A DNA stretch of 64,000 nt. It comes from Lysobacterales bacterium. Its GTDB lineage: Bacteria > Pseudomonadota > Gammaproteobacteria > Xanthomonadales > SZUA-5. The notes beneath the pieces are model-generated. The model searched no databases and was not told where the DNA came from. It worked only from the letters and a program-made list of their open reading frames with translations. The translations under genes were made by a program, and so were the position numbers. Numbering within the stretch: position 1 is the stretch's first letter; every line of letters starts with the position of its first letter. The stretch is taken from the NCBI GenBank assembly GCA_019187485.1, contig JABAQR010000048.1:25979-89978 (forward strand), in the 5' to 3' direction. Positions 1 to 64,000 of this stretch are shown here, one piece after another.

Positions 1-100
1 CCGGGATCACGTGCCGGTACTGCAGCGCCCGCACGAATCCGCACGCGGGGATGCCACACTCCGGATGCGCACCCGGCTCGCGCTGGGCATGGATCGACAT
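1..100 (-). CDS. Partial ORF (5' end only), product unknown
   Basis: An ATG at 100-98 (minus strand) opens the frame MSIHAQREPGAHPECGIPACGFVRALQYRHVIP..., which runs off the window edge. Third codon positions are mostly G/C. Too short to name. Confidence 0.25.
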   Translation of the reverse strand, partial: MSIHAQREPGAHPECGIPACGFVRALQYRHVIP

Positions 101-295
101 CTGCCACGCCACGCCGCCCGCCACGAACGCACCGGGAAATGACGCACCACCTTGACTCAGATCAAGGTCGTTGCAACTTTCCCTCATGAGAGGAGAGCGT
201 CCGGACGCGTGGCGTGAAATGCCGCATTAGCCTGTTTCCCACCGTGTGGATGCGGATACATGCGACGGCGAGCGTCTGGAGTCGGGAGAAAAACC

Positions 296-847
296 ATGAA
301 TATCCGATTGCTGCCGTGTCTGGCCGGGCTGACCGGGCTGTCCGCCACCGCCGCGGTCCGCGCCAGCGAACTGCGCGTGGAGAGCGGTGCGCAGCGCGTC
401 GAAGTGCTGGCTGGAGGCGGTCGGGTGGTGGTCGACGACGACCGGAGCCGGCGCGGTCGGGTGCAGGCGCACGGTGAGGACGGCGATGTGCTGGTCGATC
501 TCGGCGCGCAGATCGCCGACGACCGCATCCAGGTGGATCTGGCCGGCGACCTCCTGTTCGAGCACGACAGCGCCGCGCTGGCGCCTTCGGTGGCACAGCG
601 CCCGGCCCGGGTGGCGCAACGGATCCGCACGCGCTCGGTAGGCCAGGTCCACATCGGCTGCATCGAATCCATGCTGGAGGAACTCGACTTCGATTTCGAT
701 GCCGACGCCCGCAATGAACTGGAAGATGCGATGGCGCTCGGCAGCGACAACAAGGGTGGACGACTGTGTCGCGCCTGCCAGCCCGGCGAGGGTTTCGGCG
801 AGCGCGAGTGCGCGGCCGTCGAGAAGCGGTGCTTCGGGGCGCACTGA
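296..847 (+). CDS. Putative secreted protein with a degenerate OmpA-like C-terminal region
   Basis: ATG at 296 is preceded by GGGAGAA. The N-terminus MNIRLLPCLAGLTGLSATAAVRA looks like a signal peptide. The internal motif LLFEHDSAALAPS resembles the OmpA_C-type FDxDSAxL motif. The frame has high GC3. The rest is not recognisable. Confidence 0.45.
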   Translation: MNIRLLPCLAGLTGLSATAAVRASELRVESGAQRVEVLAGGGRVVVDDDRSRRGRVQAHGEDGDVLVDLGAQIADDRIQVDLAGDLLFEHDSAALAPSVAQRPARVAQRIRTRSVGQVHIGCIESMLEELDFDFDADARNELEDAMALGSDNKGGRLCRACQPGEGFGERECAAVEKRCFGAH

Positions 848-2322
848 GCATCGGCCGCCGGCGGCGCGCACCGCACCGTGCGCGCCGCTGGCCGGTCGCA
901 CGCTGGCGCCTGCTGGCGCTGCTCGGGGTACACCTGCTGATCGCGGCGCATTTGCTGCACCACGCCTACGCCGGACAGACGCTCGGGCGAGTGGTGCTGG
1001 CCGATGCGCATCTCACCATCGAACGCGGCATCGTCAACCCGGCCTTCGTGCTGTTCGCGCTCGCCCTGGCGGCGACCGCGCTGTTCGGCCGCTTCTTCTG
1101 CGGCTGGGCCTGTCACATGGGCGCGCTGCAGGACGCCAGCGCCTGGCTGCTGCGGCGCGCCGGGATCCGTCCGCGGCTCTTCCGTTCGCGCCTGCTCGGC
1201 TACGCGCCGCTGCTGCTGGCGCTGTACTTGTTCGTCTGGCCAAGCGTACTGCGCGACCTGGTGCATCCCTGGCTCGCCACCGGCTGGCCGGCCGCGGCGG
1301 CCGCGCTGCAACCGATCCCGCCCTTCCCGGGTTGGTCCACCGCCTGGACCAGCCGCGATCTCTGGACCGGTCTGCCCGGTCCCTTCGTGGCGGTGCCCTT
1401 CCTGCTGGTGTGCGGCGCCGCCACGGTGTACTTCCTCGGCGCGCGCGGACTGTGTCGTTACGCCTGTCCTTATGGCGGTCTGCTGCGCCCGGCCGCGCGC
1501 CTGGCGCCGGTGCGCGTGGTGGTCGATCCCGACCGCTGCGACGGCTGTGCGCGCTGCACCGCCGCGTGCAGCATCGGCGTGCGCGTGCATGAACAAACCC
1601 GCGATCACGGCAGCGTGATCGACGCCGACTGCATGCGCACGCTGGACTGCATCGAGGCCTGCCCGCAGCAGGCACTCAGCCTGCGCGCGCTGGCGCCGGC
1701 GGAAGTCGAAACCACGCCCCAGGCGACGCTAGGCTGGCGTACCGAGCTGTTCCTCGCGGTGATCGCACTGGGAAGCACCCTGGTCCTGCGCGGCCTGTAC
1801 GATCGCATCCCACTGCTGCTGGCGGCCGCGCTCGGCGTGCTGGTCGCCTTCCTGGCGCTGCGTGGCGCGGAACTCGCCCAGCCGCGGATGGTGACCCTGG
1901 CACCTTTCCTGCTGCGCGATCGGTCCGGCCTGCGTCGCGCTGGTCGCGTTTACCTCGCGCTGTTGGTGATCTCCTTGCTGCTGCTCGCGCAGTCGGCGCT
2001 GGTGCAGGGGGCACTGTTGCGCGCGCGCATCCTGGATGCGCAGGTGTACGTCGACTGGGCGCAGATCCAGGCGCACGCGGTGGATCCGGCGCAAGCCGCG
2101 CTGGCGCGGCGGGCGCTCGCCTGGTACCGCATCGCCTCGCCGCCGTCGGCCGGGGGGCTGGCGCTCGCGACCACGCCGGAAGTGCCGCTGCGGCGCGCCT
2201 GGCTGCTGCTGGTGCTGGGAGAAAGCCAACACGCGGAACGCGAGTTGCGCGCCCGCCTGGAGACGGCGCCGACGGATACCGCGGCGCGTGCTGCGCTGGC
2301 GGAATTGCTGCAATCCCGATGA
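766..2322 (+). CDS. Membrane-bound 4Fe-4S ferredoxin-type protein (NapH/MauN/FixG-like) with a C-terminal TPR-like tail
   Basis: Motifs FFCGWACHMG, CRYACPYGG, CDGCARCTAACSIG and CMRTLDCIEACP, several hydrophobic helices, and a helical-repeat C-terminus. The start is uncertain. The only canonical in-frame start (ATG 766) overlaps the upstream ORF by about 80 nt, and codon bias there favours the upstream frame. Confidence 0.7.
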   Translation: MSRLPARRGFRRARVRGRREAVLRGALSIGRRRRAPHRARRWPVARWRLLALLGVHLLIAAHLLHHAYAGQTLGRVVLADAHLTIERGIVNPAFVLFALALAATALFGRFFCGWACHMGALQDASAWLLRRAGIRPRLFRSRLLGYAPLLLALYLFVWPSVLRDLVHPWLATGWPAAAAALQPIPPFPGWSTAWTSRDLWTGLPGPFVAVPFLLVCGAATVYFLGARGLCRYACPYGGLLRPAARLAPVRVVVDPDRCDGCARCTAACSIGVRVHEQTRDHGSVIDADCMRTLDCIEACPQQALSLRALAPAEVETTPQATLGWRTELFLAVIALGSTLVLRGLYDRIPLLLAAALGVLVAFLALRGAELAQPRMVTLAPFLLRDRSGLRRAGRVYLALLVISLLLLAQSALVQGALLRARILDAQVYVDWAQIQAHAVDPAQAALARRALAWYRIASPPSAGGLALATTPEVPLRRAWLLLVLGESQHAERELRARLETAPTDTAARAALAELLQSR

Positions 2323-2479
2323 GTCCGGGAATCGTCGCGCCCATGACCGGGCGAGAACCGGGCATGCCATCCGTATGGCCGGAGGCGCTCCCGATCACAC
2401 GACCGCAAAACCGCCTGCTGCACGACAAGCACGGACCAAACGTCGTCCGCAATTCCGGGTCCAGTGTCCGCGCGCCCGT

Positions 2480-3811
2480 CTACCAGCCCTGTTCCAGCCG
2501 CGCCTTCAGCGCCACCGCATCCGCCGTCAGCGGCTCGCTGTGGGTCGGCCGCGCCAGCAGCGCACCCAGCGCCGGCGGAACCGGCACCGGATGCCCCACC
2601 AATGGCTCCACGACCTCGTCGAACTTGGCCGGATGCGCGGTGGCGACCAGCAGCAGCGGGTCCTGGCAGCCGCCGACGCGCAGGCGCTCGACGACTTCCA
2701 CCGCGCAGGCGGTGTGCGGGCACCAGAGCTGTTGCCAATCGCCCTCGCCGGCGACGATGCGCGCACGGATCGTAGCGTCGTCGACCCCATGCGCGTGGAT
2801 GCCGGCGTGGCGCAGGTCGCGCCCGCGGAAGAACCAGGCCAGTCGTTCGAAGTTGCTGGGATCGCCCACGTCCATCGCGTTCGCCAGCGTGGCCACGCTC
2901 GCTCGGCCGCGGTACTCGTGACCTGCGAAATAATCCGGCAGGGTGCGGTTGGCATTGGTGGCGAAGTGGATGGCGCCAAGCGGCAGTCCCATTTCGCGCA
3001 CCAGCGCGGCGGCGAGCGCGTTACCGAGGTTGCCGGTGGGAACCACCAGCACCGGCGGTGCTTCCAGCATCGGCGAATGCGACTGTCCGGCGCGCGCCAG
3101 CCTGAGCGCGGCGTAGACGTAATAGGCCATCTGCGGCAGCAGGCGGCCGAGCGAGATGCTGTTGGCGCTGGTCAGTGCGTGCTGGCTGGCGTAGGGACGA
3201 TCCGCCAGCACTTCCTTGACCATGCGCTGGCAGTCGTCGAAGCTGCCGGCCACACGCAGCGCGTGCACATTGTCGCCAAAGGCGCCGAGCTGGTGTGCCT
3301 GGCGTTTCGACACGCGCCCGTCCGGGTACAGGATCACGACACGGAACCCTGGGCGCTGGTGGAAGGCTGCGGCGACCGCGCCGCCGGTGTCGCCGGAGGT
3401 TGCCACCAGCACCGTCTTCAACGGATCGTCGCGCCGGCGCAGGCGCGCCAGGCAGGCAGCCAGGAAGCGCGCGGCGAAGTCCTTGAAGGCGGCGGTGGGG
3501 CCGTGGAACAGTTCCAGCAGCGAAACGTCCCCGTGGATGCGCGGCAGACGCACGATCGGCAGCGGCAGGTCGAGCGCTTCGCGGCAGATCGCGCCGAGTT
3601 GGGAAGCCAGCGCCGAGCCTGCGAAGAAAGGCGCCAGAAGGCGCTCGGCCACCGCCGGCAAGGTGTCCGCCCCGGCGAAATCGGCGACCTTGAAGCGCGG
3701 CAGCCGTTCCGGTACGAACAACCCCCCGTCCGAGGCCAGGCCCGCGGCAAGCGCCGCGTCGAGCGTCACCGGCCATTCCTGGCGCGTGTCGCGGGTGCTG
3801 TAGTAGCGCAT
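2480..3811 (-). CDS. thrC: Threonine synthase
   Basis: 443 aa. The N-terminus MRYYSTRD..., the GGLFVPE motif, a PLP-enzyme fold pattern and a position downstream of thrA-thrB all fit. Confidence 0.93.
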   Translation of the reverse strand: MRYYSTRDTRQEWPVTLDAALAAGLASDGGLFVPERLPRFKVADFAGADTLPAVAERLLAPFFAGSALASQLGAICREALDLPLPIVRLPRIHGDVSLLELFHGPTAAFKDFAARFLAACLARLRRRDDPLKTVLVATSGDTGGAVAAAFHQRPGFRVVILYPDGRVSKRQAHQLGAFGDNVHALRVAGSFDDCQRMVKEVLADRPYASQHALTSANSISLGRLLPQMAYYVYAALRLARAGQSHSPMLEAPPVLVVPTGNLGNALAAALVREMGLPLGAIHFATNANRTLPDYFAGHEYRGRASVATLANAMDVGDPSNFERLAWFFRGRDLRHAGIHAHGVDDATIRARIVAGEGDWQQLWCPHTACAVEVVERLRVGGCQDPLLLVATAHPAKFDEVVEPLVGHPVPVPPALGALLARPTHSEPLTADAVALKARLEQGW

Positions 3812-3843
3812 GGCTCGTGCTCCGTCGGTAGGTCAATCAAGCT

Positions 3844-3972
3844 GACGCAAAGGACGCAAAGGGAGCGAAGGACGCAAACTAAGGCGATCGACAATTGGCA
3901 AGCCACTGGATCGGCACCAGGCTCTGCTTTCCTTTGCGTCCTTGCTTGCTCTTCTTTGCGTCCTTTGCGTCC
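3844..3972. repeat. Palindromic tandem-unit element, copy A (9-nt unit GACGCAAAG)
   Basis: The left arm is GACGCAAAG GACGCAAAG GGAGCGAAG GACGCAAAC (3844-3879). A centre of about 50 nt follows. The right arm at 3931-3972 is made of CTTTGCGTC-type units, the reverse complement of the left arm. Lies between the thrB stop and the thrC start. Confidence 0.85.
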
Positions 3973-4022
3973 ATTGCTCCTCCGGCAACGGCCGGAGCCC
4001 GGTCGCGACGCACGCGTCGCTC

Positions 4023-4991
4023 CTACGAGCGGCTCAACACCTGCGCGCCGGCATTTGCGACCGCGCTGACGATGATATCGCTGGCCAGACCTGCCTCGGC
4101 GAAGGCATGGGCCATCGCGAGGCCAGCGTCGGCGGCTCGCTCGCGTTCGCGGAACCAGGCGAACACGCTCGGACCGGCGCCGGAAATCGACGCGCCGAGC
4201 GCGCCAGCGGCGAGCGCGGCGGCCTTGACCGCCCCGAAACCGGGGATCAGCGGCGCCCGGCGCGGCTCGACCAGCACATCGCGCAGGCCGCGGCCGATCA
4301 GCTCGAAGTCGCCACCGAAGCAGCCGGCGAGCACCAGCGCCAGGCCTTCGCTCTGGCCGACAAACTCGTTCAGCGCGTAGACGCCACGCAGCGCCTCGCG
4401 CGCCTTGCGGGTCTCGAGCACGAAGTGCGGGTGGGCGACGACCGCGGTCAGGCCAGGCGGGACCGGGATCGGCACCAGGCGGTCGGCGGTCGCCAGCACC
4501 AGGCCGCCGAGCAGTTGCGGGCCGACGTTGTCGCCGTGTAGCGAGCCACTCGCCGCGCGCTCGCCTTCGAGGGCGTAGGGGTACAGCTGCTGCGGCGACA
4601 GCGGTTGTGCCAGCAGCGCGTTCGCCGCGGTCAGCGCGGCGGTCGCCGAGGCGGCCGAGCCGCCGAGGCCGGAGCCGAGCGGGATGCCCTTCTCGATCCG
4701 CAGTTCGACACCGAAGTCCAGTCCGAGCGCGCTGCGCCAGGCCGCCACCGCGCGCGCGGCGGTGTTTTGCTCCGGATCGAAAGGCAGGTCGGTGACGACG
4801 CCGGTGATCTCTGCCACACGCGCCACGGGCTCGTCGATGCGGGTGGCCGTCACGGTGTCGCCGATGCCTTCGAGCGCGTGCCCGAGCAGATCGAAACCGA
4901 CCCCGACGTTGCCGACGCTGGCGGGGGCGAAGGCGGTCGCGGTGGTGAATCCGGGGCACGCGGCACGGGGCACGGGGCACGGGGGAGTCAT
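4023..4991 (-). CDS. thrB: Homoserine kinase
   Basis: GHMP kinase motif [32 protein letters not shown] aligns with the E. coli ThrB N-terminus as I recall it. The first 14 or so codons ([14 protein letters not shown]) are encoded by the arm of repeat copy B. Confidence 0.9.
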
Positions 4992-5087
4992 GCGAGCCTC
5001 CGGGACTGGGCTGCGAAACGACCTCTTGGTCCGGAGCCTGCGCGGGCCTGCTCTTCCCGTGCCCCATGCCCGGTGCCCCGTGCCCCG
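4953..5087. repeat. Palindromic tandem-unit element, copy B (7-nt unit GGCACGG)
   Basis: Left arm GGGGCACGCGGCACGGGGCACGGGGCACGGGGG, a 70-nt centre, and right arm CCCGTGCCCCATGCCCGGTGCCCCGTGCCCCG. It fills the 97-nt thrA-thrB junction and overlaps the thrB start. Confidence 0.9.
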
Positions 5088-5088
5088 T

Positions 5089-7551
5089 TCAAAGCGCCGC
5101 CCCCAGCCCGGCTGCCACCCGCAGCAGGTCGGCGAACACGCCGGCGGCGGTGACGTCGGGACCAGCGCCGGGACCGCGCACGATCAGCGGATTGTTGCGG
5201 TAGCGCTGGGTCGCGAAGGAGACGATGTTGTCGGTCAGCGCGATGTGCGCGAAGGGATGGAAGGCCGGCAGGGCCTTCAGCGCGACTTCGGCGCGGCCGT
5301 CGGCTTCGAGCACCGCGCAATAACGCAGCACCTGATGATTCGCGCGCGCCTCGTCGAAGCGCGCCCGCATCGGCGCGTCCAGGCAGTTGAGCCCGGCGAG
5401 GAAGCCCTCGACGCTGGCTTCGCGCAACTCGGCGGGCACCAGGCTCTCGACGTGCACCTGGTCGACTTCGATGTCGAGGCCCATCTCGCGCGCCAGGATC
5501 ACCAGCTTGCGGGCGACGTCGAGGCCGGAGAGGTCGTCGCGCGGGTCGGGCTCGGTGTAGCCGGCCGCCTTGGCCTGGCGCACCAGTTCGGAGAACGGCG
5601 CCTCGCCGTCGAAACGGTTGAACAGGTAGGCGAGCGTGCCCGAGAAGATGCCCTCGATGCGCTCGATGCGATCGCCGGTGTCGATCAGGTCGCGCAGCGT
5701 GCCGATCACCGGCAAGCCGGCGCCGACGGTGGCCTCGTAGCGCCAGCGCGCGCGCCCGCTCTTCGCCGCAGCCTGCACCGCGCGGTAGCGTGCCAGCGGG
5801 CCGCCGCCGGCCTGCTTGTTCGGGGTCAGCACGTGGATGCCGGCCGCCAGCCACTTCGGGTACTGGTCGGCGACCGCGCTGCTCGCCGAGCAGTCGATGA
5901 TCACCGCGTGCGGCAGGTGTTCGGCGTGCACATGCCGCGCGAGCGCGTCGAGGTCGACGACGTCGCCGCGCTCGGCGAGCTGCTCGCGCCAGTGCGGCAA
6001 ATCGATCTGCTGCTCCTGGAGCAGCATCTTCCGCGAGGTCGCGATCGCGCGCACGCGCAGGTCGAGGTGCGCCTCGCGCTTGAGGCGGCCGCGCGCCTCG
6101 GCGATCTGCTGCACCAGCGCCTGGCCGACCGTGCCCGGCCCGATGATGCCGATCGAGACCGTCTGCGCCGACAGGTAGAAGCCCGCGTGCACCGCGCGCA
6201 GCGCGCGCGTCGCCTCGCCCTCGGCGATCGCCACCGAGATGTTGCGCTCGGAGGAACCCTGCGCGATCGCGCGCACGTTGACCTTGGAGCGCCCGAGTGC
6301 GCCGAACAGGCGCGCGCAGATGCCCGGCGTGCCGGCCATGCCCTCACCGACCACCGCGAGCACGCTGATGCCCTTCTCGCTGACCACGCGCTGGATCTGG
6401 CCGCGCTGGATCTCGCGCGAGAAGGCCTCGACCAGCACGTCGCGCGCGCGGTCGGCCTCGCCGCCCTGGATCACGCAGCAGATCGAGTGCTCGGAGGAAC
6501 CCTGCGAGATCATCGTCACCGAGATGCGCGCATCGCGCAGTGCCGCGAACACGCGTTCGGCGGTGCCGTGCACGCCGATCATGCCGGCGCCCTCGATGGT
6601 CACCAGGGCCATCCCGCCGATCGTCGTGATGCCCTTGATCGGCGGCTCCTCACCGCCGTCGGCGTCGATGCGCGTGCCCGGATGCTCCGGGTTGAAGGTG
6701 TTGCGGATGAACACCGGAATGTTGCGTGCGGTCGCCGGCGCCATCGTCTGCGGGTGGATCACCTTGGCGCCGAAATAGGCGAGTTCGAAGGCTTCCTCGT
6801 AGGTCACGTGGTCGAGCACGATCGCCTCGGGCACCCGCCGCGGATCGGCCGAGAGCACGCCGTCGACGTCGGTCCAGATGTGGATCTCGACGGCCTCGAA
6901 GAGCGCGCCGAAAATGCTCGCCGAATAGTCCGAACCGTTGCGCCCGAGCGTGGTGATGCGCTCATCGGCGAGGCGCCGGGCGATGAAGCCGGTGACCACG
7001 TAGCGCCGCGCCGGATGCGCGCGCTGGAACTCGGCGAGGCGCTTCTCGCTCGGCAGCCAGTCCACCGCGACGTGCAATTCGGTCGGCGTGACCCGCAGCA
7101 CCTCGCGCGCATCGAGGAAGACCGCGCCTTCGCCGAGCGAGCGGAAGTGCGATGCGAGCATCTGCGCCGACCACACTTCGCCGAGGCCGGAGACCAGTTC
7201 GACCACCTCCACCGGCACCGTGCCCAGCAGTTCCACGCTGCGCAGGATGTGCTCGAGGTCGGCGAAGCTGCCGTCGAGGACCGCCGCGAAGGCGCTCGCC
7301 TCGGCCGCCAGCAACTCCGCGGCGGTGTCGAGGTGGCGCTGCTTCAGCGCGGCCAGTTCGACCGGCCAGGCGGGATTGCGCGCCGCCGCGAGCGCGGTCA
7401 GCCCGATCAGGGTATCGGTGACGCCCTGCATCGCCGAGACCACCACCACCTGGGCCTCGTCTTGGCGCGCGAGCATCCGCTTCGCGACGGTCTGGTAACG
7501 GGCAGCGTTGGCAACGCTGGACCCGCCGAACTTGTGGGCGATCCACCGCAT
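5089..7551 (-). CDS. thrA: Bifunctional aspartokinase / homoserine dehydrogenase
   Basis: Start chosen at [13 protein letters not shown], the aspartokinase KFGG motif. ACT-region sequences are followed by a homoserine dehydrogenase half ([13 protein letters not shown]...). It is the first gene of the thrABC order. The annotated ORF has 53 extra upstream codons that I reject. Confidence 0.93.
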
Positions 7552-7743
7552 GGGGAGAGTTTCCTGGTGTGCAATGCGATGAAGCGACCCCTCCGTCGCC
7601 TCGAACCCGCGACAGTGCCAGAGAGCGGGGCGAGGAATCAATCTGCAGTCGAATGCGGGTCGTATCCTCGCTCCGGGAAACCCGAGGCGAGCGTTCGTCC
7701 GGCCGACCACATCCTTCGCGCAGCCCGACGTCGCCGCGAGCCT

Positions 7744-7767
7744 TCGGCGGCCGCAACAGGCCGCCGA
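7744..7767. terminator. GC-rich hairpin downstream of the SecB-like gene
   Basis: TCGGCGGCC-GCAACA-GGCCGCCGA forms a 9-bp perfect stem, 16 nt past the stop at 7783. The T-run (TTT) is on the plus-strand side only, so function as a minus-strand intrinsic terminator is uncertain. Confidence 0.4.
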
Positions 7768-7782
7768 TTTCCGCTCGGGCCT

Positions 7783-8244
7783 TCAGTTCAGTACCACCGG
7801 TCCCTGCTGCGCCGCACTCACCTCCTGCGGCAGGTCCAGCGGCAAACGGATGTTCTGCATTCCCAGATCCTGCAACAGGGACTGTGCGCGCAGCGACAGC
7901 GCGGCGAACAGATGGCGCGCGAACACCGTGTGGTGGGTGGCGAAATCGCCGACGGCGATGGCGCCTGCGCCAACCTGGCGATAGTTCGCCGACGCCCGGA
8001 TCTCCAGGTCGAAGAGCTTGGAGCGGTTCGACCCGCGCAACGGCGTGCCCACGCAGCTCAAGCGGGTCTGCAGCACGAACAGCATCGGCTGCGCGCCCTC
8101 GACCTGGTTCGGCGTCAACTGAAACTCGACGTGCGCGTGGCACTCGACGCCGCGCGCCTCCACGCCCTGCTGCAACTGCGCCTGCAATCCGGTGATGCTG
8201 ATGCTCTCCAGCGTCAGCGACCGGAACATCTCGTCTGCATTCAT
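7783..8244 (-). CDS. SecB-like chaperone-fold protein (distant, tentative)
   Basis: 153 aa starting at MNADEMF. The pattern of alternating strands plus a C-terminal segment (HLFAALSLRAQSLLQDLGMQNIRLPLDLP) resembles the SecB PILFPYARE...FPPLxLxPVNF region from memory. The ATG overlaps the upstream stop (ATGA). Confidence 0.45.
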   Translation of the reverse strand: MNADEMFRSLTLESISITGLQAQLQQGVEARGVECHAHVEFQLTPNQVEGAQPMLFVLQTRLSCVGTPLRGSNRSKLFDLEIRASANYRQVGAGAIAVGDFATHHTVFARHLFAALSLRAQSLLQDLGMQNIRLPLDLPQEVSAAQQGPVVLN

Positions 8245-8879
8245 CCCTGCGGGTCTTCCCTGGCCTGGTCCACGGCGCGCCAAAGATACAGGCAGGCGAG
8301 CGTGCGGTACGGCCGCCAGCACTCGCCCATCGCCGTGAGTTCGGCATGACCGGGCATCGCGGGAAGACCATGCACGATCTGCGCACCGGCGCGCACGCCG
8401 TAGTCGGACACCGGCAGCACGTCCGGCCGGCCCATGCGGAACATCAGCAGCATCTGCACCGTCCACGGGCCGATGCCGCGCACCATCGTCAGGTGCTCGA
8501 TCGCCGCCTCGTCGTCGAGCGCGTGCAAAACCCGCAGCGAAGGCAGGCGGCGCGCGCGGACGTGCTCGGCAAGGTCCCTGAGCGCACGCAACTTGTTCGC
8601 CGACAACCCCGCCGCACGCAGTTGCGCATCGTCGGTCGTGGTGATCGCCTTGGCGGTGATCTGGCCACCTCCGAGCGCCTGGCGCACGCGCCCGAAGATC
8701 GTTTCGGCCGCCTTGCCGTTGAGCTGCTGGAACACGATCGCGCGCGTCAGCGCGTGCACCAGCGTGAAGCGCTCGGGTTGCGGCAATGGCAACTCGCCGA
8801 TGCGATCCATCCACGCGCCCAGGCGCGGATCGGCGCAACGCAGGTGGCTGCGGGCGGCGTGGTCCAGTGGACTTGGCAT
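8241..8879 (-). CDS. HhH-GPD DNA glycosylase (3-methyladenine DNA glycosylase II / AlkA-like core)
   Basis: 212 aa. A helix-hairpin-helix signature (LTMVRGIGPWTVQMLLMF) is followed by a catalytic-Asp region (VLPVSDYGVR). Confidence 0.8.
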   Translation of the reverse strand: MPSPLDHAARSHLRCADPRLGAWMDRIGELPLPQPERFTLVHALTRAIVFQQLNGKAAETIFGRVRQALGGGQITAKAITTTDDAQLRAAGLSANKLRALRDLAEHVRARRLPSLRVLHALDDEAAIEHLTMVRGIGPWTVQMLLMFRMGRPDVLPVSDYGVRAGAQIVHGLPAMPGHAELTAMGECWRPYRTLACLYLWRAVDQAREDPQG

Positions 8880-8958
8880 GCAGGGTTGCGGGTGTCCGGT
8901 TGCCGGGAACCGATAGCCACTCGCTGGACGGGGCGCGTGCGCCCCGTCCAGCGATGGG

Positions 8959-11799
8959 TCAGGGCCGGAAGTTCAGCCGCTCGCGCTCGGCGGCCAGCGC
9001 CTGGTCCTGGCGGATGATCAGGGTCTTGTAGCGATTGGTGAGCCAGCGACCGAGCTGACTGGCGTAGGTCGGCGATCCGAGCACACCGGACTGGCCGCCC
9101 GGATGGATGTTCTCGGCGGCGATCTCGGCGGTCAACTGGCCAACGAAGCGACGCGCCGGGCCGGATCCGAACATGAAACCGTTGACGGTGTTGGCGCGGG
9201 TCGAGTGGGCCGAGGCGTCCAGCACCTCGTAGCCACCGGGCCGAGCGATGCCCGGCAACTGCGCCGACAGGCTGGCGAAGCCATAGGGATTGCTGCCCGG
9301 CAGGTTGAATGGACCGCCCAGCGGATGGTCAAACACGATCCGGTGCAGCCGTCCCCAGCGGTAATCGTCGAGGTTGGTCGAGTTCGCGAAGGCGGCGGCG
9401 AAATCGTTGCCGGAGAGCGCGTTCAGCGCGTCCCGCAGCGCGCGCAGCAACAACGTGTCGCGCGCAGCCTCGGGCGTAGGCGCGCCGCTCAGTTGGAAGA
9501 AATTGACGCCGCTGGCACCGACGCCATGCGCGGTCGGATAGCGCTCCAGCAGGTACAGCAAGGCGCGTACCGATTCCTCCGAACCCGGCGTCTGGCTGCC
9601 GAGGCCGATGCGCGTCAGTGTGCCATCGACGACACTGCGGATCGCGAAGGAGCGCCACACCGCGAACACCGTCGCCGCGGTCGAGTTGGCGATCTCGGTA
9701 GCGCTGGGTTGCGGCAGGTTGGCCGGATCGTCGCCCGGATCGAAGCCCTGCGCGATGCCGGTCGGCGTCGAATAGTCCCAGCTGCGCAGGCGCGCGATCG
9801 CGGCCGCGACGCGCGCGTCGCTGGCGATCGTGCGCAGCTCGCTCCAGGCATTCGGCGCCGCCGCATTGGTGGCCGCCGCGAGCAGGAAGGGTGTGAGTTT
9901 CTCGGCGTCGAGCGGCTGATTGTTGGCCTGCGTGCTCTTGATGAAATCCGCCGTGACTGGCTGTCCGGAAGCCAGGCGCGCCTGCAGCAGGCGATCGATG
10001 CGGCCCTGACGGAAGGCCGAGTAGCCGTTCTCGAGGTAGTAGATGCCGCCCCCCGGCCGCAACTGGTTCAACGCATTGTTGTCGAGGGTCACGCCGATCG
10101 GGTCGTTGTTGCAGTTCGCGATGTACCCCGCGGCCGGGTTGATCACGAAAGGCATCTCCGCCGGCGGCAGGATCTCGAAGGGCAGCGACTGGTTCGGGTA
10201 ATTGCTCGTACGCGGCAACCAGTCGTGCTGGAGGGTGCCCGAACCATCGCGGATCAGGAAGGGCGGCACGCCGCCGTCGGGCCGGCCGAGCGTCTGCAAG
10301 TCGCGCCGCAACGGCGATTCGGCGGTGGTGAAATAGGCGATGTTGTTGTCGACGTCGGCATACACGAAGTTCTGCGAGCCGACGTCGAAATACGACAGGT
10401 TGTCGCGGAACTCCTGCACGTTGCGTGAGCGCGGCAGGCGCCGGAAGGTCTCCAGCTCATTGGTTGCGCCCCAACCTGTGTAGGCCACCGACAGGCCGGT
10501 CGAGCCGGAGATCGTCACCACCGGGCCATTGTTGCGGCGCGGCACGATGATGGTCACACCGCCGTTGGTGTAGCCGATGGCGTTGGTGCGCGCGATGTTG
10601 TTGGCGACGCCATCGCCAATGGCGTTCACGAAGTAGCTCTGGAACACCCACACCACGGGTTCGGCGACGCCGCCATGGAGCGTGTGCGTCGGCAGCCCGT
10701 AGGTATTGAGCCGGAAGGTTTCCTGGTAGGTGTCGGTGACATCCAGAGGATTGGTCGTCAGGCCCCAGCAGAAACGGTCGGTACAGCCGAGCAAGGGACC
10801 CGGCGCGCCGGCCACCGAGGAACCGCTGAAGTTGTACGGCACCGGGAAGCGCGTGTCGGAGGAATACAGGCGGTTCTCGTAGAAAACCGAAGCCGTGTCC
10901 AGGCTGAGGTGTGGATCGTTCGCGAGGATCGGCCGGCCGCTGGCGGTCTTGCTGCCGGCAACGACCCACCAGTTGCTGGCACCGCGACCCTCGCGGAAGT
11001 TCAACGCGGGCCCGATCAGCGGGTGCTCGCTCACCTGATCGCGGTACTGGCGCGCGAGGTCCACCGTGCTCGCCGAGATCATCGGCACCTGCTCGGCGAG
11101 GCTCTTGTCCACCTCGCCCTGACCACCGATCGATTGCAGGAAGTTCGGGATCGACACCCGGTTGTCGCCCGGCTGCGTGCGGTGGGTGTCCTCGAAAAAC
11201 AGCGCGGCGCCATTGAACCCGCCGGCGGCGCCGGCCTGCTGGTAGGCCGCCAGGCGCAGGGTGAAATCGATATCGAGATCGAAGGACAACTGGAAGGCGA
11301 GCGCCTTGCCGATGACGAGGGAATCGACCGGCGACCAGGGATCGACCTGGGTCAGTTCCAGTGCGCCATATTCGGGCGGCAGCGCAGGAGTCGAACGGAT
11401 CCAGAAGTTGACGCCGTTCGCGTAGGCTTGGAGGAAGTCGCGCATGTCCGGCGAGAGCTTGGCGTAGGACTCCCAGGCAGCGCGCCGCAGGCCGAGCGTG
11501 CGGATCTGCACGTCGTTGGCGAGCGCGGCCTGGCCGACCAGTTCCGCCACCGTTCCGCTGGCGCCGCGACGGTTGAAATCCATCTGGAAGAAGCGGTCGC
11601 GAGCGTGGACATAGCCTTGCAGGTAGGCCATATCAAGGTCGTTCGCGGCGACGATCGTCGGCACACCCTCGGCGTCGATCGAGATCGAGCCGTTGGCGAT
11701 CAGACCCGGCGCCACGGTCTGCGCCGTAGCGGTGCCGGCGCACAGCAGCAGGGCGGTGGCGAGCGCCAGCGGGCGGCGCGCAAATGTTGGCTTGACCAT
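8959..11799 (-). CDS. Penicillin/AHL acylase family Ntn-hydrolase, secreted
   Basis: Start at MVKPTFARRPLALATALLLCAGTATAQ (signal peptide) with a GGGAGGA SD upstream. Ntn nucleophile context GRGASNWWVVAG...ILANDPHL. About 946 aa. Confidence 0.85.
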   Translation of the reverse strand: MVKPTFARRPLALATALLLCAGTATAQTVAPGLIANGSISIDAEGVPTIVAANDLDMAYLQGYVHARDRFFQMDFNRRGASGTVAELVGQAALANDVQIRTLGLRRAAWESYAKLSPDMRDFLQAYANGVNFWIRSTPALPPEYGALELTQVDPWSPVDSLVIGKALAFQLSFDLDIDFTLRLAAYQQAGAAGGFNGAALFFEDTHRTQPGDNRVSIPNFLQSIGGQGEVDKSLAEQVPMISASTVDLARQYRDQVSEHPLIGPALNFREGRGASNWWVVAGSKTASGRPILANDPHLSLDTASVFYENRLYSSDTRFPVPYNFSGSSVAGAPGPLLGCTDRFCWGLTTNPLDVTDTYQETFRLNTYGLPTHTLHGGVAEPVVWVFQSYFVNAIGDGVANNIARTNAIGYTNGGVTIIVPRRNNGPVVTISGSTGLSVAYTGWGATNELETFRRLPRSRNVQEFRDNLSYFDVGSQNFVYADVDNNIAYFTTAESPLRRDLQTLGRPDGGVPPFLIRDGSGTLQHDWLPRTSNYPNQSLPFEILPPAEMPFVINPAAGYIANCNNDPIGVTLDNNALNQLRPGGGIYYLENGYSAFRQGRIDRLLQARLASGQPVTADFIKSTQANNQPLDAEKLTPFLLAAATNAAAPNAWSELRTIASDARVAAAIARLRSWDYSTPTGIAQGFDPGDDPANLPQPSATEIANSTAATVFAVWRSFAIRSVVDGTLTRIGLGSQTPGSEESVRALLYLLERYPTAHGVGASGVNFFQLSGAPTPEAARDTLLLRALRDALNALSGNDFAAAFANSTNLDDYRWGRLHRIVFDHPLGGPFNLPGSNPYGFASLSAQLPGIARPGGYEVLDASAHSTRANTVNGFMFGSGPARRFVGQLTAEIAAENIHPGGQSGVLGSPTYASQLGRWLTNRYKTLIIRQDQALAAERERLNFRP

Positions 11800-11938
11800 G
11801 ATTTCCTCCCGGATGGATGCCGACGGACGGCATGTGTGCAGGCGGTTATACGCCTTCGCACCGACCAGGGAGTAACGCTTTGCAGTATGTCCGGGCGGGT
11901 TTCCGTGGCCCACCCGGACGTTGCGGGCCGGAAACGAC

Positions 11939-11960
11939 GAAGGCGCCCGCAGGCGCCTTC
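11939..11960 (-). terminator. Rho-independent terminator candidate after rplS
   Basis: GAAGGCGCC-CGCA-GGCGCCTTC forms a 9-bp stem. On the minus strand it is followed by GTCGTTTCC. It lies 26 nt past the rplS stop. Confidence 0.6.
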
Positions 11961-11985
11961 GCAGGGTCCACATCGAAGCGCGTCG

Positions 11986-12345
11986 TCAACCCTTGGCGGC
12001 CGACAGGTCTTCGCGAATACGTGCGGCCTTGCCTTCCAGCTCGCGCAGGTAGTACAACTTGGCGGCGCGCACCTTGCCGCGGCGCTTGACCTGCACCGAC
12101 TCGATTGCCGGGCTGTAGGTCTGGAAGACCCGCTCGACGCCCTCGCCGTGCGAGATCTTGCGCACGGTGAAGGAGGAGTTCAGGCCACGACTCTTGATCG
12201 CGATGACCACGCCCTCGTAGGCCTGCACGCGCTCGCGCGCGCCTTCCTTGACCTTGACGTTGACCACGACGGTATCGCCGGGCGTGAACGTCGGGATGTT
12301 GCGGTTCATCTGCTCAGCTTCCAGTTGCTGAATGATCTTGCTCAT
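11986..12345 (-). CDS. rplS: 50S ribosomal protein L19
   Basis: 119 aa, [13 protein letters not shown]...[15 protein letters not shown]. Last gene of the rpsP-rimM-trmD-rplS order. Confidence 0.97.
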
Positions 12346-12378
12346 GGCGATTCCTTCGGGTGCAGACAGACTAGCCGC

Positions 12379-13131
12379 CTAGTCTACACCGAATTTCGCC
12401 TGGTGTTCATCCATGAACTCGCGCAGCAGCGCCCGATCGGTTTTGTTCAGCTTGACCCGCGCGAGCAGGTCCGGGCGCTTGAGCCAGGTGACACCGAGCG
12501 CCTGCCTGCGTCGCCAGCGTGCGATCTGCGCGTGATTGCCGGACAGCAACACCGGTGGAACGTCACCCTCCTCGGCTTGCTCGGGCCGCGTGTAGTGCGG
12601 GCAGTCCAGCAGCCCGTCCATGAAGCTGTCCTCGATCGCCGAGGCATCGCTGTGCAATACCCCCGGCAGCAGCCGGGTCACCGCATCGATCACCGCGAGT
12701 GCCGGCAGCTCGCCGCCGGAGAGCACGAAATCGCCGATCGAGACTTCCTCGTCGATGTAACGGTCCACGAAGCGCTGGTCGATCGCCTCGTAGCGCCCGC
12801 ACACCAGCACCAGGCCGGGCAGCGCGGCGAATTCGCGCGCCCGCGCCTGGTCGAAGCGCCGGCCCTGGGGACTCAGCAACAGCACCAGCGCACTGCCGGA
12901 CTGTTCCTTCGCCGCCGCCAGCGCACGTTTCAGCGGCTCGATCTTGAACACCATGCCGGGTCCACCGCCGAAGGGACGGTCGTCGACGGTGCGGTAGTTG
13001 TCCTCGGTGTAGTCGCGCGGATTCCAGCACTGCAGCGCAATCCGCCCGCGTTCCAGCGCGCGCCCGACCACGCCGACCGCCATCGCCGCACGGACAAATT
13101 CGGGGAAGAGGGTGAGGACGTCGAAGCGCAT
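12379..13131 (-). CDS. trmD: tRNA (guanine37-N1)-methyltransferase
   Basis: Start at MRFDVLTLFPEF. Motifs DDRPFGGGPGMV and GRYEAIDQR. 250 aa. Confidence 0.95.
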   Translation of the reverse strand: MRFDVLTLFPEFVRAAMAVGVVGRALERGRIALQCWNPRDYTEDNYRTVDDRPFGGGPGMVFKIEPLKRALAAAKEQSGSALVLLLSPQGRRFDQARAREFAALPGLVLVCGRYEAIDQRFVDRYIDEEVSIGDFVLSGGELPALAVIDAVTRLLPGVLHSDASAIEDSFMDGLLDCPHYTRPEQAEEGDVPPVLLSGNHAQIARWRRRQALGVTWLKRPDLLARVKLNKTDRALLREFMDEHQAKFGVD

Positions 13132-13140
13132 TTCCGAAGC

Positions 13141-13239
13141 GGTTGTCGGTGATCGGTTGTTGGTTGTCGGCAGCCAGGGCCGGCGAGTCCGCGGTGCTTC
13201 GCTCCGGCGAGCTTCGCTGCCGAGAACCGACAAGCAACC
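13141..13239. repeat. Palindromic tandem-unit element, copy C (7-nt unit GGTTGTC)
   Basis: Left arm GGTTGTC GGTGATC GGTTGTT GGTTGTC GG, a 49-nt centre, and right arm CCGAGAA CCGACAA GCAACC. It occupies the rimM-trmD junction. Confidence 0.8.
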
Positions 13240-13247
13240 CCCTGCCC

Positions 13248-13817
13248 CTAGAAGTCCGGATCCCAGTCCACCTTGATCACCCCGACGTCGAGGTCCACCG
13301 AGATCACGTGGCGCTCCAGCACGAAGGGGATCATGCGCTCGCGGGCGCCGTCGCGGACGACCAGGATCGGATGTGCGCCAAAGTCGACGAGGTGGTCGAC
13401 GCGGCCGAAGTCGGCGCCGTCGCGATTGCGCACGGCCAGGCCTTCGAGATCTGCCCAGTAGTACTCGCCCTTGCGCAAGGGCGGCAGTGCCGCGCGCTCG
13501 ACCGCGATTTCGCGGCCCCTCAGCGCGGCGGCCGCCTCGCGGTCGGCGATGCCCTCGACCTCGACGATCAGGCCCTTGGTGCTGTCCTGGCCACGCACCA
13601 CGGCAAGCGGCTGCGGGGCGTCGCCACCCAGCAGCCACCAGGGAGAATATTGAAGCAGCCTGCGCGGCGGGTCACTGAAGGAAGCCACCATCAGCGCGCC
13701 GCGCACGCCGTGCGCGCCCTGCACACGGCCCATCGTCACCAGCCGCTGCCGGGCAGCGCCGGTGGCCGCTGGCGCCGGGGCCTCAGGCCGCGGCGGCGGG
13801 CTGCTGCTTCTGCGCAA
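13248..13817 (-). CDS. rimM: 16S rRNA processing protein RimM
   Basis: [15 protein letters not shown] aligns with the GxxxGxxGWxxV RimM N-terminal motif, and a PRC-barrel-like C-terminus is present. ATG 13817 overlaps the rpsP 3' end by 35 nt. Alternative starts near 13733-13739 would truncate the conserved N-terminus. Confidence 0.85.
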
Positions 13818-14046
13818 GCTTGATCAGCTGGCGGACCTTGTCGGTCGGCTGCGCGCCGACGCCGACCCAATGCGTGACGCGGGCCAGGTCGACCGACAGC
13901 GGCACTTCCTTGCCCTGCGCGATCGGATTGTAGAAACCCACGCGCTCGATGCTGCGGCCGTCGCGTGCATAGCGCTCGTCGGCCACCACGATGTAGTAGA
14001 AGGGCCGCTTCTTGGCGCCACCACGAGCCAGGCGAATCTTGACCAT
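13783..14046 (-). CDS. rpsP: 30S ribosomal protein S16
   Basis: 87 aa, [17 protein letters not shown]. Confidence 0.97.
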
Positions 14047-14129
14047 CGATTGAGTCCTTTCAAACGCATGCGGTACGAGCGAAGCCGGCGAGTTTAGCCG
14101 AGTCCGCAGGCTGCGCCAAGCGCCTCGAA

Positions 14130-14236
14130 GGTTGTGGGTGGTGGGTGGTGGGTTGTGGGTTCAGGCAACAGTGCGCTCCGAAATCGGTTCTTGCGTGCTT
14201 CTGCTGCCCACAACCCACAACTCACAACCCACAACC
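14130..14236. repeat. Palindromic tandem-unit element, copy D (7-nt units GTTGTGG/GTGGTGG)
   Basis: Left arm GGTTGTGGGTGGTGGGTGGTGGGTTGTGGGT, a 46-nt centre, and right arm CCCACAACCCACAACTCACAACCCACAACC. Lies in the divergent rpsP/parC intergenic region. Confidence 0.85.
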
Positions 14237-14286
14237 ATCTTCAAGGTAGAGTCGCCGCCCTCCGCAACACCCACGCCGCAGCGCCG

Positions 14287-16523
<2,237 letters not shown>

Positions 16524-16524
<1 letters not shown>

Positions 16525-16673
16525 GGCACGGGAGCACGGGAGGAGCGGGACACGGGGCACGAAAAAAGCTCGCTGAACGCCGGGCTGCGCAGGCCACCCG
16601 TCCAGCGCACCCACATCAAACTTGCCCGAGGTCTTCCTGTGCCCCGCCCCACGGTGCCCGTGCCTCCGCTTCC
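16524..16673. repeat. Palindromic tandem-unit element, copy E (irregular CACGGG-type units)
   Basis: The left arm AGGCACGGGAGCACGGGAGGAGCGGGACACGGGGCACG starts at the last base of the parC TGA. A centre of about 75 nt follows. The right arm is CCTGTGCCCCGCCCCACGGTGCCCGTGCCTCCGCTTCC. Confidence 0.75.
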
Positions 16674-16706
16674 ACCTCCAACGCCCCGCTTCAGCTTCCC
16701 CCTGCT

Positions 16707-16793
16707 ATGTTCCGCGCGATGAAAGGTTTTCCGCTCCCAGCCGTCACCATACGAGATCATTGCGGTTGGCGATGCCGGGCAGGCGTGCGATGA
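16707..16793 (+). other. Upstream ORF made from a duplicated rnt 5' end, with its stop overlapping the rnt ATG
   Basis: M(FRA)MKGFPLPAVTIRDHCGWRCRAGVR*. The TGA at 16791-16793 overlaps the rnt ATG at 16790-16792 (ATGA). Confidence 0.4.
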
Positions 16794-16819
16794 AAGGTTT
16801 TCCGCTCCCAGCCGTCACC
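16716..16819 (+). repeat. 33-bp direct repeat (two copies, 71-bp period) spanning the rnt start
   Basis: GCGATGAAAGGTTTTCCGCTCCCAGCCGTCACC occurs at 16716-16748 and again at 16787-16819. Confidence 0.9.
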
Positions 16820-17458
16820 CTGGCCGATCGCTTTCGTGGCTATTACCCGGTCGTGGTCGACGTCGAAACGGGCGGTTTCGACTGCGAGGGCGATGCCCTG
16901 CTCGAGATCGCTGCGGTGCTGTTGGAAATGACGCCGGAAGGCCGCTTGCGGCGCAGCCATACGGTCTCCACGCACGTAGTCCCGTTCCCGGGGTCGAACA
17001 TCGATCCGCGCTCGCTCGAGATCACCGGCATCGACCCTAGCCATCCGTTGCGTGCCGCGCTCGATGAGCGCGAGGCGCTGGACTGCATCTTCGAGCCGGT
17101 GCGCAAGGCGATGAAGGCTGCCGACTGCACGCGCGCGATCCTGGTCGGGCACAACGCCGCCTTCGACCTTTCCTTCCTGAACGCCGCGATCCGCCGCACC
17201 GGCCACAAGCGTTCGCCATTCCATCCCTTCAGCACCTTCGACACGGTCTCGCTGGCCGGCCTGACCATCGGCCAGACCGTGCTCGGCAAGGCCCTGCACA
17301 TGGTCGGTCTGGGTTGGAACAGCAAGCAAGCGCACTCGGCGATCTACGACGCCGAACAGACCGCCGAACTGTTCTGCGCGATCGTCAACCGCTGGCGCGA
17401 ACTGCAAGCGACGACGACCGACGCATCTTCGATGGCGGCCTTGCTCACCCCGGCCTGA
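16790..17458 (+). CDS. rnt: Ribonuclease T
   Basis: MKGFPLPAVTLADRFRGYYPVVVDVETGGF matches my recollection of E. coli RNase T (CDRFRGFYPVVIDVETAGF). DEDDh exonuclease motifs are present (HNAAFD, HSAIYDAE). Confidence 0.92.
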   Translation: MKGFPLPAVTLADRFRGYYPVVVDVETGGFDCEGDALLEIAAVLLEMTPEGRLRRSHTVSTHVVPFPGSNIDPRSLEITGIDPSHPLRAALDEREALDCIFEPVRKAMKAADCTRAILVGHNAAFDLSFLNAAIRRTGHKRSPFHPFSTFDTVSLAGLTIGQTVLGKALHMVGLGWNSKQAHSAIYDAEQTAELFCAIVNRWRELQATTTDASSMAALLTPA

Positions 17459-17562
17459 CCCGTCTTCGTCGCCCGAGAAGCCTCGCGTTCAGAAGCGGGT
17501 GGCAGGCATCTCCACAACGCCGCGGGCATTCATCTGCGCATTCTTTGCCATCCGCTTGCCGT

Positions 17563-19554
17563 CTACCAGTGCACGCCACGCATCAGCGAGGCGAAAGCCA
17601 CCTGCTCGCTCGACGGCGGCGCATCCTGGCCACCCTTGACGCCTTTCGCAGCGGCCGAATCCGGGAACAGTTGGAAGGCGGTGTTGAGCACCACCTGGTA
17701 CACCTTCGGCGCCATCAGGTGGAGCATCTCGGCGAAGATGCCGAGGCGCGTGGCGATCCGGTGCGGACGTTCGATGATCGCCTGCACGACCATGTCGCCG
17801 GCCTCCTCGGGTGTGAGCGTCGGCACGTTGTCGTAGATCTTGGTCGGACCGATCATCGGCGTCTTCACCAGCGGCATGTTGACGATGGTGAAGTGGATGT
17901 TCTTGTCCGAGAACTCGCTCGCCGCGCAGCGCGAGAAGGCATCCAGCGCGGCCTTGCTGGCGACGTAGGCAGAGAAGCGCGGCGCGTTGGTGAGCACGCC
18001 GATCGAGCTGATGTTGATGACGTGACCGCGACGGCGTTCGGTCATGCTCGGCAGCAGCCCCATGACCAGCCGCAGCGAACCGAAATAGTTCAGCTGCATG
18101 GTGCGCTCGAAATCGTGGAAGCGGTCGTAGCTGAGCTCGATCGAGCGCCGGATCGACCGTCCGGCGTTGTTGACCAGCACGTCGACGCCCTTGTGGTCCG
18201 CGAGCACCTTCCTGACCAGCTCGTCGCAGGAGGCCAACTCGGACAGGTCGGCCTGGTAGATGAAGACCTGGGCGCCCTTGTGTTCGGCCTCGATCTCGGC
18301 CTTGGCCTTCTCGAGGTCCTCGAGTCCGCGCGCGCAGATCAGAGTCTTCGCGCCGGCCGCTGCCACCTTTTTCGCGGTCGCGAGCCCGATCCCCGACGAG
18401 CCTCCGGTGATCAGCACCACCTTGTCGCGCACGCGACTGCCGAGCGATCGGTCGACGTGCAGGTCGGGATCCAGGTGGCGCTCCCAGTAGTCCCACAGGC
18501 GCCAGGCGTAGTCCTCGAGGTCGGGAACCCGGATACCAGTCCCCTTGAGCACGCGTTCGGTCTCACGGGTATCGAAGCGGGTCGGGTAATTGAAGAACTT
18601 CAGTACATCCGCGGGGATGTTGAGGCTCTTCAGGGTGTGGTTGAGGATCCGCCGCACCGGCGGCAGCATGCCGATCGCGCCGCGGATCGAGGCCGGAATG
18701 AACTGGAAGATGCGCGCATCGATGCGCATCGTCATCTTCGGCGCATGCCCGGCACTGGCGAAGATGTTCAGCACCTCGCCGACCCGTCGTGGCGACGGAT
18801 CGGTCAGGTGGAAACACCCGCCGTCGAGGCCTTTTTCATGCGCGATGTGGTCCATCGCATTGACCACGAAATCGACCGGCACGATGTTGATGCGGCCGCC
18901 CTCGAAGCCGAGCGTCGGCACCCACGGCGGCAGCGTCTGGCGCAAGCGCTTCAGCAGCGTGAAGAAGTAGTAGGGGCCGTCGATCTTGTCGATCTCGCCG
19001 GTTTGCGAGTGGCCGACGACCATGCCTGGCCGGTAGATCCGGAAGGGTCGCTTGCACTCCTTGCGGACGATGCCTTCGGAATCGTGCTTGGTACGGAAAT
19101 AGGCGTGCTCGAGATTCTCGGCCTCATCGAACATGTCTTCGCGGAACACCCCGGCGTAAAGGCCGGCGGCGGCGATCGAGCTGACATGGTGGAAGCAGCC
19201 GGCGCGGATCGTCTCGGCCAGTTCGACCGCGTTGCGGGTGCCGTCGATGTTCGCCGCCTGCTGCGATTCCGCATTCGCCGACAAGTCGTAGATCGCAGCC
19301 AGGTGGAAGAAATGACGGACCTTGCCGGTGAGCTGCTTCTGCGCCTCCGCGGAAAGACCGAGCTTCGGCTTGGTGAGATCTCCGGTGACCGCGACCAGGC
19401 GCTCACCGGCCTCTGGGTAGCGCTCCTTCAGCGCCTCGAACTTGTCCTTGGATCCGCGCCGGACCAGCACATGGATGGTGCCCTTGCGCTTGAGCAGGTT
19501 GCCGATCAGGAAGCGGCCCAGGAAGCCGGTTGCGCCTGTGACGAAATAGCTCAT
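17563..19554 (-). CDS. Two-domain fatty acyl-CoA/aldehyde reductase (thioester-reductase domain plus SDR domain)
   Basis: 663 aa. The N-terminal Rossmann motif is MSYFVTGATGFLGRFL, and the C-terminal half has a second motif, VVLITGGSSGIGLATAK. The size and architecture resemble the about 660-aa Marinobacter-type wax-ester reductases (recalled, not searched). Confidence 0.8.
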   Translation of the reverse strand: MSYFVTGATGFLGRFLIGNLLKRKGTIHVLVRRGSKDKFEALKERYPEAGERLVAVTGDLTKPKLGLSAEAQKQLTGKVRHFFHLAAIYDLSANAESQQAANIDGTRNAVELAETIRAGCFHHVSSIAAAGLYAGVFREDMFDEAENLEHAYFRTKHDSEGIVRKECKRPFRIYRPGMVVGHSQTGEIDKIDGPYYFFTLLKRLRQTLPPWVPTLGFEGGRINIVPVDFVVNAMDHIAHEKGLDGGCFHLTDPSPRRVGEVLNIFASAGHAPKMTMRIDARIFQFIPASIRGAIGMLPPVRRILNHTLKSLNIPADVLKFFNYPTRFDTRETERVLKGTGIRVPDLEDYAWRLWDYWERHLDPDLHVDRSLGSRVRDKVVLITGGSSGIGLATAKKVAAAGAKTLICARGLEDLEKAKAEIEAEHKGAQVFIYQADLSELASCDELVRKVLADHKGVDVLVNNAGRSIRRSIELSYDRFHDFERTMQLNYFGSLRLVMGLLPSMTERRRGHVINISSIGVLTNAPRFSAYVASKAALDAFSRCAASEFSDKNIHFTIVNMPLVKTPMIGPTKIYDNVPTLTPEEAGDMVVQAIIERPHRIATRLGIFAEMLHLMAPKVYQVVLNTAFQLFPDSAAAKGVKGGQDAPPSSEQVAFASLMRGVHW

Positions 19555-19729
19555 GTGATCGTCCTCCCCCGAGGTCGAGAAGATGCCGGCCGCCGCGGAA
19601 TCGACGGATGGCCCTAAGATATCGAGCGCCGCGGGCGACCGCCAGCGAAGCCCGCCCGACCCCTTGCGATTCGCGGTCCGCGGAACGATAGTGGCGACCG
19701 GGTTTCAGCCACGCCTTGCGGAGACACGA

Positions 19730-19993
19730 ATGTCCGACCTCGACAGCCAGTTCCAGGCCGCGACCGAAGCTGCCAAGCAGCTCCCGGAGCGCCCCGACAA
19801 CGACACCATGCTGAAGCTCTACAGCCACTTCAAGCAGGCCACCGAGGGTGATGTGTCGGGACCGAAGCCGGGCTTCTTCGACTTCGTGGGCACCGCCAAG
19901 TACGAGGCCTGGGAGAAGCTCAAGGGCCTGTCCGCGGACGACGCGAAGAAGAAGTACATGGACCTCGTCAAGCGCCTCGGCGGCAAGTTCTGA
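19730..19993 (+). CDS. Acyl-CoA-binding protein (ACBP)
   Basis: 87 aa. The motifs LKLYSHFKQATEGD and GTAKYEAWEKLKG are the classic ACBP signature. Confidence 0.88.
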   Translation: MSDLDSQFQAATEAAKQLPERPDNDTMLKLYSHFKQATEGDVSGPKPGFFDFVGTAKYEAWEKLKGLSADDAKKKYMDLVKRLGGKF

Positions 19994-20000
19994 GGGCGTC

Positions 20001-20654
20001 GTGGCACAGGAACCCGGGCCGGTGAAGACGCGTGACCGCATCCTGGCGAAGAGCCTGGAGATGTTCAACGCGCAGGGTGAACCGAACGTCACCACGAATC
20101 ACATCGCCGACGAGCTGGAGATCAGCCCGGGCAACCTCTACTACCACTTCCGCAACAAGGACGACATCATCGAGCAGTTGTTCGCGCGCTTCGAGGAGCG
20201 CATCGGCGAAGCGCTGCTGGTGCCCGAGGGCCGCCAGCCCAATCTCGAGGACATGTGGCTGCAGATGCACCTGGTGTTCGAGTGCATCTGGGACTATCGC
20301 TTCGTCTACCGTGATCTCGTCGACCTGCTGACGCGCTCGCGCAAGCTCAAGATGCACTTCTCGCGCATCCTGAAGCGCGCCCACGAGAGCATCTCGAAGG
20401 TGTGCACGGAGATGGTCAAGGCCGGGACGATGCTCGCCAGCCAGCGCGAGATCGAGGCGATCGCGCAGAACACCGTGGTGCTGACCACCTTCTGGCTGAA
20501 CTTCCAGCAGATCAAGCCGGCCACCAGCACCAAGACCGACGTCGACCTCGGCCGCGGCATCTACCAGGTCATGGTTCTGATCGCGCCCTACCTGAAGAGC
20601 GCCGAGCGGGCGCACCTGAACCGGCTGGCGGACCAGTACCTGGGTGGAGCGTAG
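20001..20654 (+). CDS. TetR/AcrR family transcriptional regulator
   Basis: GTG start 8 nt after the ACBP stop. The N-terminal HTH is RDRILAKSLEMFNAQGEPNVTTNHIADELEISPGNLYYHFRNKDDI. Confidence 0.85.
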   Translation: MAQEPGPVKTRDRILAKSLEMFNAQGEPNVTTNHIADELEISPGNLYYHFRNKDDIIEQLFARFEERIGEALLVPEGRQPNLEDMWLQMHLVFECIWDYRFVYRDLVDLLTRSRKLKMHFSRILKRAHESISKVCTEMVKAGTMLASQREIEAIAQNTVVLTTFWLNFQQIKPATSTKTDVDLGRGIYQVMVLIAPYLKSAERAHLNRLADQYLGGA

Positions 20655-20658
20655 GAAC

Positions 20659-20738
20659 GGTTGTCAGTTGTCAGTTGCCGGTTGTCGGCAGCGGAAGCCC
20701 GGGCATCCACCCTTGCTGACAACCGAGAACCGACCACC
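20659..20738. repeat. Palindromic tandem-unit element, copy F (7-nt unit GGTTGTC, short centre)
   Basis: Left arm GGTTGTCAGTTGTCAGTTGCCGGTTGTCGG, a 30-nt centre, and right arm ACAACCGAGAACCGACCACC. The arm shares CCGAGAACCGAC with copy C. Confidence 0.8.
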
Positions 20739-20768
20739 CGCACGGGCTGGCCATCGCCAGCCCGTGCG
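20739..20768. terminator. Perfect 12-bp hairpin between convergent genes
   Basis: CGCACGGGCTGG-CCATCG-CCAGCCCGTGCG. It lies between the TetR stop (20654) and the phasin-like stop (20777). There is no clear U-tract. Confidence 0.5.
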
Positions 20769-20776
20769 AATGCGCA

Positions 20777-21190
20777 TCAGGCCGCCTTGGCCTGCAGCGC
20801 CTTGACCTGCTTGCTGAGGTCGGCGACGCGACGCGACAGCGCCTGCACGTCGGCCTTGCTCGGTACGCCGAGGCGACCGAGCACGCGCGTGACCTGGCCG
20901 CCGACCACGCCCTCGACTTTCCCGAAGTTCGCAGCGGCGCGTTGCTGCACCTGACCGAACACGCCCGCGACGCGGCTGCGCACGTCGGCGACCGCGCCTT
21001 CGGCAAACTTGACGGTGCGCTCACGCAACTCCTGGCCCTGCTCGAACAGGTTGCCGACGAAGCGCACGCCTTCCTTGCGCGACAGCGACACCGCGCCGAG
21101 TGAGGCGAGCAGCGCCTTGCGCGCGCCCTTGTCGGTGCTGGACCTGGACACGCGCACGGACTTGCGGGCGACGGGTTTCTTGCTAGCCAT
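20777..21190 (-). CDS. Phasin-family (PhaF/PhaI-like) granule-associated protein
   Basis: Start at MASKKPVARK. 137 aa, predicted all-helical and rich in K, R, A and V. The segments GVRFVGNLFEQGQE...GVPSKADVQALSRRVADLSKQVKAL resemble poly-granule-associated proteins. Confidence 0.6.
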   Translation of the reverse strand: MASKKPVARKSVRVSRSSTDKGARKALLASLGAVSLSRKEGVRFVGNLFEQGQELRERTVKFAEGAVADVRSRVAGVFGQVQQRAAANFGKVEGVVGGQVTRVLGRLGVPSKADVQALSRRVADLSKQVKALQAKAA

Positions 21191-21378
21191 GATTCTCTCC
21201 TGTGGTTCGAAGTCGGCGCATCCTCGCGCCTGGCGGGCAAGGTATGGGCGCGGCGATGGAACAATCACACTACGCATCGATTGATTTACCTAGGAATTTT
21301 CCGGAGTGATCGAAGCTTGCCTCGCGCTCGGCCTTTGCCGATGCTTGGGACAATTGAAGGCGCGCCCTGGAGGACACG

Positions 21379-22227
21379 ATGGCTGTGAAAAAATGGGTCA
21401 AGTTTCCGCATGCCAGTGCAACTTTCGACTATGCGGGAGCCAGGCTCGCGAAGGCTTGGGAGCGCCTGCACGCGGGCGACCAGGAGGCATTCCCGGACAA
21501 GAAACATATCGCCGCGCTGCAAAAGAAGTACCCGAAGCTCAAAGCCTCCGGCGAGGCCGATGCGGTCGCAGACGCGCTCCAGAACGCCTGGCGCGACTTC
21601 CATCGCGGCGAGTTCCAGAAGGCTGCCGAGGCTGGTGAGGCACTCGGCGCGATCGGTGCGACGGTCGCCAACAAAGCCGAGGGCATCTATGCGACCCACC
21701 TCGCGAAGGATGTCGACCGTGGCGCGCACTTCGAGCGCTGCGCGAAGCGCGCCGAGGCGGCGATCGCCGCGATGCCCGACGAGGCCAACGCGCACTATTT
21801 CCACGCTTTCGCGCTCGGCCGCTACAGCCAGACCATCTCGATCACCAAGGCGCTGGCGCAAGGCCTCGGGGGCAAGATCCGGGAGAGCCTGGAGCGCACG
21901 CTGAAACTCGCGCCGAAGCACGCCGAGGCGCACACCGCGCTGGGTCTCTATCACGCCGAGATCATCGACAAGATCGGCGCGCTGGTCGGAGGCCTGACCT
22001 ACGGCGCGAAGGCCGACACCGGCCTCAAGCACTTCCAGGAAGCGCTCAAGCTCACGCCGCACGCACCGATCACGCACATCGAGTATGGCAACGGCCTGCT
22101 GATGATGTTCGGCAAGAAGCGCGCGGGCGAGGTGGTCAAGGCCTTCGAGGCTGCCGCCGCACTGAAGCCGATGGAAGCGATGGAGGCACTCGACATTGAA
22201 CGCGCGAAGGCGGAGCTCGCGGGCTGA
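21379..22227 (+). CDS. Hypothetical helical-repeat protein
   Basis: 282 aa with good codon bias and TPR-like helical pairs (AHTALGLYHAEIIDK, LKHFQEALKLTPHAP). I recognise no named family. Confidence 0.6.
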   Translation: MAVKKWVKFPHASATFDYAGARLAKAWERLHAGDQEAFPDKKHIAALQKKYPKLKASGEADAVADALQNAWRDFHRGEFQKAAEAGEALGAIGATVANKAEGIYATHLAKDVDRGAHFERCAKRAEAAIAAMPDEANAHYFHAFALGRYSQTISITKALAQGLGGKIRESLERTLKLAPKHAEAHTALGLYHAEIIDKIGALVGGLTYGAKADTGLKHFQEALKLTPHAPITHIEYGNGLLMMFGKKRAGEVVKAFEAAAALKPMEAMEALDIERAKAELAG

Positions 22228-22403
22228 GGACTGACCTTCGGCGGCGCACTGCGGGCCACGCGGTTCAGACCGCCGGCGAAGCGACCGGCAAGAAAGAGAA
22301 ACCGTTGCGGGGCAGGCTGGAGTGCTGTGCAGCGAACCTCCGACGCCTCGCCGGTGAAGTGCTGCGCGCTACACCGGCCTTCGGGTCGCACCCGGTGCGT
22401 GGT

Positions 22404-23753
22404 TCACTCGTAGCCGTTCGCCATGATCATCGGGTTGGTGGAATTCGGGTCCGCCATGATCGGCACATCGGAGGACAGGCACCACTCCAGCAGGGAACCG
22501 GAACGGCCGTCGAACTCGGTGTCCTGCACGCTCAGGCGCCAGTTGCCGGCACCCAGCACACCCGCGAAAGAAGACAGCGCCTGCACCGGCTGCACGCGAC
22601 CGTTGATCGCCGGTTCGTAGTTATTGCAAGCGGTCAGCGGTGCGCCGCCATCGGCGAAGGCCGCCTGCACGCGGTCACCGTCGGCGCAATTGCTGCCGCT
22701 CGGGCGATCCATCAGCAACAGCGGACCGGCGGCATCTGGGGCGGTCTTGGTCAGCGAGATCCGCAAATCGCTGACATCGCGGTGGTCGGTGTGCACCGTC
22801 ACGCGCAGATTCGGCACCAGGGCGCCGATGTTGGCCAGCGTGGTCGCGTCGAAGTTGACCGTGCCGCCATCCGGAATGGTTCCGTTGGCAACCACGAAAC
22901 AGGCTTGGGCGGTGCGGAAGAAGGGCCGCGGCGGATCGGAGCCCAGCTCGTCCGCGACGCCGCAGTTGTTGCGCCCGAGCACGTGGTACTGGAAAGGCGT
23001 ATCCGCGGCAAGCGCGGTGACCGGCCGATGAAAGTTCTCGGTGCCGATCCAGCAGTAGTCGCTGAGGTCGGGATTACACACATCATCCAGCGGCATCACC
23101 GGGAAGCTCGTCGCGGTGCACTCCTCGGGTGTGTCGGCCAGCAGGTTGCTGCAGGCACCGATATCCATGCGCCAGTCCTGCACCTGCACCGAGGACAGCC
23201 AGCTGAACCAAGGGCGGGTCGGCATGTCGAGCGCGCCATTCTCGATCTCTCGATAGGCGGTTGACGGAGGCTCGATCTGGGTCTCGACCAGCACGCTCGC
23301 CGTGGCGTACTGCACCGGGTTGCCGAAGAAACCGGAGGTGCGCCCGCGAACCGGAACCTGGCGAATACCACCCGTGTTGACCGAACCGGCGATCAGGCCG
23401 ACGCTGACGATCTTGTTGACGGCACCGCCACCACTGGCCGCCGGCACGAACACCGGATTCGGTGTCACGCCCTGCATGTAGTACCAGGGGAACAGGTCGC
23501 CACCAGGCTCCGTGTAGATGTACTCCTGCCAGGCGTTGCGCCAGACGTAGCGGAAGACCAGGCCGATCTGGTTATTGCGGCACAGTTGATAAGGCGGAGT
23601 GGTGTCGACCTGGCCGTTTGGATGGAAAGGCGTGTAGGTGACCGCGTATTCCAGCCGCATGGTGAAGTTCTGCGCGACCGCGCCCGGCGCAAGCCCGGCG
23701 CCGACCAGCAAGCATGTGAGCAGCAAGCTGCGACGGAGATTCCTGCTGGCCAT
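22404..23753 (-). CDS. Secreted protein with a C-terminal proprotein-convertase P-domain
   Basis: Start at MASRNLRRSLLLTCLLVGAGLAPGAVAQ (signal peptide). C-terminal motifs LRVTVHTDHRDVSDLRISLTKTAPD...GNWRLSVQDTEFDGRSGSLLEWCL match the P-domain pattern. The N-terminal region of about 300 aa is unrecognised and Cys-rich. Confidence 0.7.
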   Translation of the reverse strand: MASRNLRRSLLLTCLLVGAGLAPGAVAQNFTMRLEYAVTYTPFHPNGQVDTTPPYQLCRNNQIGLVFRYVWRNAWQEYIYTEPGGDLFPWYYMQGVTPNPVFVPAASGGGAVNKIVSVGLIAGSVNTGGIRQVPVRGRTSGFFGNPVQYATASVLVETQIEPPSTAYREIENGALDMPTRPWFSWLSSVQVQDWRMDIGACSNLLADTPEECTATSFPVMPLDDVCNPDLSDYCWIGTENFHRPVTALAADTPFQYHVLGRNNCGVADELGSDPPRPFFRTAQACFVVANGTIPDGGTVNFDATTLANIGALVPNLRVTVHTDHRDVSDLRISLTKTAPDAAGPLLLMDRPSGSNCADGDRVQAAFADGGAPLTACNNYEPAINGRVQPVQALSSFAGVLGAGNWRLSVQDTEFDGRSGSLLEWCLSSDVPIMADPNSTNPMIMANGYE

Positions 23754-23905
23754 CCGGCCCTCCCGCCCGATTGGGACTGATACCCCAAGAATAGGGCATT
23801 TAGAATCAAGCACAAAGCGCCTATTGCTCAAGTCGTTTGACAGAACCACCGGCCGACGCTCGAGCACAGCATAAATCGCAAGACGTGTATGGACTGCAAA
23901 GCCGC

Positions 23906-25423
23906 TCACGTAGCCGACGAACGGTGGCGCCGGCGCCGTGGGCGGCGCCCCGCAGGAAGGTCCGCAAGCGTCCGCAGCAGCCGCACGGAAGATTCCGGCG
24001 TAATCGTCTGATCCTGCGGATGCAGCATTGCGACCATCAGCAACTGTTCGAGTTGCTGGCGAAAGCGCTCGATCACGCGTTCCGGATCGGGCACCAGGCG
24101 ACTGTCGGCGATCAACCCGAAATAGACCGAGCCGGCGTAGCTCAGGATGCTGATGCCCATGCCGATGCTGCCGGTTTGCGGCACCCAGAACATCATTTCG
24201 CGCACCGGTGCCCCGCACAGGTAGAGCGGTTCGCGCGGGCCCGGCACATTGGTCGCCACCGTGGTCGCCTTGCGACTCAGCAGCTCCAACGCAGGCCTCT
24301 GCAACGCGGCGGGTCCGATGCCGAGCGCACTCAGCAGTCCGTAAGACATCAGCGCCTGACGCGAGCCCTTCAGCGCCTGCATCGCATCGCGCACCGCCAG
24401 CAGCCGCGCAACCGGGTTGTCGAGGCCGATCGGCAGGTCGAGGAACACCAGACCGAAGTGGTTGCCGAGCTCGCGTGCGTGCTCCAGGGGCCTCAGGTTG
24501 ACCGGCACCGTGGCGCGGATCGACAGGCCGTCGACTGCCTCGCCGCGTTCGACCAGGTACTGGCGCAAGGCGCCCGCAGCGCAGGCCATCAGCACGTCGT
24601 TGACGGTGGCACCAAGCGCATGGCCCACCGCCTTGACTTCTTCCAGCGGCAGGGGATCGCACCAGGCGACGCGCTTGAACACGCCAAGCCGACCCTTGAA
24701 GCGCGTTGGTGGGTCATCAGCGAGGCACAGCGCGCGCACCAGTTCGCGCAGGATCTCCACCGCCTCGTGGCTACCGCTGCGGGCGAGGCCGAGCAGGGAT
24801 TCGCCCGCGGCCTGTGGATCGCGCAGGAACTCGAATCCGCGCTGCAGCAGCGATTCGACCAGTTCGGCCGCATGCTCGACACGGTGACGAGCCGGCGCCA
24901 GCAGACGCTCGAAAATCGTGCCTCCGCCGCGCTTGAGCTTCGACGGCGGGTGCGGCCGGTGATGGCGCGCTTGGGGAGTGGTGTCGTGCAACGACAGCAT
25001 CACCTGCACCAGCGCGATGCCGTCCGCATAGCAGTGGTGGATGCGTACCACCACCGCGCCGCCACCTTGGTAGTTCTCGATCAGGTGGAACTGCCACAGC
25101 GGCTTGCTGTGGTCCAGCGGTGTGCTCGCGAGGTTGCTCACGTACTCCTGCAGGTCGGCCTTGGCGCCCGGGGACGGCAGCGCTGCGCGGCGCACATGCC
25201 ACTGGATGTCGAAGGTGTCGTCATCCTCCCAGTACCACTGCCCGCCGATCTCGACGGCGCGCTGGCGGAAGCGCCGGAAGGACAGGAAGCGCGCCTCGAC
25301 GGTGCGCCGCAACCGCTCGACGTCGAGCGCGTGCGCGAGCACGATCACACCGGTGATCATCATCAGGTTGGTCGATCGCTCCATCCGCAACCAGGCGGTG
25401 TCGACCTTGGACATGGCTTCCAT
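23906..25423 (-). CDS. Wax ester synthase / acyl-CoA:diacylglycerol acyltransferase (WS/DGAT)
   Basis: The HHCYADGIAL catalytic motif (HHxxxDG) is present. The N-terminus M(EAM)SKVDTAWLRME is typical. About 505 aa. Confidence 0.9.
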   Translation of the reverse strand: MEAMSKVDTAWLRMERSTNLMMITGVIVLAHALDVERLRRTVEARFLSFRRFRQRAVEIGGQWYWEDDDTFDIQWHVRRAALPSPGAKADLQEYVSNLASTPLDHSKPLWQFHLIENYQGGGAVVVRIHHCYADGIALVQVMLSLHDTTPQARHHRPHPPSKLKRGGGTIFERLLAPARHRVEHAAELVESLLQRGFEFLRDPQAAGESLLGLARSGSHEAVEILRELVRALCLADDPPTRFKGRLGVFKRVAWCDPLPLEEVKAVGHALGATVNDVLMACAAGALRQYLVERGEAVDGLSIRATVPVNLRPLEHARELGNHFGLVFLDLPIGLDNPVARLLAVRDAMQALKGSRQALMSYGLLSALGIGPAALQRPALELLSRKATTVATNVPGPREPLYLCGAPVREMMFWVPQTGSIGMGISILSYAGSVYFGLIADSRLVPDPERVIERFRQQLEQLLMVAMLHPQDQTITPESSVRLLRTLADLPAGRRPRRRRHRSSAT

Positions 25424-25493
25424 GAGGGACGCCGAGCAGTGAGTGGGGTCACGGTAGGGATGCCGGCCACCCGGCGCCTCCCACACAGATCCG

Positions 25494-25529
25494 TCCGGGC
25501 AGTATCAGCGCATATGGCGACTGCCCGGA
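25494..25529. promoter_or_regulatory. Inverted repeat upstream of WS/DGAT
   Basis: TCCGGGCAGT-16 nt-ACTGCCCGGA, about 70-105 nt upstream of the WS/DGAT start. It could be an operator or a 5'-UTR hairpin. Confidence 0.3.
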
Positions 25530-25969
25530 TACGGCACCTGCCCAAGAAGCGCTCCGATCCGCCGCTTCCCGAGCGGGCGTTCGCGTGCCGATTGCCGTCG
25601 AGGCACCGCTTGTCGAAGCTGGGGATCGGGGTTCGCCAGCGTCCGCCTTTCCGAAGCCCGACAGGGCCGGACTCAATCCATGGTCGGGGCAAACGCGGTT
25701 ACCACGCCGCCCCAAGGCTACGCAAGGATCCCCCGGCCCCGCGACCTCCGCGTCCGAGGGCAAAAGGTCCGTACAGATCGCATCCCAATCCGATCCTGAT
25801 CCTTGTGTGCCGTGAGGTCGGTCGCGGCTGCGCATGCAACTGTCCGTCCAACCGTTCGCCATGGACATGTCCAGGCAGCGCGGGAATGTCCTCCTGGATG
25901 GCGAACCTCGAGCCGCGCCCGTGAAATCCGACTCGTCGGCGATGACGATCATGCGGCCCCGCAAACGAC

Positions 25970-25992
25970 GACGGGCCCACGTGGGGCCCGTC
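25970..25992 (-). terminator. Terminator candidate after pnp
   Basis: GACGGGCC...GGCCCGTC hairpin 26 nt past the pnp stop. On the minus strand it is followed by GTCGTTTGC. Confidence 0.5.
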
Positions 25993-26017
25993 GCTTCGGC
26001 TCGACAGACGCCGAGAC

Positions 26018-28126
<2,109 letters not shown>

Positions 28127-28176
28127 TGGGTAGTCCTTTTCGTCGTGGATGCGAATCGGGTGCGGAGCCGGTGGGC

Positions 28177-28446
28177 TCAGCGGCGCAGGCCCAGCTTCTC
28201 GATCAGCGCGCGGTAGCGCGCATCGTCCTTGCGCTTCAGGTAGGCCAGCAACTGGCGACGCTGGTTGACCAGCTTGAGCAGGCCACGACGCGAGTGGTGG
28301 TCCTTCTTGTGATCGGCGAAATGCGAAGACAACTGTTCGATCCGGGCGGTCAGCAGCGCGACCTGCACTTCCGGGGAACCGGTGTCGCTGGCGCTGCGAC
28401 CGTGGGTCTTGATGATCTCGCCGGTCTGGGTGGCATTCAGAGGCAT
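28177..28446 (-). CDS. rpsO: 30S ribosomal protein S15
   Basis: 89 aa, [33 protein letters not shown]. Immediately upstream of pnp. Confidence 0.96.
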
Positions 28447-28827
28447 GACGAACTCCTTGTCGTGATGGGGACGAACGCCATGCCCAGTAGGACGGCTGCC
28501 TGGGGACCGACCAACCGAGCGTGGCGCGCGGACTCCCCGCCTGCGGCGCAGGTGGGTGAGCGGGCTTCTTCGGGGGAGAGGATCGAACGCTGCGCGATGC
28601 GGACGTCGGGACCGCGTCAACCGACCCGGCCCGAAAAAGCCGCGCATTATGGGCGCCGAAGCGACCAAAGAACAAGGCAAGGCTGTGCCGCTTTGAAACG
28701 GCTGGCGCGGCCGCGGTTCAGCCTCGCCACCAGTCGGCTCCGGGCGTGCTTGATCCGGCGAAAGGCCGCCGCTATGGTCCGCCGCCGCTCGGAAGCCTCC
28801 GGGCGAAAGCCGCTCGAGGATGCCCGA

Positions 28828-29577
28828 ATGCGTCGCGCGATGGTGCTCGGCAACTGGAAGATGAACGGCAGGCGCGCCGATGCCGTCGCCTGGGCGCGCG
28901 CCGGCGCCGCGCTCGCGGTGGCACTGCCGGGGATCGACGTCGGCGTGTTGCCGGCCTGCGTGCACCTGGCTGCGGCGCGCGAAGCCGCGCAGGGAAGTCC
29001 GCTGCTGCTCGGCGCGCAGAACCTCGCGGCCTGGTCCGACGGCGCCTACACCGGCGAAGTCTCGGGCGCGATGCTGGCCGACTGCGGCGCCAGCCACGTG
29101 CTCGTCGGCCACTCCGAGCGACGCCACGTGCTCGGCGAGAGCGACGCCGTGGTCGCCGAAAAATTCGAACGCGCCCAGGCAGCCGGCCTGGTGCCGGTGC
29201 TCTGCCTGGGCGAAACGCTGGATGAACGCGAAGCCGGCAGCACCGAAGCGGTGGTGCTGCGCCAGCTCGACGCGGTGCTCGCGCGCTGCGGCATCGCCTC
29301 GCTCGCGCGCGCGGTCATTGCATACGAACCGGTGTGGGCGATCGGCACCGGCCGCACCGCGAGTCCGGCGCAGGCGCAGGAAGTGCATGCCTGCCTCCGT
29401 AGCGCAATCGCGAAACGCGATGCTATGCTCGCCAGTCTTGTTCGGATCCTGTACGGCGGTAGCGTCAAGGGATCCAATGCAGCGCAACTGTTCGCGCAGG
29501 CCGACATCGATGGCGGCCTGATCGGCGGTGCCTCGCTGGTCCCCGACGAGTTTGCCGCGATCTGCCGCGCAGCCTGA
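28828..29577 (+). CDS. tpiA: Triosephosphate isomerase
   Basis: [21 protein letters not shown] and [10 protein letters not shown] motifs. Confidence 0.95.
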
Positions 29578-29594
29578 TCGCATTCGAAGAATCC

Positions 29595-30095
29595 ATGAAG
29601 ATCCTGATCATCGTCGTCTACCTGGTCGTGGCCATCGCCATGATCGCCTTCATCATGCTGCAGCGCGGCTCCGGCGCCGCCGCTGGCTCCGGCTTCGGTG
29701 CGGGTGCGTCGGGCACCGTGTTCGGCGCGCGCGGCTCGGCCAACTTCCTGTCCAAGGCCACCAAGTGGCTGGCGGTCGTGTTCTTCGCGATGAGCATGGG
29801 CATGGCGGTCTGGCAGGCACGCTTCGGAAGCGTGCGTGATGCCGCCACCGACCTTGGCGTGATGGGCCAGTTACCCGCCGACGGCGCAACGCCCGCCGCG
29901 CCGCCTGCCGACGGCGAGACGCCGGCGGCTCCGACCGTCAGCACCGGCAGCGACACGCCCGCCACTCCTGCCGCCACCGGCGAGACACCGTCCGCACCGG
30001 CACCAGCCGAGGAACCGCCCGCGGCAGCGCCACCCGTCGCCGAGCCCGCCGCGACACCCGCGGACGCGAGCAAGGACGACACGAAACCGGAATAA
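29595..30095 (+). CDS. secG: Preprotein translocase subunit SecG with a long Pro/Ala/Thr-rich tail
   Basis: The N-terminal 80 aa or so ([35 protein letters not shown]) are typical SecG. The C-terminal 80 aa or so are low complexity. tpiA-secG-tRNA-Leu synteny fits. Confidence 0.9.
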
Positions 30096-30114
30096 TATTG
30101 AGTCAGGTCAAGCA

Positions 30115-30199
30115 GCCGACGTGGTGGAATTGGTAGACACGCTACTTTGAGGTGGTAGTGGGGCAACCCGTGACGGTTCGAGTCCGTCCGTCGGCACCA
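30115..30199 (+). tRNA. leuU: tRNA-Leu (anticodon GAG)
   Basis: 85 nt. Acceptor stem GCCGACG/CGTCGGC, anticodon loop TTGAGGT, long variable arm, TPsiC arm GGTTCGAGTCC, encoded CCA. Nearly colinear with E. coli leuU, which also follows secG. Confidence 0.93.
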
Positions 30200-30389
30200 A
30201 TGCGTCAGGCACCCTCGGGTGCACCTTGCAGCCCGGCTCCGCGCCGGGTTGCGGCTTCAAGGGCAGGCGAAAGGTCGATAAAACCGACCCGAAACCTGCG
30301 CCAGCCGCCGGTCCGGGCGGCAAGCGGATCGGGCGGGCTCCCGGATGGAGCTCCCCGCGCACAGGCACCACAGACGGGAGCGATTCGGC

Positions 30390-30749
30390 ATGGATCTGCA
30401 GCAGTATCTCCCCATCGCCCTGTTCCTCGGGGTGGCCACGGTGATCGGCATCGCCTTGCTGACGCTCGGCTCGCTGCTCGGTCCGCGCAAGCCCGACAGC
30501 GAGAAACTCTCTCCCTACGAGTGCGGCTTCGAGGCCTTCGAGGACGCGCGCATGAAGTTCGACGTGCGCTACTACCTCATCGCCATCCTGTTCATCATCT
30601 TCGATCTGGAAATCGCCTTCCTGTTCCCCTGGTCGGTGGTGCTCGATCAGATCGGCTGGCACGGCATCGCATCGATGGGCCTGTTCCTCGGCCTGCTGGT
30701 GGTCGGCTTCGTCTACGAATGGAAGAAGGGAGCGCTCGAATGGGAGTGA
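30390..30749 (+). CDS. nuoA: NADH-quinone oxidoreductase subunit A
   Basis: [14 protein letters not shown]...SPYECGFE...[14 protein letters not shown]. Confidence 0.93.
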
Positions 30750-31294
30750 CCGACCTGCTCGACCGCACTTTCCACAACCCGACGCCGGTCGGGACGGTCG
30801 ACGACATCCTGCGCCCGCAGGCCGACAACCCGCTGCTCCAGCGCGGCTTCGCCGTGACCAGCGCGGATGCACTGATCAATTGGGCGCGCACCGGCTCGAT
30901 GTGGCCGGTAACCTTCGGCCTCGCCTGCTGCGCGGTCGAAATGATGCACGCCGGCGCCGCACGCCTGGACCTCGACCGTTTCGGCGTGGTGTTCCGTCCG
31001 AGCCCGCGCCAGTCGGACGTGATGATCGTGGCCGGCACCCTGGTCAACAAGATGGCGCCGGCGCTGCGCAAGGTCTACGACCAGATGCCCGATCCGAAAT
31101 GGGTCATCTCGATGGGTTCCTGCGCCAACGGCGGCGGCTACTACCACTACTCGTACGCGGTGGTGCGCGGCTGCGATCGCGTGGTGCCGGTCGACATCTA
31201 CGTCCCCGGCTGCCCGCCGACGGCGGAGGCGCTGGTCTACGGGATCCTGCAGTTGCAGGCCAAGATCCGCCGCACCAACACCATCGCCCGCTGA
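30740..31294 (+). CDS. nuoB: NADH-quinone oxidoreductase subunit B
   Basis: [22 protein letters not shown] and YVPGCPP motifs. The start overlaps the nuoA end. Confidence 0.95.
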
Positions 31295-31310
31295 GCCCGG
31301 CCCAAGCACC

Positions 31311-32030
31311 ATGAGCGAAGCCCGCACCCCGCTGCTGGAACAAATCCAGTCCCGCTTCGGCGACGCCATCCTGAGCGCGCGCGAGGCGCTCGGCCAGTAC
31401 ACCATCGAACTTGCGACCGAACGCGTACCCGAGGTCATGCGGGCGCTGCGCGACGAGAAGCCCTTTCGCTTCCAGCAATTGATGGACGTCTGCGGCATCG
31501 ACTATCTGTCCTGGGGCGACGACGAGTGGGAAACCGAGGCCGTCACTGGCGAGGGCTTCAGTCGCGGCGTGACCGGCGCCGGCCCAGGCCGCTTCGCCTG
31601 GGCGGAACGCCCGCGCCCGGCCGGCATCCGCAATCGCTTCGCCGCGGTCGCGCATCTGCTGTCGATCGAGCACAATCTGCGCCTGCGCGTGCGCTATTTC
31701 GCCGCCGACGACGGCCTGCCGGTGGTGCCCTCGGTGGTCGACATCTGGGGCGCCGCGAACTGGTTCGAGCGCGAAGCCTTCGATCTCTACGGCATCGTCT
31801 TCGAGGGCCATCCGGACCTGCGCCGCATCCTCACCGACTACGGCTTCATCGGCCATCCCTTCCGCAAGGATTTCCCGCTGATCGGCAACGTCGAGGTGCG
31901 CTACGACCCGGAGAAAGGCCGCGTGGTCTACGAGCCGGTGTCGATCGAGCCGCGCGTCGGCGTTCCACGCGTGGTCCGCGCCGATGCCCGCTACCTGCAG
32001 GCGCAGAACGAAGTCGCGGGGAAGAACTGA
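31311..32030 (+). CDS. nuoC: NADH-quinone oxidoreductase subunit C
   Basis: 239 aa with [25 protein letters not shown]. Confidence 0.93.
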
Positions 32031-33283
32031 TGGCCGAGATCCGCAACTACACGATGAACTTCGGCCCGCAGCACCCGGCCGCGCACGGCGTGCTGCGGCT
32101 GGTGCTGGAGATGGACGGCGAGACCGTGGTGCGCGCCGACCCGCACGTCGGCCTGCTCCACCGCGGCACCGAGAAGCTCGCCGAGAGCAAGCCGTGGAAT
32201 CAGTCGATCGGCTACATGGACCGGCTGGACTACATGTCGATGATGTGCAACGAGCACGCCTACGTGCGTGCGATCGAGCGCCTGCTGGGGGTCGAGGCAC
32301 CGATCCGCGCGCAGTACATCCGCACGCTGTTCGACGAGGTCACGCGCATCCTGAACCACCTGCTGTGGCTGGGATCGAATGCGCTCGACCTCGGCGCGAT
32401 GACCATGTTCCTGTACTGCTTCCGCGAGCGCGAGGAGCTCATGGACGCCTACGAGGCGGTGTCGGGCGCGCGCATGCACGCCTGCTACTACCGCCCCGGC
32501 GGCGTCTACCGCGACCTGCCCGAGCGCATGCCGCAGTACAAGGAAAGCCGCTGGACCAAGGGTGCGGACCTGAAGCGTCGCAACGAGTGGCGCCAAGGCA
32601 CGATGCTGGATTTCTTCGACGCCTTCTGCGACGACTTCGTGCAGCGCATCGATGAGTACGAGACGCTGCTGACCGACAACCGCATCTGGAAGCAGCGCAC
32701 GGTCCACATCGGCGTGGTCAGCCCGGAACAGGCGCTGCGCATGGGCATGTCCGGGCCGATGCTGCGCGGTTCCGGCATCGCCTGGGATCTGCGCAAGAAG
32801 CAGCCCTACGCCGCCTACGACCAGGTCGAGTTCGACATCCCGGTCGGCGTCAACGGCGATTGCTACGACCGTTACGTCTGCCGCGTGGAGGAGCTGCGGC
32901 AGTCGACGCGCATCATCAAACAGTGCGTGAAGTGGCTGCGCGAGCATCCCGGCGAAGTGATGCTGCGCAACTTCAAGGTCGCACCACCCTCCCGTGTCGA
33001 GATGAAACAGGACATGGAAGCGCTGATCCATCACTTCAAGCTGTTCACCGAGGGCTATTGCGTACCGCCAGGTGAGGTCTATTGCGCGGTCGAGGCGCCC
33101 AAGGGCGAGTTCGGCGCGTACCTCGTCTCCGACGGTGCCAACAAGCCCTTCCGCGTCAAGTTGCGTGCTCCCGGTTTTGCGCATCTGTCGGCGATGGACG
33201 AGATTGTGCGCGGCCACATGCTGCCCGACGTAGTCGCGGTGATCGGCACGCTGGATATCGTGTTTGGAGAGATTGACCGATGA
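32030..33283 (+). CDS. nuoD: NADH-quinone oxidoreductase subunit D
   Basis: [24 protein letters not shown]. Its ATG overlaps the nuoC TGA. Confidence 0.95.
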
Positions 33284-33807
33284 AGGCGCGTCACCACCAG
33301 GCGGTGCCGGTCGCGGTCGATCCCACCCAGCTGCTGAGCGCCGACAGCCGCGCCCAGCTGGATGCGTGGATCGCCAAGTACCCGGCCGACCGCAAGCGCA
33401 GCGCGGTGCTCGCCGGGCTGCGTATCGCGCAGAAGCAGAACCAGGGCAGCTTGAGCGACGAGTTGATCGCCGCGGTCGCCGCCTACCTCGCCATCCCGGC
33501 CACCCAGGCCTACGAGGTGGCGACTTTCTACTCGCTGTTCCACATCGGTCCCTGCGGGCGCCACAAAGTATCGGTGTGCACCAACATCTCGTGCTGGCTG
33601 AATGGCGGCGAGCAACTGCTGGAACATGTCGAACACAAGCTCGGCATTCACGCGGGCGAGAGCACGCCGGACGGGCGCATCCACCTGATCCAGGAAGAGG
33701 AATGCCTGGCGGGTTGCGTACGCGCGCCGATGATGTGGGTCGATGGCGAGTACCACGAGCATCTGACCACGGCAAAGGTCGACGCAATCCTGGACGGCCT
33801 GAAATGA
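33280..33807 (+). CDS. nuoE: NADH-quinone oxidoreductase subunit E
   Basis: 175 aa. 2Fe-2S cysteines in [11 protein letters not shown] and ECLAGC. Confidence 0.93.
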
Positions 33808-35135
33808 GCGAGACGCAGATGAATCCGCTCGGTCTGATCCCTGCCGCACACAACGTGTGCTTCACCACGCTGCATTTCGAACAGCCCTGGAGCTACGACA
33901 GCTACCTGAAGTCCGGCGGCTACCAGGCGCTGCGCAAGGTGCTGACCGAGGGCTGGACCCGCGAGCAGGTGATCGACGCCGTCAAGGCCTCGGCGCTGCG
34001 CGGGCGCGGCGGCGCGGGCTTCCCGACCGGTCTCAAGTGGAGTTTCATGCCGCGCAACGCGCCGGGCGTGAAGTACATCCTGTGCAACTCGGACGAGTCC
34101 GAGCCCGGCACCTGCCACGACCGCGACATCCTGCGCTACAACCCGCACGCGGTGATCGAGGGCATGATCATCGGCGGCTTCGCGATGGGTGCCACCGCCG
34201 GCTACAACTACATGCGCGGCGAGTTCCAGGGTGAGCCCTTCGAACGCTTCGACGCAGCCGTGCGCGAGGCCTACCAGCACGGCTGGCTGGGCAAGAACAT
34301 CCTCGGATCCGGCTTCGACTACGAGCTCTACGCCAGCCTCGGCGCCGGTGCCTACATCTGCGGTGAAGAGACTGCGCTGATGGAATCGCTGGAGGGCAAG
34401 AAGGGCCAGCCGCGCTTCAAGCCGCCCTTCCCGGCCAACTTCGGCCTGTACGGCAAGCCGACCACGATCAACAACACCGAGACCTTCGCCTCGGTGCCGG
34501 CGATCATCCGCAACGGCGCCGAGTGGTTCCTTGCGATCGGCAAGCCGAACAACGGCGGGCCGAAGATCTTCTCGGTGTCCGGCCATGTGCAGAAACCCGG
34601 CAACTATGAGGTTCCGCTCGGCACACCCTTCAAGGATTTGTTGGCGATGGCCGGCGGCCTGCGGCCGGGCCGCAAGCTCAAGGGCGTGATCCCGGGTGGA
34701 TCGTCGATGCCGGTGCTGCCGGCGGCGACCATGATGGAACTCACGATGGATTTCGATAGCCTGCAGAAAGCGGGCTCGGGCCTGGGATCGGGCGCAGTCA
34801 TCGTGATGGACGACAGCACCTGCATGGTGCGCGCGCTGACCCGCATCGCACGTTTCTACTACCACGAGTCCTGCGGCCAGTGCACGCCCTGCCGCGAAGG
34901 CACCGGCTGGATGTACCGGGTGCTGAAGCGCATCAGCGAGGGCCAGGGCACGGTCGCGGACCTGCACCTGCTGAAGAGCGCCGCCGGCCAGATCGAGGGC
35001 CACACCATCTGCGCCTTCGGCGAGGCCGCGGCCTGGCCGGTGCAGGGCATGCTGCGCCACTTCTGGCCGGAGTTCGAACACTACGTGACCCACCAGCGGT
35101 CGATCGTCGACGACGTCCTGAGGACCGCCGCATGA
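33804..35135 (+). CDS. nuoF: NADH-quinone oxidoreductase subunit F
   Basis: [13 protein letters not shown] (FMN site), [12 protein letters not shown] (4Fe-4S). Confidence 0.95.
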
Positions 35136-37522
35136 GTGCCCAGCCGAGCGGCCAGGCCGCGCCCGACCACGTCAACATCGAGATCGACGGCACGCCCCTG
35201 CAGGCGCCGAAGGGTTCGATGATCATCAGCGCCGCCGACAAGGCCGGCATCCCGATCCCGCGCTTCTGCTACCACGAGAAGCTGGCGATCGCGGCGAACT
35301 GCCGCATGTGCCTGGTGGACGTCGAGAAGGCTCCGAAGCCGATGCCCGCCTGTGCGACGCCAGTCATGGAAGGCATGAAGGTGTACACGCGCAGCAAGCG
35401 CGCGCTCGACTCGCAGCGCAACGTGATGGAGTTCCTGCTGGTCAACCACCCGCTCGACTGCCCGATCTGCGACCAGGGTGGCGAATGCGAGTTGCAGGAC
35501 CTGGCGATGGGCTACGGCCGCTCGGTCTCGCGCTTCTCCGAACGCAAGCGGGTGGTCGCCGACGAAGACCTCGGGCCGCTGGTCGCCACCGAGATGACCC
35601 GCTGCATCCATTGCACGCGCTGCGTGCGCTTCATGGACGACATCGCCGGAACCACCGAGCTTGGCGGCATGTTCCGCGGCGAGCACACCGAGATCGGCAG
35701 TTACATCGGCCGCTCGCTGAAGTCCGAACTGTCCGGCAACATCATCGACCTGTGCCCGGTTGGCGCGCTGACCAACAAGGTCTTCCGCTTCCGCGCCCGG
35801 CCCTGGGAGCTGATTGCGCGCGAAAGCATCGGCTATCACGACGCGCTGGGTTCGAATCTCTACCTGCACCTGCGCCGCGGCGAAGTGCTGCGCACGGTGC
35901 CGCGCGACCACGAGGACATCAACGAGAACTGGCTGTCCGACCGCGACCGCTACAGCCACCAGGGCCTGACCCACACCGACCGCCTGAGCGCACCGCGCAT
36001 CCGTCGCGACGGCGTCTGGGTGGACGCGAGCTGGGAGGAGGCGCTGAAAGTGGCTGCCGACGGGCTGCGCGCGCTGGTTTCGCGGCATGGTGCGGATGCG
36101 CTGGTCGCACTGGTCGGCCCGGGTGCCAGCGCCGAGGAGATGTACCTGCTGCAGGCCCTCGCGCGCGGCCTCGGCAGCGCGAACGTCGAGCACCGATTGC
36201 AGCAACTGGATTTCAGCGACGATGCGACGGCCCCGATCGCGCCCGGCTTCGCCGCGCCGCTCGCCGGCTATTCGCAGACCCCCGCAGCGCTGCTGATCGG
36301 CGCGCACCCGCGCCACGATGCGCCGCTGCTTGGGCACCGCATCCGCCGCGCCTGGAAGCACGGCGCGCAGATCCACGCGATCAACCCGCTCGGTTTCGAA
36401 CACCATTTCGGGCTCGGCCAGAATCTCGTCGGCAATCCCGAGCAGCAACTGGCCGATCTGGCTGCGGTCGCCGCAGCGCTGGCAACGCTGCGCGGCACGG
36501 CGTATCCGGCCGAGATCCAGCAGTGGTCGCTGCGCTCCTCGCGTCAGATGGAGGCGGGCTGGATTGCGCAGACCCTGCACGAGCGCGCGGGCGCGCGGGT
36601 GCTGTTCGGCGATCACGCAGTGCGCCACCCGGCCGCCTCGGCGCTGCGCCGCATCGCGCGCTTCATCGCCGTCACCTGCGGCGCCTCCTTCGACGAGATG
36701 CCACAGGGTGCCAATGGCGCGGCGGCCTGGCGCGTCGGCTGCGTGCCGCATCGCGGCCCAGGGGGCGCCTCTGTTCGCCCCGGGACGGCCTTGCCGCAGG
36801 CGCTCTCCGGCGCGCGCGGCCTGCTGCTGCACGCCGCCGAAATCGAGGATTGCGCCGACGGCAGCGCGGCTGCGGCAGCGCTGCAGAAGGCCGAGTTCGT
36901 GCTCGCGTTCGCGGCCTACACCAGCCCGGCACTGGCTGCGCACGCGCAGGTGCTGCTGCCGATCGGCCTCGCGCCCGAGATCGATGGCAGCTACGTCAAT
37001 GTCGACGGCCGGGTGCAGACGCTCGCCGCCGCGGCGAAATCGCCCGGCGACGCGCGCCCCGGCTGGCGCGTGCTGCGCGCGCTCGGCGCCGCTCTGAACC
37101 TGCCCGGATTCGAGTTTGTCGACTTCGCCGCGCTGCATGCCGTGATCGCGCCGCTGCTAAGCGGTGGCGAAGTCGTCGCCGGCGCAGCGGCAGCGAGCCC
37201 GTCGCCGCTGGCCGAGGGTGAAGGCCTGATCGTGCAGCAATATCGGCCGATCTACCGCGTCGATGCGGTGCTGCGGCGCTCCCCGGCGCTGCAATCGACC
37301 GTAATCGGCGAGGACGGCAGCCTGCGCCTGCATCCGGAAGACGCGCTCGCACTCGGCATCGGCCAGGGCGGCGAAGTCTCCTGGGGCGGTCGCCGTTACT
37401 CCTGCACCGCCTCGGCCGAAGTGCCGCGCGGCGTCTGCCGTGTGGCCACCGGATTTGCTGCCAATGTCGCGTTGCCGGTGACCGGACAGCGCATCGTGCT
37501 GGAGCAGGTGCGCCATGGATGA
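35132..37522 (+). CDS. nuoG: NADH-quinone oxidoreductase subunit G
   Basis: N-terminal 2Fe-2S ([15 protein letters not shown]) and 4Fe-4S motifs ([24 protein letters not shown]). Confidence 0.93.
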
Positions 37523-38534
37523 TCTGCTGCTGCTGGCCTGGACACTGGCCAAGATCCTGCTGATCGCGGTGCCGCTGATCGTGGCCGTGGCCTTCTTCAC
37601 CCTCGCCGAGCGCAAGGTGATCGGCTGGATGCAGGTGCGCCTGGGACCCACCGAAATCGGGCCACTGGCACTCGCGCAGCCTTTCGCCGACACCGCCAAG
37701 ATGCTGTTCAAGGAACTGGTGATGCCGCGCAATGCGGACCGCTTCCTGTACATCCTCGCACCGCTGCTGACCTTGGCCCCGGCCTTCGCCGCCTGGGCGG
37801 TCATCCCCTTCGACCAGGGCGTCGCGCTCTCGCAGATCGATGCCGGTCTGCTCTACCTGCTGGCGATGACCTCGCTCGGCGTCTACGGCGTGATCCTCGC
37901 CGGCTGGGCTTCCAACTCCAAGTACGCCTTCCTGGGCGCAATGCGTTCAGCCGCGCAGATCGTGTCCTACGAGATCGCGATGGGCTTCGCACTGGTTTGC
38001 GTGATCGTCGCCTCCGGCAGCCTCAACATCGAGAAGATCGTGCTCGCGCAGGCCGGCAACGCCGGCTTCTTCGAGTGGTTCTGGCTGCCGCTGCTGCCGA
38101 TGTTCGTGGTCTATTTCATCTCCGGCGTGGCCGAGACCAATCGCGCGCCCTTCGACGTCGCCGAGGGCGAATCGGAGATCGTCGCCGGCTTCCACGTCGA
38201 GTATTCGGGTGCCGCCTTCGCGGTGTTTTTCCTCGCCGAATACGCGAACATGATCCTGATCAGCCTCCTCGCTGCGATCATGTTCCTGGGCGGCTGGCTG
38301 TCGCCCTTCCAGGGCTGGATCGGAGGCTTCCTGGGCGAGCCGAGCTTCCTCTGGCTGTTCGCCAAGGCCAGCATCTTCGCCTTCTGCTATCTGTGGTTCC
38401 GGGCCACCTTCCCGCGTTACCGCTACGACCAGATCATGCGGCTCGGCTGGAAGGTATTCATCCCGATCACGATCGTCTGGGTCGCGGTGATCGCGGTGCT
38501 GATCGTGGCCAAGGTCGTGGAACGCGGCGTCTGA
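37515..38534 (+). CDS. nuoH: NADH-quinone oxidoreductase subunit H
   Basis: 339 aa polytopic protein with [26 protein letters not shown]. Confidence 0.95.
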
Positions 38535-38552
38535 GCGAAGGGAACGAATGCG

Positions 38553-39041
38553 ATGGGCGCGATCACTCACTACTTCAAGAGCCTGATGCTGAAGGAACTG
38601 CTGGTTGGCCTGTCGCTGACCGGACGCTACTTCTTCCGGCCCAAGTACACGCTGCGCTACCCCGAAGAGAAGGCGCCGAAGTCGAACCGCTTCCGTGGCC
38701 TGCACGCCTTGCGTCGCTACCCGAACGGCGAGGAGCGTTGCATCGCCTGCAAGCTCTGCGAGGCGGTCTGCCCGGCGCTCGCGATCACCATCGATTCCGA
38801 ACAACGCGCCGACGGCACGCGTCGCACCACGCGCTACGAGATCGATCTCTTCAAGTGCATTTTTTGCGGCTTCTGCGAAGAGTCCTGCCCGGTGGATTCG
38901 ATCGTCGAGACCGACATCTCGGAGTATCACTTCGAGACGCGCGGCGAGAACGTCGTCGGCAAGCAGCAGTTGCTCGCCATCGGCGACCGCTTCGAGAAGC
39001 AGATCGCCGCCGCCCGCGCGCTCGACGCGCCCTACCGCTGA
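38553..39041 (+). CDS. nuoI: NADH-quinone oxidoreductase subunit I
   Basis: Two CxxCxxCxxxCP motifs ([24 protein letters not shown]). Confidence 0.95.
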
Positions 39042-39051
39042 CCGGCCGCCC

Positions 39052-39666
39052 ATGAACTACGAGTCGTACCTGTTCCTCGCGCTGGCGACGCTGCTGGTGA
39101 TCGCGGCCGGCGCGGTGGTCACGCTGCGCAATCCGGTGCACGCGGCGATGTCGCTGGTGCTGACTTTCTTCACCAGCGCGATGCTGTGGATCCTGCTGCG
39201 CGCCGAGTTCCTCGGCATCACCCTGGTGCTGGTCTATGTCGGCGCGGTGATGGTGCTGTTCCTGTTCGTCGTGATGATGCTCGACATCAACGTCGTACCA
39301 CTGCGCGAGGGTTTCGCGCGCTACCTGCCGGTCGGCCTGCTGGTGGCCGGCATCATGGCCGCGCAGATGGTCGCGGTACTCGGCGGCCACCACTTCGGCC
39401 TGGAGCGTTACACGGCACCGCCGGCGGTGATCGAGGGCAGCAACACGGCCGCGCTCGGCCAGTTGCTGTACACCGGATACGTCTACCCCTTCGAGATCGC
39501 CGCGGTGATCCTGCTGGTGGCGATCGTCGCCGCGATCGCGCTGACCCACCGCAGACGCGAGGGCGTCAAGCTCCAGGATCCCGGCAAGCAGACGATGGTG
39601 CGCAAGGCGGACCGCCTGCGCGTGGTCAAGATGCCGTCCGACACCCGGGAGGGGCACGGCGCATGA
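39052..39666 (+). CDS. nuoJ: NADH-quinone oxidoreductase subunit J
   Basis: Start at [16 protein letters not shown]. Motif [17 protein letters not shown]. Confidence 0.9.
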
Positions 39667-39968
39667 TTCCGCTTTCCTGGTGGCTCACCCTCGCCGCGTT
39701 GCTGTTCTGCATCAGCGTCGCCGGCATTTTCATCAACCGCAAGAACATCATCATCCTGCTGATGGCGATCGAGCTGATGCTGCTCAGCGTCAACATGAAT
39801 TTCGTCGCCTTCTCGCGGTACCTCGACGACATGGCCGGCCAGGTCTTCGTGTTCTTCATCCTGACCGTGGCCGCCGCCGAGGCGGCCATCGGCCTCGCGA
39901 TCCTGGTTCTGGTGTTCCGCAACCGGCGCACGATCAACGTCGCCGAACTCGACACGATGCGCGGCTGA
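39663..39968 (+). CDS. nuoK: NADH-quinone oxidoreductase subunit K
   Basis: 101 aa with [19 protein letters not shown]. Confidence 0.93.
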
Positions 39969-39969
39969 G

Positions 39970-41967
39970 ATGATCACCAAGACCCTGTTGTTGACCATCG
40001 CCCTCGCCCCGCTCGCCGGTGCCATCCTCGCCGGTCTGTTCGGTCGCCAGATCGGCCGCGCCGGAGCGCACTGGGCAACCATCCTCGGTGTCGCGCTGAG
40101 CACGGCGCTGTCGGCGTATGTGCTGAAACTGATCGCTTTCGACGGCCATGAGGCCGTCAACATGAGCGTCTACACCTGGTTCCGGATCGGCTCGATCCAG
40201 GCCGAAGTCGGCTTCCTGGTCGATGCGCTGACCGCAACCATGATGGTGGTCGTGACCAGCGTGTCGCTGATGGTGCACGTCTACACCATCGGCTACATGG
40301 AAGAGGATCCGGGCTACCAGCGCTTCTTCGGCTACATCTCGCTGTTCACCTTCTCGATGTTGATGCTCGTGATGAGCAACAACTTCATGCAGCTCTTTTT
40401 CGGCTGGGAGGCGGTGGGCCTGGTCTCCTATCTGCTGATCGGCTTCTGGTTCAAGCGCCCGACCGCGATCTTCGCCAACCTGAAGGCCTTCCTGGTCAAC
40501 CGCGTGGGCGACTTCGGTTTCCTGCTCGGCATTGGCCTGGTGCTCGCCTACCTGGGCAGCCTCGATTACGCGACGGTCTTCGCGAAGGCGCCGACCCTGG
40601 TCGGCCAGACCTTCAACCCGTATGGCACGGTCGAGTGGGCGGTGCCGACGCTGATCTGCCTGCTGCTGTTCGTCGGCGCGATGGGCAAGAGCGCACAGGT
40701 GCCGCTGCACGTCTGGCTGCCGGACTCGATGGAAGGCCCGACGCCGATCTCGGCGCTGATCCACGCCGCGACGATGGTGACCGCCGGCATCTTCATGGTC
40801 GCGCGCATGTCGCCGCTGTTCGAACTGTCCGAGACCGCGCTCAGCGTGATCCTGGTGATCGGCTCGATCACCGCGCTGTTCATGGGCTTCATCGGCATCG
40901 TCCAGAACGACATCAAGCGCGTCGTAGCCTATTCGACGCTGTCGCAGCTCGGCTACATGACGGTCGCGCTCGGCGCCTCGGCCTATTCGGCGGCGATCTT
41001 CCACCTGATGACGCACGCCTTCTTCAAGGCGCTGCTGTTCCTCGGCGCCGGCTCGGTGATCATCGCGATGCACCACGAGCAGGATCTGCGCAAGATGGGC
41101 GGCCTGCGCAAGTACATGCCGATCACCTTCGCGACTGCCTGGGTGGGCACGCTCGCGCTGATGGGCTTCCCGGGCACCAGCGGCTTCTACTCCAAAGACG
41201 CGATCTTGTACGCGGTGGGCAGTGCGGACCGCGCCGGCGCCAGCTTTGCCCACGCGAGTCTGCTGATCGGCGTGGCGGTGACCGCCTTCTACTCATTCCG
41301 AATGCTGTACCTCGCATTCCACGGCAAGGAACGGTTTGGACACGATGATCGCCACGGTCACGGTGGGCATCATGACCATGGCGAGCACCAGCCGCACGAA
41401 ACGCCGTGGGTAGTCACCCTGCCGCTGGCGCTGTTGGCGATTCCTTCGCTGGCGATCGGCTTCTTCACCGCCGGCCCGATGCTCTTCGGAAACTTCTTCG
41501 ACGGCGCGATCTTCGTCGCCGACGGCCGCGCACCGCTCGCGGCGATGGCGCATCACTTCGAACACGGGTCGTTGTCCTTCGCACTGCACGGTTTTCTGAC
41601 CCCACCGGTGTGGCTGGCACTGCTGGGAGCCGGACTCGCGACTTACATCTACCTGTTCAACCCGTCCATCGCCGATCGTGCGCGGAAGGCCTTCGCGCCG
41701 ATCCACCATCTGCTCGAGCGCAAGTACGGCTTCGACGAGTTCAACCAGGCGGTGTTTGCGCGCGGCTCGGTGTGGCTGGGCCGCGCCTTCTGGCGCGTCG
41801 GCGACCAGGCGGTCATCGACGGCGTGATCGTCGACGGCTCCGCCGGCACCGTCTCGCGGATCGCCTTCGCGGTGCGCCGGCTGCAGTCCGGATTCCTGTT
41901 CCACTACGCCTTCATGATGATCCTCGGCTTGATCGTCATCGTCGGCGCCTTCGCCCTGCTCCAATAA
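39970..41967 (+). CDS. nuoL: NADH-quinone oxidoreductase subunit L
   Basis: 665 aa antiporter-like subunit with WLPDSMEGPTPISALIHAATMVTAG. Confidence 0.95.
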   Translation: MITKTLLLTIALAPLAGAILAGLFGRQIGRAGAHWATILGVALSTALSAYVLKLIAFDGHEAVNMSVYTWFRIGSIQAEVGFLVDALTATMMVVVTSVSLMVHVYTIGYMEEDPGYQRFFGYISLFTFSMLMLVMSNNFMQLFFGWEAVGLVSYLLIGFWFKRPTAIFANLKAFLVNRVGDFGFLLGIGLVLAYLGSLDYATVFAKAPTLVGQTFNPYGTVEWAVPTLICLLLFVGAMGKSAQVPLHVWLPDSMEGPTPISALIHAATMVTAGIFMVARMSPLFELSETALSVILVIGSITALFMGFIGIVQNDIKRVVAYSTLSQLGYMTVALGASAYSAAIFHLMTHAFFKALLFLGAGSVIIAMHHEQDLRKMGGLRKYMPITFATAWVGTLALMGFPGTSGFYSKDAILYAVGSADRAGASFAHASLLIGVAVTAFYSFRMLYLAFHGKERFGHDDRHGHGGHHDHGEHQPHETPWVVTLPLALLAIPSLAIGFFTAGPMLFGNFFDGAIFVADGRAPLAAMAHHFEHGSLSFALHGFLTPPVWLALLGAGLATYIYLFNPSIADRARKAFAPIHHLLERKYGFDEFNQAVFARGSVWLGRAFWRVGDQAVIDGVIVDGSAGTVSRIAFAVRRLQSGFLFHYAFMMILGLIVIVGAFALLQ

Positions 41968-41980
41968 GAAGACCCGAGCG

Positions 41981-43510
41981 ATGTCCGCCGACTGGCCCCT
42001 GCTCTCCCTCCTGGTCTGGCTGCCGATCGCCGGCGCCGTCGCCGTGCTGGTCGCGGGCGACCGCAATGCCGGCGCCGCGAAGTGGCTGGCGCTGCTGGTG
42101 TCGCTGGCGACGCTGGCGCTGTGTCTGCCGCTGTGGTCCAACTTCGACAGCTCGACGAGCGCAATGCAGTTCGTCGAGCGCACGCCGTGGATCACGTCCT
42201 TCGCGGTCGACTACCACCTCGGCATCGACGGTTTCTCGCTGCCGCTGATCGTGCTGACCTGCATCGTCACGGTGCTGGTACTGATCGCCGGCTGGGAAGT
42301 CATCGAGTACAAGCCCAGCCAGTACGTCGCCGCCTTCCTCGCGCTGGCCGGCCTGATGAACGGCGTGTTCGCGGCCCAGGATGCGCTGCTCTTCTACGTG
42401 TTCTTCGAGGGCATGCTGATCCCGATGTTCATCATCATCGGCGTCTGGGGCGGCCCGCGGCGTGTCTACGCGACGATGAAGTTCTTCCTGTACACCTTCC
42501 TCGGCTCGGTGTTCATGCTGCTGGGCCTGATCTACCTGTACCTCAAGGGCCAGAGCTTCCAGCTTGCCGACCTGCAGACCATGTCGCTGTCGATGAGCGA
42601 GCAGACCTGGCTGTTCTTCGCCTTCCTGCTCGCCTTCGCGGTCAAGATCCCGATGTGGCCGGTGCACACCTGGCTGCCGGATGCGCACGTCGAAGCGCCG
42701 ACCGGCGGATCGATGGTGCTGGCCGCGGTGATGCTGAAGATCGGCGGCTACGGCTTCCTGCGCTTCTCGCTGCCGATCGCGCCGGATGCGAGCGCGGAAT
42801 TCGCCTGGCTGATCATCGCGATGTCCTTGATCGCGGTGGTCTACATCGGCTTCGTCGCGCTCGCTCAGCAAGACATGAAGAAGCTGATCGCCTACTCCTC
42901 GATCAGCCACATGGGTTTCGTGACCCTGGGTCTGTTCATCGCCTTCGCGCTGGTCGCCAAGAGCAACTCGCCGGACACGGCGGCGCTCGGCGTGCAGGGT
43001 GCGATGGTGCAGATGATCTCGCACGGCTTCGTCTCCGCCGCGATGTTCGGCGCGGTCGGCGTGCTCTACGACCGCGTGCACTCGCGCCAGATCGCCGATT
43101 ACGGCGGCGTGGTCAACACCATGCCCTGGTTCGCCACCTTCATGGTCTTCTTCGCGATGGCCAACTGCGGCCTGCCCGGCACCTCGGGCTTCGTCGGTGA
43201 GTTCATGGTGATCCTCGCGGCGGCAAAACACAGCCTCGGCATCGCGGCACTCGCCGCGGTCACCCTGATCCTTGGCGCCGCCTACACGCTGTGGCTGGTC
43301 AAGCGCGTGATTTTCGGCGACGTGGCCAATTCGCAGGTCGCCGAACTCAGCGACCTCAACGGCCGCGAGTGGGTGGTGCTGGGCACACTCGCCTTCTTCG
43401 TGCTGTTCATCGGTCTGTGGCCGGCGCCGGTCGTGGACGTCATGCAGTCCAGCGTCGAGGCTCTGCTCCGACATATCACCACGAGCAAGCTCATGGGCCT
43501 TCCGGGCTGA
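41981..43510 (+). CDS. nuoM: NADH-quinone oxidoreductase subunit M
   Basis: 509 aa with WLPDAHVEAPTGGSMVLAAVMLK. Confidence 0.95.
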   Translation: MSADWPLLSLLVWLPIAGAVAVLVAGDRNAGAAKWLALLVSLATLALCLPLWSNFDSSTSAMQFVERTPWITSFAVDYHLGIDGFSLPLIVLTCIVTVLVLIAGWEVIEYKPSQYVAAFLALAGLMNGVFAAQDALLFYVFFEGMLIPMFIIIGVWGGPRRVYATMKFFLYTFLGSVFMLLGLIYLYLKGQSFQLADLQTMSLSMSEQTWLFFAFLLAFAVKIPMWPVHTWLPDAHVEAPTGGSMVLAAVMLKIGGYGFLRFSLPIAPDASAEFAWLIIAMSLIAVVYIGFVALAQQDMKKLIAYSSISHMGFVTLGLFIAFALVAKSNSPDTAALGVQGAMVQMISHGFVSAAMFGAVGVLYDRVHSRQIADYGGVVNTMPWFATFMVFFAMANCGLPGTSGFVGEFMVILAAAKHSLGIAALAAVTLILGAAYTLWLVKRVIFGDVANSQVAELSDLNGREWVVLGTLAFFVLFIGLWPAPVVDVMQSSVEALLRHITTSKLMGLPG

Positions 43511-43523
43511 GGATTCCGCACCA

Positions 43524-44963
43524 ATGATCGATACCTGGACCGATCTGCTGCCGATGCTGCCCGAGCTGTTCCTGCTCGGCATGGTCAACTTGATCCTGAT
43601 CGCCGGCCTTTTCATCGACGAGCGTCGTCGCGGGCTCGTGCACTTCATCGCCACGCTGACGCTGGCGTTCGCCGCGATCCTGACGCTGCGCGATTTCGAC
43701 ATCGACGGACGGGTCGCGGTGGCCGGCGGCATGTTCATCCGCGACGGTGCCGGCGACGTCCTGAAGCTCTTCGTCTACCTGACGATGGGCATCGTCTTCG
43801 TCTACGCGAAGTTCTATCTGCGCACGCACAAGCTCTTCGTCGCCGAGTTCTACACGCTGGCACTGTTCTCGGTGCTCGGCATGTGCGTGCTGATTTCCGG
43901 CGGCAATCTGCTGACGATCTACCTCGGTCTGGAACTGATGGCGCTGTCCTCCTACGCGCTGGTCGCGCTGGACCGCGACTCGCCGGTGGCCGCGGAATCG
44001 GCGATGAAGTACTTCGTGCTCGGCGCGCTCGCCTCGGGACTGCTGCTCTACGGCATGTCCATCCTGTACGGCGTGACCGGCAGCCTCGATCTGTCCGAGA
44101 TCGCGACGCGCCTGTCTTCGGGGGAGTATCCGAAAGTGGTGCTGGCCTTTGCGGTGGTGTTCATCGTCGTCGGCATCGGCTTCAAGTTCGGCGCGGTGCC
44201 CTTCCACATGTGGGTGCCGGACGTCTACCAGGGTGCGCCGACCGCGATCACGCTGCTGCTGGCCTCGGCGCCGAAGCTGGCAGCGGTCGGCATGACCTTC
44301 CGGCTGCTGTCCGAGGGCCTCGAACCGCTGGCCCGCGACTGGTCGCAGATGCTCGGCTTTCTTGCACTGATGTCGCTGGTGGTCGGCAATTTCGCGGCGA
44401 TCGCGCAGACCAATCTGAAACGGATGCTCGCGTATTCGACGATTTCGCACGTCGGCTTCGTGCTGCTCGGCATCCTCGCCGGCAGCGACGACGGCATGGC
44501 CGCTGCGATGTTCTACGCGATCACCTACGCGCTGATGACCACCGGCGCCTTCGGCATGATCATCGCGCTGTCGAATGCGGGCTTCGAGTGCGAGCGTATC
44601 GAGGACTTCAAGGGCCTGAACCAGCGCAACCCCTGGTTCGCCTTCCTGATGTTGCTGATCCTGGCGTCGCTGGCCGGCTTCCCGCCGCTGGTCGGGTTCT
44701 TCTCCAAGCTTTACGTGTTGCAGGCCGCGATCAATGCCGGCTGGCTGTGGCTGACCGTGGTCGCGGTGGTGATGGCGGTGATCGGCGCCTACTACTATCT
44801 GCGCGTCATCAAGGTCATGTACTTCGACGAGCCCGAGCACGAACACGCGCTGCAGGCGCCCGGCGATGTGCGCGTGGTACTGGCCGCGAACGGCCTGCTG
44901 CAGCTCCTGCTGACCTTCTTCGTCGGCTCGCTGACCGCGCTCTGCGTTGCCGCCTGGCAGTAG
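43524..44963 (+). CDS. nuoN: NADH-quinone oxidoreductase subunit N
   Basis: 479 aa with FHMWVPDVYQGAPT. Last nuo gene. Confidence 0.95.
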   Translation: MIDTWTDLLPMLPELFLLGMVNLILIAGLFIDERRRGLVHFIATLTLAFAAILTLRDFDIDGRVAVAGGMFIRDGAGDVLKLFVYLTMGIVFVYAKFYLRTHKLFVAEFYTLALFSVLGMCVLISGGNLLTIYLGLELMALSSYALVALDRDSPVAAESAMKYFVLGALASGLLLYGMSILYGVTGSLDLSEIATRLSSGEYPKVVLAFAVVFIVVGIGFKFGAVPFHMWVPDVYQGAPTAITLLLASAPKLAAVGMTFRLLSEGLEPLARDWSQMLGFLALMSLVVGNFAAIAQTNLKRMLAYSTISHVGFVLLGILAGSDDGMAAAMFYAITYALMTTGAFGMIIALSNAGFECERIEDFKGLNQRNPWFAFLMLLILASLAGFPPLVGFFSKLYVLQAAINAGWLWLTVVAVVMAVIGAYYYLRVIKVMYFDEPEHEHALQAPGDVRVVLAANGLLQLLLTFFVGSLTALCVAAWQ

Positions 44964-45228
44964 CCGTTCGCACTCGAGACGGCGCCAGTCGAAGGATCCA
45001 GTCGCTCACAGTTCCCGCCGGCCCATCGCTGCGCCGATGCCGGCCGGCAGGCCAGCACGACGAGGGCCTGCGTGGGAGGGCGCACGCGCGCTTCGTCGGG
45101 AAAGATCCAAGACACTCCTTGTCGTCACCGGATGGCCTGCGCAAATCTGCCGCGAACGCTGTGGCAGCGGACTCGCACGGGCGACGGTGCAGGTGTACAT
45201 TGACCGCGCGCGGATTCTGGAGGTCGCC

Positions 45229-46323
45229 ATGAATGCCAGTTCGCCTGCCTGTGTCCTTGCCCCGCTAGCCGCGCTGTGCGCGATGATGGGCGCCGCGAGC
45301 GCCGGCGCACCTCCGGATGCCATCTTCGCCAATGGTCACGAGAGCTTGCCGATCATCGCGCCGGCGAACACCTGGACCTTCGTGCCCATCGCGGGAACGC
45401 GCTGTGGCAACAACAGTGGCACCGGCATCGGCATCAACCCGAGCAGCAGCGGCGGTGCGCGCGTGCTGCTGTTGCTGAGCGGCGGCGGCGCCTGCTGGGA
45501 CACGCTGACCTGCATTACCCTGCAGACCGCCAGCAACTTCAACGGGGGATATGGGCCTGCGCAGTTCGCCAACGATCTGCCCTCGCTGGGCAGCGGAGCT
45601 CTCGACCGCAGCTCGCCTACCAACCCCTTTCGGGACTTCCACTACGTCTTCGTGCCCTACTGCACCGGCGATCTGCATTTCGGCAGCACGCCATCCATCG
45701 ACTATGGCGGCAATGAGCGCAGTCACCTCGGCTATCACAATCTCAACGCGATCGTGGATCGCGTGATCGCAACCTTCCCGAATCCCGGGCGGGTGGTGCT
45801 CGGCGGAATCAGTGCAGGTGGTTTCGGCGCCGCGTTGAACTGGACGCGGTTTCAGCGGCTATACGGCAGCGTACGCGTGGACATGATCGACGATTCTGGG
45901 CAGTTCATGCCGGCAGCGATCGTGCCGCCGGCTAGTGCCTCCGAGCAGGCTCGATTCGCCAGCTGGAACCTCGCAAGCACGCTGCCGGCCGACTGTTCGG
46001 CATGTTTTGGCGGCGGCCTCGACAACATCTATTCCCATAACGCAAACGCCCTGCCGGGCAACCGCGGCGCCCTGCTGTCCTTCCGACCCGATCCGACGAT
46101 CGCCTCCTTCTTCCAGATCAGCACGTCCAGCTTCACGACCGGACTGAACACGATGCTGACCACGCGTTGGGATCCATTCCCGAACCGACACTACTTCATT
46201 TCCGGCAATTCCGGTCACGTACTCGCCAACAATCTGGCCCTGAGCGTGAACGGCGTCTCGCTGGAAACTTTCCTGACGCGAATGGTGAACGACGATCCGA
46301 ACTGGGCCAACGTCACACCTTGA
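45229..46323 (+). CDS. Secreted esterase-like protein (pectin-acetylesterase/Notum-like family, tentative)
   Basis: Start at MNASSPACVLAPLAALCAMMGAASAG (signal peptide). The motifs LLSGGGACWD and VPYCTGDLHFG resemble the PAE-family GGGWC / YCDG signatures. Confidence 0.55.
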   Translation: MNASSPACVLAPLAALCAMMGAASAGAPPDAIFANGHESLPIIAPANTWTFVPIAGTRCGNNSGTGIGINPSSSGGARVLLLLSGGGACWDTLTCITLQTASNFNGGYGPAQFANDLPSLGSGALDRSSPTNPFRDFHYVFVPYCTGDLHFGSTPSIDYGGNERSHLGYHNLNAIVDRVIATFPNPGRVVLGGISAGGFGAALNWTRFQRLYGSVRVDMIDDSGQFMPAAIVPPASASEQARFASWNLASTLPADCSACFGGGLDNIYSHNANALPGNRGALLSFRPDPTIASFFQISTSSFTTGLNTMLTTRWDPFPNRHYFISGNSGHVLANNLALSVNGVSLETFLTRMVNDDPNWANVTP

Positions 46324-46403
46324 ACGGGTACGCGGATACCTGTGTGGCTTGCGGCCACCGCCCGCCGCGCGAAATCGGCAGGCGCGGCGGCGGCCGCCGG
46401 CAC

Positions 46404-46622
46404 TCACAGCCTGCCGGTCCTGCAAAAGCGGTAGCAGTTCTCCCGTTCGCGACCACAGCCCGCATGGGTGCCGCGTTCGGCGACGCATTCATTGAAGAGA
46501 TCCCAGCACAACCTCTCGCACGGCGAGCCGAAGAGATAGGAGGCGCGCGACACCTGAGGAAAGGCTGAGAGCGCCAGGCCGAGCGTGAGACCGACCACCG
46601 ATATCAGCATTTTTGAACGCAT
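46404..46622 (-). CDS. Small secreted six-cysteine peptide, paralog 3
   Basis: MRSKMLISVVGLTLGLALSAFPQVSRA | SYLFGSPCERLCWDLFNECVAERGTHAGCGRERENCYRFCRTGRL. It has the same Cys spacing and ERG..GCGRER core as the other two. The SD is weak. Confidence 0.7.
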   Translation of the reverse strand: MRSKMLISVVGLTLGLALSAFPQVSRASYLFGSPCERLCWDLFNECVAERGTHAGCGRERENCYRFCRTGRL

Positions 46623-46685
46623 GGAAGAAATCCCGGGAGTTTTGGAGGAGTTGTGGATGTTCGCAAGACGGGCGACGGTGCCCGG

Positions 46686-46898
46686 TTAACCGTTGCCGTA
46701 GGCACTACAGAGATTGAGGCATTCGCGTCGCTCGCGGCCGCAGCCGTTCTTGAGCCCGCGTTCCTGGATGCAGATGTGATACGCGAGCGTGCAAATGCCA
46801 TCGCAAGTGACGGTGTAGGCAGCCGATGGGCGCGGAATGGCAGAGATACCAAGGCCGATCAGCAGACCTGCGATGGTGAGACACAGCTTGGATTTCAT
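46686..46898 (-). CDS. Small secreted six-cysteine peptide, paralog 2
   Basis: MKSKLCLTIAGLLIGLGISAIPRPSAA | YTVTCDGICTLAYHICIQERGLKNGCGRERRECLNLCSAYGNG. An AAGGAAG SD lies upstream. Confidence 0.75.
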   Translation of the reverse strand: MKSKLCLTIAGLLIGLGISAIPRPSAAYTVTCDGICTLAYHICIQERGLKNGCGRERRECLNLCSAYGNG

Positions 46899-47115
46899 GG
46901 AGGACTTCCTTTCTTGTACGCGTGGGGGTGGAACGCTCCCGCCCGGTCGTACGGTTGCCTGATGGGCGGGAGCATGGTCGGGAGGATGAGTAGCGAACTG
47001 CGCGCCCGACCGACGCGCGGCAGTTCGGTGATCGACACCGGGCAGGAGTCCAGCGCCGCAAATCGTTGTATTCAGGTCGACGGCGAATACGCCATCGCGA
47101 GTCTGTAGACGCGCT

Positions 47116-47328
47116 CTATTCGCAGGATTCCAGGCAACTCCGCCGCTCGCGCCCGCAGCCGGCCCTCGCGCCGCGTTCGGCCACGCAAAGGTGATACCTG
47201 AGCTGACAGTCGTCCTGACAGGTCAGGAACAAGCCGGGCGAATCGAAGGCCAGCGAGGTGCGTGGCAGAAGCGAGACTGCGATACCGAGTGCGAGGCCAA
47301 GCGCGGATAGTGCAAGCTTTTGAAACAT
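47116..47328 (-). CDS. Small secreted six-cysteine peptide, paralog 1
   Basis: MFQKLALSALGLALGIAVSLLPRTSLA | FDSPGLFLTCQDDCQLRYHLCVAERGARAGCGRERRSCLESCE. An AAGGAGAG SD lies upstream, inside a relatively AT-richer leader of about 200 nt. Confidence 0.75.
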   Translation of the reverse strand: MFQKLALSALGLALGIAVSLLPRTSLAFDSPGLFLTCQDDCQLRYHLCVAERGARAGCGRERRSCLESCE

Positions 47329-47525
47329 GTCTGCTCTCCTTCAGGGGAAACCATTGGAAACACCACGAATGTCCCGCGAGGCGTGTCGCTCCCACTCCAG
47401 TCGTCGGGGCGGAGGCGAAAAAGGTTTATCGAGTACGCGTCCTCCCGGATGTGCGGGTGAACATCTTCAAATTCGCGGGCGACGGATCGCGCCGCGACCG
47501 CCAGGTGGGAGCCGCCAGCGAGTAT

Positions 47526-47954
47526 TCAGGGCGCAGAACGCGCGAGGCCGTGCGTGCTGGCCACGCCCGTCTGACCCGAGCCACCGAATAGTTCCCGATA
47601 GGCCTCCGGCTGGAAACCCCGGATCAATCGATCCGGCACGATCAGCACCGGCACACCGCGCTCTCCAAGAGCTTTGAAGGCTGCGTCGGCCGTTTCCGAC
47701 TGATCGATCGCCAATTCGCGGTACTGCACGCCGAGAGTCCGCAGACTTTCGCGCGCCTTCTGACAGAAGGGGCAGGTCGTGGTACTGAACAGCACGACGT
47801 CGGTGTCGTACTCGGCCAGCAGCCCACGGTAGTCTCGGACTTCCACCGATCGCGGTTGATTCCACTCCCGGTAGACCTGCTTGCCGCCAATGCCGGCAAG
47901 CCCGCCAACCAGCACGAACATCATCAACCACGCAATTTGCTTGATCGTCCGCAT
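47526..47954 (-). CDS. Membrane-anchored glutaredoxin/NrdH-fold protein (CPFC active site)
   Basis: Start at MRTIKQIAWLMMFVLVGGLAGIGG (one TM helix; GGAG SD upstream). The thioredoxin-fold core follows: VVLFSTTTCPFCQKARESL...GVPVLIV. Confidence 0.8.
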   Translation of the reverse strand: MRTIKQIAWLMMFVLVGGLAGIGGKQVYREWNQPRSVEVRDYRGLLAEYDTDVVLFSTTTCPFCQKARESLRTLGVQYRELAIDQSETADAAFKALGERGVPVLIVPDRLIRGFQPEAYRELFGGSGQTGVASTHGLARSAP

Positions 47955-48170
47955 GTACGCTCCGTCCGGGTGATTGGCAGCTTGGATGCCGGGCGCCGCA
48001 ATCTGGCGCCGAGTCCGGTATCCGTGCTCAACCCGATTACGCGACAAGGCGCACTCTGGATGCAGAGCACCCACGGCAGAGAGAGCGAATCCATCGACGC
48101 CGTCGACGGTCGCAGGATCCGGATACAACCTCGGCGCGACGGAAACAGCGACCCGATGCCAGGAGACTGC

Positions 48171-49637
48171 TCAGGACAGCAGCCGTTGCAGCTTGCGCGC
48201 CTCCTCGCTGTCGGCACTGTTGGCGTGGAGTCGCTGGCAGAGGTCGCGCGCGGCTTCGATGTCGCCGTCCTCGAGGGCGGACAGGGCGAGGCGCAGGGCG
48301 AGCCTTCGGGCCGCCTCGCGGGGTTCGCCGGTGTTGAGCAGGACGTGCACGATCGGTGCAGCAGCGTGGCGTCGACCGCCGCCGAACCAGCGGCTGCCGA
48401 CGGCGAGCAGATCTTCGGTGGACAGGCGGGGCCGGTGACCCGTGGCATTCAGGTACTCTTCGAACAGCGCGATGTCATCGTCGAGTTTCGCCGATGGTTG
48501 CAGACCGCCGACCAGCAGGCGTCGCGCGGCCTCGTGGTAGGCCGTTTCCTGCGGACGATCGCGGCACGCGCGCAGGCGCAGCAGCCAGGCTTCGCGCTCC
48601 GTGGGATGCTGCTCGACGAGGCGTGTGCTGAGCTGGTGGGCGCGCGCGAACTCGAGCCGACCGAGGGCCGCTCGCGTGGGGCCGTAAAGGTCGGGCAGCG
48701 CGGATGTCTCGTGCGACTCGTCGAGCACCTCGCGACGTTCCCAGCCGAGCTTGCGGATCGTCGCGGCGACCAGCGCGCCGGCGACGATGCCGCCGGCGTG
48801 GGCGTCGAAGGCCACTTTCGCCTCCGGCAACGAGACCATCTGGTACAGCTCCCAGCCCAGCCAGACCGGCAGCAGCAGCAGCGCCGGGACGCGCACGGAG
48901 TCGAAGATCACGAAAAACCAGTAGAAAACGCGGATGCGGCGCATGCCCCAGACCACGCAGCAGGCGCCCATCAACGCGGCGATCGCGCCGGAGGCACCAA
49001 GCAGACTGCCGAAATCGCCCAGGTGGCGCACCACGCTGACCGTGCCGGCACAGAGGCCACCGAGCAGGTACACCCCGAGGAAGAGCCAGGGGCCGAGCGC
49101 GGCCTCGGTCATCAACCCGAGCAGCGCCAGCATGACCATGTTGCCGATCAAGTGCCCACCGCTGCCATGCAGGAACATCGACGAGAAGTAACGTGGGGCA
49201 CTGGGCTCATGGAACAACAGCACATGCCGGGGCGTGAAGGCGCGCAGCAACCTGCGCTCGAATTCCGCGCGCTGCACGCGCACCGACGTGGCGCGCGGGT
49301 TGTCGCGGTCGTGCAGCGGCGTCCGCGAGATGCGCGTCGCGAAGGTTGGATCGATCGCCTGTACCTGCACCGCCAGTTGCGCCTGTGCCGGCGGCGGCAG
49401 TGATTGCAGTGTCGTGGCCAGGTCCGGACGCTCGCGCGAAAGCAGATGTTCCCGCAACGCGTCCAGTTCGAGTTCGAGCAGTCCACTGCGCCGATAGAAA
49501 TCGGCGGCCTCGGCGAGTGCGCGCTCGTCGCGTGCCTGCGGACCGATGTAGACCAGCACGTTGACGGCGATCAGCAGCGCCGTCACCCACGGAAAATTCG
49601 CCAGCGTCGGCTTGCGATGGAGCGGGATGATCAGCAT
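48171..49637 (-). CDS. Rhomboid-family intramembrane serine protease with a C-terminal helical-repeat domain
   Basis: Motifs FLHGSGGHLIGNM (HxxxN), GASGAIAALMG (GxSG, catalytic Ser) and AHAGGIVAG (catalytic His). 488 aa. A GGGAGG SD sits in the 21-nt gap after prpC. Confidence 0.85.
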   Translation of the reverse strand: MLIIPLHRKPTLANFPWVTALLIAVNVLVYIGPQARDERALAEAADFYRRSGLLELELDALREHLLSRERPDLATTLQSLPPPAQAQLAVQVQAIDPTFATRISRTPLHDRDNPRATSVRVQRAEFERRLLRAFTPRHVLLFHEPSAPRYFSSMFLHGSGGHLIGNMVMLALLGLMTEAALGPWLFLGVYLLGGLCAGTVSVVRHLGDFGSLLGASGAIAALMGACCVVWGMRRIRVFYWFFVIFDSVRVPALLLLPVWLGWELYQMVSLPEAKVAFDAHAGGIVAGALVAATIRKLGWERREVLDESHETSALPDLYGPTRAALGRLEFARAHQLSTRLVEQHPTEREAWLLRLRACRDRPQETAYHEAARRLLVGGLQPSAKLDDDIALFEEYLNATGHRPRLSTEDLLAVGSRWFGGGRRHAAAPIVHVLLNTGEPREAARRLALRLALSALEDGDIEAARDLCQRLHANSADSEEARKLQRLLS

Positions 49638-49658
49638 CGCCGCCTCCCGCCACCCGAT

Positions 49659-50813
49659 TCAGACGCGCTGTTCCAGCGGATCCCAGGGACGTTCGTCGGG
49701 GCCGGTGTAGTGGGCGCTCGGGCGGATGATCTTGCCGTCCTGGCGCTGCTCGATGACGTGCGCGCACCAGCCGGTGGTGCGTGAGACCACGAACAGCGGC
49801 GTGAACATCGGCGTCGGCACGCCCATCATGTGGTAGCTCGATGCGCTGTACCAGTCGAGGTTCGGGAACATCTTCTTGAGGTCCCACATCAGCGACTCGA
49901 TGCGCTCCGAGACCGCGAACAGGCGCCGATTGCCGCCATCCTCGCACAGGCGCCGGCTGATCTCCTTGATGATCACGTTGCGCGGATCGGAGATCGTGTA
50001 GACCGGGTGGCCGAAGCCGATGATGATCTCCTTGCGCTCGACGCGCGCACGGATGTCGGCCTCGGCTTCGTCGGCGCTGCGATAGCGCGCGATGATGTCC
50101 ATCGCCACTTCATTGGCGCCGCCGTGCTTGGGCCCGCGCAGCGCGCCGATGGCTGCGGTGACTGCCGAGTAGATGTCCGCGCCGGTGCCTGCCACCACGC
50201 GCGCGGCGAAGGTGCTGGCGTTGAACTCGTGCTCGGCGTAGAGGATCAACGACTGGTCGAGCGACCGCACGTGCAACTCGTGCGGTCGCCGGCCATGCAA
50301 CAGGTGCAGGAAGTGCGCGGCGACGCCCTCGTCGTCGGTCTCGACGTCGATGCGCGCGCCCGAATGGCTGAAGTGGTGCCAGTACAGCAGCATCGAGCCA
50401 AAGCTCGCGATCAGGCGGTCGGCGATGTCGCGCGCCTCGGCCAGCGGATGACTTTCCTTCTCCGGCAACACGGCGCCGAGCACCGAGCAACCGGTGCGCA
50501 TGACGTCCATCGGATGGGTGGACGGCGGCAGCATCTCGAGCGCGTCCTGGACGATCGCCGGCAGTCCGCGCAGACGCTTCAGCTTGCTCTTGTAGGCCTT
50601 GAGCTCGGCGATGTTCGGCAATTGGCCGTGCACCAGCAGGTGCGCGACTTCCTCGAAGCAGGCGTGCTTCGCGAGGTCATGGATGTCGTAGCCGCGGTAG
50701 GAAAGATCGTTGCCGGTGCGGCCAACCGTGCACAGCGCGGTGTTGCCGGCGGCGACACCGGACAGCGCGACCGACTTCTTGGCCTTGGGCAGGATCTGTG
50801 CGGCATCGGACAT
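49659..50813 (-). CDS. prpC: 2-methylcitrate synthase / citrate synthase family
   Basis: [50 protein letters not shown] closely parallels E. coli PrpC as recalled. A GGAG SD lies upstream of this ATG. Confidence 0.88.
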
Positions 50814-51145
50814 CGGGAACTCCATGAAATCGACGCGACCATCGCGCGGGCAATCCGTGATTCTAGCCCGAATCTTTCACAACAACCGGGGAATCTCGCC
50901 TATCTCGTTGATATGGCTATGGATACAGCCACAACACTCCGTACGAGCCATGCACAAGACTGCTCCTGGACGGGCCCACCCCGAGCCAGCGACGCTTTCC
51001 TGTCCGCGCTGCATTCGGAGGGCGCCGACCGGCAAAAGCACGCCATGCGCGATTCCGCCTCAGCCTGTGCGTCCGGTCACTCCAGAACCCCGGACGAAGC
51101 GACCCTGTTGCATCCTTCACGGGTCAAAGCGCCCCGGTGCGGAAC

Positions 51146-51748
51146 TCACTCCAGGGAAGTCTGGACGGCCAGCCGCAGCGCCTGCGCAATCATCGCCAGC
51201 GGCAGGCTCGGGGTTCCGGGACGCACGACCACATGCTCGCTGGCATAGGGCACGTGGATGAAGCCGACGCGCAACGATGTGGTTTCGGTGGCGTGGCGCA
51301 GGCGGAAGAACAACTCGTTGCAGACGAAGGCGCCGGCGCTCAGCGAGGGCGTGGCGGGGATGCCGGCGGCGTGCAGGCGGGCGACGATGCGGTCCACCGG
51401 CAGGGTGCTCGCATAGGCCAGCGGCGCACCCCGTACCAGGACCTTCGCGCGTGGCTGGCGACCACGGTTGTCGGGGATCCGCGCATCCGCGAAGTTCAGT
51501 GCGAAACGCTCCGGCGTGATCTCGGCCCGGCCGACCGCGAGCCCGGTGGCGATCACCAGCGCCGGTCGCTGCCTGGCCATCTGCCGCAGCAGTTTCAGGG
51601 CCGCGACCTTGAAGGCGGTCGGCAGGCACAGCGCGCGCACCCGGTGGCCGGCGACCACCTCACCGTCCAGCATCGAGCAGGCTTCGGACGACGGATTGCG
51701 CGGGTCGCCGCCGAAGGGTTCGAAGCCGGTCAGCAGGATCTCGCTCAT
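51146..51748 (-). CDS. pcp: Pyroglutamyl-peptidase I
   Basis: MSEILLTGFEPFGG and SLSAGAFVCNELFF (catalytic Cys context). 200 aa. Confidence 0.92.
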   Translation of the reverse strand: MSEILLTGFEPFGGDPRNPSSEACSMLDGEVVAGHRVRALCLPTAFKVAALKLLRQMARQRPALVIATGLAVGRAEITPERFALNFADARIPDNRGRQPRAKVLVRGAPLAYASTLPVDRIVARLHAAGIPATPSLSAGAFVCNELFFRLRHATETTSLRVGFIHVPYASEHVVVRPGTPSLPLAMIAQALRLAVQTSLE

Positions 51749-52677
51749 CGGAAGCACAGCACTCCCAGCAGCATCAGGTTGGCGGCGAGCAGCGGGATCG
51801 CGGTCGGTATCTGGGCGCGGATCACCGCGTTGCGATCCTTCAAGTCGAGCAGCGCGACCGGCACCAGGTTGAAGTTGGCCGCCATCGGCGTCATCAGCGT
51901 GCCGCAGTAGCCGGAGAGCATGCCGACCGCCGCCAGCGGTGCCGGATCGGCGCCGTGCACCTGCATCAGGAAGGGCAAGCCGATGCCGCCGGCGATCACC
52001 GGGAAGGCCGCAAAGGCATTGCCCATTGCCATCGTCAGCAAGGCCATGCCGAGGCCGTAGGCGACCACCGCGACCCAGCGCACGTCGAGCGGCACCAGGG
52101 CGCCGATCGCGCGCGCCAGCGCGTCGCCGACGCCGGCCTTCGAGAACAGTGTGCCGAGCACCGCCAGCAGCAGCGGCAGCAGGATCGCCCAACCGATCGC
52201 CTCGACGAGGTCGCCGCCGCGCGCGAGCGCGAGCGCCGCTTTCTCGCGGGTCAGCCGCAAAGCCAGGGCGAGCGCCAGCAGACAGGCGCAGGTGAGACCG
52301 AACAGCGCCGGCAGGTGGCCACCGAGGACCGGCTTGTCGTCGATGCGCCAGTACGGCAGGGTCAGCGTCAGCATGATCGTGATCGCCGGGATCGCCAGCA
52401 CCGGCAGCAGCAGTCGCGGATGCCCGGCTGCCCCGTTCGCCGCCGGAGCGATCGCACTCATCAACGGCAACCCGAATCCGGCGATGAGCGCGATCGCCAG
52501 CACGCCGACGCCGGCCAACGCCGGCGGCAGCCAGTCGCCGACGAGGTAGAGCAGCGAGAGCATCGCGAAGAAGCCCGCGCGTGCGATGCGTGCCGGCCGC
52601 TCCCGGTCCCGCCACGCGCGCACCGCGATCAGCGCGAAGTAGCCGCCGAGCAGCCAGTAGATGGGTGTCAGGGACAT
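51745..52677 (-). CDS. DUF979-family integral membrane protein
   Basis: 310-aa polytopic protein. Its stop overlaps the pcp start. The DUF969/DUF979/pcp association is a known conserved neighbourhood (recalled). Confidence 0.75.
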   Translation of the reverse strand: MSLTPIYWLLGGYFALIAVRAWRDRERPARIARAGFFAMLSLLYLVGDWLPPALAGVGVLAIALIAGFGLPLMSAIAPAANGAAGHPRLLLPVLAIPAITIMLTLTLPYWRIDDKPVLGGHLPALFGLTCACLLALALALRLTREKAALALARGGDLVEAIGWAILLPLLLAVLGTLFSKAGVGDALARAIGALVPLDVRWVAVVAYGLGMALLTMAMGNAFAAFPVIAGGIGLPFLMQVHGADPAPLAAVGMLSGYCGTLMTPMAANFNLVPVALLDLKDRNAVIRAQIPTAIPLLAANLMLLGVLCFR

Positions 52678-52692
52678 GCGAGCAACCGCGAG

Positions 52693-52824
52693 GTGCGTGG
52701 CACGGGGCACGCGGCAGGCGAAGCCGCAGTCGCACGCGGGCGGAAGGTCCCGGCTGGAAAGCGACCGGCGCCGAACTTGCGACGGCCCGCCGTCCCCGTG
52801 CCCCGTGCTCCCTGCCCCACGTCC
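52693..52824. repeat. Palindromic tandem-unit element, copy G (GGCACGG-type units)
   Basis: Left arm GTGCGTGGCACGGGGCACGCGGCAGG, a centre of about 75 nt, and right arm CCCCGTGCCCCGTGCTCCCTGCCCCACGTCCC. It fills the 151-nt DUF969-DUF979 junction. Confidence 0.8.
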
Positions 52825-52828
52825 CGCT

Positions 52829-53500
52829 TCATGGTCTTCTCCGGTCCCGCCACCACAAGCGTGCGGCGTGGATCACGAAGGCGCAGAGCGCGGTCGGGAT
52901 CCCCCACAGCGCGATCGCCAGCGGAGACAGTTCGATGCCCTGTTCGGCCATGAAGGCCTGCATCAGCAGCACCGCTCCGAAGGCGAGGAACAGGTCCTCG
53001 CCGAAGAACAGGCCGACGTTGTCGGTGGCGGCACACAGCGCGCGGGTGCGTTCGCGCTCCGCCTCGCTCGGCGGTGTGGACGACTCGCACTCGATGGCGG
53101 CCTCGGCCATCGGCGCGATCAGCGGACGCACCATCGGCGCGTGGCCGCCAAGACTGGTGAGTCCGAAGGCGGCGGCCGACTGGCGCACCGCGAGGTAGCC
53201 GATCAGCAGACGGCCCGGGCGTGCGCCACGCCAGCCCGCGATCAGGCGCCCGGCAAGCTCGCGCAGTCCGTGCGCCTCCATCTGCGCAATTACCGGCAGC
53301 GCCAGCACGATCACCAGCAGGTAACGCACGTTGAGGAAGCTCTGGCCGAGCGTCTCCAGCCAATCGCGCCAATGCATGCCGGCAACGACCCCGGCCGCGA
53401 CGGCCGCCGCCAGCACCACGCGCGCCGGGTGCTGGCGCAACGCGAAACCGAGCACGACCACCAGCACCGGCAACAGAGCCCAGGCGGTGGCGAGGTTCAC
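52829..53500 (-). CDS. DUF969-family integral membrane protein
   Basis: A GTG start overlapping the pxpA stop (GTGA) gives (M)NLATAWALLPVLVVVLGF.... 223 aa, polytopic. Confidence 0.7.
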   Translation of the reverse strand: MNLATAWALLPVLVVVLGFALRQHPARVVLAAAVAAGVVAGMHWRDWLETLGQSFLNVRYLLVIVLALPVIAQMEAHGLRELAGRLIAGWRGARPGRLLIGYLAVRQSAAAFGLTSLGGHAPMVRPLIAPMAEAAIECESSTPPSEAERERTRALCAATDNVGLFFGEDLFLAFGAVLLMQAFMAEQGIELSPLAIALWGIPTALCAFVIHAARLWWRDRRRP

Positions 53501-54252
53501 GGCGCGCGCACCGCGATGCCCTCGGCCTCCAGCGCGACGCGCAACGCGCGCGCCAGAGCCACCGCCTCGGCGCCGTCGCCGTGCACGCACAGGGTGTCGA
53601 TCGCGAGCGCCAGCACACTACCGTCGCCGGCGCGGATGGACTCCCCGCGTGCCAGCGCGAGTCCCTGCGCAAGCCCGGCCTGCGCATCCAGCAAAGCGCC
53701 CGGCCGACTGCGCGGCAACAGACTGCCGTCGGCCTGGTAGCCGCGGTCTGCGAAACCCTCGACCAGGTAGCGGGCGCCTTTGGCGCGAGCGAGCTCGCGC
53801 AAGGCGCCTTGTGGCGGTCCGATGATCGCCAGACTGGCGTCGAGCGCGAGCACGCCATCCAGGAACGCGCCGGCGAGCGCCGCATCGCGCGCCAGCATGT
53901 GATAGAGCGCTCCGTGCGCCTTGGCGTGCCGCAGGCGTGCGCCGGCGGCACCGACGCACCCCTGCACCGCGGCCACCTGATAGCGCGCCAGTGCGCGCAG
54001 TTCGGCCGGCGACACCTGCATTTCGCGACGGCCAAAGCCGGCCAGATCCGGCAGGCCCGGATGCGCGCCGATGGCCACCCCGCGCGCCCGTGCATGTTCG
54101 ATGGTCTGCAAGAGCGTTAGTGGATCGCCGGCATGGAAGCCGCAGGCGAGGTTGCAGGAACTGACCACGTCCAGCAGCGCAGCATCCTCGCCCATGCGCC
54201 AGGGGCCGTAGCTCTCGCCCATGTCGGCGTTGAGATCGCAGTTCTCTCGCAT
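53497..54252 (-). CDS. pxpA: 5-oxoprolinase subunit A (LamB/YcsF family)
   Basis: The start MRENCDLNADMGESYG matches the family's DLNxDxGE N-terminus. CGFHAGDP motif. 251 aa. Confidence 0.88.
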   Translation of the reverse strand: MRENCDLNADMGESYGPWRMGEDAALLDVVSSCNLACGFHAGDPLTLLQTIEHARARGVAIGAHPGLPDLAGFGRREMQVSPAELRALARYQVAAVQGCVGAAGARLRHAKAHGALYHMLARDAALAGAFLDGVLALDASLAIIGPPQGALRELARAKGARYLVEGFADRGYQADGSLLPRSRPGALLDAQAGLAQGLALARGESIRAGDGSVLALAIDTLCVHGDGAEAVALARALRVALEAEGIAVRAP

Positions 54253-54357
54253 CGCGATTCCGCAGGAGAGGACCGGGGCCGCGGGTCGCGCGTGCTCCAC
54301 CGGCGGGATCGCGATCATGGCGCCACGGCAAAGCGTGTTCAACGCGCCCGTCGCGAT

Positions 54358-54663
54358 TCAACCCACGTCCGCGTGCATCTGCGTCAGCCGCGTGACCAGG
54401 TCGCGGGTCATGCCCAGCAGCAGGATGCTGCCGTCGCCGGCGTCGACGGCATGCACGATCTCGCGCGCCTGCTGACCGAGCTCATCGAAACCATACATGC
54501 CGGCGGAGCCTGCAAGCTTGTGGGCGAGGTCGCGCAGCTCGCGGATCGACTCCTGATTGCCATCACTCAAGCGGTCGAGCACCGCCTTGAAGGCATCTGC
54601 CTTGGCCGGGAAACTGTCCAGATAGCGTCGCCGCAGCGGCTCGGGTACGACTTCGATGCTCAT
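54358..54663 (-). CDS. Hpt (histidine phosphotransfer) domain protein
   Basis: 101 aa with LAHKLAGSAGMYGF (the phospho-accepting His context). Confidence 0.8.
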   Translation of the reverse strand: MSIEVVPEPLRRRYLDSFPAKADAFKAVLDRLSDGNQESIRELRDLAHKLAGSAGMYGFDELGQQAREIVHAVDAGDGSILLLGMTRDLVTRLTQMHADVG

Positions 54664-54686
54664 GAACCGGTCCTCCGCGGCGACCC

Positions 54687-55373
54687 TCAGGCCGCGCGTT
54701 CCAGGCGGTAACCGTGCTGGTACACCGAGATCAGGCGCCAGCCGTTGCTTTCGTCGATCTCCAGCTTCTTGCGGATGCGACTGATGTGGGCATCGACGGT
54801 GCGCGTGGTGATCGTCTGGCTGCGACCCCAGACACGCTCCAGCAACACACCGCGCTTCACCAGGCGGCCGGCGTTGGCGAACATGTAGGCGGCGAGGTCG
54901 AACTCCTTGCTGGTCAGTTCCACCGACTTGCCACGCAGGCTGATCGCACGGTGACCGACGTCGACCACGTAGGGATCGGTGCCCTGCAGCACCTCGGCGG
55001 GCTGGATCGCGCCGGCGCGACGACCAACCGCCTGGACGCGCGCGAGCAGTTCCCGTCGGCGCGGCGGCTTGACCAGATAATCGTCGGCACCGGCCTGCAA
55101 CGCGGCCACCACGTGCTCCTCGGAATCCTGCGCAGTGATGAAGACCACCGGGATGCGTCCGAGGAAACTCTGGCGCACCCAGGTCAGCACGTCCATGCCG
55201 GAGGACTCGGGCAGCACCCAGTCCAGCAGCAGCACGTCCGGCACGTCGCGGTGCAAGGCCCGGGTCATCTCGCCACCCGAACGGTACCAGCGCACCTCGT
55301 GACCATCCTCGGTCAACCAGTGGCTGATCATTTCGGCCTGGTCCGGGTCGTCTTCCAAAAGGTCGATGCGCAT
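54687..55373 (-). CDS. OmpR/PhoB-family response regulator
   Basis: Receiver domain (MRIDLLEDDPD..., LLLDWVLP) plus a winged-helix C-terminus (LTSKEFDLAAYMF...TVDAHISRIRKKL). Confidence 0.9.
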   Translation of the reverse strand: MRIDLLEDDPDQAEMISHWLTEDGHEVRWYRSGGEMTRALHRDVPDVLLLDWVLPESSGMDVLTWVRQSFLGRIPVVFITAQDSEEHVVAALQAGADDYLVKPPRRRELLARVQAVGRRAGAIQPAEVLQGTDPYVVDVGHRAISLRGKSVELTSKEFDLAAYMFANAGRLVKRGVLLERVWGRSQTITTRTVDAHISRIRKKLEIDESNGWRLISVYQHGYRLERAA

Positions 55374-55466
55374 GCCTTCGCTCCCGTCGCTTTGCGCGCT
55401 TCTAGGTTTTACTCGATCGTCGCAAGTGTATCCGAAGCAAGTACCGCCGGTCGCCCCCGACTCTTG

Positions 55467-56879
55467 TCACACGCGGCCGTAGCGGTCCTCATAACGGACG
55501 ATATCGTCCTCGCCGAAATAGTCGCCGCACTGGACTTCGATCAGGTGCAGGTCGGCGTCGGTGGCATTCTCCAGCCGATGCAGGGTTTGTACCGGAATGT
55601 GCACCGATTCGTTGCGCCGCAGCAGGAATTCGCGTTCGCCGACGCGCACCTTGGCGGTGCCGGACACCACCGTCCAGTGCTCGCTGCGGCGATGGTGCAT
55701 CTGCAGCGACAGCACCTGCCCGGGCTTGACCGTGAGCCGCTTGACCTTGCAGTCCGGCGCGTCCTCGATCACCGAATAGCTGCCCCACGGCCGGTGCACG
55801 GTCGCGTGCACGTCCGCGGCCTCGTGCTTCTGCGAACGCAGCGCGTCGACCACCTGCTTGACCGCCTGCGCCTTGTTGCGCGTGGACACCAGCACCGCGT
55901 CGCCGGTATCGACGATCACCAGGTCGTCGACGCCGACCGCGGCCACCAGCCGCCCCTGCGACTGCACATAGCAGTTGCGCGCGTCGACCAGCACCGCCGG
56001 CCCGACCGTGCGGTTGCCGGCATCGTCGCCGGGATCGAGGTCGCTGATCGCCTGCCACGAGCCGATGTCGTTCCAGTCGAAGCTGGCCGGGATGACGGCG
56101 CGGCGGCTGGCTTTCTCCATCACCGCATAGTCGACCGAAATGTCCGGCAGCCGCGCGAAGGCCTCGCGCTCGAACTCGATCGGCATCGCCCCGGTGTGCG
56201 CCTGCGCATAGCATTCGCGCGCCGCTGCGAGCAGCGCCGGGCAGGTCTGCACCATCGTCTCCAGCAGGGCGCCGGCGGCGAAGCAGAACATGCCGGAGTT
56301 CCAACTGTAGTCGCCGCTCGCCAGATAGCCCTGCGCGGTCTGCGCGTCGGGCTTCTCGACGAAGGCCTCGATCTCGCGGCCGTGCGTCAGCGATGCACCG
56401 GCGCGGATGTAGCCGAATCCGGTCTCCGGTCGTGTCGGCAGGATGCCGAAGGTGACGAGGTAGCCCGCAGCGGCGAGCGCGCGCGCCTGGCGCACGGCCT
56501 CGGCGAAGCTGTCGAGATCGCGGATCAGGTGGTCCGCAGGCAGCACCAGCAACTGCGCATCCGGGCCGTGGCGGTGTTCGATATCGAGCGCCGCCATCGC
56601 CAGCGCCGGAGCGGTGTTGCGCCCCACGGGTTCGAGCAGGAAACGCGCGTCGGAGTCGGCGAGCAGGCCGCGGTATTCGTCGCGGGTGATGAAGAAATGC
56701 TCGCGCGCGGTGACCGTGATCACTTCCTCGCCGACTGCCACCGCCTGCGCGCGCTTCAAGGTCTTGCGCAGCAGCGATTCGCCATCGCCCATCTGCATGA
56801 AGGGTTTCGGATAGGCGCGCCGCGAGACCGGCCACAGCCGGGTGCCGGCGCCGCCGGACAGGATCACGGGAATCAGCAT
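55467..56879 (-). CDS. xanB: Bifunctional mannose-1-phosphate guanylyltransferase / mannose-6-phosphate isomerase (type II PMI-GMP)
   Basis: MLIPVILSGGAGTRLWPVSRRAYPKPF and a C-terminal cupin (HHRRSEHWTVVSGTA). 470 aa. Confidence 0.92.
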   Translation of the reverse strand: MLIPVILSGGAGTRLWPVSRRAYPKPFMQMGDGESLLRKTLKRAQAVAVGEEVITVTAREHFFITRDEYRGLLADSDARFLLEPVGRNTAPALAMAALDIEHRHGPDAQLLVLPADHLIRDLDSFAEAVRQARALAAAGYLVTFGILPTRPETGFGYIRAGASLTHGREIEAFVEKPDAQTAQGYLASGDYSWNSGMFCFAAGALLETMVQTCPALLAAARECYAQAHTGAMPIEFEREAFARLPDISVDYAVMEKASRRAVIPASFDWNDIGSWQAISDLDPGDDAGNRTVGPAVLVDARNCYVQSQGRLVAAVGVDDLVIVDTGDAVLVSTRNKAQAVKQVVDALRSQKHEAADVHATVHRPWGSYSVIEDAPDCKVKRLTVKPGQVLSLQMHHRRSEHWTVVSGTAKVRVGEREFLLRRNESVHIPVQTLHRLENATDADLHLIEVQCGDYFGEDDIVRYEDRYGRV

Positions 56880-57835
56880 CGTCGAACCTCGAATCCGGTT
56901 GCGGAGAGCGCCCGCCGCGCCTCGGCCAGCTCCAGCAGCGTCTGCTGCAGGCCCTGCGACCAGTGGGGCGGCGTCACGCCGAAAACGGCGCGCAGGCGGG
57001 TGGTGTCCAGCACGGAGTATGCCGGACGGGGCGCCTTCGCCGGGTAATCGCTGCTGGCGATGGCGCGCACCGGCGTCGCCTGCGGCAACAGGCCCAGCGC
57101 GTGCGCCTGGACCATGATCGCGCGGGCGAAACCGCACCAACTGACCTGGCCGGCGCCGGCGACGTGGCAGGCGCCTTCGAGCGCGCGCCGGCCCGCCGCG
57201 TCCGTCTGCGACCAGCGGCGCACCAGCGTCGCCGTGGTGTCGGCGAGGAAACGCGCGGTCGTCGGGCAGCCGACCTGGTCGTCGACCACGGTCAGTTCCG
57301 GACGCTGCGCGGCCGCGCGCAGCATCGTCAGCAGGAAATTGCGCCCACGCGCAGCGTACACCCAGGCGGTGCGCAGTAGCAGAAAGGCACATCCGGAAAC
57401 CGCGAGCGCCTGTTCTCCAGCGAGCTTGCTGCGCCCGTAGACGCTCTTCGGCGCGGTCGCGTGGTCCTCGCGATACGGTTCCCGGCCGTCGCCGCCGAAC
57501 ACGTAGTCGGTGGAATAGTGCAGCAGCAGCGCGCCGCGCTCGCGCGCGACGTCCGCCAGCACCACGACCGCGCGATGGTTCAACGCATCGGCGAGTTCGG
57601 GCTCGTCCTCGGCCGCATCCACCGCGGTGTGCGCGGCGGCATTGACGATCACGTCCGGCGCGAGCGCACGCACGCCAGCGCGCAGGGCCTCGGCGTCAGC
57701 GAGATCCAGCGCATGCGCGATGCCCAGCGCCGGATCGGCGACCCGGTCGGCGCACAGGATCTCGCCGAGTCCAGCGAGCGAACGAGCGGCCTCGAATCCG
57801 ACCTGGCCGCCGGCACCGGTGATCAGGATGCGCAT
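56873..57835 (-). CDS. rmlD: dTDP-4-dehydrorhamnose reductase
   Basis: MRILITGAGGQVG and STDYVFGG motifs. Overlaps the xanB start by 7 nt. Confidence 0.92.
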   Translation of the reverse strand: MRILITGAGGQVGFEAARSLAGLGEILCADRVADPALGIAHALDLADAEALRAGVRALAPDVIVNAAAHTAVDAAEDEPELADALNHRAVVVLADVARERGALLLHYSTDYVFGGDGREPYREDHATAPKSVYGRSKLAGEQALAVSGCAFLLLRTAWVYAARGRNFLLTMLRAAAQRPELTVVDDQVGCPTTARFLADTTATLVRRWSQTDAAGRRALEGACHVAGAGQVSWCGFARAIMVQAHALGLLPQATPVRAIASSDYPAKAPRPAYSVLDTTRLRAVFGVTPPHWSQGLQQTLLELAEARRALSATGFEVRRC

Positions 57836-57847
57836 GGCGGGAAGAGC

Positions 57848-57984
57848 GGGGGCACGGGGCACGGGGCACGGGGCACGGGAGGAGCGGGCGCGCGGCAAGT
57901 GCCGGATCCGAGGGCTCGACGGAGCGAAGGCTCGCACCTCATTCGCCAGCCTCCCGTGCCCCGTGCCCCGTGCCCCGTGCCCCA
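57848..57984. repeat. Palindromic tandem-unit element, copy H (perfect 4 x GGCACGG arms)
   Basis: Left arm GGGGGCACGGGGCACGGGGCACGGGGCACGGGA, a 71-nt centre, and right arm TCCCGTGCCCCGTGCCCCGTGCCCCGTGCCCCA. It lies at the rfbC-rmlD junction and overlaps the rfbC 3' end. Confidence 0.92.
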
Positions 57985-58532
57985 TCTCCCGGCAACCACT
58001 CTGCCGGCACATCGCGCAGCCGCGGCGCGGCGCGGTCCTTGGCCGACAGGATCGGCTCCGGCAGCGGCCAGTGCGCGCCGATGTCGGGGTCGTTCCAGGC
58101 GATGCCGCGGTCGCAGGCCGGATCGTACAGCTCGGTCACGAGATAGCTGAAGGTGGCGTATTCGCTGAGCACCTGGAAGCCGTGCAGGCAACCGGGCGGC
58201 ACGTAGATCATGCGGTGGTTGTCGGCCGAGAGCTCGACGCCGTACCACTGGCCGAAGGTCGCCGAGCCGCGACGCACATCCACGGCGACATCCCAGACCG
58301 CGCCCTCGACCACCCACACCAGCTTGCCCTGCGGCTTCGGCCACTGGTGGTGCAGGCCGCGCAGCACGCCGCGCGCGGAGCGCGAGGTGTTGGCCTGCGG
58401 GAACTCGGTCGGCAGGCCGGCGGCGGCGAAGCGCTCGCGGTTGTAGGCCTCCAGGAACCAGCCGCGGCTGTCGCCGTGCACCACCGGCTCGATCACGACC
58501 ACGCCCGGAATCGTCGTCTCGACCAGCTTCAC
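57939..58532 (-). CDS. rfbC: dTDP-4-dehydrorhamnose 3,5-epimerase
   Basis: A GTG start overlapping the rmlA stop (GTGA) gives (M)[30 protein letters not shown] motif. The last 14 or so codons ([14 protein letters not shown]) are encoded by repeat copy H. Confidence 0.9.
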
Positions 58533-59410
58533 GCGCGCACCAGCCCGCGCAGGTAGGCGCCGTAGCCGCTTTTGGCCAGCGGCGCGGCCAGCTTCAGCAG
58601 GTCCTCGGCGCCGATCCAGCCCTGCTCGAAGGCGATCTCCTCCGGGCAGGCGATCTTCAGGCCCTGGCGTTCCTCGATGGTCTGGATGAAGTTGCCGGCC
58701 TGGATCAGCGAATCGTGGGTGCCGGTGTCCAACCAGGCGTAGCCGCGGCCCATGCGTTCGACCTGCAGGCTGCCGTCGTGCAGGTAGCAGCGGTTCAGGT
58801 CGGTGATCTCGAGCTCGCCGCGCGGCGAAGGCTGCAACGCCGCAGCGAAATCGCAGGCGCGCTGGTCGTAGAAGTAGAGTCCGGTGACCGCGTAGTTCGA
58901 CTTCGGCTGCGGCGGCTTTTCCTCGATCGACAACACCCGCCCGTCGGCGCCGAACTCGGCCACGCCGTAGCGCTCCGGATCGCGCACCCAGTAGCCGAAC
59001 ACGGTCGCGCCGCACTCGCGCGCATCGGCGCGCGCGAGCATCTGGGAGAGGCCCTGGCCGTAGAAGATGTTGTCGCCGAGCACCAGGCAGGAAGGCCGCC
59101 CGCCGACGAAGTCGCGGCCGATGCGGAAGGCCTCGGCGAGACCGTTCGGCTCCGGCTGCACGGCGTACCCGATCTGCAGTCCCCACTGCGAGCCGTCGCC
59201 GAGCAGGCGCTGGAACAACGCCTGTTCGTGCGGGGTGTTGATCACCAGGATGCGACGGATGCCGGCCAGCATCAGCACCGACAGCGGGTAGTAGATCATC
59301 GGCTTGTCGTAGACCGGCAGCAGCTGCTTGCTGACCGCGATGGTCAGCGGATGCAGGCGCGTGCCGGCGCCACCGGCGAGGATGATCCCGACGCGTTCGC
59401 TGGCACTCAT
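58529..59410 (-). CDS. rmlA: Glucose-1-phosphate thymidylyltransferase
   Basis: [34 protein letters not shown]. Confidence 0.95.
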
Positions 59411-60468
59411 GCGACCAGCCCCAGGCGTTCGCCGCGGTAGCTGCCGTCGCGGATGCGCGCGCACCAGTCCTGGTGTGCCAGGTACCAGTCGATGGTGCGC
59501 TCGATGCCGCTGTCGAAGCTCTGCGCCGGCGCCCAGCCGGTTTCGCGCTTCAGCTTGCTGGCGTCGATCGCGTAGCGGCGGTCGTGGCCGGGGCGGTCGG
59601 CGACGTAGCTGATCAGGCTGCGGCGGCCGCGACCGTCGGCCAGTGGCCGGCGCGCGTCGAGCAGATCGCAGATGCGGTGCACCACGGCGATGTTCTCCAT
59701 TTCGGCGTCGCCACCGACGTTGTAGACCTCGCCAGGGCGTCCGCTCGCAAGCACGCGCCGGATCGCCTCGCAGTGGTCCTCCACGTACAGCCAGTCGCGC
59801 ACATTGCGGCCGTCGCCGTAGACCGGCAGCGCCTGCCCCGCCAGCGCCTTGCCGATCATCAGCGGGATCAGCTTCTCCGGGAACTGCAGCGGTCCGTAGT
59901 TGTTCGAGCAGTTGGTGGTGAGCACCGGCAGCCCGTAGGTGTGGTGCCAGGCGCGCACCAGGTGGTCGGAGGCCGCCTTGCTCGCCGAATATGGCGAGTT
60001 CGGCGCGTACGGCGTGCTCTCGCTGAAGCGGCCTTCGGCGCCGAGCGAGCCGTAGACCTCGTCGGTGGAGACGTGCAGGAAACGGAACGCCGCCTTCGCG
60101 TCGGCGTCGAGCGTGCGCCAGTACGCCAGGGTGCATTCGAGCAGGCTCAGGGTGCCGACGACATTGGTCTGCACGAACGCCGCCGGCCCTTCGATCGAGC
60201 GATCGACGTGGCTCTCGGCGGCGAAGTTGACGATCGCGTCGGGACGATGTTCGCGCAGCAGGCTGGCCACCAGTTCGCGATTTCCGATGTCGCCGTGCAC
60301 GAAGCGGTGGTTCGGGTCGCGCGCCACCGGCGCCAGCGACTCGAGGTTGCCCGCATAGGTCAGGGCATCCAGGTTGACGATGCGCACGCCAGCGCGCGCC
60401 AGCGTCGACAGCACGAAGTTGGCACCGATGAAACCGGCGCCGCCGGTGACCAGCCAGGTCGAATGCAT
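59407..60468 (-). CDS. rmlB: dTDP-glucose 4,6-dehydratase
   Basis: [19 protein letters not shown] and [15 protein letters not shown] (YxxxK). Confidence 0.95.
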
Positions 60469-60861
60469 GGGCAATCCGTCGAATGAAGAGAAAGCGTGTG
60501 CCGGCCACCGGCCGAACCAGCGCCCTGCGACCACGGCTCGCGCGCGAAGTTCGCGAGCATAGCGCGGAGCGTGTCGGTGGTCATCCGCCGCCGACCATGC
60601 AAGTCCCTGTTTTCGCGCGTGAGTTCGTTGAAAACCAGACATTGATGGTCGACCGCGCAGGCGCGGCCCCCGTCCGCTCCGACGTCGCACGTTGCGCTGG
60701 CGATGCGCGTGCCCGCGCTCGATGAGCCGAGAGTGGCCAGTCCCATCGCTGAACGGGATTCGCTCATTCGCACCGGGCCGTCCGCTGGCTGCCGCTATGC
60801 TTGCCGCCCCCGCGGACGGGGCCGCGCGTGGCCCTGTCGTCCCTTTGCCGATCGTGCCGCC

Positions 60862-63114
60862 ATGACCCTCTCCCGCAGCAAGCAGCTCAACCGCGCCGAA
60901 GTCGTCGACCAGAACTTCACCGCCAGCGTGCGCGCCTGGAACGGCGCCCCGAAGGCGCGCCAGCGCGGCGACAGCGAGATCCTGTGCGCGGGCACCTCGC
61001 TGACGGTCGGCGCCTTCCGCGAATTGTTCGAATCGCAGCTGATCAGCCGCCACCTGGACCTGATGGCGCGCGTGCTGCGCGTTCAGAACAAGGTCTTCTA
61101 CACCATCGGCAGCTCAGGCCACGAGGGCAATGCGATGGTCGCGCGGCTGACGCGCCACACCGATCCGGCCTTCCTGCACTACCGTTCCGGCGGCTTCATG
61201 GCCGAGCGCTTCCGCAAGCTGCCGGGCATGGACCCGATCATGGATTCGGCGCTGAGTTTCGCCGCGAGCAAGCTCGACCCGGCCTCCGGCGGGCGCCACA
61301 AGGTGTGGGGCAGCAAGCCGCTGTGGGTGCTGCCGCAGACCTCCACGATTGCCAGCCACCCGCCGAAGGCCTTCGGCACCGCGATGGCGATCGACCAGGC
61401 CAAGCGCATCGGCCATGAGTTGCCGATTCCCGACGACAGCATCGTCATCTGCAGCTTCGGCGACGCCAGCGCCAACCACGCCACCGCGCAGGGCGCCTTC
61501 AACGCCGCCGAGTGGGCCGGCTACCAGCAGATCAAGGCGCCGGTGCTGTTCGTCTGCGAGGACAACGGCATCGGCATCTCGGTGCGCACGCCGACCGGCT
61601 GGATCGCGCACAGCTTCGCCCAACGCCAGCACATGCAGTACTTCGCCGCCGACGGCCTGGACCTGGCGGACGGTTACGACCAGGTGGCCGCGGCGGTCGA
61701 CTACTGCCGCCGCGAGCGCAAGCCCACCTTCCTGCACCTGCGCACCACCCGCCTGATGGGTCATGCCGGCACCGACTTCGAGATCGAATACCGCAACTTC
61801 GACGACATCTTCGCCGGCGAGGCCGCCGACCCGCTGCTGCGCTCGGCCACGCTGGCGCTGGAGTACGGCGTGTACTCGGCCGACGAGCTGCTGGCGCACT
61901 ACGAGGACATCCGCGCGCGCTGCTTCCAGGCCGCCGAGGCCGCGGACCAGACGCCCAAGCTGACCACGCTGGAAGAGGTCGTCGCCCCGCTGGCGCCGTA
62001 CACCCCGGACGCGGTGATGGCCGAGGCCACGCGCGCACCGTCCAACGAGGAGCGCGCCAAGGTCTTCGGCGCCACCTTGCCGGAGGCGCAGCCGGGCAAG
62101 CACCTCGCCATCCTGATCAACCAGGCGCTGCACGATCTGATGCTGAAGTACCCGTCCTCGCTGCTGTTCGGCGAGGACGTGGCGCAGAAGGGCGGCGTCT
62201 ATACCGTCACCAAGGGCCTGTGGAACAAGTTCAAGGGCGCACGGGTGTTCAACACCCTGCTCGACGAGACCACCATCCTCGGCCTCGCGCAGGGCCTGGC
62301 GAACCTCGGCATGCTGCCGATCCCGGAAATCCAGTACCTCGCCTACTACCACAACGCCTGCGACCAGATCCGCGGCGAGGCGGCCTCGCTGCAGTTCTTC
62401 TCCAACAACCAGTACCGCAACCCGATGGTCATCCGCATCGCGGGCCTGGGCTACCAGAAGGGCTTCGGCGGGCACTTCCACAACGACAACTCGATGGCCG
62501 CGCTGCGCGACATCCCGGGCCTGACCATCGCCTGCCCCAGCCGCGGCGACGACGCCGCGATGATGCTGCGCACGCTGATGGCACTGTCGCATGTCGATGG
62601 CCGCGTCTCGGTGTTCCTGGAGCCGATCGCGCTGTACATGACCAAGGATCTGCACGAGGCGGGCGACGGTGCGTGGTCCTTCGCCTACCCCGCGCCGGAC
62701 CAGGCGATCGCCCTCGGCGAGCCGCGCCTGTACGGCGAGAACAACACCGACCTCTTGATCGTCGGCTACGGCAACGCGATCCCGATGTCGCTGCGCGTGG
62801 CGAAGCAACTGGAGGCCGAGCGCGGCATCAAGACCCGCGTGATGGACCTGCGCTGGCTGCAGCCGCTCAACGACGCCGCCATCGCCACGCACGGCCGCCA
62901 GTGCGCGCGCATCCTCGTCGTCGACGAAGGCCGCAAGAGCGCCGGCCCCGGCGAGGGCGTGATCACCGCGCTGGTCGAGGGCGGCTGCGGCGACAAGCCG
63001 ACCGCGCGCGTCTGCGGCACCGACACCTACACCCCGCTGGCCGGCGCCGCCAACCTGGTGCTGCCCTCGGACGCGACGATCAAGGCGGCGGCGCTGGAAT
63101 TGCTGGCGCGCTGA
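60862..63114 (+). CDS. Fused alpha-beta E1 component of a TPP-dependent 2-oxoacid dehydrogenase
   Basis: 750 aa. The N-terminal half has the E1-alpha TPP motif region (FGDASANHATAQGAFNAAEW...VCEDNGIGIS). The C-terminal half is E1-beta/transketolase-like (FGEDVAQKGGVYTVTKGL...FNTLLDET). Start chosen at MTLSRSK. Confidence 0.8.
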   Translation: MTLSRSKQLNRAEVVDQNFTASVRAWNGAPKARQRGDSEILCAGTSLTVGAFRELFESQLISRHLDLMARVLRVQNKVFYTIGSSGHEGNAMVARLTRHTDPAFLHYRSGGFMAERFRKLPGMDPIMDSALSFAASKLDPASGGRHKVWGSKPLWVLPQTSTIASHPPKAFGTAMAIDQAKRIGHELPIPDDSIVICSFGDASANHATAQGAFNAAEWAGYQQIKAPVLFVCEDNGIGISVRTPTGWIAHSFAQRQHMQYFAADGLDLADGYDQVAAAVDYCRRERKPTFLHLRTTRLMGHAGTDFEIEYRNFDDIFAGEAADPLLRSATLALEYGVYSADELLAHYEDIRARCFQAAEAADQTPKLTTLEEVVAPLAPYTPDAVMAEATRAPSNEERAKVFGATLPEAQPGKHLAILINQALHDLMLKYPSSLLFGEDVAQKGGVYTVTKGLWNKFKGARVFNTLLDETTILGLAQGLANLGMLPIPEIQYLAYYHNACDQIRGEAASLQFFSNNQYRNPMVIRIAGLGYQKGFGGHFHNDNSMAALRDIPGLTIACPSRGDDAAMMLRTLMALSHVDGRVSVFLEPIALYMTKDLHEAGDGAWSFAYPAPDQAIALGEPRLYGENNTDLLIVGYGNAIPMSLRVAKQLEAERGIKTRVMDLRWLQPLNDAAIATHGRQCARILVVDEGRKSAGPGEGVITALVEGGCGDKPTARVCGTDTYTPLAGAANLVLPSDATIKAAALELLAR

Positions 63115-63729
63115 AGCGCGGGGCGCGGACGCCTCGCACTCTCTGCTCGCTCGGCACCGAACCCGCGATCGACGCGAGCGCCTGTCCCGACGAATCCCAA
63201 CAGCAGCAAATCGAGTTGAAGGCGCACAAGGTCACGCCGACCCGGGACGAGAAGTTGAAGGCACGCCACATCGAGTCCGGTCCGCAGCACCCCCGCGACT
63301 CCGGGGGAAGTGGCGGACCCTTCATCGCCACTGCGCAACCGTCCGACCGCTCCGGCGTGTGCATCATCGGCTTCGGCTCGTCGCCTTCCCGACACGGTCC
63401 GCCGGCCTCACGGCCAGCGGACACACCGGAGCTCTCCCGGCTCCCGCACGAAGCGCTTCTCCACGCGCCAGGTTCCAGGACCTCGCCGGAACGTCGCCAC
63501 ACCCGCAATGAGCGCGTCGCCGCGTACTGCCTTCCGCCGAATGAACAGCGTCGGCGCCCGGAATCAGGCTTCTTCCGCGGCTCAATGGCCGACCCGTGGA
63601 TGCCCCTGTCCACACTTCACGAAATACCTCACGGTGCGCCATGCAGGACTCGGGGACAGCGTGGATCGCCACTCCTCTCGCTGGCGGGGACTTGCACTCC
63701 TTGCGTCTCGCCAGTTCGCGCCGACGCAA

Positions 63730-64000
63730 TCACTCGAACCCATTCGCGTGCAGCATCTGGGCGCCGTCGACGATCGTCACCGTGGTCGTCGCCGGGCTGC
63801 CGAGGCTGGCACCGCTGGCCTGGCTCAGGTTCAGCGTGAAGCTCTCCTGGGGCTCGACGGCGGGGTCGAAGAGGATCGATAGCGTGATCGTCTTCGCGCC
63901 GGCGTCGCCCGCGGCCCAATTCAGCGTGCCGCTGGCTGCGCCGTAGTCTAGGCCGGCGATGGCGCTGCCATTGGCGGTGGCGTACTGCACGCTCGCCGCC
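63730..64000 (-). CDS. Calx-beta domain protein, C-terminal end (gene continues beyond the window)
   Basis: YATANGSAIAGLDYGAASGTLNWAAGDAGAKTITLSI..D...E..ESFTLNLS is the Calx-beta signature. The protein ends ...MLHANGFE*. Confidence 0.75.
   Translation of the reverse strand, partial: AASVQYATANGSAIAGLDYGAASGTLNWAAGDAGAKTITLSILFDPAVEPQESFTLNLSQASGASLGSPATTTVTIVDGAQMLHANGFE

Follow-up and report, generated by a model that had tools for sequence, protein, structure and literature searches.

What are palindromes built from short tandem units, and how did they come to stand at so many gene junctions of one bacterial genome? The question is raised by a 64,000-nt stretch of DNA from an uncultured Lysobacterales bacterium, which is here called the window. 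The eight loci concerned are read, with moderate confidence, as gene-less, MITE-like foldback-type palindromic elements that colonise spacers close to stop codons.

Architecture and placement of the eight elements

All eight copies (A to H) that a sequence-only reading had listed were found where it had placed them, by TRF, an inverted-repeat finder, an array-pair script and a consensus search. The strict script accepts only pairs of tandem arrays (period 6-10, 3 or more copies) that lie no more than 150 nt apart and match in reverse complement; it recovers A, B, D and H from the window and no pairs from 30 Markov shuffles, and the same arms are recovered by TRF and the inverted-repeat finder. 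These four copies are near-perfect; their RNA folds have z-scores of -9.6 for H, -7.8 for D, -7.1 for A and -6.7 for B. The other four (C, E, F and G), with z-scores of -1.6 to -2.1, are degenerate or decayed, and their architecture and families are still recognisable. A fuzzy search with the family consensus arms, for which 0-0.05 matches are expected in shuffles, gave no further copies in the window. The gene neighbours below are taken from public gene calls with Pfam hits.

Element A, 3844-3980: GACGCAAAG 9-mer family; arms 3844-3878 (G-rich) and 3936-3980 (C-rich, with an irregular 13-nt insert), centre 3879-3935 (57 nt); between thrB (4023-4991, minus strand) and thrC (2480-3811, minus strand).
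Element B, 4952-5088: GGGGCAC family; arms 4952-4984 and 5056-5088, centre 71 nt; directly adjoined by the thrA stop (5089-5091); the centre includes the thrB SD (GGAGG) and ATG (4991-4989), and arm 4952-4984 encodes ThrB residues ~3-13.
Element C, 13141-13239: GGTTGTC family, degenerate; arms 13141-13174 and 13216-13239, centre 41 nt; occupies the spacer between rimM (stop 13248) and trmD (ATG 13131).
Element D, 14127-14239: GGTTGTG/GGGTGGT family; arms 14127-14161 and 14207-14239, centre 45 nt; in the divergent spacer between rpsP (ATG 14046, minus strand) and a parC-like gene (14287-16524, plus strand).
Element E, 16524-16673: GGGGCAC family, degenerate; arms 16526-16561 and 16637-16668, centre 75 nt; begins 1 nt past the parC-like stop (16522-16524), with an RNase T-family gene (16790) 121 nt further.
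Element F, 20659-20738: GGTTGTC family, degenerate; arms 20659-20692 and 20715-20738, centre 22 nt; 4 nt past a TetR-family stop (20654), facing a convergent phasin gene (stop 20777).
Element G, 52693-52824: GGGGCAC family, degenerate; arms 52693-52720 and 52788-52824, centre 67 nt; occupies the spacer between DUF969 (stop 52829) and DUF979 (ATG 52677).
Element H, 57844-57988: GGGGCAC family, the best-preserved copy; arms 57844-57882 and 57950-57988 (39 nt, 95% complementary, 4.4 perfect units per arm), centre 67 nt; rfbC (57939-58532, minus strand) runs through arm 57950-57988 and stops within the centre, and the rmlD ATG (57835) lies 8 nt past arm 57844-57882.

The view that these loci form a real repeat family of single architecture, placed at gene junctions and dense for the window, is supported, and the gene calls bear out the five intra-operon junctions (thrA/thrB, thrB/thrC, rimM/trmD, DUF969/DUF979 and rfbC/rmlD). 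A distance of at most about 35 nt from a start or stop, claimed for every copy, applies to seven of the eight (0-33 nt) and fails for D, whose nearest start is 47 nt away. The elements match no Rfam family, no target-site duplications (TSDs) were seen at them, they have no neighbouring transposase, and the window holds no GTAG-tagged REP; their separation from REP/BIME, ERIC, CRISPR and classical MITEs with TIR and TSD is supported.

In each element a short, fast-changing centre separates two arms, the purine- or G-rich one first, in which a unit of 7-9 nt is repeated about four times in tandem. Three unit families are represented: GACGCAAAG by A, GGTTGTS by C, D and F, and GGGGCAC by B, E, G and H. 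In every copy, whichever strand is read, the G-rich arm comes 5', and across the window and other contigs about 40 pairs are G- or purine-first, with 1 opposite. Motifs in the centres had been taken as signs of common ancestry, which holds within unit families, since C and F have irregular unit variants and an inner GGCAGC in common and relatives carry decayed orthologues of H. As homology the centre motifs mostly do not stand: the centres of the four GGGGCAC copies cannot be aligned with each other, and the only recurring inner-edge motif is the short AAGAGC (3 sites, 0.5 expected).

Hairpins of this kind could serve as intrinsic, possibly bidirectional, transcription terminators, being GC-rich, directly past stop codons and, in the case of F, between convergent genes. 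Terminators are nevertheless the least probable of the explanations considered, because a T-run after the arms is absent in all copies and five copies lie inside operons with housekeeping downstream cistrons (trmD-rplS, thrB, thrC, rmlD). A selected role as REP-like RNA hairpins, which would shield upstream cistrons from 3' exonucleases, be cut by RNase III or tune how strongly adjacent cistrons are translated relative to each other, is more probable. Seven of the eight copies are at a stop or no more than about 50 nt downstream of one (six within 8 nt), five are inside operons, element B contains the thrB start and SD, the stems are very stable, arm complementarity is maintained at variable positions and copies are stable across strains. 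It is still rather unlikely, as the sense strand gains nothing in folding energy or G-U pairs, and among 11 elements of known direction the antisense is more stable in 6 and the sense clearly so in 1. Moreover, decay affects half of the copies, relatives have empty, compact spacers at the orthologous junctions, the promoter region that holds D is divergent, and a U-tract is absent.

Two further readings place the function in the DNA units themselves. In B, D, E and H the G-rich arm contains 4-5 runs of three or more G, about four units per arm are typical, and GGGAATC repeats form G-quadruplexes (G4) in vitro (Rehm et al. 2015, PMC4692102), as would be expected if G-quadruplex or i-motif formation by four G-tracts per arm were the selected feature, which is how Rehm et al. 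read the Xanthomonas repeats. This is very improbable here, given that GGG runs number 0-1 in A, C, F and G and that the GACGCAAAG, ATAGTAA, GTGTTTTT and CACAGATAAA families have the same architecture and similar unit number with no G-tracts. Arrayed sites bound by a nucleoid protein or global regulator, following the guess of IHF/HU that Aklujkar et al. made for Geobacter, would explain symmetric pairs of direct repeats, which are typical of protein-binding sites, and their spread over many housekeeping loci. One genome holds at least three unrelated unit sequences, however, the periods are 7, 8, 9 and 10 nt, and the arms are partly within coding sequence and absent from orthologous junctions, all of which makes binding sites a hardly credible explanation.

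Orthologous junctions and possible growth in place

The rfbC/rmlD site is filled in the window, with a spacer of 103 nt, and empty in L090 and L091, where the spacer has 7 nt and the flanking genes 82-86% nucleotide identity; the 14-aa RfbC tail encoded by the arm of H is missing from 183-aa RfbC relatives. In L092 (flanking genes 87-89% identical) the same junction has a 93-nt GACGCAAAG copy in the middle of the centre of a decayed GGGGC-type copy, and this outer copy is orthologous to H, TCGAGCC..CGGATCC, read by eye, being common to both centres. L093 has the GCGAATGA stop region in common with H. At thrA/thrB, relatives have paired arrays of (CGGGGCA)n, (GGGGGCA)n or (CACGAGGG)n, single in-frame arrays (L009, L012 and L018), which include (GTGAAAC)3 and (GGAAAAG)5, or nothing.

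The same unit families recur at other junctions. The GACGCAAAG family is at thrB/thrC in the window and in L013 and at rfbC/rmlD in L092, the GGGTTGT units of the family of D follow a beta-propeller gene in L155 and greA in L251, and three 9-mer copies lie within 20 kb of L090. L198 has two copies with 118-nt centres, about 90% alike by eye, and unrelated flanks. These copies show that whole elements of a unit family are reproduced at gene junctions that have nothing to do with each other. They land a few bases past a stop codon or in the loop of an existing hairpin element, leave no TSD, and once in place can be read as protein tails (ThrB, RfbC). Six or more independent assemblies carry the elements in identical form, and there is thus no sign that they are still moving.

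The main challenge comes from purely local mutation, in which slippage arrays grow in tolerant spacers and protein tails and acquire inverted partners by template switching, with neither transposition nor a dedicated enzyme. Such a process would leave orthologous thrA/thrB junctions as different as they are among relatives, and would not require TSDs or a neighbouring transposase. The palindrome at H reaches into native rfbC codons (CCGGGAG / CTCCCGG), which, with the single arrays in L009, L012 and L018, fits growth in place and not insertion; the arms of H are perfect and its orthologues in L092 and L093 decayed, which implies homogenisation in place. Local mutation does not account for the same families, irregular variants and inner flanks at unrelated junctions (C and F; A, L013 and L092; L155; L251), for the discrete 93-nt copy nested within another element, for the L198 pair, for a 9-mer unit recurring over contigs of 30-71% GC, or for the gene remnants kept in gene-less copies that are described below. 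As the whole explanation it is unlikely.

The 9-mer family and the GxxExxY gene

The GACGCAAAG 9-mer family is present in at least 120 stretches from metagenome contigs of 30-71% GC. An inverted partner of the 9-mer arms lies downstream in 51 of 103 cases and upstream in 3 (controls 0/103), and in the outer variable columns the agreement from arm to arm is 80-98%, compared with 28-63% for permuted partners. The median distance between these copies and a long-ORF stop is 22 nt, and 24 of 53 copies are within 15 nt of a stop, which the RNA hairpin reading would also expect.

A gene-bearing form of the family encloses a gene for a putative GxxExxY PD-(D/E)XK nuclease (PF13366). The GxxExxY loci with arms are the following.

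9-mer arms: L140, L142 and L251-257.
CGCGGATGAA arms: L258-260, from Phycisphaerae.
CACAGATRAA arms: L261/262, from Anaerolineales.
Bacteroidota: L265, L271 and L273.
One-sided, adjacent or single-unit arms: L263, L270, L272, L274 and L267.

In a small sample (~15 loci, representing some six phyla), arms flank about 8 of the 15 GxxExxY genes, 2 have no arms and 5 partial arms only. All three GxxExxY ORFs in 2.37 Mb of collected DNA sit 14-61 nt from 9-mer arms; the window and 1.3 Mb of thr loci of relatives contain no such gene. The gene-bearing form is placed co-directionally between conserved cistrons, such as carA/carB, fabD/fabG and kdtA/proB. The gene, which is prone to transfer, has been described as having undergone "multiple transfers" (PMC3424549). 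Its 125-aa product, with an invariant D..ExK, belongs to a family of 35,410 representatives at 50% identity; across 20 diverse members, D66, E76, K78 and the residues of the GxxExxY motif do not vary. The AF2 model (pLDDT 90) has as nearest folds Cas4, lambda exonuclease, splicing and homing endonucleases and Hjc, and by this model the protein looks like a nuclease of the PD-(D/E)XK fold.

Gene-less copies retain AAGAGC(TGAA) of the GxxExxY leader and CGCRTTTGAT, which corresponds to the last codons and stop of the gene. On these remnants, gene-less 9-mer copies are probably internal-deletion derivatives of the full-length, GxxExxY-bearing form, and the family of copy A in the window resembles an element with a small nuclease gene from which that gene has been lost. 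The heptamer families, to which all copies but A belong (seven of eight), yielded no gene-bearing master, and their tie to the 9-mer/GxxExxY elements is drawn from shared architecture, co-occurrence, nesting and the weak shared AAGAGC motif. Alternatively, the GxxExxY gene could simply prefer existing hairpin loops, like the REP doublets found within centres of GGGGCAC-type elements of relatives.

If the eight loci are foldback-type elements, full and miniature copies may be mobilised by the nuclease, or by a host function that acts on hairpins or cruciforms in DNA, in the manner of RAYT/REPIN pairs or of free-standing homing endonuclease genes. The heptamer families (B-H) would be sister families with gene-bearing masters of their own. 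Slippage and intra-hairpin template switching may maintain the likeness of the arms, and the G-first polarity may persist because the reverse order, with the C-rich arm leading in the transcript, would present Rho with a loading site inside operons. Transcribed arms would form hairpins of -35 to -120 kcal/mol, by which operons would be punctuated and not terminated.

Comparison with known systems

Like MITEs, the elements look like gene-less internal-deletion derivatives with the inverted ends of a parent, in many copies of 90-150 bp; they differ in having no TSD, ends made of tandem arrays and a parent with a 125-aa nuclease-fold protein and no recognisable transposase. Eukaryotic Foldback (FB-type) transposons have long inverted termini of short tandem repeats and a variable middle with or without genes, and they are only an architectural analogy, as they belong to another domain of life, are of kilobase size and use another transposase. 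REPs are imperfect palindromes of 20-40 nt with a GTAG or CGTC head. The REP/BIME/REPIN and RAYT systems resemble the elements as small intergenic hairpins with no TSD, often directly past stop codons, and as non-autonomous units tied to a single-copy nuclease-type gene, a tie that is proposed here. The arms here, unlike REPs, are tandem arrays that are not themselves palindromic and lack a GTAG tag, and the associated gene encodes a PD-(D/E)XK protein, unlike RAYT, which is a Y1/HUH transposase. Free-standing homing endonuclease genes (T4-like seg/mob; I-Ssp6803I, also PD-(D/E)XK) are likewise small and co-directional between conserved cistrons, and the GxxExxY gene shares their patchy distribution across relatives and proneness to transfer, homing being suggested by analogy only. 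Neither hairpin arms nor gene-less derivatives are known as features of free-standing homing genes.

Direct heptamer arrays stand at gene junctions as cyanobacterial STRR/GGGGAYT and Beggiatoaceae TAACTGA repeats (MacGregor 2015, PMC4679880; Rehm 2015), with 2-6 heptamers, typically about 4, and the same unit in distant phyla "with no evident mechanism". Unlike the elements here, they are mostly single and direct, just upstream of start codons, and rarely form inverted pairs.

The architecture, which the sequence-only reading implied to be new, is already known in kind from two systems with other unit sequences. Geobacter metallireducens has class 1-3 paired sites of 3-5 tandem 7-9-nt units (GTTGCTYN, TCTCCGTS, MTYCTGA) on opposite strands at variable distance, some between cistrons such as proB/proA, and the mobile elements ISGme8/9 insert at a constant spacing from such sites (Aklujkar et al. 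2009, BMC Microbiol, PMC2700814). Opposite-strand arrays, variable spacing, several classes per genome and positions between cistrons are common to both; the Geobacter sites differ in their units, are read as putative IHF/HU sites and have no reported gene-bearing form. Each Xanthomonas genome has 70-75 convergent inverted pairs of about 4 heptamers, about 90% intergenic, about 28 nt from the upstream ORF and mostly between co-directional genes, whose length and sequence vary among related species, with the type of pair mostly conserved (Rehm et al. 2015, PLoS One, PMC4692102). Their order is the same, with about 4 G-rich tandem heptamers per arm and the G-rich arm 5' on each strand, so that a described repeat family is matched in kind and not in sequence, GGGAATC being absent from the window. 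Different from Xanthomonas are the unit sequences and the three families, which include a 9-mer and units poor in G-tracts; G4 potential is therefore not a general property. Rehm et al. do not report nesting, empty sites, coding overlap or a link to a nuclease gene, all of which are features here. New with the present elements are the empty site, the nested copy, the same families at unrelated junctions, arms read as protein tails, the GACGCAAAG family across contigs of 30-71% GC, its GxxExxY-bearing form and the gene remnants in gene-less copies.

The eight elements and the junctions they occupy

The eight palindromic elements that the sequence-only reading had picked out in the window are borne out: at each place about four short units in tandem are followed, after a spacer, by their reverse complement, and an inverted-repeat finder and TRF recover the same arms. 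Public gene calls with Pfam matches agree with the gene junctions it had named.

Elements of the window, with positions, unit family and setting
A, 3844-3980: GACGCAAAG 9-mer units; between thrB and thrC
B, 4952-5088: GGGGCAC units; between thrA and thrB
C, 13141-13239: GGTTGTC/GGTTGTG units; between rimM and trmD
D, 14127-14239: units related to those of C and F; spacer between the divergent rpsP and parC-like genes
E, 16524-16673: GGGGCAC units; begins 1 nt past the stop of the parC-like gene
F, 20659-20738: GGTTGTC/GGTTGTG units; 4 nt past the stop of a TetR-family gene, genes convergent
G, 52693-52824: GGGGCAC units; between the DUF969 and DUF979 genes
H, 57844-57988: GGGGCAC units; between rfbC and rmlD

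A strict detector, which requires two tandem arrays of period 6-10 with at least 3 copies and at least 80% self-identity that are reverse complements no more than 150 nt apart, finds A, B, D and H, and 0 pairs in 30 Markov shuffles of the window. RNA folding z-scores of these four are -7.1, -6.7, -7.8 and -9.6, respectively, with energies between -72 and -119 kcal/mol. C, E, F and G have decayed (z-scores of -1.6 to -2.1). Fuzzy searches of the window with consensus arms return exactly the eight copies, for 0-0.05 matches expected. By TRF, each arm holds 3.1-4.7 units, which are 9-mers in A, heptamers in B, C, D, F, G and H and, with indels, roughly 8 nt long in E. The two arms are 76-100% complementary, forming terminal inverted repeats. 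The left arm has more G than C and the right arm more C than G in 8/8 copies, and all family-consensus matches are on the plus strand at the left and on the minus strand at the right; because the elements are palindromic, the G-rich arm is 5' on both strands. GGG runs, four of which would give G-quadruplex potential, number, as a sequence count only, 4-5 in B, D, E and H and 0-1 in A, C, F and G.

Patchy motifs in the centres had been read as a hint of common ancestry, subject to a proper alignment; when the four GGGGCAC copies (B, E, G and H) are aligned, their centres show no homology, which is confined to the arms. C and F have common arm variants and an inner GGCAGC. The motif AAGAGC is found at the inner edge of B, at the edge of H and at a site in A (3 sites in elements vs 0.5 expected).

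Flanking genes are co-directional at six of the eight elements, convergent at one and divergent at one. Seven copies lie 0-33 nt from a start or stop codon, in keeping with the distance of about 35 nt claimed for all of them, while D lies 47 nt away. Arms of two elements can be read as protein tails. In B, which contains the ATG of thrB and its GGAGG, one arm encodes ThrB residues ~3-13; in H, rfbC runs through one arm and stops in the centre, which gives a 14-residue tail that 183-aa RfbC relatives do not have. Public gene calls also include a 31-residue ORF within A (11018-11113 of the near-identical contig L001, window ~3879-3974), probably a spurious call caused by the repeat. No recognisable Shine-Dalgarno sequence precedes trmD or rmlD (window 13132-13140 and 57836-57843), and the C-rich arm and its flank lie upstream of their ATGs (ACCGCTTCGGAA-ATG; CGCTCTTCCCGCC-ATG).

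Smaller hairpins occur next to two elements. A perfect 13-bp hairpin, CGCACGGGCTGGC CATC GCCAGCCCGTGCG, occupies window 20739-20770 between F and the phasin stop codon; it is separate from F, ordinary-looking and without a T-run. Two more are located between the thrB stop and A (window 3981-4022; GCGACGCGTGCGTCGC, CTCCGGCCGTTGCCGGAG, minus strand).

Intrinsic termination was rejected as an identity for the elements, since none of six terminator-like sites in 3000-21500 coincides with them and they have no T-run; terminator and promoter scans gave no match at the elements. Rfam at the gathering threshold matches only tRNA and a group II intron fragment in the window, and permissive Rfam searches match the elements only to miRNA-precursor hairpin models, at 20-40 bits vs gathering thresholds of 68-168. 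The group II intron D1-D4 match (139.6 bits, window 63471-63694, minus strand) falls within the 616 nt that separate two convergent genes, shortly past the stop (63730) of the one on the minus strand. No intron-encoded protein was found: a 592-aa ORF (61114-62892, minus strand) has no Pfam match and overlaps a plus-strand E1 dehydrogenase gene. The match looks like a truncated remnant.

Orthologous junctions and dispersed copies

A contig of the MAG GCA_963204805.1 matches the window at 100% identity, and at least five other samples have contigs that match it at 99.98-100%. The near-identical contigs L001-L006 and L087-L089 (99.98-100%) are hence uninformative about strain-level polymorphism at the elements. 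One of these assemblies, GCA_021404805.1 (L002/L087), is without 178 nt of the 5' part of the parC-like gene (window 14532-14709), away from any element, and no parC is called in it; the absence is either an assembly error or a real deletion. The closest relatives by ThrB are uncultured Lysobacterales/Rhodanobacteraceae MAGs. Loci used for comparison, from these and other sources, carry L-numbers below.

Between thrA and thrB, paired arrays are present in the window, as (CGGGGCA)n, in L007, as (GGGGGCA)n around a long centre that cannot be aligned, and in L008, as 8-mer units, (CACGAGGG)n. A solitary array, (GTGAAAC)3 in L009 and L012 and (GGAAAAG)5 in L018, is read in frame as part of the ThrB N-terminal tail, and L010, L011 and L013 have no array, with stop and start overlapping (GTGA/ATGA). 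The ThrB tails with in-frame arrays start at a GTG or ATG that overlaps the thrA stop; heptamer arrays thus grow also within tolerant coding tails. Between thrB and thrC, L013 carries the 9-mer family of A, including a GGAGCAAAG variant mirrored in both arms, around a centre of ~20 nt; L008 carries a (CTGGGGA)n pair, and L010, L012 and L018 are compact. L009 carries another long palindromic element here (CTCGTCATTGCGAGGAGCACAGCGACGAAGC and its inverted copy), in the region ~50-200 nt past thrB, with a solitary C-rich heptamer arm next to it; the motif GAGCTCGCAATGACG is seen again in L018 and L012, where it lies at the inner edge of GGGGCAC-type elements.

The comparison of orthologous junctions that had been proposed as a check reveals an empty site: in L090 and L091 (82-86% nucleotide identity in flanking genes) rfbC and rmlD are separated by a 7-nt spacer (...CCAGGGAGCTGAAGCAACCATG). 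In the empty junction of L090, a Shine-Dalgarno GGGAG lies within the end of rfbC. L093 has a decayed copy orthologous to H, with the GCGAATGA stop region common to both. In L092 (flanking genes 87-89% identical) the GGGGC-type arms, again orthologous to those of H, have decayed, and by eye both centres contain TCGAGCC..CGGATCC. H thus occupies an old site, and its arms are perfect although its centre has drifted, the arms being kept or homogenised and the centre not.

Elements are also nested. A complete 93-nt element of the GACGCAAAG family is located mid-centre in the H-orthologous copy of L092, and GTAG-tagged REP doublets are exactly at the apex of GGGGCAC-type pairs in L008 (1340-1440), L018 (5925-6005 and 13695-13775) and L012 (3990-4090). 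The doublet consists of GTAGGTCCAGACTTGTCTGGACGC and its inverted copy in L008 and L018 and is a different palindrome in L012. Element centres thus act as landing pads for other hairpin elements. The rimM/trmD and rpsP junctions gave no comparison in relatives, the rpsP operon being near thr in none of the 80 fetched loci.

The families have been copied as units to unrelated sites. The 9-mer family is found between thrB and thrC (window, L013), between rfbC and rmlD (L092) and in three copies in 20 kb of L090, and GGGTTGT-type pairs are located past a beta-propeller gene (L155) and past greA (L251). Scanning metagenomes for two 9-mer units gave at least 120 stretches, on contigs of 30-71% GC. 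Sufficient flank was available for 103 arms; an inverted partner lies downstream of 51 of these and upstream of 3, compared with 0/103 in controls, and the centres are 4-404 nt long. Two copies in L198 have closely similar 118-nt centres (~90% by eye) and unrelated flanks. Where the sequence differs from element to element, the arms within an element agree at 80-98% vs 28-63% for permuted partners, with the best agreement at the stem base. Copies adjoin stop codons in the metagenome as well, the median distance to the stop of a long ORF being 22 nt (no more than 15 nt in 24/53). Other unit families of the same build are often on contigs that carry the 9-mer family, and over all sets the polarity is G/purine-first in ~40 cases vs 1.

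By eye, no direct repeat that could be a target-site duplication (TSD) flanks A, B, D, H, the nested L092 copy or the L013 copy. An all-against-all BLASTP search for a recurrent neighbour gene at 117 metagenome loci returned only generic ABC and SDR families and no transposase. Viral contigs gave 31 and 6 pattern matches and one GxxExxY relative only, and were uninformative. Arms of other 9-mer units with other cargo were seen twice: GCAGATTRG arms enclose a 270-aa ORF that is nucleotidyltransferase-like by eye (L168, 289-1280), and CACAGAGAG arms in a viral contig (L222, 697-1815) enclose a gene resembling a phage head-tail connector by eye. Each may be two neighbouring elements rather than one.

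The GxxExxY gene-bearing form and its deletion derivatives

A gene-bearing form was sought as arms with a more distant partner. L140, whose arms are 27/27 complementary, and L142 have centres of 404 and 493 nt, each filled by one ORF that encodes a GxxExxY protein (TIGR04256, 1e-40; Pfam PDDEXK_3, 1e-39), a family with the PD-(D/E)XK nuclease fold. All three GxxExxY-family ORFs in the 2.37 Mb of fetched DNA are 14-61 nt from 9-mer arms. The reverse search started from six metagenome/MAG homologues of five phyla.

Repeats at GxxExxY genes of metagenomes and MAGs
Rhodanobacteraceae/Xanthomonadales MAGs: between carA and carB; same 9-mer arms, one arm encoding the CarA tail SAKDAKDAKKSG
Phycisphaerae: between kdtA and proB; CGCGGATGAA/CACAGATAAA arms, a unit family also present as a gene-less pair in L033
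Anaerolineales: CACAGATRAA arms, 20/24 complementary
Bacteroidota: CNCAGATTR arms, 22/24 complementary
Abditibacteriaceae: partial arm before the gene, complete gene-less pair after it

A second reverse search covered seven GxxExxY genes of isolate plasmids or megaplasmids and one of a viral contig (L267). Clear arm pairs are present in Bacteroides finegoldii (21/22) and Bernardetia (18/22), and four loci have one-sided, adjacent or single-unit arms (L272, L270, L274 and the viral L267). The Fusobacteria plasmid pZRK30-1 (L268) has a direct repeat of ~40 nt (CAGATTTAATCCGTGTACCTATYAAAA) around the gene, not inverted tandem arms, and no repeat was found at the gene in L269. Wherever the flanks are annotated (fabD|fabG, radA|..., ade|...), the GxxExxY gene is co-directional with its neighbours.

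Gene-less 9-mer copies keep parts of the gene-bearing form: the leader AAGAGC(TGAA) in L090 at 7700, in L013 and in window A, and the last codons and stop CGCRTTTGAT beside the 3' arm in L090 at 2425 and in L013. These remnants identify the gene-less copies as deletion derivatives, so that the two 9-mer forms are related by deletion, which resembles the derivation of MITEs from insertion sequences.

The proposed element is defined by inverted arms of tandem 9-10-nt CRCRRAK-type units that abut a GxxExxY gene or its remnants. Copy A has 9-mer arms as in L251 and L140 and keeps the inner AAGAGC leader, and judged by these features it is a miniature of a GxxExxY-bearing element present in the same bacterial lineage. 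B-H fall outside the definition, with different units and no gene remnants beyond AAGAGC in B. No long-centre heptamer pair enclosing a gene, and no master for B-H, was found in the fetched DNA. Heptamer copies and GxxExxY elements are alike in architecture and polarity, co-occur (in the window, L155, L251 and L092, which carry the 9-mer family), nest, and share AAGAGC; the tie of B-H to the GxxExxY element is indirect.

Residues D66, E76 and K78 and those of the GxxExxY motif are invariant in 20 diverse members. The AF2 model is confident (pLDDT 90), and its likeness to Cas4, lambda exonuclease, splicing endonucleases, a homing endonuclease and Hjc goes no further than the general PD-(D/E)XK fold; a fold search likewise returned only the generic fold (best E 2e-4), and a PDB sequence search gave no match. 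The family has 35,410 representatives at 50% identity. Many of them have ~260-290 aa and two matched stretches, and appear to be tandem fusions or read-through of two adjacent copies. 'Multiple transfers' have been reported for the family (PMC3424549). A literature search did not find the 9-mer string, found 'GxxExxY' mentioned incidentally only, in three papers, and found no tie to these repeats; the nuclease-bearing master element appears to be absent from the searchable literature.

Proposed mechanism and comparison with known repeat classes

The elements may be mobilised by the GxxExxY nuclease or by a host activity on hairpin DNA. The likeness of the arms would be maintained by slippage and template switching within the hairpin; the H palindrome reaches native rfbC codons (CCGGGAG/CTCCCGG), which suggests copying across the hairpin. 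Three other ideas on the arrays were rejected. G-rich arrays would be correctly oriented as Chi sites for breaks in the centre, an idea at odds with the coexistence of several unrelated units in one genome. Target-site duplications as the source of the tandem units would be direct on both sides, not inverted, and telomerase-like healing of breaks found no evidence.

The G-first polarity might be kept in operons by Rho, since the C-rich, G-poor arm, if transcribed ahead of its partner, would leave a Rho-loading site exposed and, if transcribed after it, would pair at once; the argument is drawn from established Rho biology. In RNA, the elements would be operon punctuation and not terminators, because five copies are upstream of housekeeping cistrons and have no U-tracts. 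A selected RNA function of the elements, which long hairpins at cistron boundaries had brought to mind, ranks below selfish spread, because a signature of selection on the sense transcript was not found: there is no sense bias in folding or in G-U pairs, and the antisense strand folds better in six of the 11 elements of known direction.

It is conceivable, but seems unlikely, that GxxExxY nucleases drive the whole class, heptamer pairs included. A wider proposal, to be regarded as tentative and rather doubtful, is that tandem-armed palindromes are the ends and miniatures of a widespread unnamed mobile class, with a 125-aa GxxExxY nuclease that homes into housekeeping-operon spacers as its sole gene and with the Xanthomonas heptamer pairs and Geobacter paired sites among its members; the substrate of the nuclease would be arms folded into hairpin or cruciform DNA, which would hence be recognised by architecture and not by unit sequence. 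The excess of heptamer and other 7-9-nt repeats in bacterial genomes, with the same unit in distant phyla, has been noted without a mechanism in scattered papers since the cyanobacterial STRR repeats; the nuclease-bearing master element makes an old puzzle testable. If the arrays were ends and miniatures of nuclease elements, a 'hypothetical' family of 35,410 representatives would gain a role, there would be a concrete candidate enzyme, and annotations would have an explanation for many odd protein tails at either terminus and for many spurious small ORFs. The very stable hairpins (about -50 to -120 kcal/mol) within thrABC, rpsP-rimM-trmD, rfb and similar essential operons would then be a natural system for the study of how transcription, and also translational coupling, copes with insertions.

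Among known classes, REP, BIME and REPIN sequences are imperfect palindromes of 20-40 nt with a GTAG/CGTC head, accompanied by a RAYT gene in the genome, whereas the window arms are direct arrays and not palindromes; neither the REP of relatives (GTAGGTCCAGAC...) nor a GTAG-type REP has a match in the window. CRISPR arrays have direct repeats of 24-47 nt and unique spacers of similar length, and this trait is absent from the contiguous 7-9-nt units in inverted pairs. The elements resemble MITEs in their terminal inverted repeats, and derivation from a longer gene-bearing element with the same ends holds for the family of A only. On balance we incline to regard the elements as MITE-like foldback elements.

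The closest counterparts are in the literature on short tandem arrays. In two Xanthomonas genomes, Rehm et al. 2015 (PMC4692102) described 186 and 183 GGGAATC-type heptamer arrays, most of ~4 units, with 70-75 close convergent pairs per genome. About 90% are intergenic, ~28 nt away from the ORF upstream and mostly with co-directional ORFs on the two sides; the arrays are transcribed, and a G-quadruplex role was proposed for them. Their inverted pairs are like the window elements in having at least two (typically four) units per arm, in being convergent and in lying between genes near ORF ends, mostly co-directional, and differ in the unit, GGGAATC/GGGANTN; the window has 0 matches to GGGAATCGGGAATC with up to 2 mismatches. 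In Geobacter metallireducens, Aklujkar et al. 2009 (PMC2700814) sorted paired sites into three classes; the two sites of a pair occupy opposite strands, a variable distance apart, and each has 3-5 tandem 7-9-nt units (e.g. at proB/proA). The authors guessed that IHF/HU might bind there and noted that IS elements had inserted a constant distance away from the sites. Build and the presence of several classes per genome are alike, but unit sequences differ, which makes these sites the same kind and not the same family. MacGregor 2015 (PMC4679880) found TAACTGA arrays common to distant phyla 'with no evident mechanism'. The sequence-only reading was therefore right about a real family at gene junctions and not about its implied novelty: since Rehm et al. 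and Aklujkar et al. had described the architecture, the window elements are a further instance of a neglected but published kind, with different units and several families in one genome.

Follow-up and report, generated by a model that had tools for sequence, protein, structure and literature searches.

Eight intergenic elements (A to H) in a 64,000-nt stretch of DNA from an uncultured Xanthomonadales bacterium, here called the window, share one architecture: a G-rich tandem array, a centre of 30-100 nt, and then a complementary C-rich array. We lean towards reading them as non-coding, dispersed foldback-type repeat elements with microsatellite arms, homogenised by replication slippage and by arm-to-arm template switching. 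The two arms of an element evolve together, probably through DNA copying between them.

The elements lie at gene ends within the spacers of housekeeping genes (Table 1), and they fill the operon spacers of thrABC, rpsP-rimM-trmD, and rmlCD, 8-32 nt from the downstream start codons. Each arm is a short microsatellite in which a unit of 7-9 nt occurs about 4 times, and the centres are unrelated from copy to copy. The units are GGGGCAC/GTGCCCC in B, E, G, and H; TTGTCGG-like against CCGACAA/CCGAGAA in C and F; GGGTTGT/GGGTGGT against CCCACAA in D; and four GACGCAAAG-like units against CTTTGCGTC units in A. An earlier note on this DNA had assigned these units correctly, and all 8 copies are where it placed them; G and H fall outside its range of 3844-20738. 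The centre of B holds a candidate thrB ATG (4989-4991) and a GGAGG (4997-5001) on the minus strand; with this start, the arm at 4952-4986 would be translated as 14 residues. Long hairpins or putative G-quadruplexes (G4) are possible beside stop codons and ribosome-binding regions, and D carries a canonical G4 motif.

Table 1. Positions, parts, and neighbours of the eight elements in the window (fold z, RNAfold z-score).
Element	Position	Family	Arms and centre	Neighbouring genes	Fold z
A	3844-3980	9-mer	First arm 3844-3879: GACGCAAAG GACGCAAAG GGAGCGAAG GACGCAAAC; centre 3880-3931; second arm 3932-3980: CTTTGCGTC, 13-nt insert, CTTTGCGTC x2, CATTGCTCC	thrB stop 4023; thrC start 3811; both minus strand	-7.5
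B	4952-5088	GGGGCAC	G-arm 4952-4986; C-arm 5056-5088	Adjoins thrA stop codon 5089-5091	-6.1
C	13140-13239	TTGTCGG	Arm 13140-13170 (about 4 units); centre 13171-13219: CAGCCA...GGCGAGCTTCGCTG, inverted relative to orthologues; second arm 13220-13239: CCGAGAACCGACAAGCAACC	rimM stop 13248-13250; trmD start 13129-13131	-2.4
D	14130-14236	TTGTCGG, derived unit TTGTGGG/TGGTGGG	G-arm 14130-14161; centre 14162-14206; C-arm 14207-14236	Divergent genes: rpsP side and parC	-8.4
E	16526-16666	GGGGCAC, decayed	G-arm 16526-16561; C-arm about 16637-16666	parC stop 16522-16524, G-arm begins 1 nt later; C-arm upstream of rnt	-1.5
F	20659-20738	TTGTCGG	G-arm 20659-20688: TTGTCAG x2, TTGCCGG, TTGTCGG; centre CAGCGGAAGC...TTGCTG; C-arm 20718-20738	TetR-family gene stop 20652-20654, G-arm begins 4 nt later; phasin gene opposite; flanking genes convergent	-2.7
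G	52696-52822	GGGGCAC, decayed	G-arm about 52696-52722; C-arm 52790-52822	DUF969 gene stop 52829-52831; DUF979 gene start 52675-52677; both minus strand	-1.5
H	57849-57983	GGGGCAC	Arms 57849-57882 and 57950-57983, 34 nt each, perfect, 4.4 units each; centre contains AAGGCTCGCAC	rmlD ATG 57833-57835; rmlC frame crosses arm 57950-57990, stop in centre 57939-57941	-9.0

Arm complementarity was scored as the best ungapped match of an arm to its partner, against a background of 2057 tiles from the window, whose maximum is 10-12. The claim that complementarity exceeds what low-complexity sequence would give holds clearly for A (18), B (23), D (21), and H (34, a perfect 34/34 as the earlier note had said), is borderline for F (11) and G (12), and fails for C (9) and E (8). 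The arms of C and E agree at the level of unit type only, not base by base, and the "few mismatches" formerly ascribed to C were too mild a description. E and G are decayed copies, and the arms of G, too, agree by unit type more than by individual bases. Across 1.41 Mb, 77 inverted repeats were found against 2 in Markov shuffles, and 6 periodic inverted repeats against 0. A larger sample of loci (related and metagenomic, 2.13 Mb in all) contains 72 adjacent pairs of a G-rich and then a C-rich array: units match in 46 of the 72, where permuted partners give 12.4 (maximum 21 in 2000), and in 25 of 44 against 2.3 expected when GGGGCAC is left out. In all but 4 of 54 matched pairs, the G-rich arm comes first (5'). 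Elements with heterologous arms also exist (L218 7157-7362 and L168 217-293); arm matching is therefore a strong tendency and not a rule.

Much of the apparent co-variation between copies has a simpler source. The arm types form 3 multi-copy families common to related Lysobacterales, namely GGGGCAC (B, E, G, H), TTGTCGG (C, D, F), and the 9-mer GACGCAAAG (A), and at least 3 families coexist in the host genome and its Lysobacterales relatives. Each has its own junction motif: GGGGCAC followed by GGGAAAGGCT(CGCAYG); (TTGTCGG)n CAGC...GCTG (CCGACAA)n; and TTTT-GTCCGCAAAG(GACGCAAAG)2-AGAGC. The matrix of arm cross-matches among A to H falls into blocks that follow family. Within the GGGGCAC group, arms are not copy-specific: the left arm of B matches the right arm of H (28) better than its own partner (23). 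An arm pair is private to its copy only in D, which scores 21 against its own partner and 7-10 against C and F, and in A, a singleton in the window. Much or most of the between-copy "co-variation" reported for the window is thus family membership, and the alternative that the arm types are unrelated elements is borne out in part. Families also replace one another: the thrB-thrC and rmlC-rmlD spacers host different families in different lineages, and in one relative (L225) a 9-mer element is nested inside a decayed G-rich element. Turnover and nesting suggest that the elements have been mobile; neither target-site duplications nor a transposase or RAYT gene were seen for them, so that past mobility is deduced only from dispersal.

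The block structure, the recurrence of the three unit types and junction motifs at many loci in several species, and the lineage-dependent occupation of spacers are what one would expect of ordinary separate families, MITE- or REPIN-like, with their own terminal inverted repeats, whose arms match by descent from a founder with no arm-to-arm process. We consider that account unlikely: it leaves unexplained a set of changes within loci, as well as the unrelated centres and the missing target-site duplications. In a comparison limited to 3 or 4 orthologues per locus, the parC/rpsP spacer that holds D has the unit TTGTGGG, TTGTCGG, or TTGTTGG in 3 species (the window, L096, and L092), with the complementary change in the opposite arm; TTGT[G/C/T]GG pairs with CC[C/G/A]ACAA (G-C, C-G, and U-A states), all units in both arms have changed, and the flanks and centre ends are conserved. 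Compensatory pairs account for 5 of the 31 RNAalifold pairs at this locus; here the co-variation described in the earlier note is real. In one relative (L220), the arms are 148 nt long and identical at 146/148, with mirrored 8-mer/7-mer/8-mer blocks, despite differences among copies. The centre of C is flipped: its 14-nt junction block matches L096 only in inverted orientation (the unflipped match is 5 nt), and the L096 and L092 centres agree with each other unflipped.

Smaller variants are mirrored too. In A, the GGAGCRAAG variant is the third unit in both arms, a feature that recurs in the orthologous element of L003, and in L009 the order from CAC to CAA is mirrored between arms. Variant units are unmirrored in B, in D (two GGTGGTG units), and in L217, which implies that conversion is patchy or old. 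B and L217 differ in unit (GGGGCAC versus GGGGCAG) and have no centre homology, a difference that could reflect independent occupation of the spacer. In some relatives, REP-like palindromes occur as separate inserts within centres.

We favour copying between arms because of the three-state compensatory change, the flipped centre of C, the perfect or near-perfect arms, and the lack of an mRNA-structure signature; of the two options originally offered, structure selection or arm templating, the evidence thus favours the second. Under the proposed mechanism, replication slippage would gain, lose, and homogenise units inside one arm, and intramolecular template switching or recombination in the folded-back element would copy one arm onto the other and could flip the centre. 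Together, these processes would produce concerted evolution, in which the unit and even its length change and the arms stay complementary, with no need for selection on pairing. A yeast study describes arm homogenisation and spacer inversion by template switching between inverted-repeat arms (PMC8604942), and a survey of proteobacteria supports the view that imperfect repeats become perfect by the same route (PMC5941160). Unit number, raised earlier as a possible polymorphism between strains, does not vary among ten near-identical assemblies (99.8-100%), so slippage is not seen directly. The 50:4 orientation falls outside the prediction of plain template switching and suggests that some constraint, functional or mechanistic, acts beyond the proposed model.

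The elements might instead be functional RNA hairpins in polycistronic mRNAs, serving to stabilise the transcript, to mark processing sites, or to occlude downstream ribosome-binding sites, with pairing under selection. Their place in operon spacers shortly before start codons fits such a role, as do very stable predicted stems (to -116 kcal/mol in RNAfold) and the report that most Xanthomonas repeats are transcribed (Rehm et al. 2015, PMC4692102). Arm mismatches, however, comprise 4 sense-wobble, 11 antisense-wobble, and 16 transversion cases; this absence of a G·U-compatible sense-strand bias (4 vs 11), together with sense RNA that is no more stable than antisense, leaves selection on mRNA structure unsupported. 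The genes flanking D are divergent and those flanking F convergent, Rfam gives no match beyond sub-threshold generic hairpins, the U-tract signature of terminators is absent, and E and G have decayed with the spacer retained. Parallel change of every unit in both arms by point selection is implausible. We regard RNA hairpins as quite improbable, and infer that arm sequence change acts at the DNA level.

Very unlikely, in our judgment, is a regulatory role as G4 or i-motif elements, such as has been put forward for GGGAATC repeats in Xanthomonas, where the inverted layout would set a G4-forming strand beside each flanking gene. B, D, E, and H have at least 4 tracts of 3 or more G with short loops, the roughly 4 units per arm recall the 4 units required for a G4 (PMC4692102), and the G-rich strand is directed into the spacer. 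Yet TTGTCGG, GTGAGTA, GGAAAAA, and GACGCAAAG units lack such tracts and keep the same architecture and orientation, and the need for a matching partner arm is left unexplained. Chance complementarity of low-complexity sequence, consistent with the background-level arm matches of C and E and the weak folds of E and G, is rejected for A, B, D, and H, which exceed all 2057 tiles, and is scarcely credible in general given the shuffles, the permutation test, and the orientation.

Several known systems resemble the elements in part. REP, BIME, and REPIN sequences and bacterial MITEs (Correia, ERIC, Nezha) are likewise small, non-coding, intergenic, multi-copy palindromes, often in operons and sometimes nested. 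Their arms have a fixed sequence, the whole element is conserved per family, and MITEs carry target-site duplications; A to H instead have tandem-array arms, conserve only arms and a short junction, and have unrelated centres and no visible duplication. Foldback (FB) elements of Drosophila and other eukaryotes have long inverted termini of short tandem subrepeats, with variable arm length and centre; they are much larger, and some copies hold coding sequence. The likeness to A to H lies in subrepeat-built arms and a variable or unrelated centre, and implies no homology or mechanistic link.

Template-switch mutagenesis at quasipalindromes or imperfect inverted repeats (PMC7202029, PMC5941160, PMC8604942, PMC8794818) predicts arm correction, one-step multi-base compensatory changes, and spacer inversion, as seen here. 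It is a mutational process rather than an element family, and does not predict the G-rich-5' rule. We know of no description of this process acting on microsatellite arms.

Among tandem repeats, long simple sequence repeats with units of 5-11 nt, most often heptamers, are enriched in Burkholderia and Xanthomonas, according to Mrazek et al. 2007 as summarised in PMC4679880, and hypervariable short tandem repeats of 7 bp or less serve for MLVA typing of X. citri (PMC4045669). Both are, like A to H, short-unit tandem arrays of high-GC proteobacteria, a kind of array whose gain and loss of units is generally attributed to slippage; they are single arrays, whereas A to H are complementary pairs with invariant unit number among the ten assemblies. 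Cyanobacterial heptamers (STRR), such as GGGGA(C/T)T in Nostoc (PMC4692102) and TAACTGA, shared with Beggiatoaceae (PMC4679880), are also intergenic and close to ORF ends, but almost all of them are lone direct arrays: for Nostoc, Rehm et al. mention just a few pairs (PMC4692102), and MacGregor found 1 inverted set among 170 (PMC4679880).

The closest match answers the earlier note, which was not aware of a described bacterial family with this property: a repeat class of this architecture is already on record. In 2 genomes, from Xanthomonas campestris and X. axonopodis, Rehm et al. 2015 (PLoS One, PMC4692102) found that GGGAATC heptamer arrays form 70-75 convergent pairs per genome, and treated the repeats as a G4 motif (GGGAATC/GGGANTN); the window contains no GGGAATC array. 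The likeness is broad: same bacterial order, tandem heptamers of about 4 units, intergenic positions that mostly separate ORFs of the same direction and lie no more than about 50 bp from an ORF end, always convergent pairs (the G-rich array first on the plus and next on the minus strand), and positions kept between species with variable length and sequence. That study describes one unit type, and reports neither several unit types per genome, non-G4 units, or a 9-mer family, nor arm-to-arm concerted change, centre inversion, or nesting. Hairpin repeats with tandem-repeat arms are thus already known from Xanthomonas; what the present elements add is several unit types and arms that evolve together.

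Eight inverted-array elements, A to H, lie in the window, each confirmed by Tandem Repeats Finder (TRF), an inverted-repeat finder and direct reading, and each with the unit type that the earlier note had assigned to it. All eight share one layout: a G-rich tandem array (the G-arm), a centre of 30-100 nt, and a complementary C-rich array (the C-arm). TRF counts 3.9-4.7 copies per arm in B, D, F, and H, and A departs from the heptamer rule with its 9-nt unit. The arms of H, described from the outset as perfect, are indeed perfectly matched over 34 nt each. Every element fills the intergenic spacer in which it stands; the flanking genes are co-directional in 6 of the 8 cases, in five (B, C, E, F, and G) the G-arm begins 0-7 nt past the stop codon of the upstream gene, and D and F lie outside operons. 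A predicted G4 motif (four or more G3+ tracts) occurs only in B, D, E, and H and is absent from C, F, A, and G.

The surrounding 64 kb has a GC content of ~67% and includes thrA (bifunctional)-thrB-thrC, rimM-trmD, parC, rnt, a phasin gene, and rmlC-rmlD; the closest other lineages found share only 80-92% identity in ThrB and 81-87% in TrmD. At the gathering score, curated RNA matches in the window (Rfam 15) are limited to a tRNA and, by the window end, a group II intron, both away from the elements. Small conventional GC-rich hairpins adjoin F and A and may be real 3'-end structures of the neighbouring genes.

Positions of array elements and other features in the window and in related or metagenomic loci (L-numbers)
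Feature	Sequence	Position	Strand	Unit or character
Element A	window	3844-3980		four 9-mers, GACGCAAAG-like
Element B	window	4952-5088		GGGGCAC
Element C	window	13140-13239		TTGTCGG-like heptamers
Element D	window	14130-14236		TTGTGGG/TGGTGGG
Element E	window	16526-16666		GGGGCAC
Element F	window	20659-20738		TTGTCGG-like heptamers
Element G	window	52696-52822		GGGGCAC
Element H	window	57849-57983		GGGGCAC
Hairpin beside A	window	3982-3999		CTCCGGCAACGGCCGGAG
Hairpin beside F	window	20739-20775		CACCCGCACGGGCTGGCCATCGCCAGCCCGTGCG
ThrB N-terminal extension	window	4902-4991	minus	C-arm of element B
rmlC frame beyond Pfam domain	window	57939-58010	minus	
tRNA gene	window	30115-30196	plus	82 nt; Rfam tRNA, 53 bits
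Group II intron D1-D4-6	window	63471-63694	minus	full-length Rfam match, 139.6 bits, E 1e-39
Long matched arms	L220	5186-5333		mirrored blocks
Unlike arms	L218	7157-7362		(GGTTGTT)6 with (CCGTACC)3-4
Unlike arms	L168	217-293		GGTTGYT with CTACTCA
Unpaired array	L092	6469-6503		(CTTTTCA)4
Tandem duplication	L218	12260-12470		~102 nt
Reversed arrays	L152	255-328		(CCCCGTG)n, then (GGGGCAC)n
Reversed arrays	L185	288-365		(CCCCGTG)n, then (GGGGCAC)n
Reversed arrays	L100	~2600-2680		(CCCCGTG)n, then (GGGGCAC)n
REP-like doublets	L218	5850-6060, 7150-7500, 13560-13920		
REP-like doublets	L091	2720-3020		
REP-like doublets	L220	5160-5935		
REP-like doublets	L092	9777-9972		TGTGGGAGCGGCTTCAGCCGCGAAC

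The pairing of arms in A, B, D, and H is not a matter of chance. Their own-partner arm scores are 18-34 against a background maximum of 10-12 in 2057 tiles of the same window, their fold z-scores lie between -6 and -9, and six real periodic inverted repeats compare with zero in Markov shuffles of 1.41 Mb. The claim of within-copy complementarity thus stands for these four, is borderline for F and G, and reduces in C and E to agreement of unit type. The same holds on a larger scale. Across 2.13 Mb of non-redundant sequence, units match in 46 of 72 adjacent G-rich-then-C-rich array pairs (12.4 expected with partners permuted) and, with GGGGCAC left out, in 25 of 44 (2.3 expected); unit numbers correlate between the two arms (rho 0.43, p 0.001). 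Matching is not absolute, as the unlike arms of two loci attest.

Much of the variation between copies has a simpler source than change in concert. The arm cross-match matrix falls into the blocks {B, E, G, H}, {C, D, F}, and {A}, and the left arm of B matches the right arm of H (28) better than its own partner (23), so there is no copy-specific co-variation within the GGGGCAC group. All three unit types of the window were found again in related Lysobacterales, at loci obtained via TrmD, ThrB, and RmlD homologues, and the junction signature is particular to each family. After GGGGCAC arrays comes GGGAAAGGCT(CGCAYG), in metagenome contigs as well; the centres of TTGTCGG elements end in CAGC...GCTG; and the 9-mer family reads TTTT-GTCCGCAAAG-(GACGCAAAG)2-AGAGC...GCTCTT-(CTTTGCGTC)2-CTTTGCGGAC-AAAA at at least six loci with unrelated centres. 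Metagenome matches to (GGGGCAC)3 were mostly unrelated single arrays on contigs of 34-76% GC; a convergent partner was present in only about 10 of 122, and those exposed the GGGAAAGGCTCGCAYG junction. Across the whole window AGGCTCGCAYG is not enriched (3 matches against 7.4 expected), and 2 of the 3 matches fall within elements.

The occupant of a given spacer also changes. Between thrB and thrC, the window and L003 have a 9-mer element, L217 a G-rich heptamer one; between rmlC and rmlD, the window and L226 have GGGGCAC, L225 and L224 a 9-mer element, that of L225 being nested between decayed G-rich flanks. Since these are distinct, dispersed families whose presence in a spacer varies by lineage, much of the co-variation that the earlier note saw between copies is family membership, and its caution that the arm types might be unrelated proved partly justified. 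Genuine change in concert does occur.

Copy D stands in the parC/rpsP spacer, which has orthologues in L096 and L092 with conserved flanks and conserved centre ends (CAGCAGARGC...GCCTKA). Here the unit TTGTGGG faces CCCACAA in the window, TTGTCGG faces CCGACAA in L096, and a TTGTTGG-like unit faces CCAACAA in L092. RNAalifold on these three sequences finds both sides changed in 5 of 31 pairs, the changes recurring at one place in the unit from each unit to the next. Paralogues and relatives have TTGTCGG, which makes the G of the window the derived state; it has spread to ~8 units across the two arms. Smaller variants are mirrored too: GGAGCRAAG in the third unit of both arms in A and in its L003 orthologue, and a CAC-then-CAA order in L009, one unit excepted. 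In L220 the arms agree at 146 of 148 positions through mirrored blocks of 8-mers (GAGGGCAC), 7-mers (GGGGCAC), and 8-mers again. A second candidate for concerted change, B against L217 (GGGGCAC against GGGGCAG), was downgraded because the centres have no similarity.

Copy C adds an inversion. A 14-nt junction block of its centre (GGCGAGCTTCGCTG) is common with L096 only when flipped (5 nt unflipped), and the orthologous centres of L096 and L092 agree with each other unflipped; the window element is therefore inverted between its arms. The orientation was settled by longest common substrings of the centres, as global alignment, owing to the palindromic element, gave 40.5 either way.

Compensatory pairs at D, arm homogenisation in L220, and spacer inversion in C are hallmarks of template switching, and such a process probably lies behind all three. 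A yeast study reports that when template switching occurs between the non-identical arms of an inverted repeat, the arms become homogenised and the spacer is inverted (PMC8604942); a proteobacterial survey supports the view that it preferentially corrects imperfect repeats to perfect ones (PMC5941160); and Monttinen and Loytynoja show that stems can arise and persist through it, with multi-base compensatory changes (PMC8794818). Ten assemblies with identical TrmD are 99.8-100% identical over 8-21 kb, with invariant elements, and are therefore uninformative on microsatellite-like variation; slippage and conversion are not directly observable in them.

Between the two explanations first offered, templating of one arm from the other is thus better supported than selection on structure. 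No sign of selection at the mRNA level was found: in 11 elements whose transcription direction is known, the 31 arm mismatches comprise 4 sense G·U, 11 antisense G·U, and 16 transversions, with no sense-strand G·U bias, and folding gave the sense RNA of the elements equal or lower stability than the antisense. No bacterial Rfam family matches the elements at gathering or E-value thresholds; the E-value scans returned only sub-threshold miRNA-precursor-like matches on both strands, as generic long hairpins do. Nor do the elements carry a promoter consensus. Intrinsic terminators would have a GC-rich stem, a short loop and a U-tract, compared with loops of 30-100 nt here, and the 5 terminator-like sites in 3700-21000 all lie apart from the elements; we rejected that reading. 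Other readings considered were attC sites of integrons, protein-binding iterons, and GGA decoys of the CsrA type; the diversity of units speaks against a reader that recognises any one sequence, and the neighbouring genes are housekeeping ones.

The orientation of the arms is predicted neither by simple template switching nor by hairpin selection. Among 54 matched inverted pairs (2.13 Mb), 50 have the G>C arm 5', as do 15/15 in the clade loci and 8/8 in the window, so that in an inverted pair a G-rich arm comes 5' on both strands. G4-capable units and units without a G3 tract (GTGAGTA, GGAAAAA, GACGCAAAG) obey the rule in common, and Rehm et al. (2015) describe convergent pairs only (PMC4692102). 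On this rule rests a speculative proposal to which we give little credence: the elements would be self-homogenising palindromes upheld by a directional, structure-triggered mechanism, in which the polymerase would stall at the G-rich arm only once the partner arm had been copied, and would bypass the stall by copying that nascent partner. If true, this would account at once for the 5' G-rich strand in 50 of 54 pairs whatever the unit, for new units (even 8-mers) appearing in both arms, and for long perfect hairpins persisting without selection. The elements would then form a natural bacterial system whose stems arise and are kept by template switching, and might be the prokaryotic equivalent of the foldback elements of eukaryotes.

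Other arrangements of arrays occur as well. In the parC-rnt spacer of L092, orthologous to that of E, an unpaired (CTTTTCA)4 adjoins a decayed CGGGACAGGG remnant, and the window carries GGGGCACGAAAAAAGCTCGC at that junction; the array may be a new unit born by slippage at an A-rich junction. The duplication in L218 comprises the last 8 nt of thrC with the stop, a (TTGTCGG)5 array, and a REP-like hairpin, its arrays direct and without a C-rich partner. Reversed pairs, the C-rich array first and the G-rich one after just 11-19 nt, are rare; they come from metagenome contigs of other organisms (GC ~0.61) and may be a different, compact hairpin type.

A practical consequence is that arrays extend into predicted gene starts and ends. 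Inside the centre of element B lies the first in-frame ATG of thrB, with GGAGG ahead of it, and the adjoining B arm would therefore be translated. Ahead of a conserved segment the N-terminal extension of ThrB is hypervariable among homologues P0121-P0137 (for example MKRETSKVNEGRYR, VSEEQEKGKWKMEKGRAGAR), and in several of them it consists of a tandem array read as protein: L218 and L220 have (GGAAAAG)n there, L002 repeats of GTGAAAC. The rmlC frame runs 23 codons beyond its Pfam domain through the G-arm of H to a stop inside the centre; the array apparently pushed the original stop codon aside or took its place. Contigs L226, L227, and L224 of relatives begin or end within an array arm (position 1), and several of the closest ThrB homologues (P0121, P0122, P0124, P0125) are on short contigs of 1.0-1.3 kb; from contigs that start or end in arrays, we suggest that the elements may break short-read metagenome assemblies.

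[quoted passage not shown] Unlike those of MITEs, the centres are unrelated between copies apart from junction motifs of 5-14 nt, and no target-site duplication is visible by eye at the borders, where divergence of the flanks could have erased old ones; in the 9-mer family the T-run and A-run at the flanks complement each other and form no direct repeat. Unlike REP and REPIN sequences, the arms are tandem arrays, not fixed palindromes. REP-like palindromes do occur as inverted doublets (GTAGGTCCAGACTTGTCTGGACGC...) within array-element centres of relatives and in 0/8 centres of the window; the centres appear to be insertion hot spots.

The closest likeness is in Xanthomonas, and the supposition that the repeat family was undescribed was mistaken. 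Rehm et al. (2015) counted 186 and 183 GGGAATC-type heptamer repeats in two genomes, with 70-75 convergent pairs per genome, four units preferred, and sites beside ORF ends; position is conserved, length and sequence vary, G4 structures form in vitro, and no function was identified (PMC4692102). A survey by Mrazek noted heptamer-rich long SSRs in Xanthomonas and Burkholderia (as cited in PMC4679880), and short tandem repeats serve as hypervariable typing markers in X. citri (PMC4045669). The class is thus already known. In the literature we found no account of several coexisting unit families with a 9-mer among them, of arms strongly matched across many units (~30 consensus-unit labels), of compensatory unit change at orthologous loci, of centre inversion, or of nesting.

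Like the Xanthomonas repeats, the window heptamers have at least two copies and about four (9-nt A excepted), and the elements are intergenic, no more than ~50 bp from an ORF end, flanked in most cases by co-directional ORFs, and convergent, with the G-rich strand 5' on both strands. Unlike them, their units are GGGGCAC, TTGTCGG/TTGTGGG, and GACGCAAAG, and TRF output for the window contains no GGGAATC or GGGANTN array. Xanthomonads abound in convergent pairs of heptamer arrays, to which the 2015 description assigned no function. With ~30 consensus-unit labels among matched pairs, the architecture is not bound to a single G4 motif; its strand rule is strict, and its arms stay matched through unit changes. 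The elements also lend themselves to a natural test of what preserves long perfect hairpins, selection or template switching, and the question shifts from the role of GGGAATC to the process by which one array comes to be written on either side of a spacer.

Follow-up and report, generated by a model that had tools for sequence, protein, structure and literature searches.

Exported six-cysteine peptides beside a glutaredoxin-like gene in Lysobacterales: a candidate cassette for disulfide-stapled helical hairpins

A 64-kb stretch of Lysobacterales DNA (hereafter the window) carries three adjacent genes for small cysteine-rich peptides (pep1, pep2 and pep3), which raises the question of what these peptides are, how their cysteines are paired and where they act. 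On balance, we favour a reading in which a gene for an exported enzyme of glutaredoxin/NrdH (Grx/NrdH) fold and three old peptide paralogues form a small chromosomal cassette, whose peptides would be exported, oxidatively folded and active outside the cytoplasm.

The peptide genes and their relatives

The three open reading frames (ORFs) of 70-72 aa recognised by a sequence-only reading of the window are present, all on the minus strand (Table 1). By direct reading, pep1, pep2 and pep3 each contain the spacing C-x3-C-x6-C-x9-C-x6-C-x3-C and the core (V/I)xERGxxxGCGRER, and the sites SLA|F, SAA|Y and SRA|S delimit mature parts of 43, 43 and 45 aa, respectively. The mature peptides have masses of ~4.8-5.3 kDa and net charges of -2 to +2, and are thus near neutral and not cationic; that of pep1 ends in RFCRTGRL. 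An alternative start of pep1 at 46610 gives the 68-aa form called by NCBI, while the MRSK start is favoured by the family alignment. The signal-peptide architecture and its AxA-type site are kept across ~20 homologues, following the pattern M-[KRQ]-S-[KR], then 15-18 hydrophobic residues, then small-x-small. Processing as lipoproteins was rejected, the cleavage site of the window peptides being devoid of cysteine and of the lipobox [LVI][ASTVI][GAS]C. Within the family, the type-B peptide of locus L003 carries LGAC where its L006 orthologue carries LGAS.

Table 1. Features of the peptide locus (positions in the window)
Feature	Coordinates	Strand	Description
Grx/NrdH-fold CPFC protein	47526..47954	minus	142 aa; directly upstream of pep3; N-terminal signal-anchor
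Shine-Dalgarno AAGGAG	47336..47341	minus	7 nt 5' of pep3 ATG; by direct reading
pep3	47116..47328	minus	70-aa precursor, predicted cut after SLA, 43-aa six-Cys mature part
Two GC-rich stem-loops, pep3-pep2 spacer	46936..47027 (46994-47027 and 46936-46972)	minus	RNA fold
Shine-Dalgarno-like AAGGAAG	46905..46911	minus	6 nt 5' of pep2 ATG; by direct reading
pep2	46686..46898	minus	70-aa precursor, predicted cut after SAA, 43-aa six-Cys mature part
pep1	46404..46622	minus	72-aa precursor, predicted cut after SRA, 45-aa six-Cys mature part

Shine-Dalgarno motifs had been claimed for two copies and indeed precede pep3 and pep2, pep1 having none. AAGGAG is also the sole conserved element of the aligned spacers between the Grx-like gene and the peptide gene in five loci. 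The hairpin previously seen at 46994-47027 recurs, with two further stem-loops, in the minimum-free-energy fold of the pep3-pep2 spacer (minus-strand RNA of 46899-47115; -86.6 kcal/mol, z -2.47). These stem-loops have no U-tract and were not called as a terminator by the terminator scan; the locus as a whole gave no match when scanned against Rfam or for promoters and terminators. The AT-richer leader described earlier is confirmed in part: the 197-nt spacer between the Grx-like gene and pep3 has 62% GC against 67% for the window, but low values extend over the whole cassette (58-63%).

Spurious ORFs are common in GC-rich DNA, several overlap this region on both strands, and pep1 lacks a Shine-Dalgarno motif, all of which would suit chance open frames. 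Against this stand pairwise dN/dS values of 0.18-0.54, hence below 0.55, and the retention of cysteines and signal peptide over at least 10 loci. The strict cysteine pattern occurs 22 times in the six-frame translations of 293,769 bases (window and all fetched loci); all 22 matches are family members, pep1-3 being the only three of the window, and there are zero background matches, so the pattern is not due to chance. At the level of sequence, pep1-3 are thus real genes under selection, and the conservation data refute the idea of chance frames, to which we give practically no credence.

The six cysteines and their spacing are invariant in all ~20 homologues. Orthologues of pep1 in loci L002, L008 and L001 share 56-65% identity with it (dN/dS 0.25-0.38), whereas its window paralogues share 38-44%. 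Since pep1 is closer to genes of other organisms than to its own neighbours, the paralogues are old, as had been proposed. The nearest relative of pep2 is L003a, with 59% identity. The peptide orthologue groups predate the species splits.

Only ~20 relatives were retrieved from 5.8 billion clusters and 1.84 billion representatives, nearly all on high-GC metagenome contigs or in Xanthomonadales metagenome-assembled genomes (MAGs). The protein identical to pep3 (P0001) is found on 64 public contigs, and that of pep2 (P0002) on 61. The absence of a named family also held, as pep1-3 have no Pfam, NCBIfam, PDB or Foldseek match. A PADLOC scan of pep1-3 gave no match, and a PDB sequence search with the mature-peptide profile gave only a chance match (E 0.51). 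Narrow peptide patterns and Grx N-terminal patterns found no relative among the GTDB representatives of 185,579 species, and a plasmid collection yielded no peptide match and, for the Grx-like partner, only ordinary cytoplasmic glutaredoxins. In literature searches for hairpinins of bacteria, for glutaredoxins of the periplasm and for Cys-rich peptides linked to Grx genes, we found no account of the six-Cys family. It is thus rare and unnamed.

The hairpin suggested by the mirror-symmetric spacing is reproduced by the AlphaFold2 model of pep3, a helix(9-24)-loop-helix(30-41) with a pLDDT of 89.9. Foldseek searches of this model against PDB and BFVD gave nothing below E 0.8, as is to be expected for a hairpin of 42 residues. 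The conserved turn loop reads RG-L-K/R-A-G in the alignment; its middle residue is often basic, with H and N also seen.

The glutaredoxin-like partner and its linkage to peptide genes

The gene directly upstream of pep3 encodes a member of the glutaredoxin superfamily, as established by its score against Pfam PF00462 (E 5.8e-14; 52.5 bits for a cut-off of 22.9), its CxxC motif and its fold. The AlphaFold2 model of this protein (P0017) comprises a helix at residues 2-31 followed by a Grx fold, with the glutaredoxin 3ic4 and the NrdH structures 4fiw and 1h75 as best Foldseek matches (probability 1.00; TM 0.82-0.85 to the NrdH structures). CPFC/CPYC is invariant in the family, which also has the cis-Pro VP motif and is as rare as that of the peptides, with only nine clusters among 5.8 billion. 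Assignment to NrdH-redoxin (TIGR02194), YruB (TIGR02196) or Grx3 (TIGR02181) was rejected, with scores of 30.4, 58.3 and 33.8 bits lying far under the curated NCBIfam cut-offs of 85.75, 88.55 and 90, respectively.

The N-terminal flank of these Grx-like proteins lacks acidic residues and contains one to three K/R, among them an invariant Lys, a charge pattern in favour of an N-in/C-out topology. As one to three K/R (net charge about +1) also occur in the 15 residues that follow the hydrophobic helix, the topology is uncertain. The nearby genes include none for an electron acceptor or donor that an exported glutaredoxin could use.

In the close family, the Grx-like gene adjoins one to three six-Cys peptide genes in 10/10 distinct loci with room for them, namely the window, L001, L002, L003, L004, L005, L006/7, L008/9, L010/11 and P0004/P0019, the last of these being deduced from a shared 1,655-base contig. 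The linked six-Cys gene is its immediate neighbour on the same strand, and the flanking genes vary by locus. Linkage is not obligatory, as a type-B six-Cys peptide of the same organism (P0032) is encoded far from any Grx gene. Among twelve full-length distant Grx-like relatives (31-41% identity, on metagenome contigs), nine have as a neighbour the gene of some other small exported peptide rich in cysteine. At four of these loci the peptide is an 8-Cys mirror hairpin (C-x3-C-x6-C-x3-C-x9/10-C-x3-C-x6-C-x3-C), a homologue of the six-Cys type by hhalign (92%, E 5e-7), and at five it is a 4-Cys Gly-rich peptide. The remaining three show no peptide gene; L017 and L021 are cut near the Grx-like gene, and L023 had room, with no ORF called. 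This conserved upstream partner, overlooked by the sequence-only reading, is the strongest functional clue to the peptides.

The surroundings of the window cassette hold genes for a rhomboid, a citrate synthase, a pyroglutamyl peptidase and a PAE-like esterase, as well as nuoLMN. The upstream rhomboid-TPR gene, a candidate for processing, was rejected as a partner because it is absent from the other loci; an SRPBCC gene downstream of the cassette in L001, L003 and L006/7 is missing from the window and other loci and so is a matter of local synteny alone. The association of type-B peptides with a ToxR-like regulator in L013 did not recur in L010. No exporter (outer-membrane ones included), immunity or modification gene lies near the peptide genes. 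The earlier suggestion of bacteriocins, toxins or signals gained no direct support, the peptides being near neutral and lacking such genes around them; the bacteriocin reading is weakened by the lack of an immunity gene and an outer-membrane exporter.

Comparison with known systems

The cassette peptides resemble alpha-hairpinins, E. coli STb and glycocins and are members of none. The sequence-only reading had drawn analogies to alpha-hairpinins and CHCH proteins; the likeness of fold stands, with a hairpin predicted, but the defining motifs of both families are not found. Plant alpha-hairpinins, such as EcAMP1 and the 6C peptide of Nigella sativa (PDB 2NB2), combine a helix-loop-helix, shared by the window peptides in the predicted model, with nested disulfides and cysteines one helical turn apart. 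Their motifs are CX3C-X4-20-CX3C (4C) or CX3CX3C-X4-20-CX3CX3C (6C) (PMC11591084), whereas the window peptides have 23 residues between C2 and C5, with two further cysteines inside. The latter are also bacterial and not cationic, with a Sec signal for each gene and a linked oxidoreductase gene. In CHCH twin-Cx9C proteins each helix bears one Cx9C, whereas here x3 and x6 lie within helices and x9 is the loop; the window peptides have no match to Pfam CHCH. Cerebratulus neurotoxin B-IV (PF07822) is a helical hairpin with four disulfide cross-links. It recalls the 8-Cys peptides encoded next to distant Grx homologues but is an animal toxin; the comparison of the type-B peptide with this profile was non-significant (E 0.25).

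The E. coli toxin STb is made as a 71-aa prepeptide yielding a 48-aa toxin; it acquires two nested disulfides in the periplasm and exits through TolC with no exporter of its own (PMC6356903). The likeness is one of architecture only: a Gram-negative host, a Sec prepeptide of ~70 aa, a Cys-stapled product of ~45 aa and no exporter in the cluster. STb differs by its two disulfides, its spacing, its reliance on the general DsbA and its plasmid- or transposon-borne gene in enteric pathogens. There is no sequence relationship: pep1-3 had no match at E <= 1 to any Pfam profile, that of STb (PF09075) included, for which the STb positive control scored E 3.8e-38. Glycocins (sublancin, glycocin F, thermoglycocin) are helical hairpins with nested disulfides, and their clusters include dedicated thioredoxin-family proteins (PMC12457901). 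They come from Gram-positive hosts and depend on S/O-glycosylation, on a SunS-type glycosyltransferase and on the removal of their leader by a C39 peptidase-ABC transporter; neither a SunS-type glycosyltransferase nor a C39-peptidase ABC transporter gene is present among the window neighbours. Glycocin leaders are of double-Gly or GK type, whereas the window leaders are Sec signal peptides and the enzyme has a Grx/NrdH fold. PedC, a putative thiol-disulfide oxidoreductase encoded beside the small disulfide peptide pediocin PA-1, raises the potency of that peptide (PMC4919988); its gene is part of an ABC-transporter operon of Gram-positives that includes an immunity gene, and pediocin has an unrelated fold of beta-sheet plus helix.

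The partner protein shares with NrdH-redoxins and classical glutaredoxins the Grx fold, CPxC and cis-Pro, and its RGFQPE recalls the WSGFRP of NrdH. The NrdH and Grx proteins known to us are soluble and cytoplasmic, whereas the partner has a conserved N-terminal signal-anchor and ~25 extra residues. Once in the periplasm, an exported Grx3 is able to drive the formation of disulfides (PMC12453122). Together with STb and the thioredoxin-like enzymes of glycocin and pediocin clusters, it is a precedent for the reading favoured here.

A putative folding cassette and its alternatives

In the proposed mechanism, Sec would export each precursor and signal peptidase I would cut at the AxA-type site, as the sequences suggest. 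The 43-45 aa product is predicted by AlphaFold2 to form an antiparallel helix-loop-helix, in which cysteines at i, i+4 and i+11 of helix 1 and at i, i+7 and i+11 of helix 2 would align as one stripe per helix. From this geometry and the even Cys count, the facing stripes would form three nested disulfides, C1-C6, C2-C5 and C3-C4. The mirrored ERG...GCGRE would cap the helices with Gly and probably tie them together near the turn by Glu-Arg salt bridges. The Grx-like CPFC protein, with its catalytic domain facing the periplasm, would be a dedicated oxidase or isomerase of these closely spaced cysteines, as strict gene linkage suggests, and probably makes the peptide disulfides. Stapled and protease-resistant, the hairpins would act outside the cytoplasm, most likely as released effectors in antagonism or signalling; this last step has the least support, and a final role as effector, signal or envelope factor can only be inferred.

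The same peptides might instead remain in the envelope as chaperone-like, protease-inhibitory or envelope-stabilising factors of the periplasm or outer membrane, which we consider rather unlikely. A Sec signal by itself delivers to the periplasm only, no dedicated secretion gene accompanies the cassette, its context is one of housekeeping genes (nuoLMN, citrate synthase, rhomboid), and the peptides are neutral. The helical-hairpin trypsin inhibitors VhTI and BWI-2c have a basic loop residue, which the often-basic turn-loop residue of the family recalls; however, this position may also be H or N. The copy number of 0-3 and the swaps of scaffold beside a conserved enzyme are more typical of diversifying secreted products, and STb, which exits via TolC, shows that such peptides can leave (PMC6356903). 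Unlikely, too, is a role of the reduced peptides in periplasmic metal binding or thiol buffering, in which the Cys stripes, perhaps in a dimeric four-helix bundle, would take up Cu(I) or other soft metals, or else remove oxidants, and would be maintained in the reduced state by the Grx-like protein. The three cysteines along one face of each modelled helix would fit such a role, as would near-neutral charge and the lack of an exporter, both compatible with periplasmic residence, and CPYC/CPFC is the classical reducing Grx motif. The distant homologue P0014 has 12 His in 45 residues, but His is rare in the core family. Moreover, the Cys counts of the mature peptides are always even over the three scaffolds (4, 6 and 8), which is what complete pairing in disulfides would require. 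The periplasm is oxidising, none of the loci has a linked reductant pathway of DsbD/CcdA type or a linked gene for metal resistance, and pep1-3 have no Pfam or NCBIfam match to copper storage or metallothionein families.

There is little likelihood that the Grx-like protein has a cytoplasmic orientation or no functional relation to the peptides, with the latter as ordinary DsbA substrates and the linkage due to co-regulation or shared ancestry. Basic residues do follow the hydrophobic helix, P0032 has no Grx gene nearby, and DsbA alone is sufficient for STa and STb (PMC6356903). Yet acidic residues are absent from the N-tail, where one Lys is invariant, and linkage holds over 31-100% Grx identity while the flanks and even the scaffold change, which is hard to explain without functional coupling.

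Beyond the cassette reading favoured here, we tentatively raise a broader one, possible though short of probable: that these proteins represent an unrecognised class of exported Grx/NrdH-fold oxidoreductases dedicated to folding Sec-exported Cys-stapled peptides in Gram-negatives. One enzyme would serve interchangeable 6-Cys, 8-Cys and 4-Cys scaffolds in a minimal enzyme-plus-precursor cassette, with hyperstable hairpins as released effectors.

If true, the cassette would be a bacterial way, with minimal genetic means, of making helical hairpins stapled by three or four disulfides, a scaffold for which plants, animal toxins and the glycocins of Gram-positives have so far been the main known sources. 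The partner would be the first natural extracytoplasmic folding catalyst of glutaredoxin fold, an activity so far shown only for export-engineered Grx3 in E. coli. Such scaffolds of 4.5-5.3 kDa would appeal to peptide engineers, since they combine small size and symmetry with genetic encoding and a putative foldase of their own. Metagenomes of anammox and wastewater reactors commonly contain the producer, and this abundance, reflected by the 64 contigs with an identical protein, makes expression and ecological role testable in existing community data.

The six-cysteine peptide genes

Three open reading frames with an invariant six-cysteine spacing, as the sequence-only reading had claimed, are confirmed on the minus strand and are the only strict-pattern matches in the window (pep1, pep2 and pep3; see table). 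In translation, each starts with M-x-[SQ]-K, followed by 15-18 hydrophobic residues and a small-x-small site, and the mature parts of 43-45 aa have the exact spacing C-x3-C-x6-C-x9-C-x6-C-x3-C and a common core, (V/I)xERGxxxGCGRER, at a mutual pairwise identity of 38-49%. The SD motifs reported for two copies are present before pep3 (AAGGAG) and pep2 (AAGGAAG), pep1 being without one. The hairpin noted at 46994-47027 is also real, as one of three stem-loops into which the pep3-pep2 spacer folds in RNA folding; the two strong ones at 46936-47027 have no counterpart in other intergenic gaps and no Rfam match, and might represent a processing, attenuation or REP-like element. Scans of the locus for a terminator, promoter or Rfam family gave no match.

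Six-frame translations of the window and the fetched loci (293,769 bases) contain 22 occurrences of the strict pattern, all of them family members, the window contributing pep1-3 only. Among 5.8 billion protein clusters and, by exhaustive HMM search, 1.84 billion representatives, only about 20 relatives came up, each with six cysteines at identical spacing and a signal peptide; pairwise dN/dS in the family is 0.18-0.54. P0001, the pep3-identical protein, is present on 64 contigs, and the source names of identical proteins are Xanthomonadales/Lysobacterales MAGs (AMXMBFR25, PRO6). No paper describing the peptide/Grx-like family was found. Judged by sequence, pep1-3 are genes, and the family is real, rare and uncharacterised. 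The view that they are old paralogues rather than a recent duplication holds: pep1 shares 56-65% identity with genes at three other loci (L002, L008, L001) versus 38-44% with pep2/pep3, and the closest relative of pep2 is L003a (59%). Since pep1 and pep2 are closer to genes of other organisms than to their own paralogues, the paralogues predate the divergence of these organisms.

Coordinates of the features discussed
Feature	Locus	Position	Strand	Remark
Grx-like gene	window	47954..47526	minus	142 aa; directly upstream of pep3
pep3	window	47328..47116	minus	70 aa; site SLA↓F
pep2	window	46898..46686	minus	70 aa; site SAA↓Y
pep1	window	46622..46404	minus	72 aa; site SRA↓S
Cassette (Grx-like gene, pep3-pep2-pep1)	window	46404-47954	minus	
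Pair of strong GC-rich stem-loops lacking U-tracts	window	46936-47027	minus	between pep3 and pep2
Rhomboid gene	window	48171-49637	minus	488 aa
PF03283 gene	window	44947-46323	plus	convergent with pep1
SRPBCC gene	L001	8754-9236		160 aa
SRPBCC gene	L003	2075-2557		160 aa
SRPBCC gene	L006	1376-1858		160 aa
P0032 gene	L013/L014/L015	6001-6210		type B
8-Cys peptide gene	L016	3387-3680		
8-Cys peptide gene	L018	943-1272		
8-Cys peptide gene	L024	3508-3735		
8-Cys peptide gene	L027	3478-3741		
4-Cys peptide gene	L019	2606-2890		
4-Cys peptide gene	L020	2597-2884		
4-Cys peptide gene	L022	368-571		
4-Cys peptide gene	L025	1260-1499		
4-Cys peptide gene	L026	445-732		

A linked glutaredoxin-like gene

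A Grx-like partner gene, missed in the sequence-only reading, shares the strand of pep3. Its product begins with a hydrophobic helix and continues through a conserved linker into a glutaredoxin domain whose active site is CPFC; it matches PF00462 (E 5.8e-14), every NCBIfam Grx, NrdH and YruB score being under its cut-off. The AF2 model (pLDDT 80.7) consists of a helix (2-31) and a Grx fold, with Grx 3ic4 and NrdH 4fiw/1h75 as best Foldseek matches (target TM 0.82-0.85). The protein belongs to the glutaredoxin superfamily, outside all curated subfamilies, and, with nine close clusters in 5.8 billion, its family equals the peptides in rarity. The N-tail has an invariant Lys, 1-3 K/R in total and zero acidic residues, versus 1-3 K/R and 0-2 D/E in the 15 residues C-terminal to the helix; an N-in/C-out orientation with a periplasmic domain is therefore favoured by the sequence, but not proven. 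The signal-anchor is conserved, with a LAGIGGKQ motif in which LAGIGG↓K could be a signal-peptidase site. To our knowledge, no natural exported Grx-fold protein has been described.

Wherever a close-family locus leaves enough sequence to look, the Grx-like gene adjoins one or more six-Cys peptide genes on its own strand. Three lie downstream in the window and L001, two in L002, and one in L004 and L008/9; one upstream gene is accompanied by two downstream in L003 and by one in L005, and stands alone in L006/7 and L010/11. A tenth locus is counted indirectly from P0004 (pep2-type) and P0019 (Grx-like, 79% identical to the window protein), which most likely share a contig because the longest contig is 1,655 bases for each. 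L012 was left out as uninformative, its sequence stopping 134 nt past the Grx-like gene. The upstream peptides are of a divergent type B (PLPDPxC...) with the same Cys spacing, homologous to the window type, or type A (hhalign 97.4%, E 1e-11).

The window cassette is flanked by a rhomboid-TPR gene and a PAE-like esterase gene; flanks elsewhere vary (including an ECF sigma factor, DUF4331, a pseudouridine synthase and a lipase), and only the Grx-like and peptide genes are conserved across loci. GC (58-63%) and GC3 (0.69-0.75) of the cassette are lower, the window average being 67.4% and the GC3 of the adjacent rhomboid gene 0.84; the cassette may have entered between its two neighbours by horizontal transfer.

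The rhomboid-family intramembrane protease directly upstream has a C-terminal TPR-like region, and its gene is not kept beside the cassette at other loci. On the other side, the stop codons of pep1 and the secreted pectin-acetylesterase-like gene are ~80 nt apart (spacer 77.5% GC); the listed 458-aa TTG ORF of the latter overlaps the nuoN end, so translation probably starts at the internal Met that precedes the signal peptide (MNASSPACVLAPLAAL...). In three related loci, L001, L003 and L006, the cassette is followed by an SRPBCC (Polyketide_cyc2) gene, with three, two and zero type-A genes, respectively, between it and the Grx gene, which indicates that array members are gained and lost; the window has no SRPBCC homologue. 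At a second locus in the window organism's lineage (GCA_021404805.1, GCA_045864915.1, GCA_021463565.1), which is without a nearby Grx gene, the six-Cys P0032 is encoded between leuS, on its downstream side, and a 914-aa Trans_reg_C + TPR (ToxR/CadC-like) regulator, located 65 nt upstream.

Distant relatives and other cysteine-rich peptides

Scanning metagenomes with the alignment of Grx-like proteins yielded 12 full-length relatives (31-41% identity) with the N-terminal helix. Six-Cys peptides are absent from the surroundings of all 12; nine directly adjoin another kind of gene for a small exported Cys-rich product. Just downstream in four loci is an 8-Cys peptide, C-x3-C-x6-C-x3-C-x9/10-C-x3-C-x6-C-x3-C, which repeats the mirror layout of the six-Cys type and adds a further Cys pair. 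By hhalign (92.4%, E 5e-7) this peptide is a homologue of the six-Cys family, and it is probably a four-disulfide helical hairpin. Just upstream in five others is a Gly-rich 4-Cys peptide with a signal peptide, PPGGGGGHVC-x12-C-x8-CC-xxYGL. Neither matches Pfam. No peptide was seen in L017 and L021, where the sequence is cut close to the Grx-like gene, nor in L023, where the filter called no peptide ORF. The mature Cys count is even throughout (4, 6 or 8). Such even-Cys, swappable, multi-copy exported substrates beside a conserved enzyme are the strongest argument both that the cysteines are disulfide-bonded and that the Grx-like protein is a dedicated thiol-disulfide catalyst.

P0011 (RCI17128.1), a 250-aa protein of the fungus Ophiocordyceps polyrhachis-furcata with a signal peptide and a hydrophobic GPI-like tail, has three C-x3-C-x6-C-x10-C-x6-C-x3-C repeats and matches the bacterial mature-peptide profile (E 1.9e-6), which may reflect homology or convergence.

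Predicted fold, maturation and role

From an alignment of eight mature sequences, AlphaFold2 predicts a hairpin (pLDDT 89.9) whose helices span residues 9-24 and 30-41, joined by a loop of five residues (G-x-x-x-G). On the helical wheel, the cysteines fall at 0, 40 and 20 degrees in helix 1 (i, i+4, i+11) and at 0, -20 and 20 degrees in helix 2 (i, i+7, i+11), and thus form one stripe per helix; by this geometry, the stripes of an antiparallel hairpin would pair C1-C6, C2-C5 and C3-C4. The mirrored ERG and GRE residues flanking the loop plausibly provide cross-helix salt bridges and Gly caps. Neither Foldseek against PDB and BFVD nor a PDB sequence search gave a significant match. The stapled hairpin proposed in the sequence-only reading holds as a prediction; the functional part of that reading, which had pointed to bacteriocins, toxins or signalling peptides, is tentative.

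The peptides resemble alpha-hairpinins, STb and glycocins in working, but lack what defines each. The Cys motifs of plant alpha-hairpinins are absent, as is the twin-Cx9C motif of CHCH proteins; PF09075 does not match the peptides, against E 3.8e-38 for STb as a control, and the window locus lacks a glycosyltransferase, a peptidase-ABC transporter and a double-Gly leader.

In the best-supported chain, precursors would be exported by Sec and cleaved by signal peptidase I, the mature peptide would form a hairpin, and the exported Grx-like enzyme would make or proof-read three nested disulfides; the end product would be stable and extracytoplasmic. Support for this chain comes from three precedents. 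The toxin STb is processed from a 71-aa prepeptide to a 48-aa toxin whose C10-C48 and C21-C36 disulfides are made in the periplasm, and leaves via TolC without its own exporter (PMC6356903); exported Grx3 gives DsbB-independent disulfide formation (PMC12453122); and glycocin (PMC12457901) and pediocin (PMC4919988) clusters themselves encode thioredoxin-like enzymes.

Varying copy number (0-3) and swapped scaffolds suggest that the peptides are diversifying released effectors. Neutral charge, a housekeeping neighbourhood and the absence of genes for export or immunity argue against a classical bacteriocin; the mature peptides (4.5-5.3 kDa, net charge -2 to +2) lack the cationic profile of most antimicrobial hairpins. 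That they stay in the envelope as a resident factor is unlikely, and a metal or thiol buffer somewhat more so. The latter draws mainly on P0014 (Logan SRR26290402), a remote six-Cys homologue whose 45-aa domain contains 12 His (HRHC..RHC..GHHHGC..RCHRHHHH) and which also has a long acidic linker; one branch at least may therefore bind metal. The short 2.3-kb contig of P0014 carries no Grx gene. It is improbable that the Grx-like protein is unrelated to the peptides or faces the cytoplasm, and the conservation data exclude non-genic pep ORFs, leaving that reading a negligible chance.

A gene-linked oxidoreductase with a Cys-stapled secreted peptide is a kind of arrangement already known; the new and more interesting findings are the conserved Grx-like partner, which is predicted to be exported, and the 6/8/4-Cys pattern across the wider set of loci.

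Follow-up and report, generated by a model that had tools for sequence, protein, structure and literature searches.

In glycocin gene clusters, thioredoxin-like oxidoreductases (BdbAB, GccCD and ThgCD) are devoted to helical peptides that have nested disulfides and an inter-helix loop (PMC12457901). In sublancin (SunA with BdbA/BdbB), glycocin F (with GccC/GccD) and thermoglycocin (with ThgC/ThgD), the oxidoreductase is clustered with a two-helix peptide that carries C-x6-C in each helix. An analogous case is Mia40/Erv1, in which a membrane-anchored oxidoreductase serves small helix-loop-helix substrates with nested disulfides outside the inner membrane, and in which several paralogous substrate types (twin-CX3C small Tim, twin-CX9C CHCH) coexist; Mia40 itself is a CHCH-fold protein with the motif CPC. 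Hairpins with inter-helix disulfides and mirror-symmetric cysteines are known from small Tims, CHCH proteins, alpha-hairpinins and glycocins, and the plant alpha-hairpinins and scorpion Cs-alpha/alpha toxins are disulfide-stapled helical hairpins of the C-x3-C ... C-x3-C type. On the enzyme side, CcmG/DsbE, TlpA, ResA and F-plasmid TrbB combine a single N-terminal anchor or signal with an exported CxxC domain and narrow substrates, and work for the most part as reductants or isomerases, on cytochrome c, CuA or pilus proteins. Rhombosortase with its GlyGly-CTERM proteins is a precedent for a rhomboid-family protease paired genetically with its substrates.

We analyzed a locus within a 64,000-nucleotide stretch of a Lysobacterales contig (the window), in which a gene for a membrane-anchored glutaredoxin-fold protein (Grx) lies beside genes for cysteine-rich peptides. 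A dedicated oxidoreductase encoded beside its Cys-peptide substrates is a known kind of arrangement, and the locus probably represents a further form of it. With glycocins it shares the clustered oxidoreductase and the two-helix peptides, and a 4-Cys clade of the module has the same (C-x6-C)x2 logic. It differs in that neither a glycosyltransferase of the SunS/GccA type nor a C39-peptidase ABC exporter was found near L001 (a genome of the same species), L002 or L109 by Pfam neighbor calls, that the peptides use a Sec signal peptide and not a leader peptide, that the module occurs in Gram-negative hosts (Xanthomonadales and Oxalobacteraceae), and that the enzyme, unlike the BdbA/BdbB pair, has a Grx/NrdH fold with a single TM anchor; no sequence similarity to glycocins was detected. 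From the Mia40 system it is set apart by the Grx fold of the enzyme and the Sec signal peptides, and no homology was detected. Coa6 was among the weak structural matches. CcmG/DsbE, TlpA, ResA and TrbB differ from Grx in their full thioredoxin fold and other active-site motifs. The alpha-hairpinins and Cs-alpha/alpha toxins resemble the plain twin C-x3-C peptide of one module locus (L057), but these come from eukaryotes, with two disulfides each and no dedicated oxidoreductase gene alongside; no sequence similarity between them and the module peptides was detected. The Sec-exported, MNIO-modified Cys RiPPs of the bufferin type were also considered; they call for an adjacent MNIO (DUF692) enzyme with its partner protein, and were rejected, as no DUF692 was present among the neighbors at loci with called genes. 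Grx and the peptides together form a conserved module that is apparently undescribed.

The Grx-fold protein and the peptides

The gene of the enzyme component (47954..47526, minus strand) encodes a 142-aa membrane-anchored oxidoreductase of the glutaredoxin/NrdH fold. It can be seen that, first, the protein has a single N-terminal hydrophobic helix (approximately residues 4-24) and a CPFC motif at residues 61-64. Secondly, it matches the Pfam glutaredoxin family (PF00462, E=3e-14) with 53.4 bits, above the cut-off of 22.9. In the AlphaFold2 model residues 2-31 form a TM helix and residues 54-124 a Grx core with pLDDT above 90, and when this model was compared with the PDB by Foldseek the top matches were Grx and NrdH structures (target-normalized TM-scores 0.74-0.87), not TlpA or DsbE. 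In the family alignment T58, T60, C61, P62, C64, A67, R68, V101, P102 and G113 are invariant, and both marks of a glutaredoxin fold are found, namely a CxxC where helix 1 starts and the V101-P102 cis-Pro motif. All homologues start with M-x-x-x-K, which supports the 142-aa start.

Grx could not be assigned to any of the subfamilies compared. The classical glutathione-dependent glutaredoxins were rejected (Grx3 TIGR02181, 34.7 bits versus 90; TIGR02180, 25.8 versus 87), and the glutathione-binding G-G-x-D-D is absent, the aligned region being (I/V)-R-G-F-Q-P. The protein resembles the NrdH and YruB families in its G-F-x-P motif, yet it is a member of neither (NrdH-redoxin TIGR02194, 31.3 bits versus a cut-off of 85.75; YruB-family TIGR02196, 59.3 versus 88.55). 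Weak NCBIfam matches to TrbB (E=0.0017) and DsbE (E=0.07) were far below the family cut-offs. A single-sequence search returned 8 clusters only; at least 575 clusters make up the wider family, which extends to cultured Massilia, Duganella, Rugamonas and Dokdonella, and all of them are annotated merely as "glutaredoxin family protein". The dN/dS ratio of Grx is 0.08.

The three peptide genes lie on the same strand, at 47328..47116 (peptide 1, 70-aa precursor), 46898..46686 (peptide 2, 70-aa precursor) and 46622..46404 (peptide 3, 72-aa precursor). Each product has a canonical n-h-c signal peptide of the Sec type with A-x-A at −3/−1, the signal peptidase I motif, and then six Cys in the pattern C-x3-C-x6-C-x9-C-x6-C-x3-C; this exact pattern did not recur in a six-frame translation of the whole window. 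The six Cys are invariant across 15 peptide homologues, and comparisons of orthologues gave dN/dS of about 0.2-0.4. The window peptides are not chance open reading frames. Peptide 1, identical to P0001, is predicted to be cleaved by signal peptidase I after SLA27 to leave a 43-aa mature peptide, and AlphaFold2 models it as a helix-loop-helix (helices 37-52 and 58-67; pLDDT of about 90 across the Cys region). Peptide 2 belongs to the C-terminal type ...C-(N/S)-A-(Y/F)-G-x-G, with orthologues in L004, L006 and L010 and a dN/dS of 0.20-0.24 against those of L006 and L004. Peptide 3 is of the type ...RFC-x-x-G-x-L, its orthologues being P0005, P0006 and P0007, and its core region gave dN 0.45 and dS 1.07 against L004. 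The purifying selection, together with the distinct paralogue types kept across genera, would point to a conserved partner or target and not to an arms-race toxin.

Linkage of Grx and peptides across genomes

The preliminary description had put forward Grx, the peptides and a rhomboid protease as a candidate maturation module, to be checked by conservation of the gene neighborhood. For Grx and the peptides this was borne out: a secreted Cys-rich mini-gene was present within 900 nt on the same strand at 20 of the 23 non-redundant Grx family loci, versus no small secreted Cys-rich gene in 508 kb of control DNA. It did not hold for the rhomboid. Searching 5.8 billion proteins with the peptide profile matched 8 proteins. 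A TM-Grx of 141-146 aa is directly upstream of the peptides in the window and L001, and in L002, L003 and L006, with differing flanking genes. The Grx search added four loci, three of which have divergent peptides with unchanged Cys spacing; at the fourth (L014) the sequence ends 134 nt past Grx. A TM-Grx also precedes each of the distant peptide relatives P0020 (E = 5e-11) and P0021 (1.5e-9), so that peptide homologues, distant ones too, adjoin a homologous TM-Grx in at least six genomic contexts. This conserved adjacency supports the functional link between TM-Grx and Cys-rich peptides that had been proposed.

Among metagenomic Grx relatives (28-39% identity), each clade goes with a peptide type of its own: 6-Cys peptides whose loop has 10 residues, 4-Cys (C-x6-C-x6-C-x6-C), 8-Cys (C-x3-C-x6-C-x3-C-x5-C-x3-C-x6-C-x3-C), the twin C-x3-C of L057, and C-x12-C-x9-CC. 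The types with 4, 6 or 8 Cys have mirror-symmetric spacing. The module was found in cultured Massilia brevitalea. Exceptions were seen as well: no Grx lies within 780 nt upstream of the L004/L005 peptide pair, and L055 has retained Grx and lost the peptides.

We propose to define the module by two features: a protein in which an N-terminal TM helix leads into a T-x-T-C-P-(F/Y)-C-x-x-A-R Grx domain and, within about 1 kb on the same strand, at least one gene whose product has a signal peptide and an even number of mirror-spaced Cys. All sequence features of this gene-content definition are present in the window.

In L002 and L028 the gene upstream of the module is on the opposite strand, hence the module there must be transcribed on its own. 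In the window, the module may have its own promoter in the 216-nt spacer upstream of Grx (47955..48170, minus strand), where no signal was identified: neither a sigma-70-like promoter nor a terminator was found in the spacer, Rfam gave no match, and a comparison of the module upstream regions of eight loci revealed no conserved motif in common.

Direction of the reaction and orientation of Grx

On balance, we favor a functional unit of two components, a TM-Grx with CP(F/Y)C and one to four adjacent genes for Sec-exported peptides, that act as a disulfide-forming or disulfide-shuffling pair; TM-Grx probably makes the disulfide bonds of the peptides. A different direction has to be considered. 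CP(F/Y)C glutaredoxins, and the characterized membrane-anchored periplasmic thioredoxin-fold proteins CcmG, TlpA and ResA, are mostly reductants, and Grx could therefore keep the peptide Cys reduced instead of oxidizing them. It would then be a periplasmic reductant fed by DsbD/CcdA, and the peptides would be unstapled, reduced-thiol metal or redox mini-proteins such as a Cu/Zn buffer or chaperone. P0028, a close family member, carries a great many His, a hint of metal binding, and in Massilia two c-type cytochrome genes follow the module on the same strand; both observations are compatible with a reducing role. The module encodes no redox partner, be it DsbB, VKOR, DsbD or CcdA, which counts against the reading that we favor. 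However, the window peptides have no conserved His or Met ligands, and beside the module neither DsbD or CcdA nor genes for metal handling are conserved. Moreover, mirror-symmetric Cys on the facing sides of an antiparallel hairpin are the classic geometry of inter-helix disulfides, and the Cys of the 4-, 6- and 8-Cys variants are always even in number and arranged to pair. We regard the reductant role as unlikely, and infer that Grx is an oxidase or isomerase and not a reductase.

Slightly less likely still is that the Grx domain is cytoplasmic (N-out/C-in) and works on the precursors ahead of export, perhaps holding them at the membrane in a reduced, export-competent state, or that the link is only regulatory. 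Glutaredoxins are normally found in the cytoplasm, and the topology had been described at first as ambiguous because basic residues flank the TM helix on both sides. The raw K+R counts on the two sides are indeed similar (2.08 and 2.31) and not decisive, so that the topology is argued from net charge and from the export of the partner peptides. Across 86 family members the net charge is +1.94 for the N-tail versus +0.55 for the 15-residue C-flank, which favors a predicted N-in/C-out orientation. The N-tails are short (5-8 residues) with about two K/R each, K5 being invariant in the window's own clade (10 sequences), and are poor candidates for translocation. In addition, glutathione-binding residues are replaced by the NrdH-like (I/V)-x-G-(F/Y), and a dedicated cytoplasmic reductant for Sec substrates would have no obvious need, since the cytoplasm is already reducing. 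In some homologues a lipobox-like A-A-A-C or L-L-A-C ends the hydrophobic segment; this would also speak against a cytoplasmic domain, but is no more than suggestive, because the Cys sits inside the hydrophobic stretch. We infer a periplasmic orientation of the Grx domain.

The rhomboid neighbor and the proposed pathway

The fifth gene (49637..48171, minus strand) encodes a 488-aa rhomboid-family intramembrane serine protease (MEROPS S54) that is extended at its N-terminus and ends in a TPR-like domain; over these C-terminal 190 aa or so the TPR matches were sub-threshold only. The rhomboid domain was recognized at residues 149-295 (Pfam PF01694, E=7e-22, 78.6 bits versus a cut-off of 22.6), and its catalytic motifs are complete: HLIGN at 162 (HxxxN, TM2), GASG at 214 and AHAGG at 279. 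The preliminary description was accurate on the coordinates and motifs of all five minus-strand open reading frames, on the intergenic gaps of 216 nt and 197 nt, and on the tight coupling of the rhomboid to prpC (49659..50825, minus strand), the rhomboid starting 21 nt past the prpC stop. Rhombosortase (TIGR03902) was the best NCBIfam match to the rhomboid, but at 40.4 bits versus a cut-off of 84 it was rejected. The peptides, which stop 1-7 residues past the last Cys, were likewise rejected as GlyGly-CTERM substrates, having no C-terminal Gly-Gly, TM helix or basic cluster.

It had been proposed that the rhomboid belongs to the module and could release the peptides, and neither part of this was supported. 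The five closest orthologues of the rhomboid (L015-L019; full length, 58-60% identity) are all preceded by prpC, and at the three with 6 kb of downstream sequence neither Grx nor peptides were found there. Conversely, L002 (10-kb flanks), L031, L053 and L109 carry the module and no rhomboid, and, the window and L001 aside, no rhomboid adjoins the module at the other loci examined; in this the locus is unlike the rhombosortase pairs. GC3 is 0.69-0.75 in the Grx and peptide genes versus 0.84 in the rhomboid gene and 0.90 in prpC, which suggests separate origins of the module and of the rhomboid with prpC. Thus a three-part maturation module, in which the rhomboid cuts the N-terminal hydrophobic segments of the peptides and TM-Grx oxidizes them, is very improbable in view of these loci and of the A-x-A signal peptidase I site in every peptide, even though all five genes share one strand in the window and in L001, the catalytic motifs are intact and no terminator was detected between the five genes. 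From the gene neighborhoods compared, the rhomboid is a neighbor of the Grx-peptide module and not a conserved member, and it belongs with prpC.

In the two-component pathway that we propose, the precursors would be exported by Sec and cut by signal peptidase I at the conserved A-x-A. The 43-45-residue products would then fold into a helix-loop-helix hairpin, with three Cys (i, i+4, i+11) on one face of helix 1 and three (i, i+7, i+11) on the facing side of helix 2. Finally, the Grx domain, anchored to the inner membrane on the periplasmic side, would form or isomerize nested inter-helix disulfides, for which the connectivity C1-C6, C2-C5, C3-C4 is deduced from Cys spacing alone. Two of these three bonds would link Cys that are not consecutive, a task in which the general oxidase DsbA is prone to error.

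A broader reading, doubtful at present, is that the module represents a widespread undescribed extracytoplasmic oxidative-folding pair of Gram-negative bacteria, analogous to Mia40 with the small-Tim and CHCH proteins, whose hairpins would be periplasmic hetero-oligomeric factors or unmodified hairpin bacteriocins or signals. If the proposal is true, these bacteria would reserve an exported enzyme of the Grx/NrdH fold for families of helical-hairpin mini-proteins that are Sec-secreted and disulfide-stapled, and the mature hairpins, of which each genome conserves two or three paralogue types, would be a new class of periplasmic factors, bacteriocins or signals.

Gene layout in the window

Between 46404 and 50825 the minus strand of the window carries six genes in the order prpC, rhomboid, Grx and peptides 1, 2 and 3. 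The first of them, prpC (50825..49659, 388 aa), matches the NCBIfam 2-methylcitrate synthase model with 672 bits. It is followed by the rhomboid gene (49637..48171, 488 aa; Pfam Rhomboid, E=7e-22), whose product has HLIGN at 162, GASG at 214 and AHAGG at 279, and only sub-threshold TPR matches in its C-terminal ~190 residues. The membrane-anchored glutaredoxin-like protein (TM-Grx; 47954..47526, 142 aa; Pfam Glutaredoxin, E=3e-14) has one N-terminal hydrophobic helix and CPFC at 61. Peptide 1 (47328..47116, 70 aa), peptide 2 (46898..46686, 70 aa) and peptide 3 (46622..46404, 72 aa) each consist of a signal peptide and a part with six cysteines. The genes, coordinates and motifs reported in the preliminary description were borne out by the ORFs, Pfam matches and motif positions of the window, and the gap lengths that it gives, 216 nt and 197 nt, are right.

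GCA_021404805.1 ("Xanthomonadales bacterium PRO6") is a genome of the window's own species; in L001, the locus of that species compared here, peptide gene 1 of the three was left uncalled in the annotation. GC content is 0.62 at 46001-48000 versus 0.65-0.72 in the surroundings, and GC3 is 0.69-0.75 in the Grx and peptide genes versus 0.84 in the rhomboid gene and 0.90 in prpC. These values are consistent with insertion of a module, made up of the TM-Grx gene and the adjacent peptide genes, beside a prpC-rhomboid pair, and are compatible with its horizontal acquisition.

No promoter-like site was found in a scan of 46200-49800, and the terminator scan of the same region gave only two terminator-like sites, both within coding sequence and at chance level. 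No Rfam match was obtained in 45000-51000, nor any conserved motif when the regions upstream of the module were aligned from eight loci. Convergent with the last peptide gene, a plus-strand gene at 45229-46323 encodes a secreted pectinacetylesterase-like protein (Pfam PAE, E=4e-16); it comes after the nuo operon, with nuoN at 43524-44963.

A small family of cysteine-rich hairpin peptides

The three peptides are paralogues, with 44-49% identity to peptide 1. All have an n-h-c signal peptide with an A-x-A end, the cysteine pattern C-x3-C-x6-C-x9-C-x6-C-x3-C, which a six-frame translation of the window shows at no other place, and a conserved inter-half loop, ERG-x3-GCGRE. The mature peptides of the window are predicted to begin at F28, Y28 and S28. 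They gave no match in Pfam, NCBIfam or PADLOC. A profile search of 5.8 billion proteins returned only eight members, from Xanthomonadales / Lysobacterales metagenome bins or unassigned contigs. In an alignment of 15 peptide sequences, the six cysteines and one loop glycine of the mature part are invariant, as is the alanine at the predicted cleavage site. In orthologue comparisons, dN/dS was 0.20-0.24 for peptide 2 and 0.08 for Grx, and the core of peptide 3 had dN 0.45 and dS 1.07. Judged from their sequences, the peptides are real genes that form a small family.

When 1.84 billion representative proteins were searched exhaustively with an HMM, 26 matched at E<=1e-3, including more distant bacterial secreted peptides and some wall-type proteins of eukaryotic, apparently fungal, origin in which the cysteine unit of the peptides is repeated. 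Four relatives (P0023, P0024, P0025 and P0035) are Ser/Thr-rich, with an N-terminal signal and a hydrophobic C-terminus, and look like fungal GPI-type wall proteins; they carry 2-3 tandem C-x3-C-x6-C-x10-C-x6-C-x3-C units, which no Pfam family covers. The family member P0028 keeps the loop as ERG...GCG.ER, and about one-quarter of its mature part is histidine, with an HHHH end, which hints at metal binding by some family members.

In the AlphaFold2 model of the peptide, two helices (37-52 and 58-67) are predicted with pLDDT of about 90. Cysteines 37, 41 and 48 share one helical face, and cysteines 58, 65 and 69 another. Three nested inter-helix disulfides would be expected to show such an arrangement, and we infer from the predicted layout the pairs C1-C6, C2-C5 and C3-C4. 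A Foldseek comparison of the model with the PDB gave nothing below E=4, and the hits were generic helical hairpins only, e.g. neurotoxin B-IV and Coa6.

Conservation of the Grx-peptide neighbourhood

It had been proposed earlier that the rhomboid, the TM-Grx and the three six-Cys peptides form a three-part maturation module. Comparative genomics supports the link between Grx and peptides, whereas the same neighbourhood test speaks against the rhomboid.

At L002, a 146-aa TM-Grx gene is followed by three peptide genes, and the flanking genes are entirely unlike those of the window: a divergently oriented DUF4331 gene lies upstream of the module, and neither prpC nor a rhomboid gene is present within 10 kb. 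On the short contigs L003 and L006, Grx is followed by two peptides; the second of the two at L006 (823-1526) is truncated past its third cysteine, with an IS21-type IstB-like ORF directly downstream on the opposite strand. The Grx search yielded eight clusters only, with the orders peptide, Grx, SRPBCC gene at L007, peptide, Grx, peptide, peptide at L010, and peptide, Grx at L011. Peptides encoded upstream of Grx are a divergent subtype with a CGLNG end, and their cysteine spacing is exactly that of the window's peptides. The genes of two distant peptide relatives, P0020 and P0021, likewise adjoin a TM-Grx gene.

A metagenome scan with the Grx alignment recovered relatives of 28-39% identity, each clade of which is paired with a distinct type of secreted mini-protein: 6-Cys hairpins with a 10-residue loop (L030-L032), two tandem 4-Cys hairpins of the pattern C-x6-C-x6-C-x6-C (L038-L056), an 8-Cys hairpin (L033), a twin C-x3-C peptide (L057) and C-x12-C-x9-CC (L035-L039). 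To quantify the association, a non-redundant set of 23 Grx family members (90% or less identical) was passed through an automatic filter for genes that encode a signal peptide and four or more Cys, on the same strand and within 900 nt of Grx. A secreted Cys mini-gene adjoined Grx in 20 of the 23 (19 by the filter, and L039 by inspection). As controls, 508 kb of control loci and the rest of the window were passed through the same filter and gave nothing. A TM-Grx group with lower scores (82 bits or less) was without secreted Cys peptides. Comparative genomics strongly supports the link between Grx and peptides.

The three exceptions are L055, L029 and L014. At L029 the contig starts 154 nt from Grx, and at L014 the contig ends 134 nt past Grx. 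L055 has Grx alone, without peptides; its relatives L052 (3356-3609) and L047 (2749-2871) have decayed peptide ORFs without start codon or signal peptide beside an intact TM-Grx. Evidently, as far as these ORFs tell, the module can erode. Peptide genes can also sit apart from the enzyme gene, since at L004 (1-1399) and L005 a pair of hairpin peptide genes is separated by 478 nt, without a Grx gene, from an unrelated ORF upstream, and the sample that gave L005 (SRR8741053) also gave L013, a peptide-plus-Grx locus.

With the Grx family profile, at least 575 clusters were found at E<=1e-15, including proteins of cultured Massilia, Duganella, Rugamonas and Dokdonella that are named only "glutaredoxin family protein". 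In Massilia brevitalea an exonuclease gene precedes the TM-Grx gene, which is followed by two genes for 51-aa peptides and then by two cytochrome c genes.

The rhomboid follows a different neighbour. A scan of 185,579 species genomes gave eleven relatives, and the five closest are full length with 58-60% identity, each located after a prpC that is 87-91% identical. For three of the five loci, downstream sequence extends over 6 kb and contains neither Grx nor a hairpin peptide. Outside the window's species, no module locus is adjoined by a rhomboid. On this test the proposed rhomboid link is refuted, and the neighbouring rhomboid should not be annotated as a component of peptide maturation. A helical ORF upstream of the module at L011 was considered as a cut-off rhomboid C-terminal domain and rejected, having no similarity to it and no Pfam match. 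Four of the five closest rhomboid loci have an intervening ORF of ~300 aa between prpC and rhomboid with weak outer-membrane beta-barrel matches (L015 5013-5969, L019 5112-5999), which is absent from L016 and the window. A different TM-anchored gene of thioredoxin/glutaredoxin fold, encoding a 117-aa protein with WCGYC, lies 3 kb upstream of prpC at L019 (616-969) and L018 (866-1087), with no hairpin peptides near.

A conserved third gene beside the module was also sought, and no DsbB, DsbD, VKOR, ABC exporter or protease was conserved. A 160-aa SRPBCC (Polyketide_cyc2) protein is encoded after the module only at the related loci L002 (10754-11236), L007 (1376-1858) and L010 (2075-2557), and no such gene was found beside the module in the window. 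Cytochrome c genes follow the module only in Oxalobacteraceae: in Massilia and others (L109 5005-7034, L110-L114, L053 6745-8918), two c-type cytochrome genes (251 and 425 aa) lie after TM-Grx and two peptides on the same strand. This adjacency may reflect mere synteny, or it may hint at a redox connection.

Topology and possible role of the TM-Grx

In the Grx model, a TM helix (2-31) is followed by a short strand and helix (37-48) and a canonical Grx core (54-124) with pLDDT above 90. The nearest solved structures are glutaredoxins and NrdH-redoxins, and an NrdH-like R-G-F-Q-P replaces the glutathione-binding G-G-x-D-D region. The equivalog scores all fell below their cut-offs, which points to a distinct Grx-fold subfamily.

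The orientation of the helix had been called ambiguous, and raw K+R counts are indeed similar on either side. However, over 86 family members the net charge is +1.94 in the short N-tail and +0.55 in the C-flank, and K5 is invariant in the ten sequences of the window's own clade; together they favour an N-in/C-out topology. Lipobox-like motifs, A-A-A-C in one Grx clade and L-L-A-C at L028, were rejected as decisive proof of export because the cysteine is inside the hydrophobic stretch. The best supported reading is that of a predicted periplasm-facing, membrane-tethered thiol-disulfide oxidoreductase dedicated to the hairpin peptides, since these partners are clearly exported by Sec and a change of enzyme clade goes with a change of peptide type. 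It may act on the hairpins as oxidase, isomerase or reductant. Two of the three predicted peptide disulfides join non-consecutive cysteines, a kind of bond that, from what is known of DsbA and DsbC, classically requires either an isomerase or a dedicated catalyst.

Among known systems, the anchored and dedicated character of CcmG, TlpA, ResA and TrbB is common with the TM-Grx, but the fold subtype differs. Mia40 with its twin-CX3C and CX9C proteins offers a functional analogy only, and the rhombosortase/GlyGly-CTERM precedent fails for the window's rhomboid and peptides on score and on substrate signal. By analogy, the closest counterpart is the glycocin cluster, in which two-helix nested-disulfide peptides are encoded with dedicated thioredoxin-like oxidoreductases (PMC12457901), although the glycosyltransferase, C39 exporter and leader peptide are all missing from the module. 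A full-text literature search found no description of a TM-Grx/Cys-peptide pairing. Read from comparative genomics, the module is a predicted dedicated oxidoreductase encoded beside its putative Cys-peptide substrates, with an uncharacterised enzyme scaffold and uncharacterised peptide families, both fairly widespread. Its presence in cultured Massilia, Duganella, Rugamonas and Dokdonella makes it directly testable.

To our knowledge, the glutaredoxin/NrdH scaffold has until now been seen as a cytoplasmic one. If the proposed role is true, the Gram-negative envelope would have, for disulfide formation, a further catalyst that is dedicated to its substrates and built on this scaffold. The role would also account for hundreds of genes annotated only as "glutaredoxin family protein" or "GST N-terminal domain protein", together with neighbouring mini-ORFs that are often left uncalled. 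The peptides would constitute a new family of very stable mini-proteins of 30-45 residues with 2-4 predicted disulfides, potential antimicrobial, signalling or scaffold molecules.
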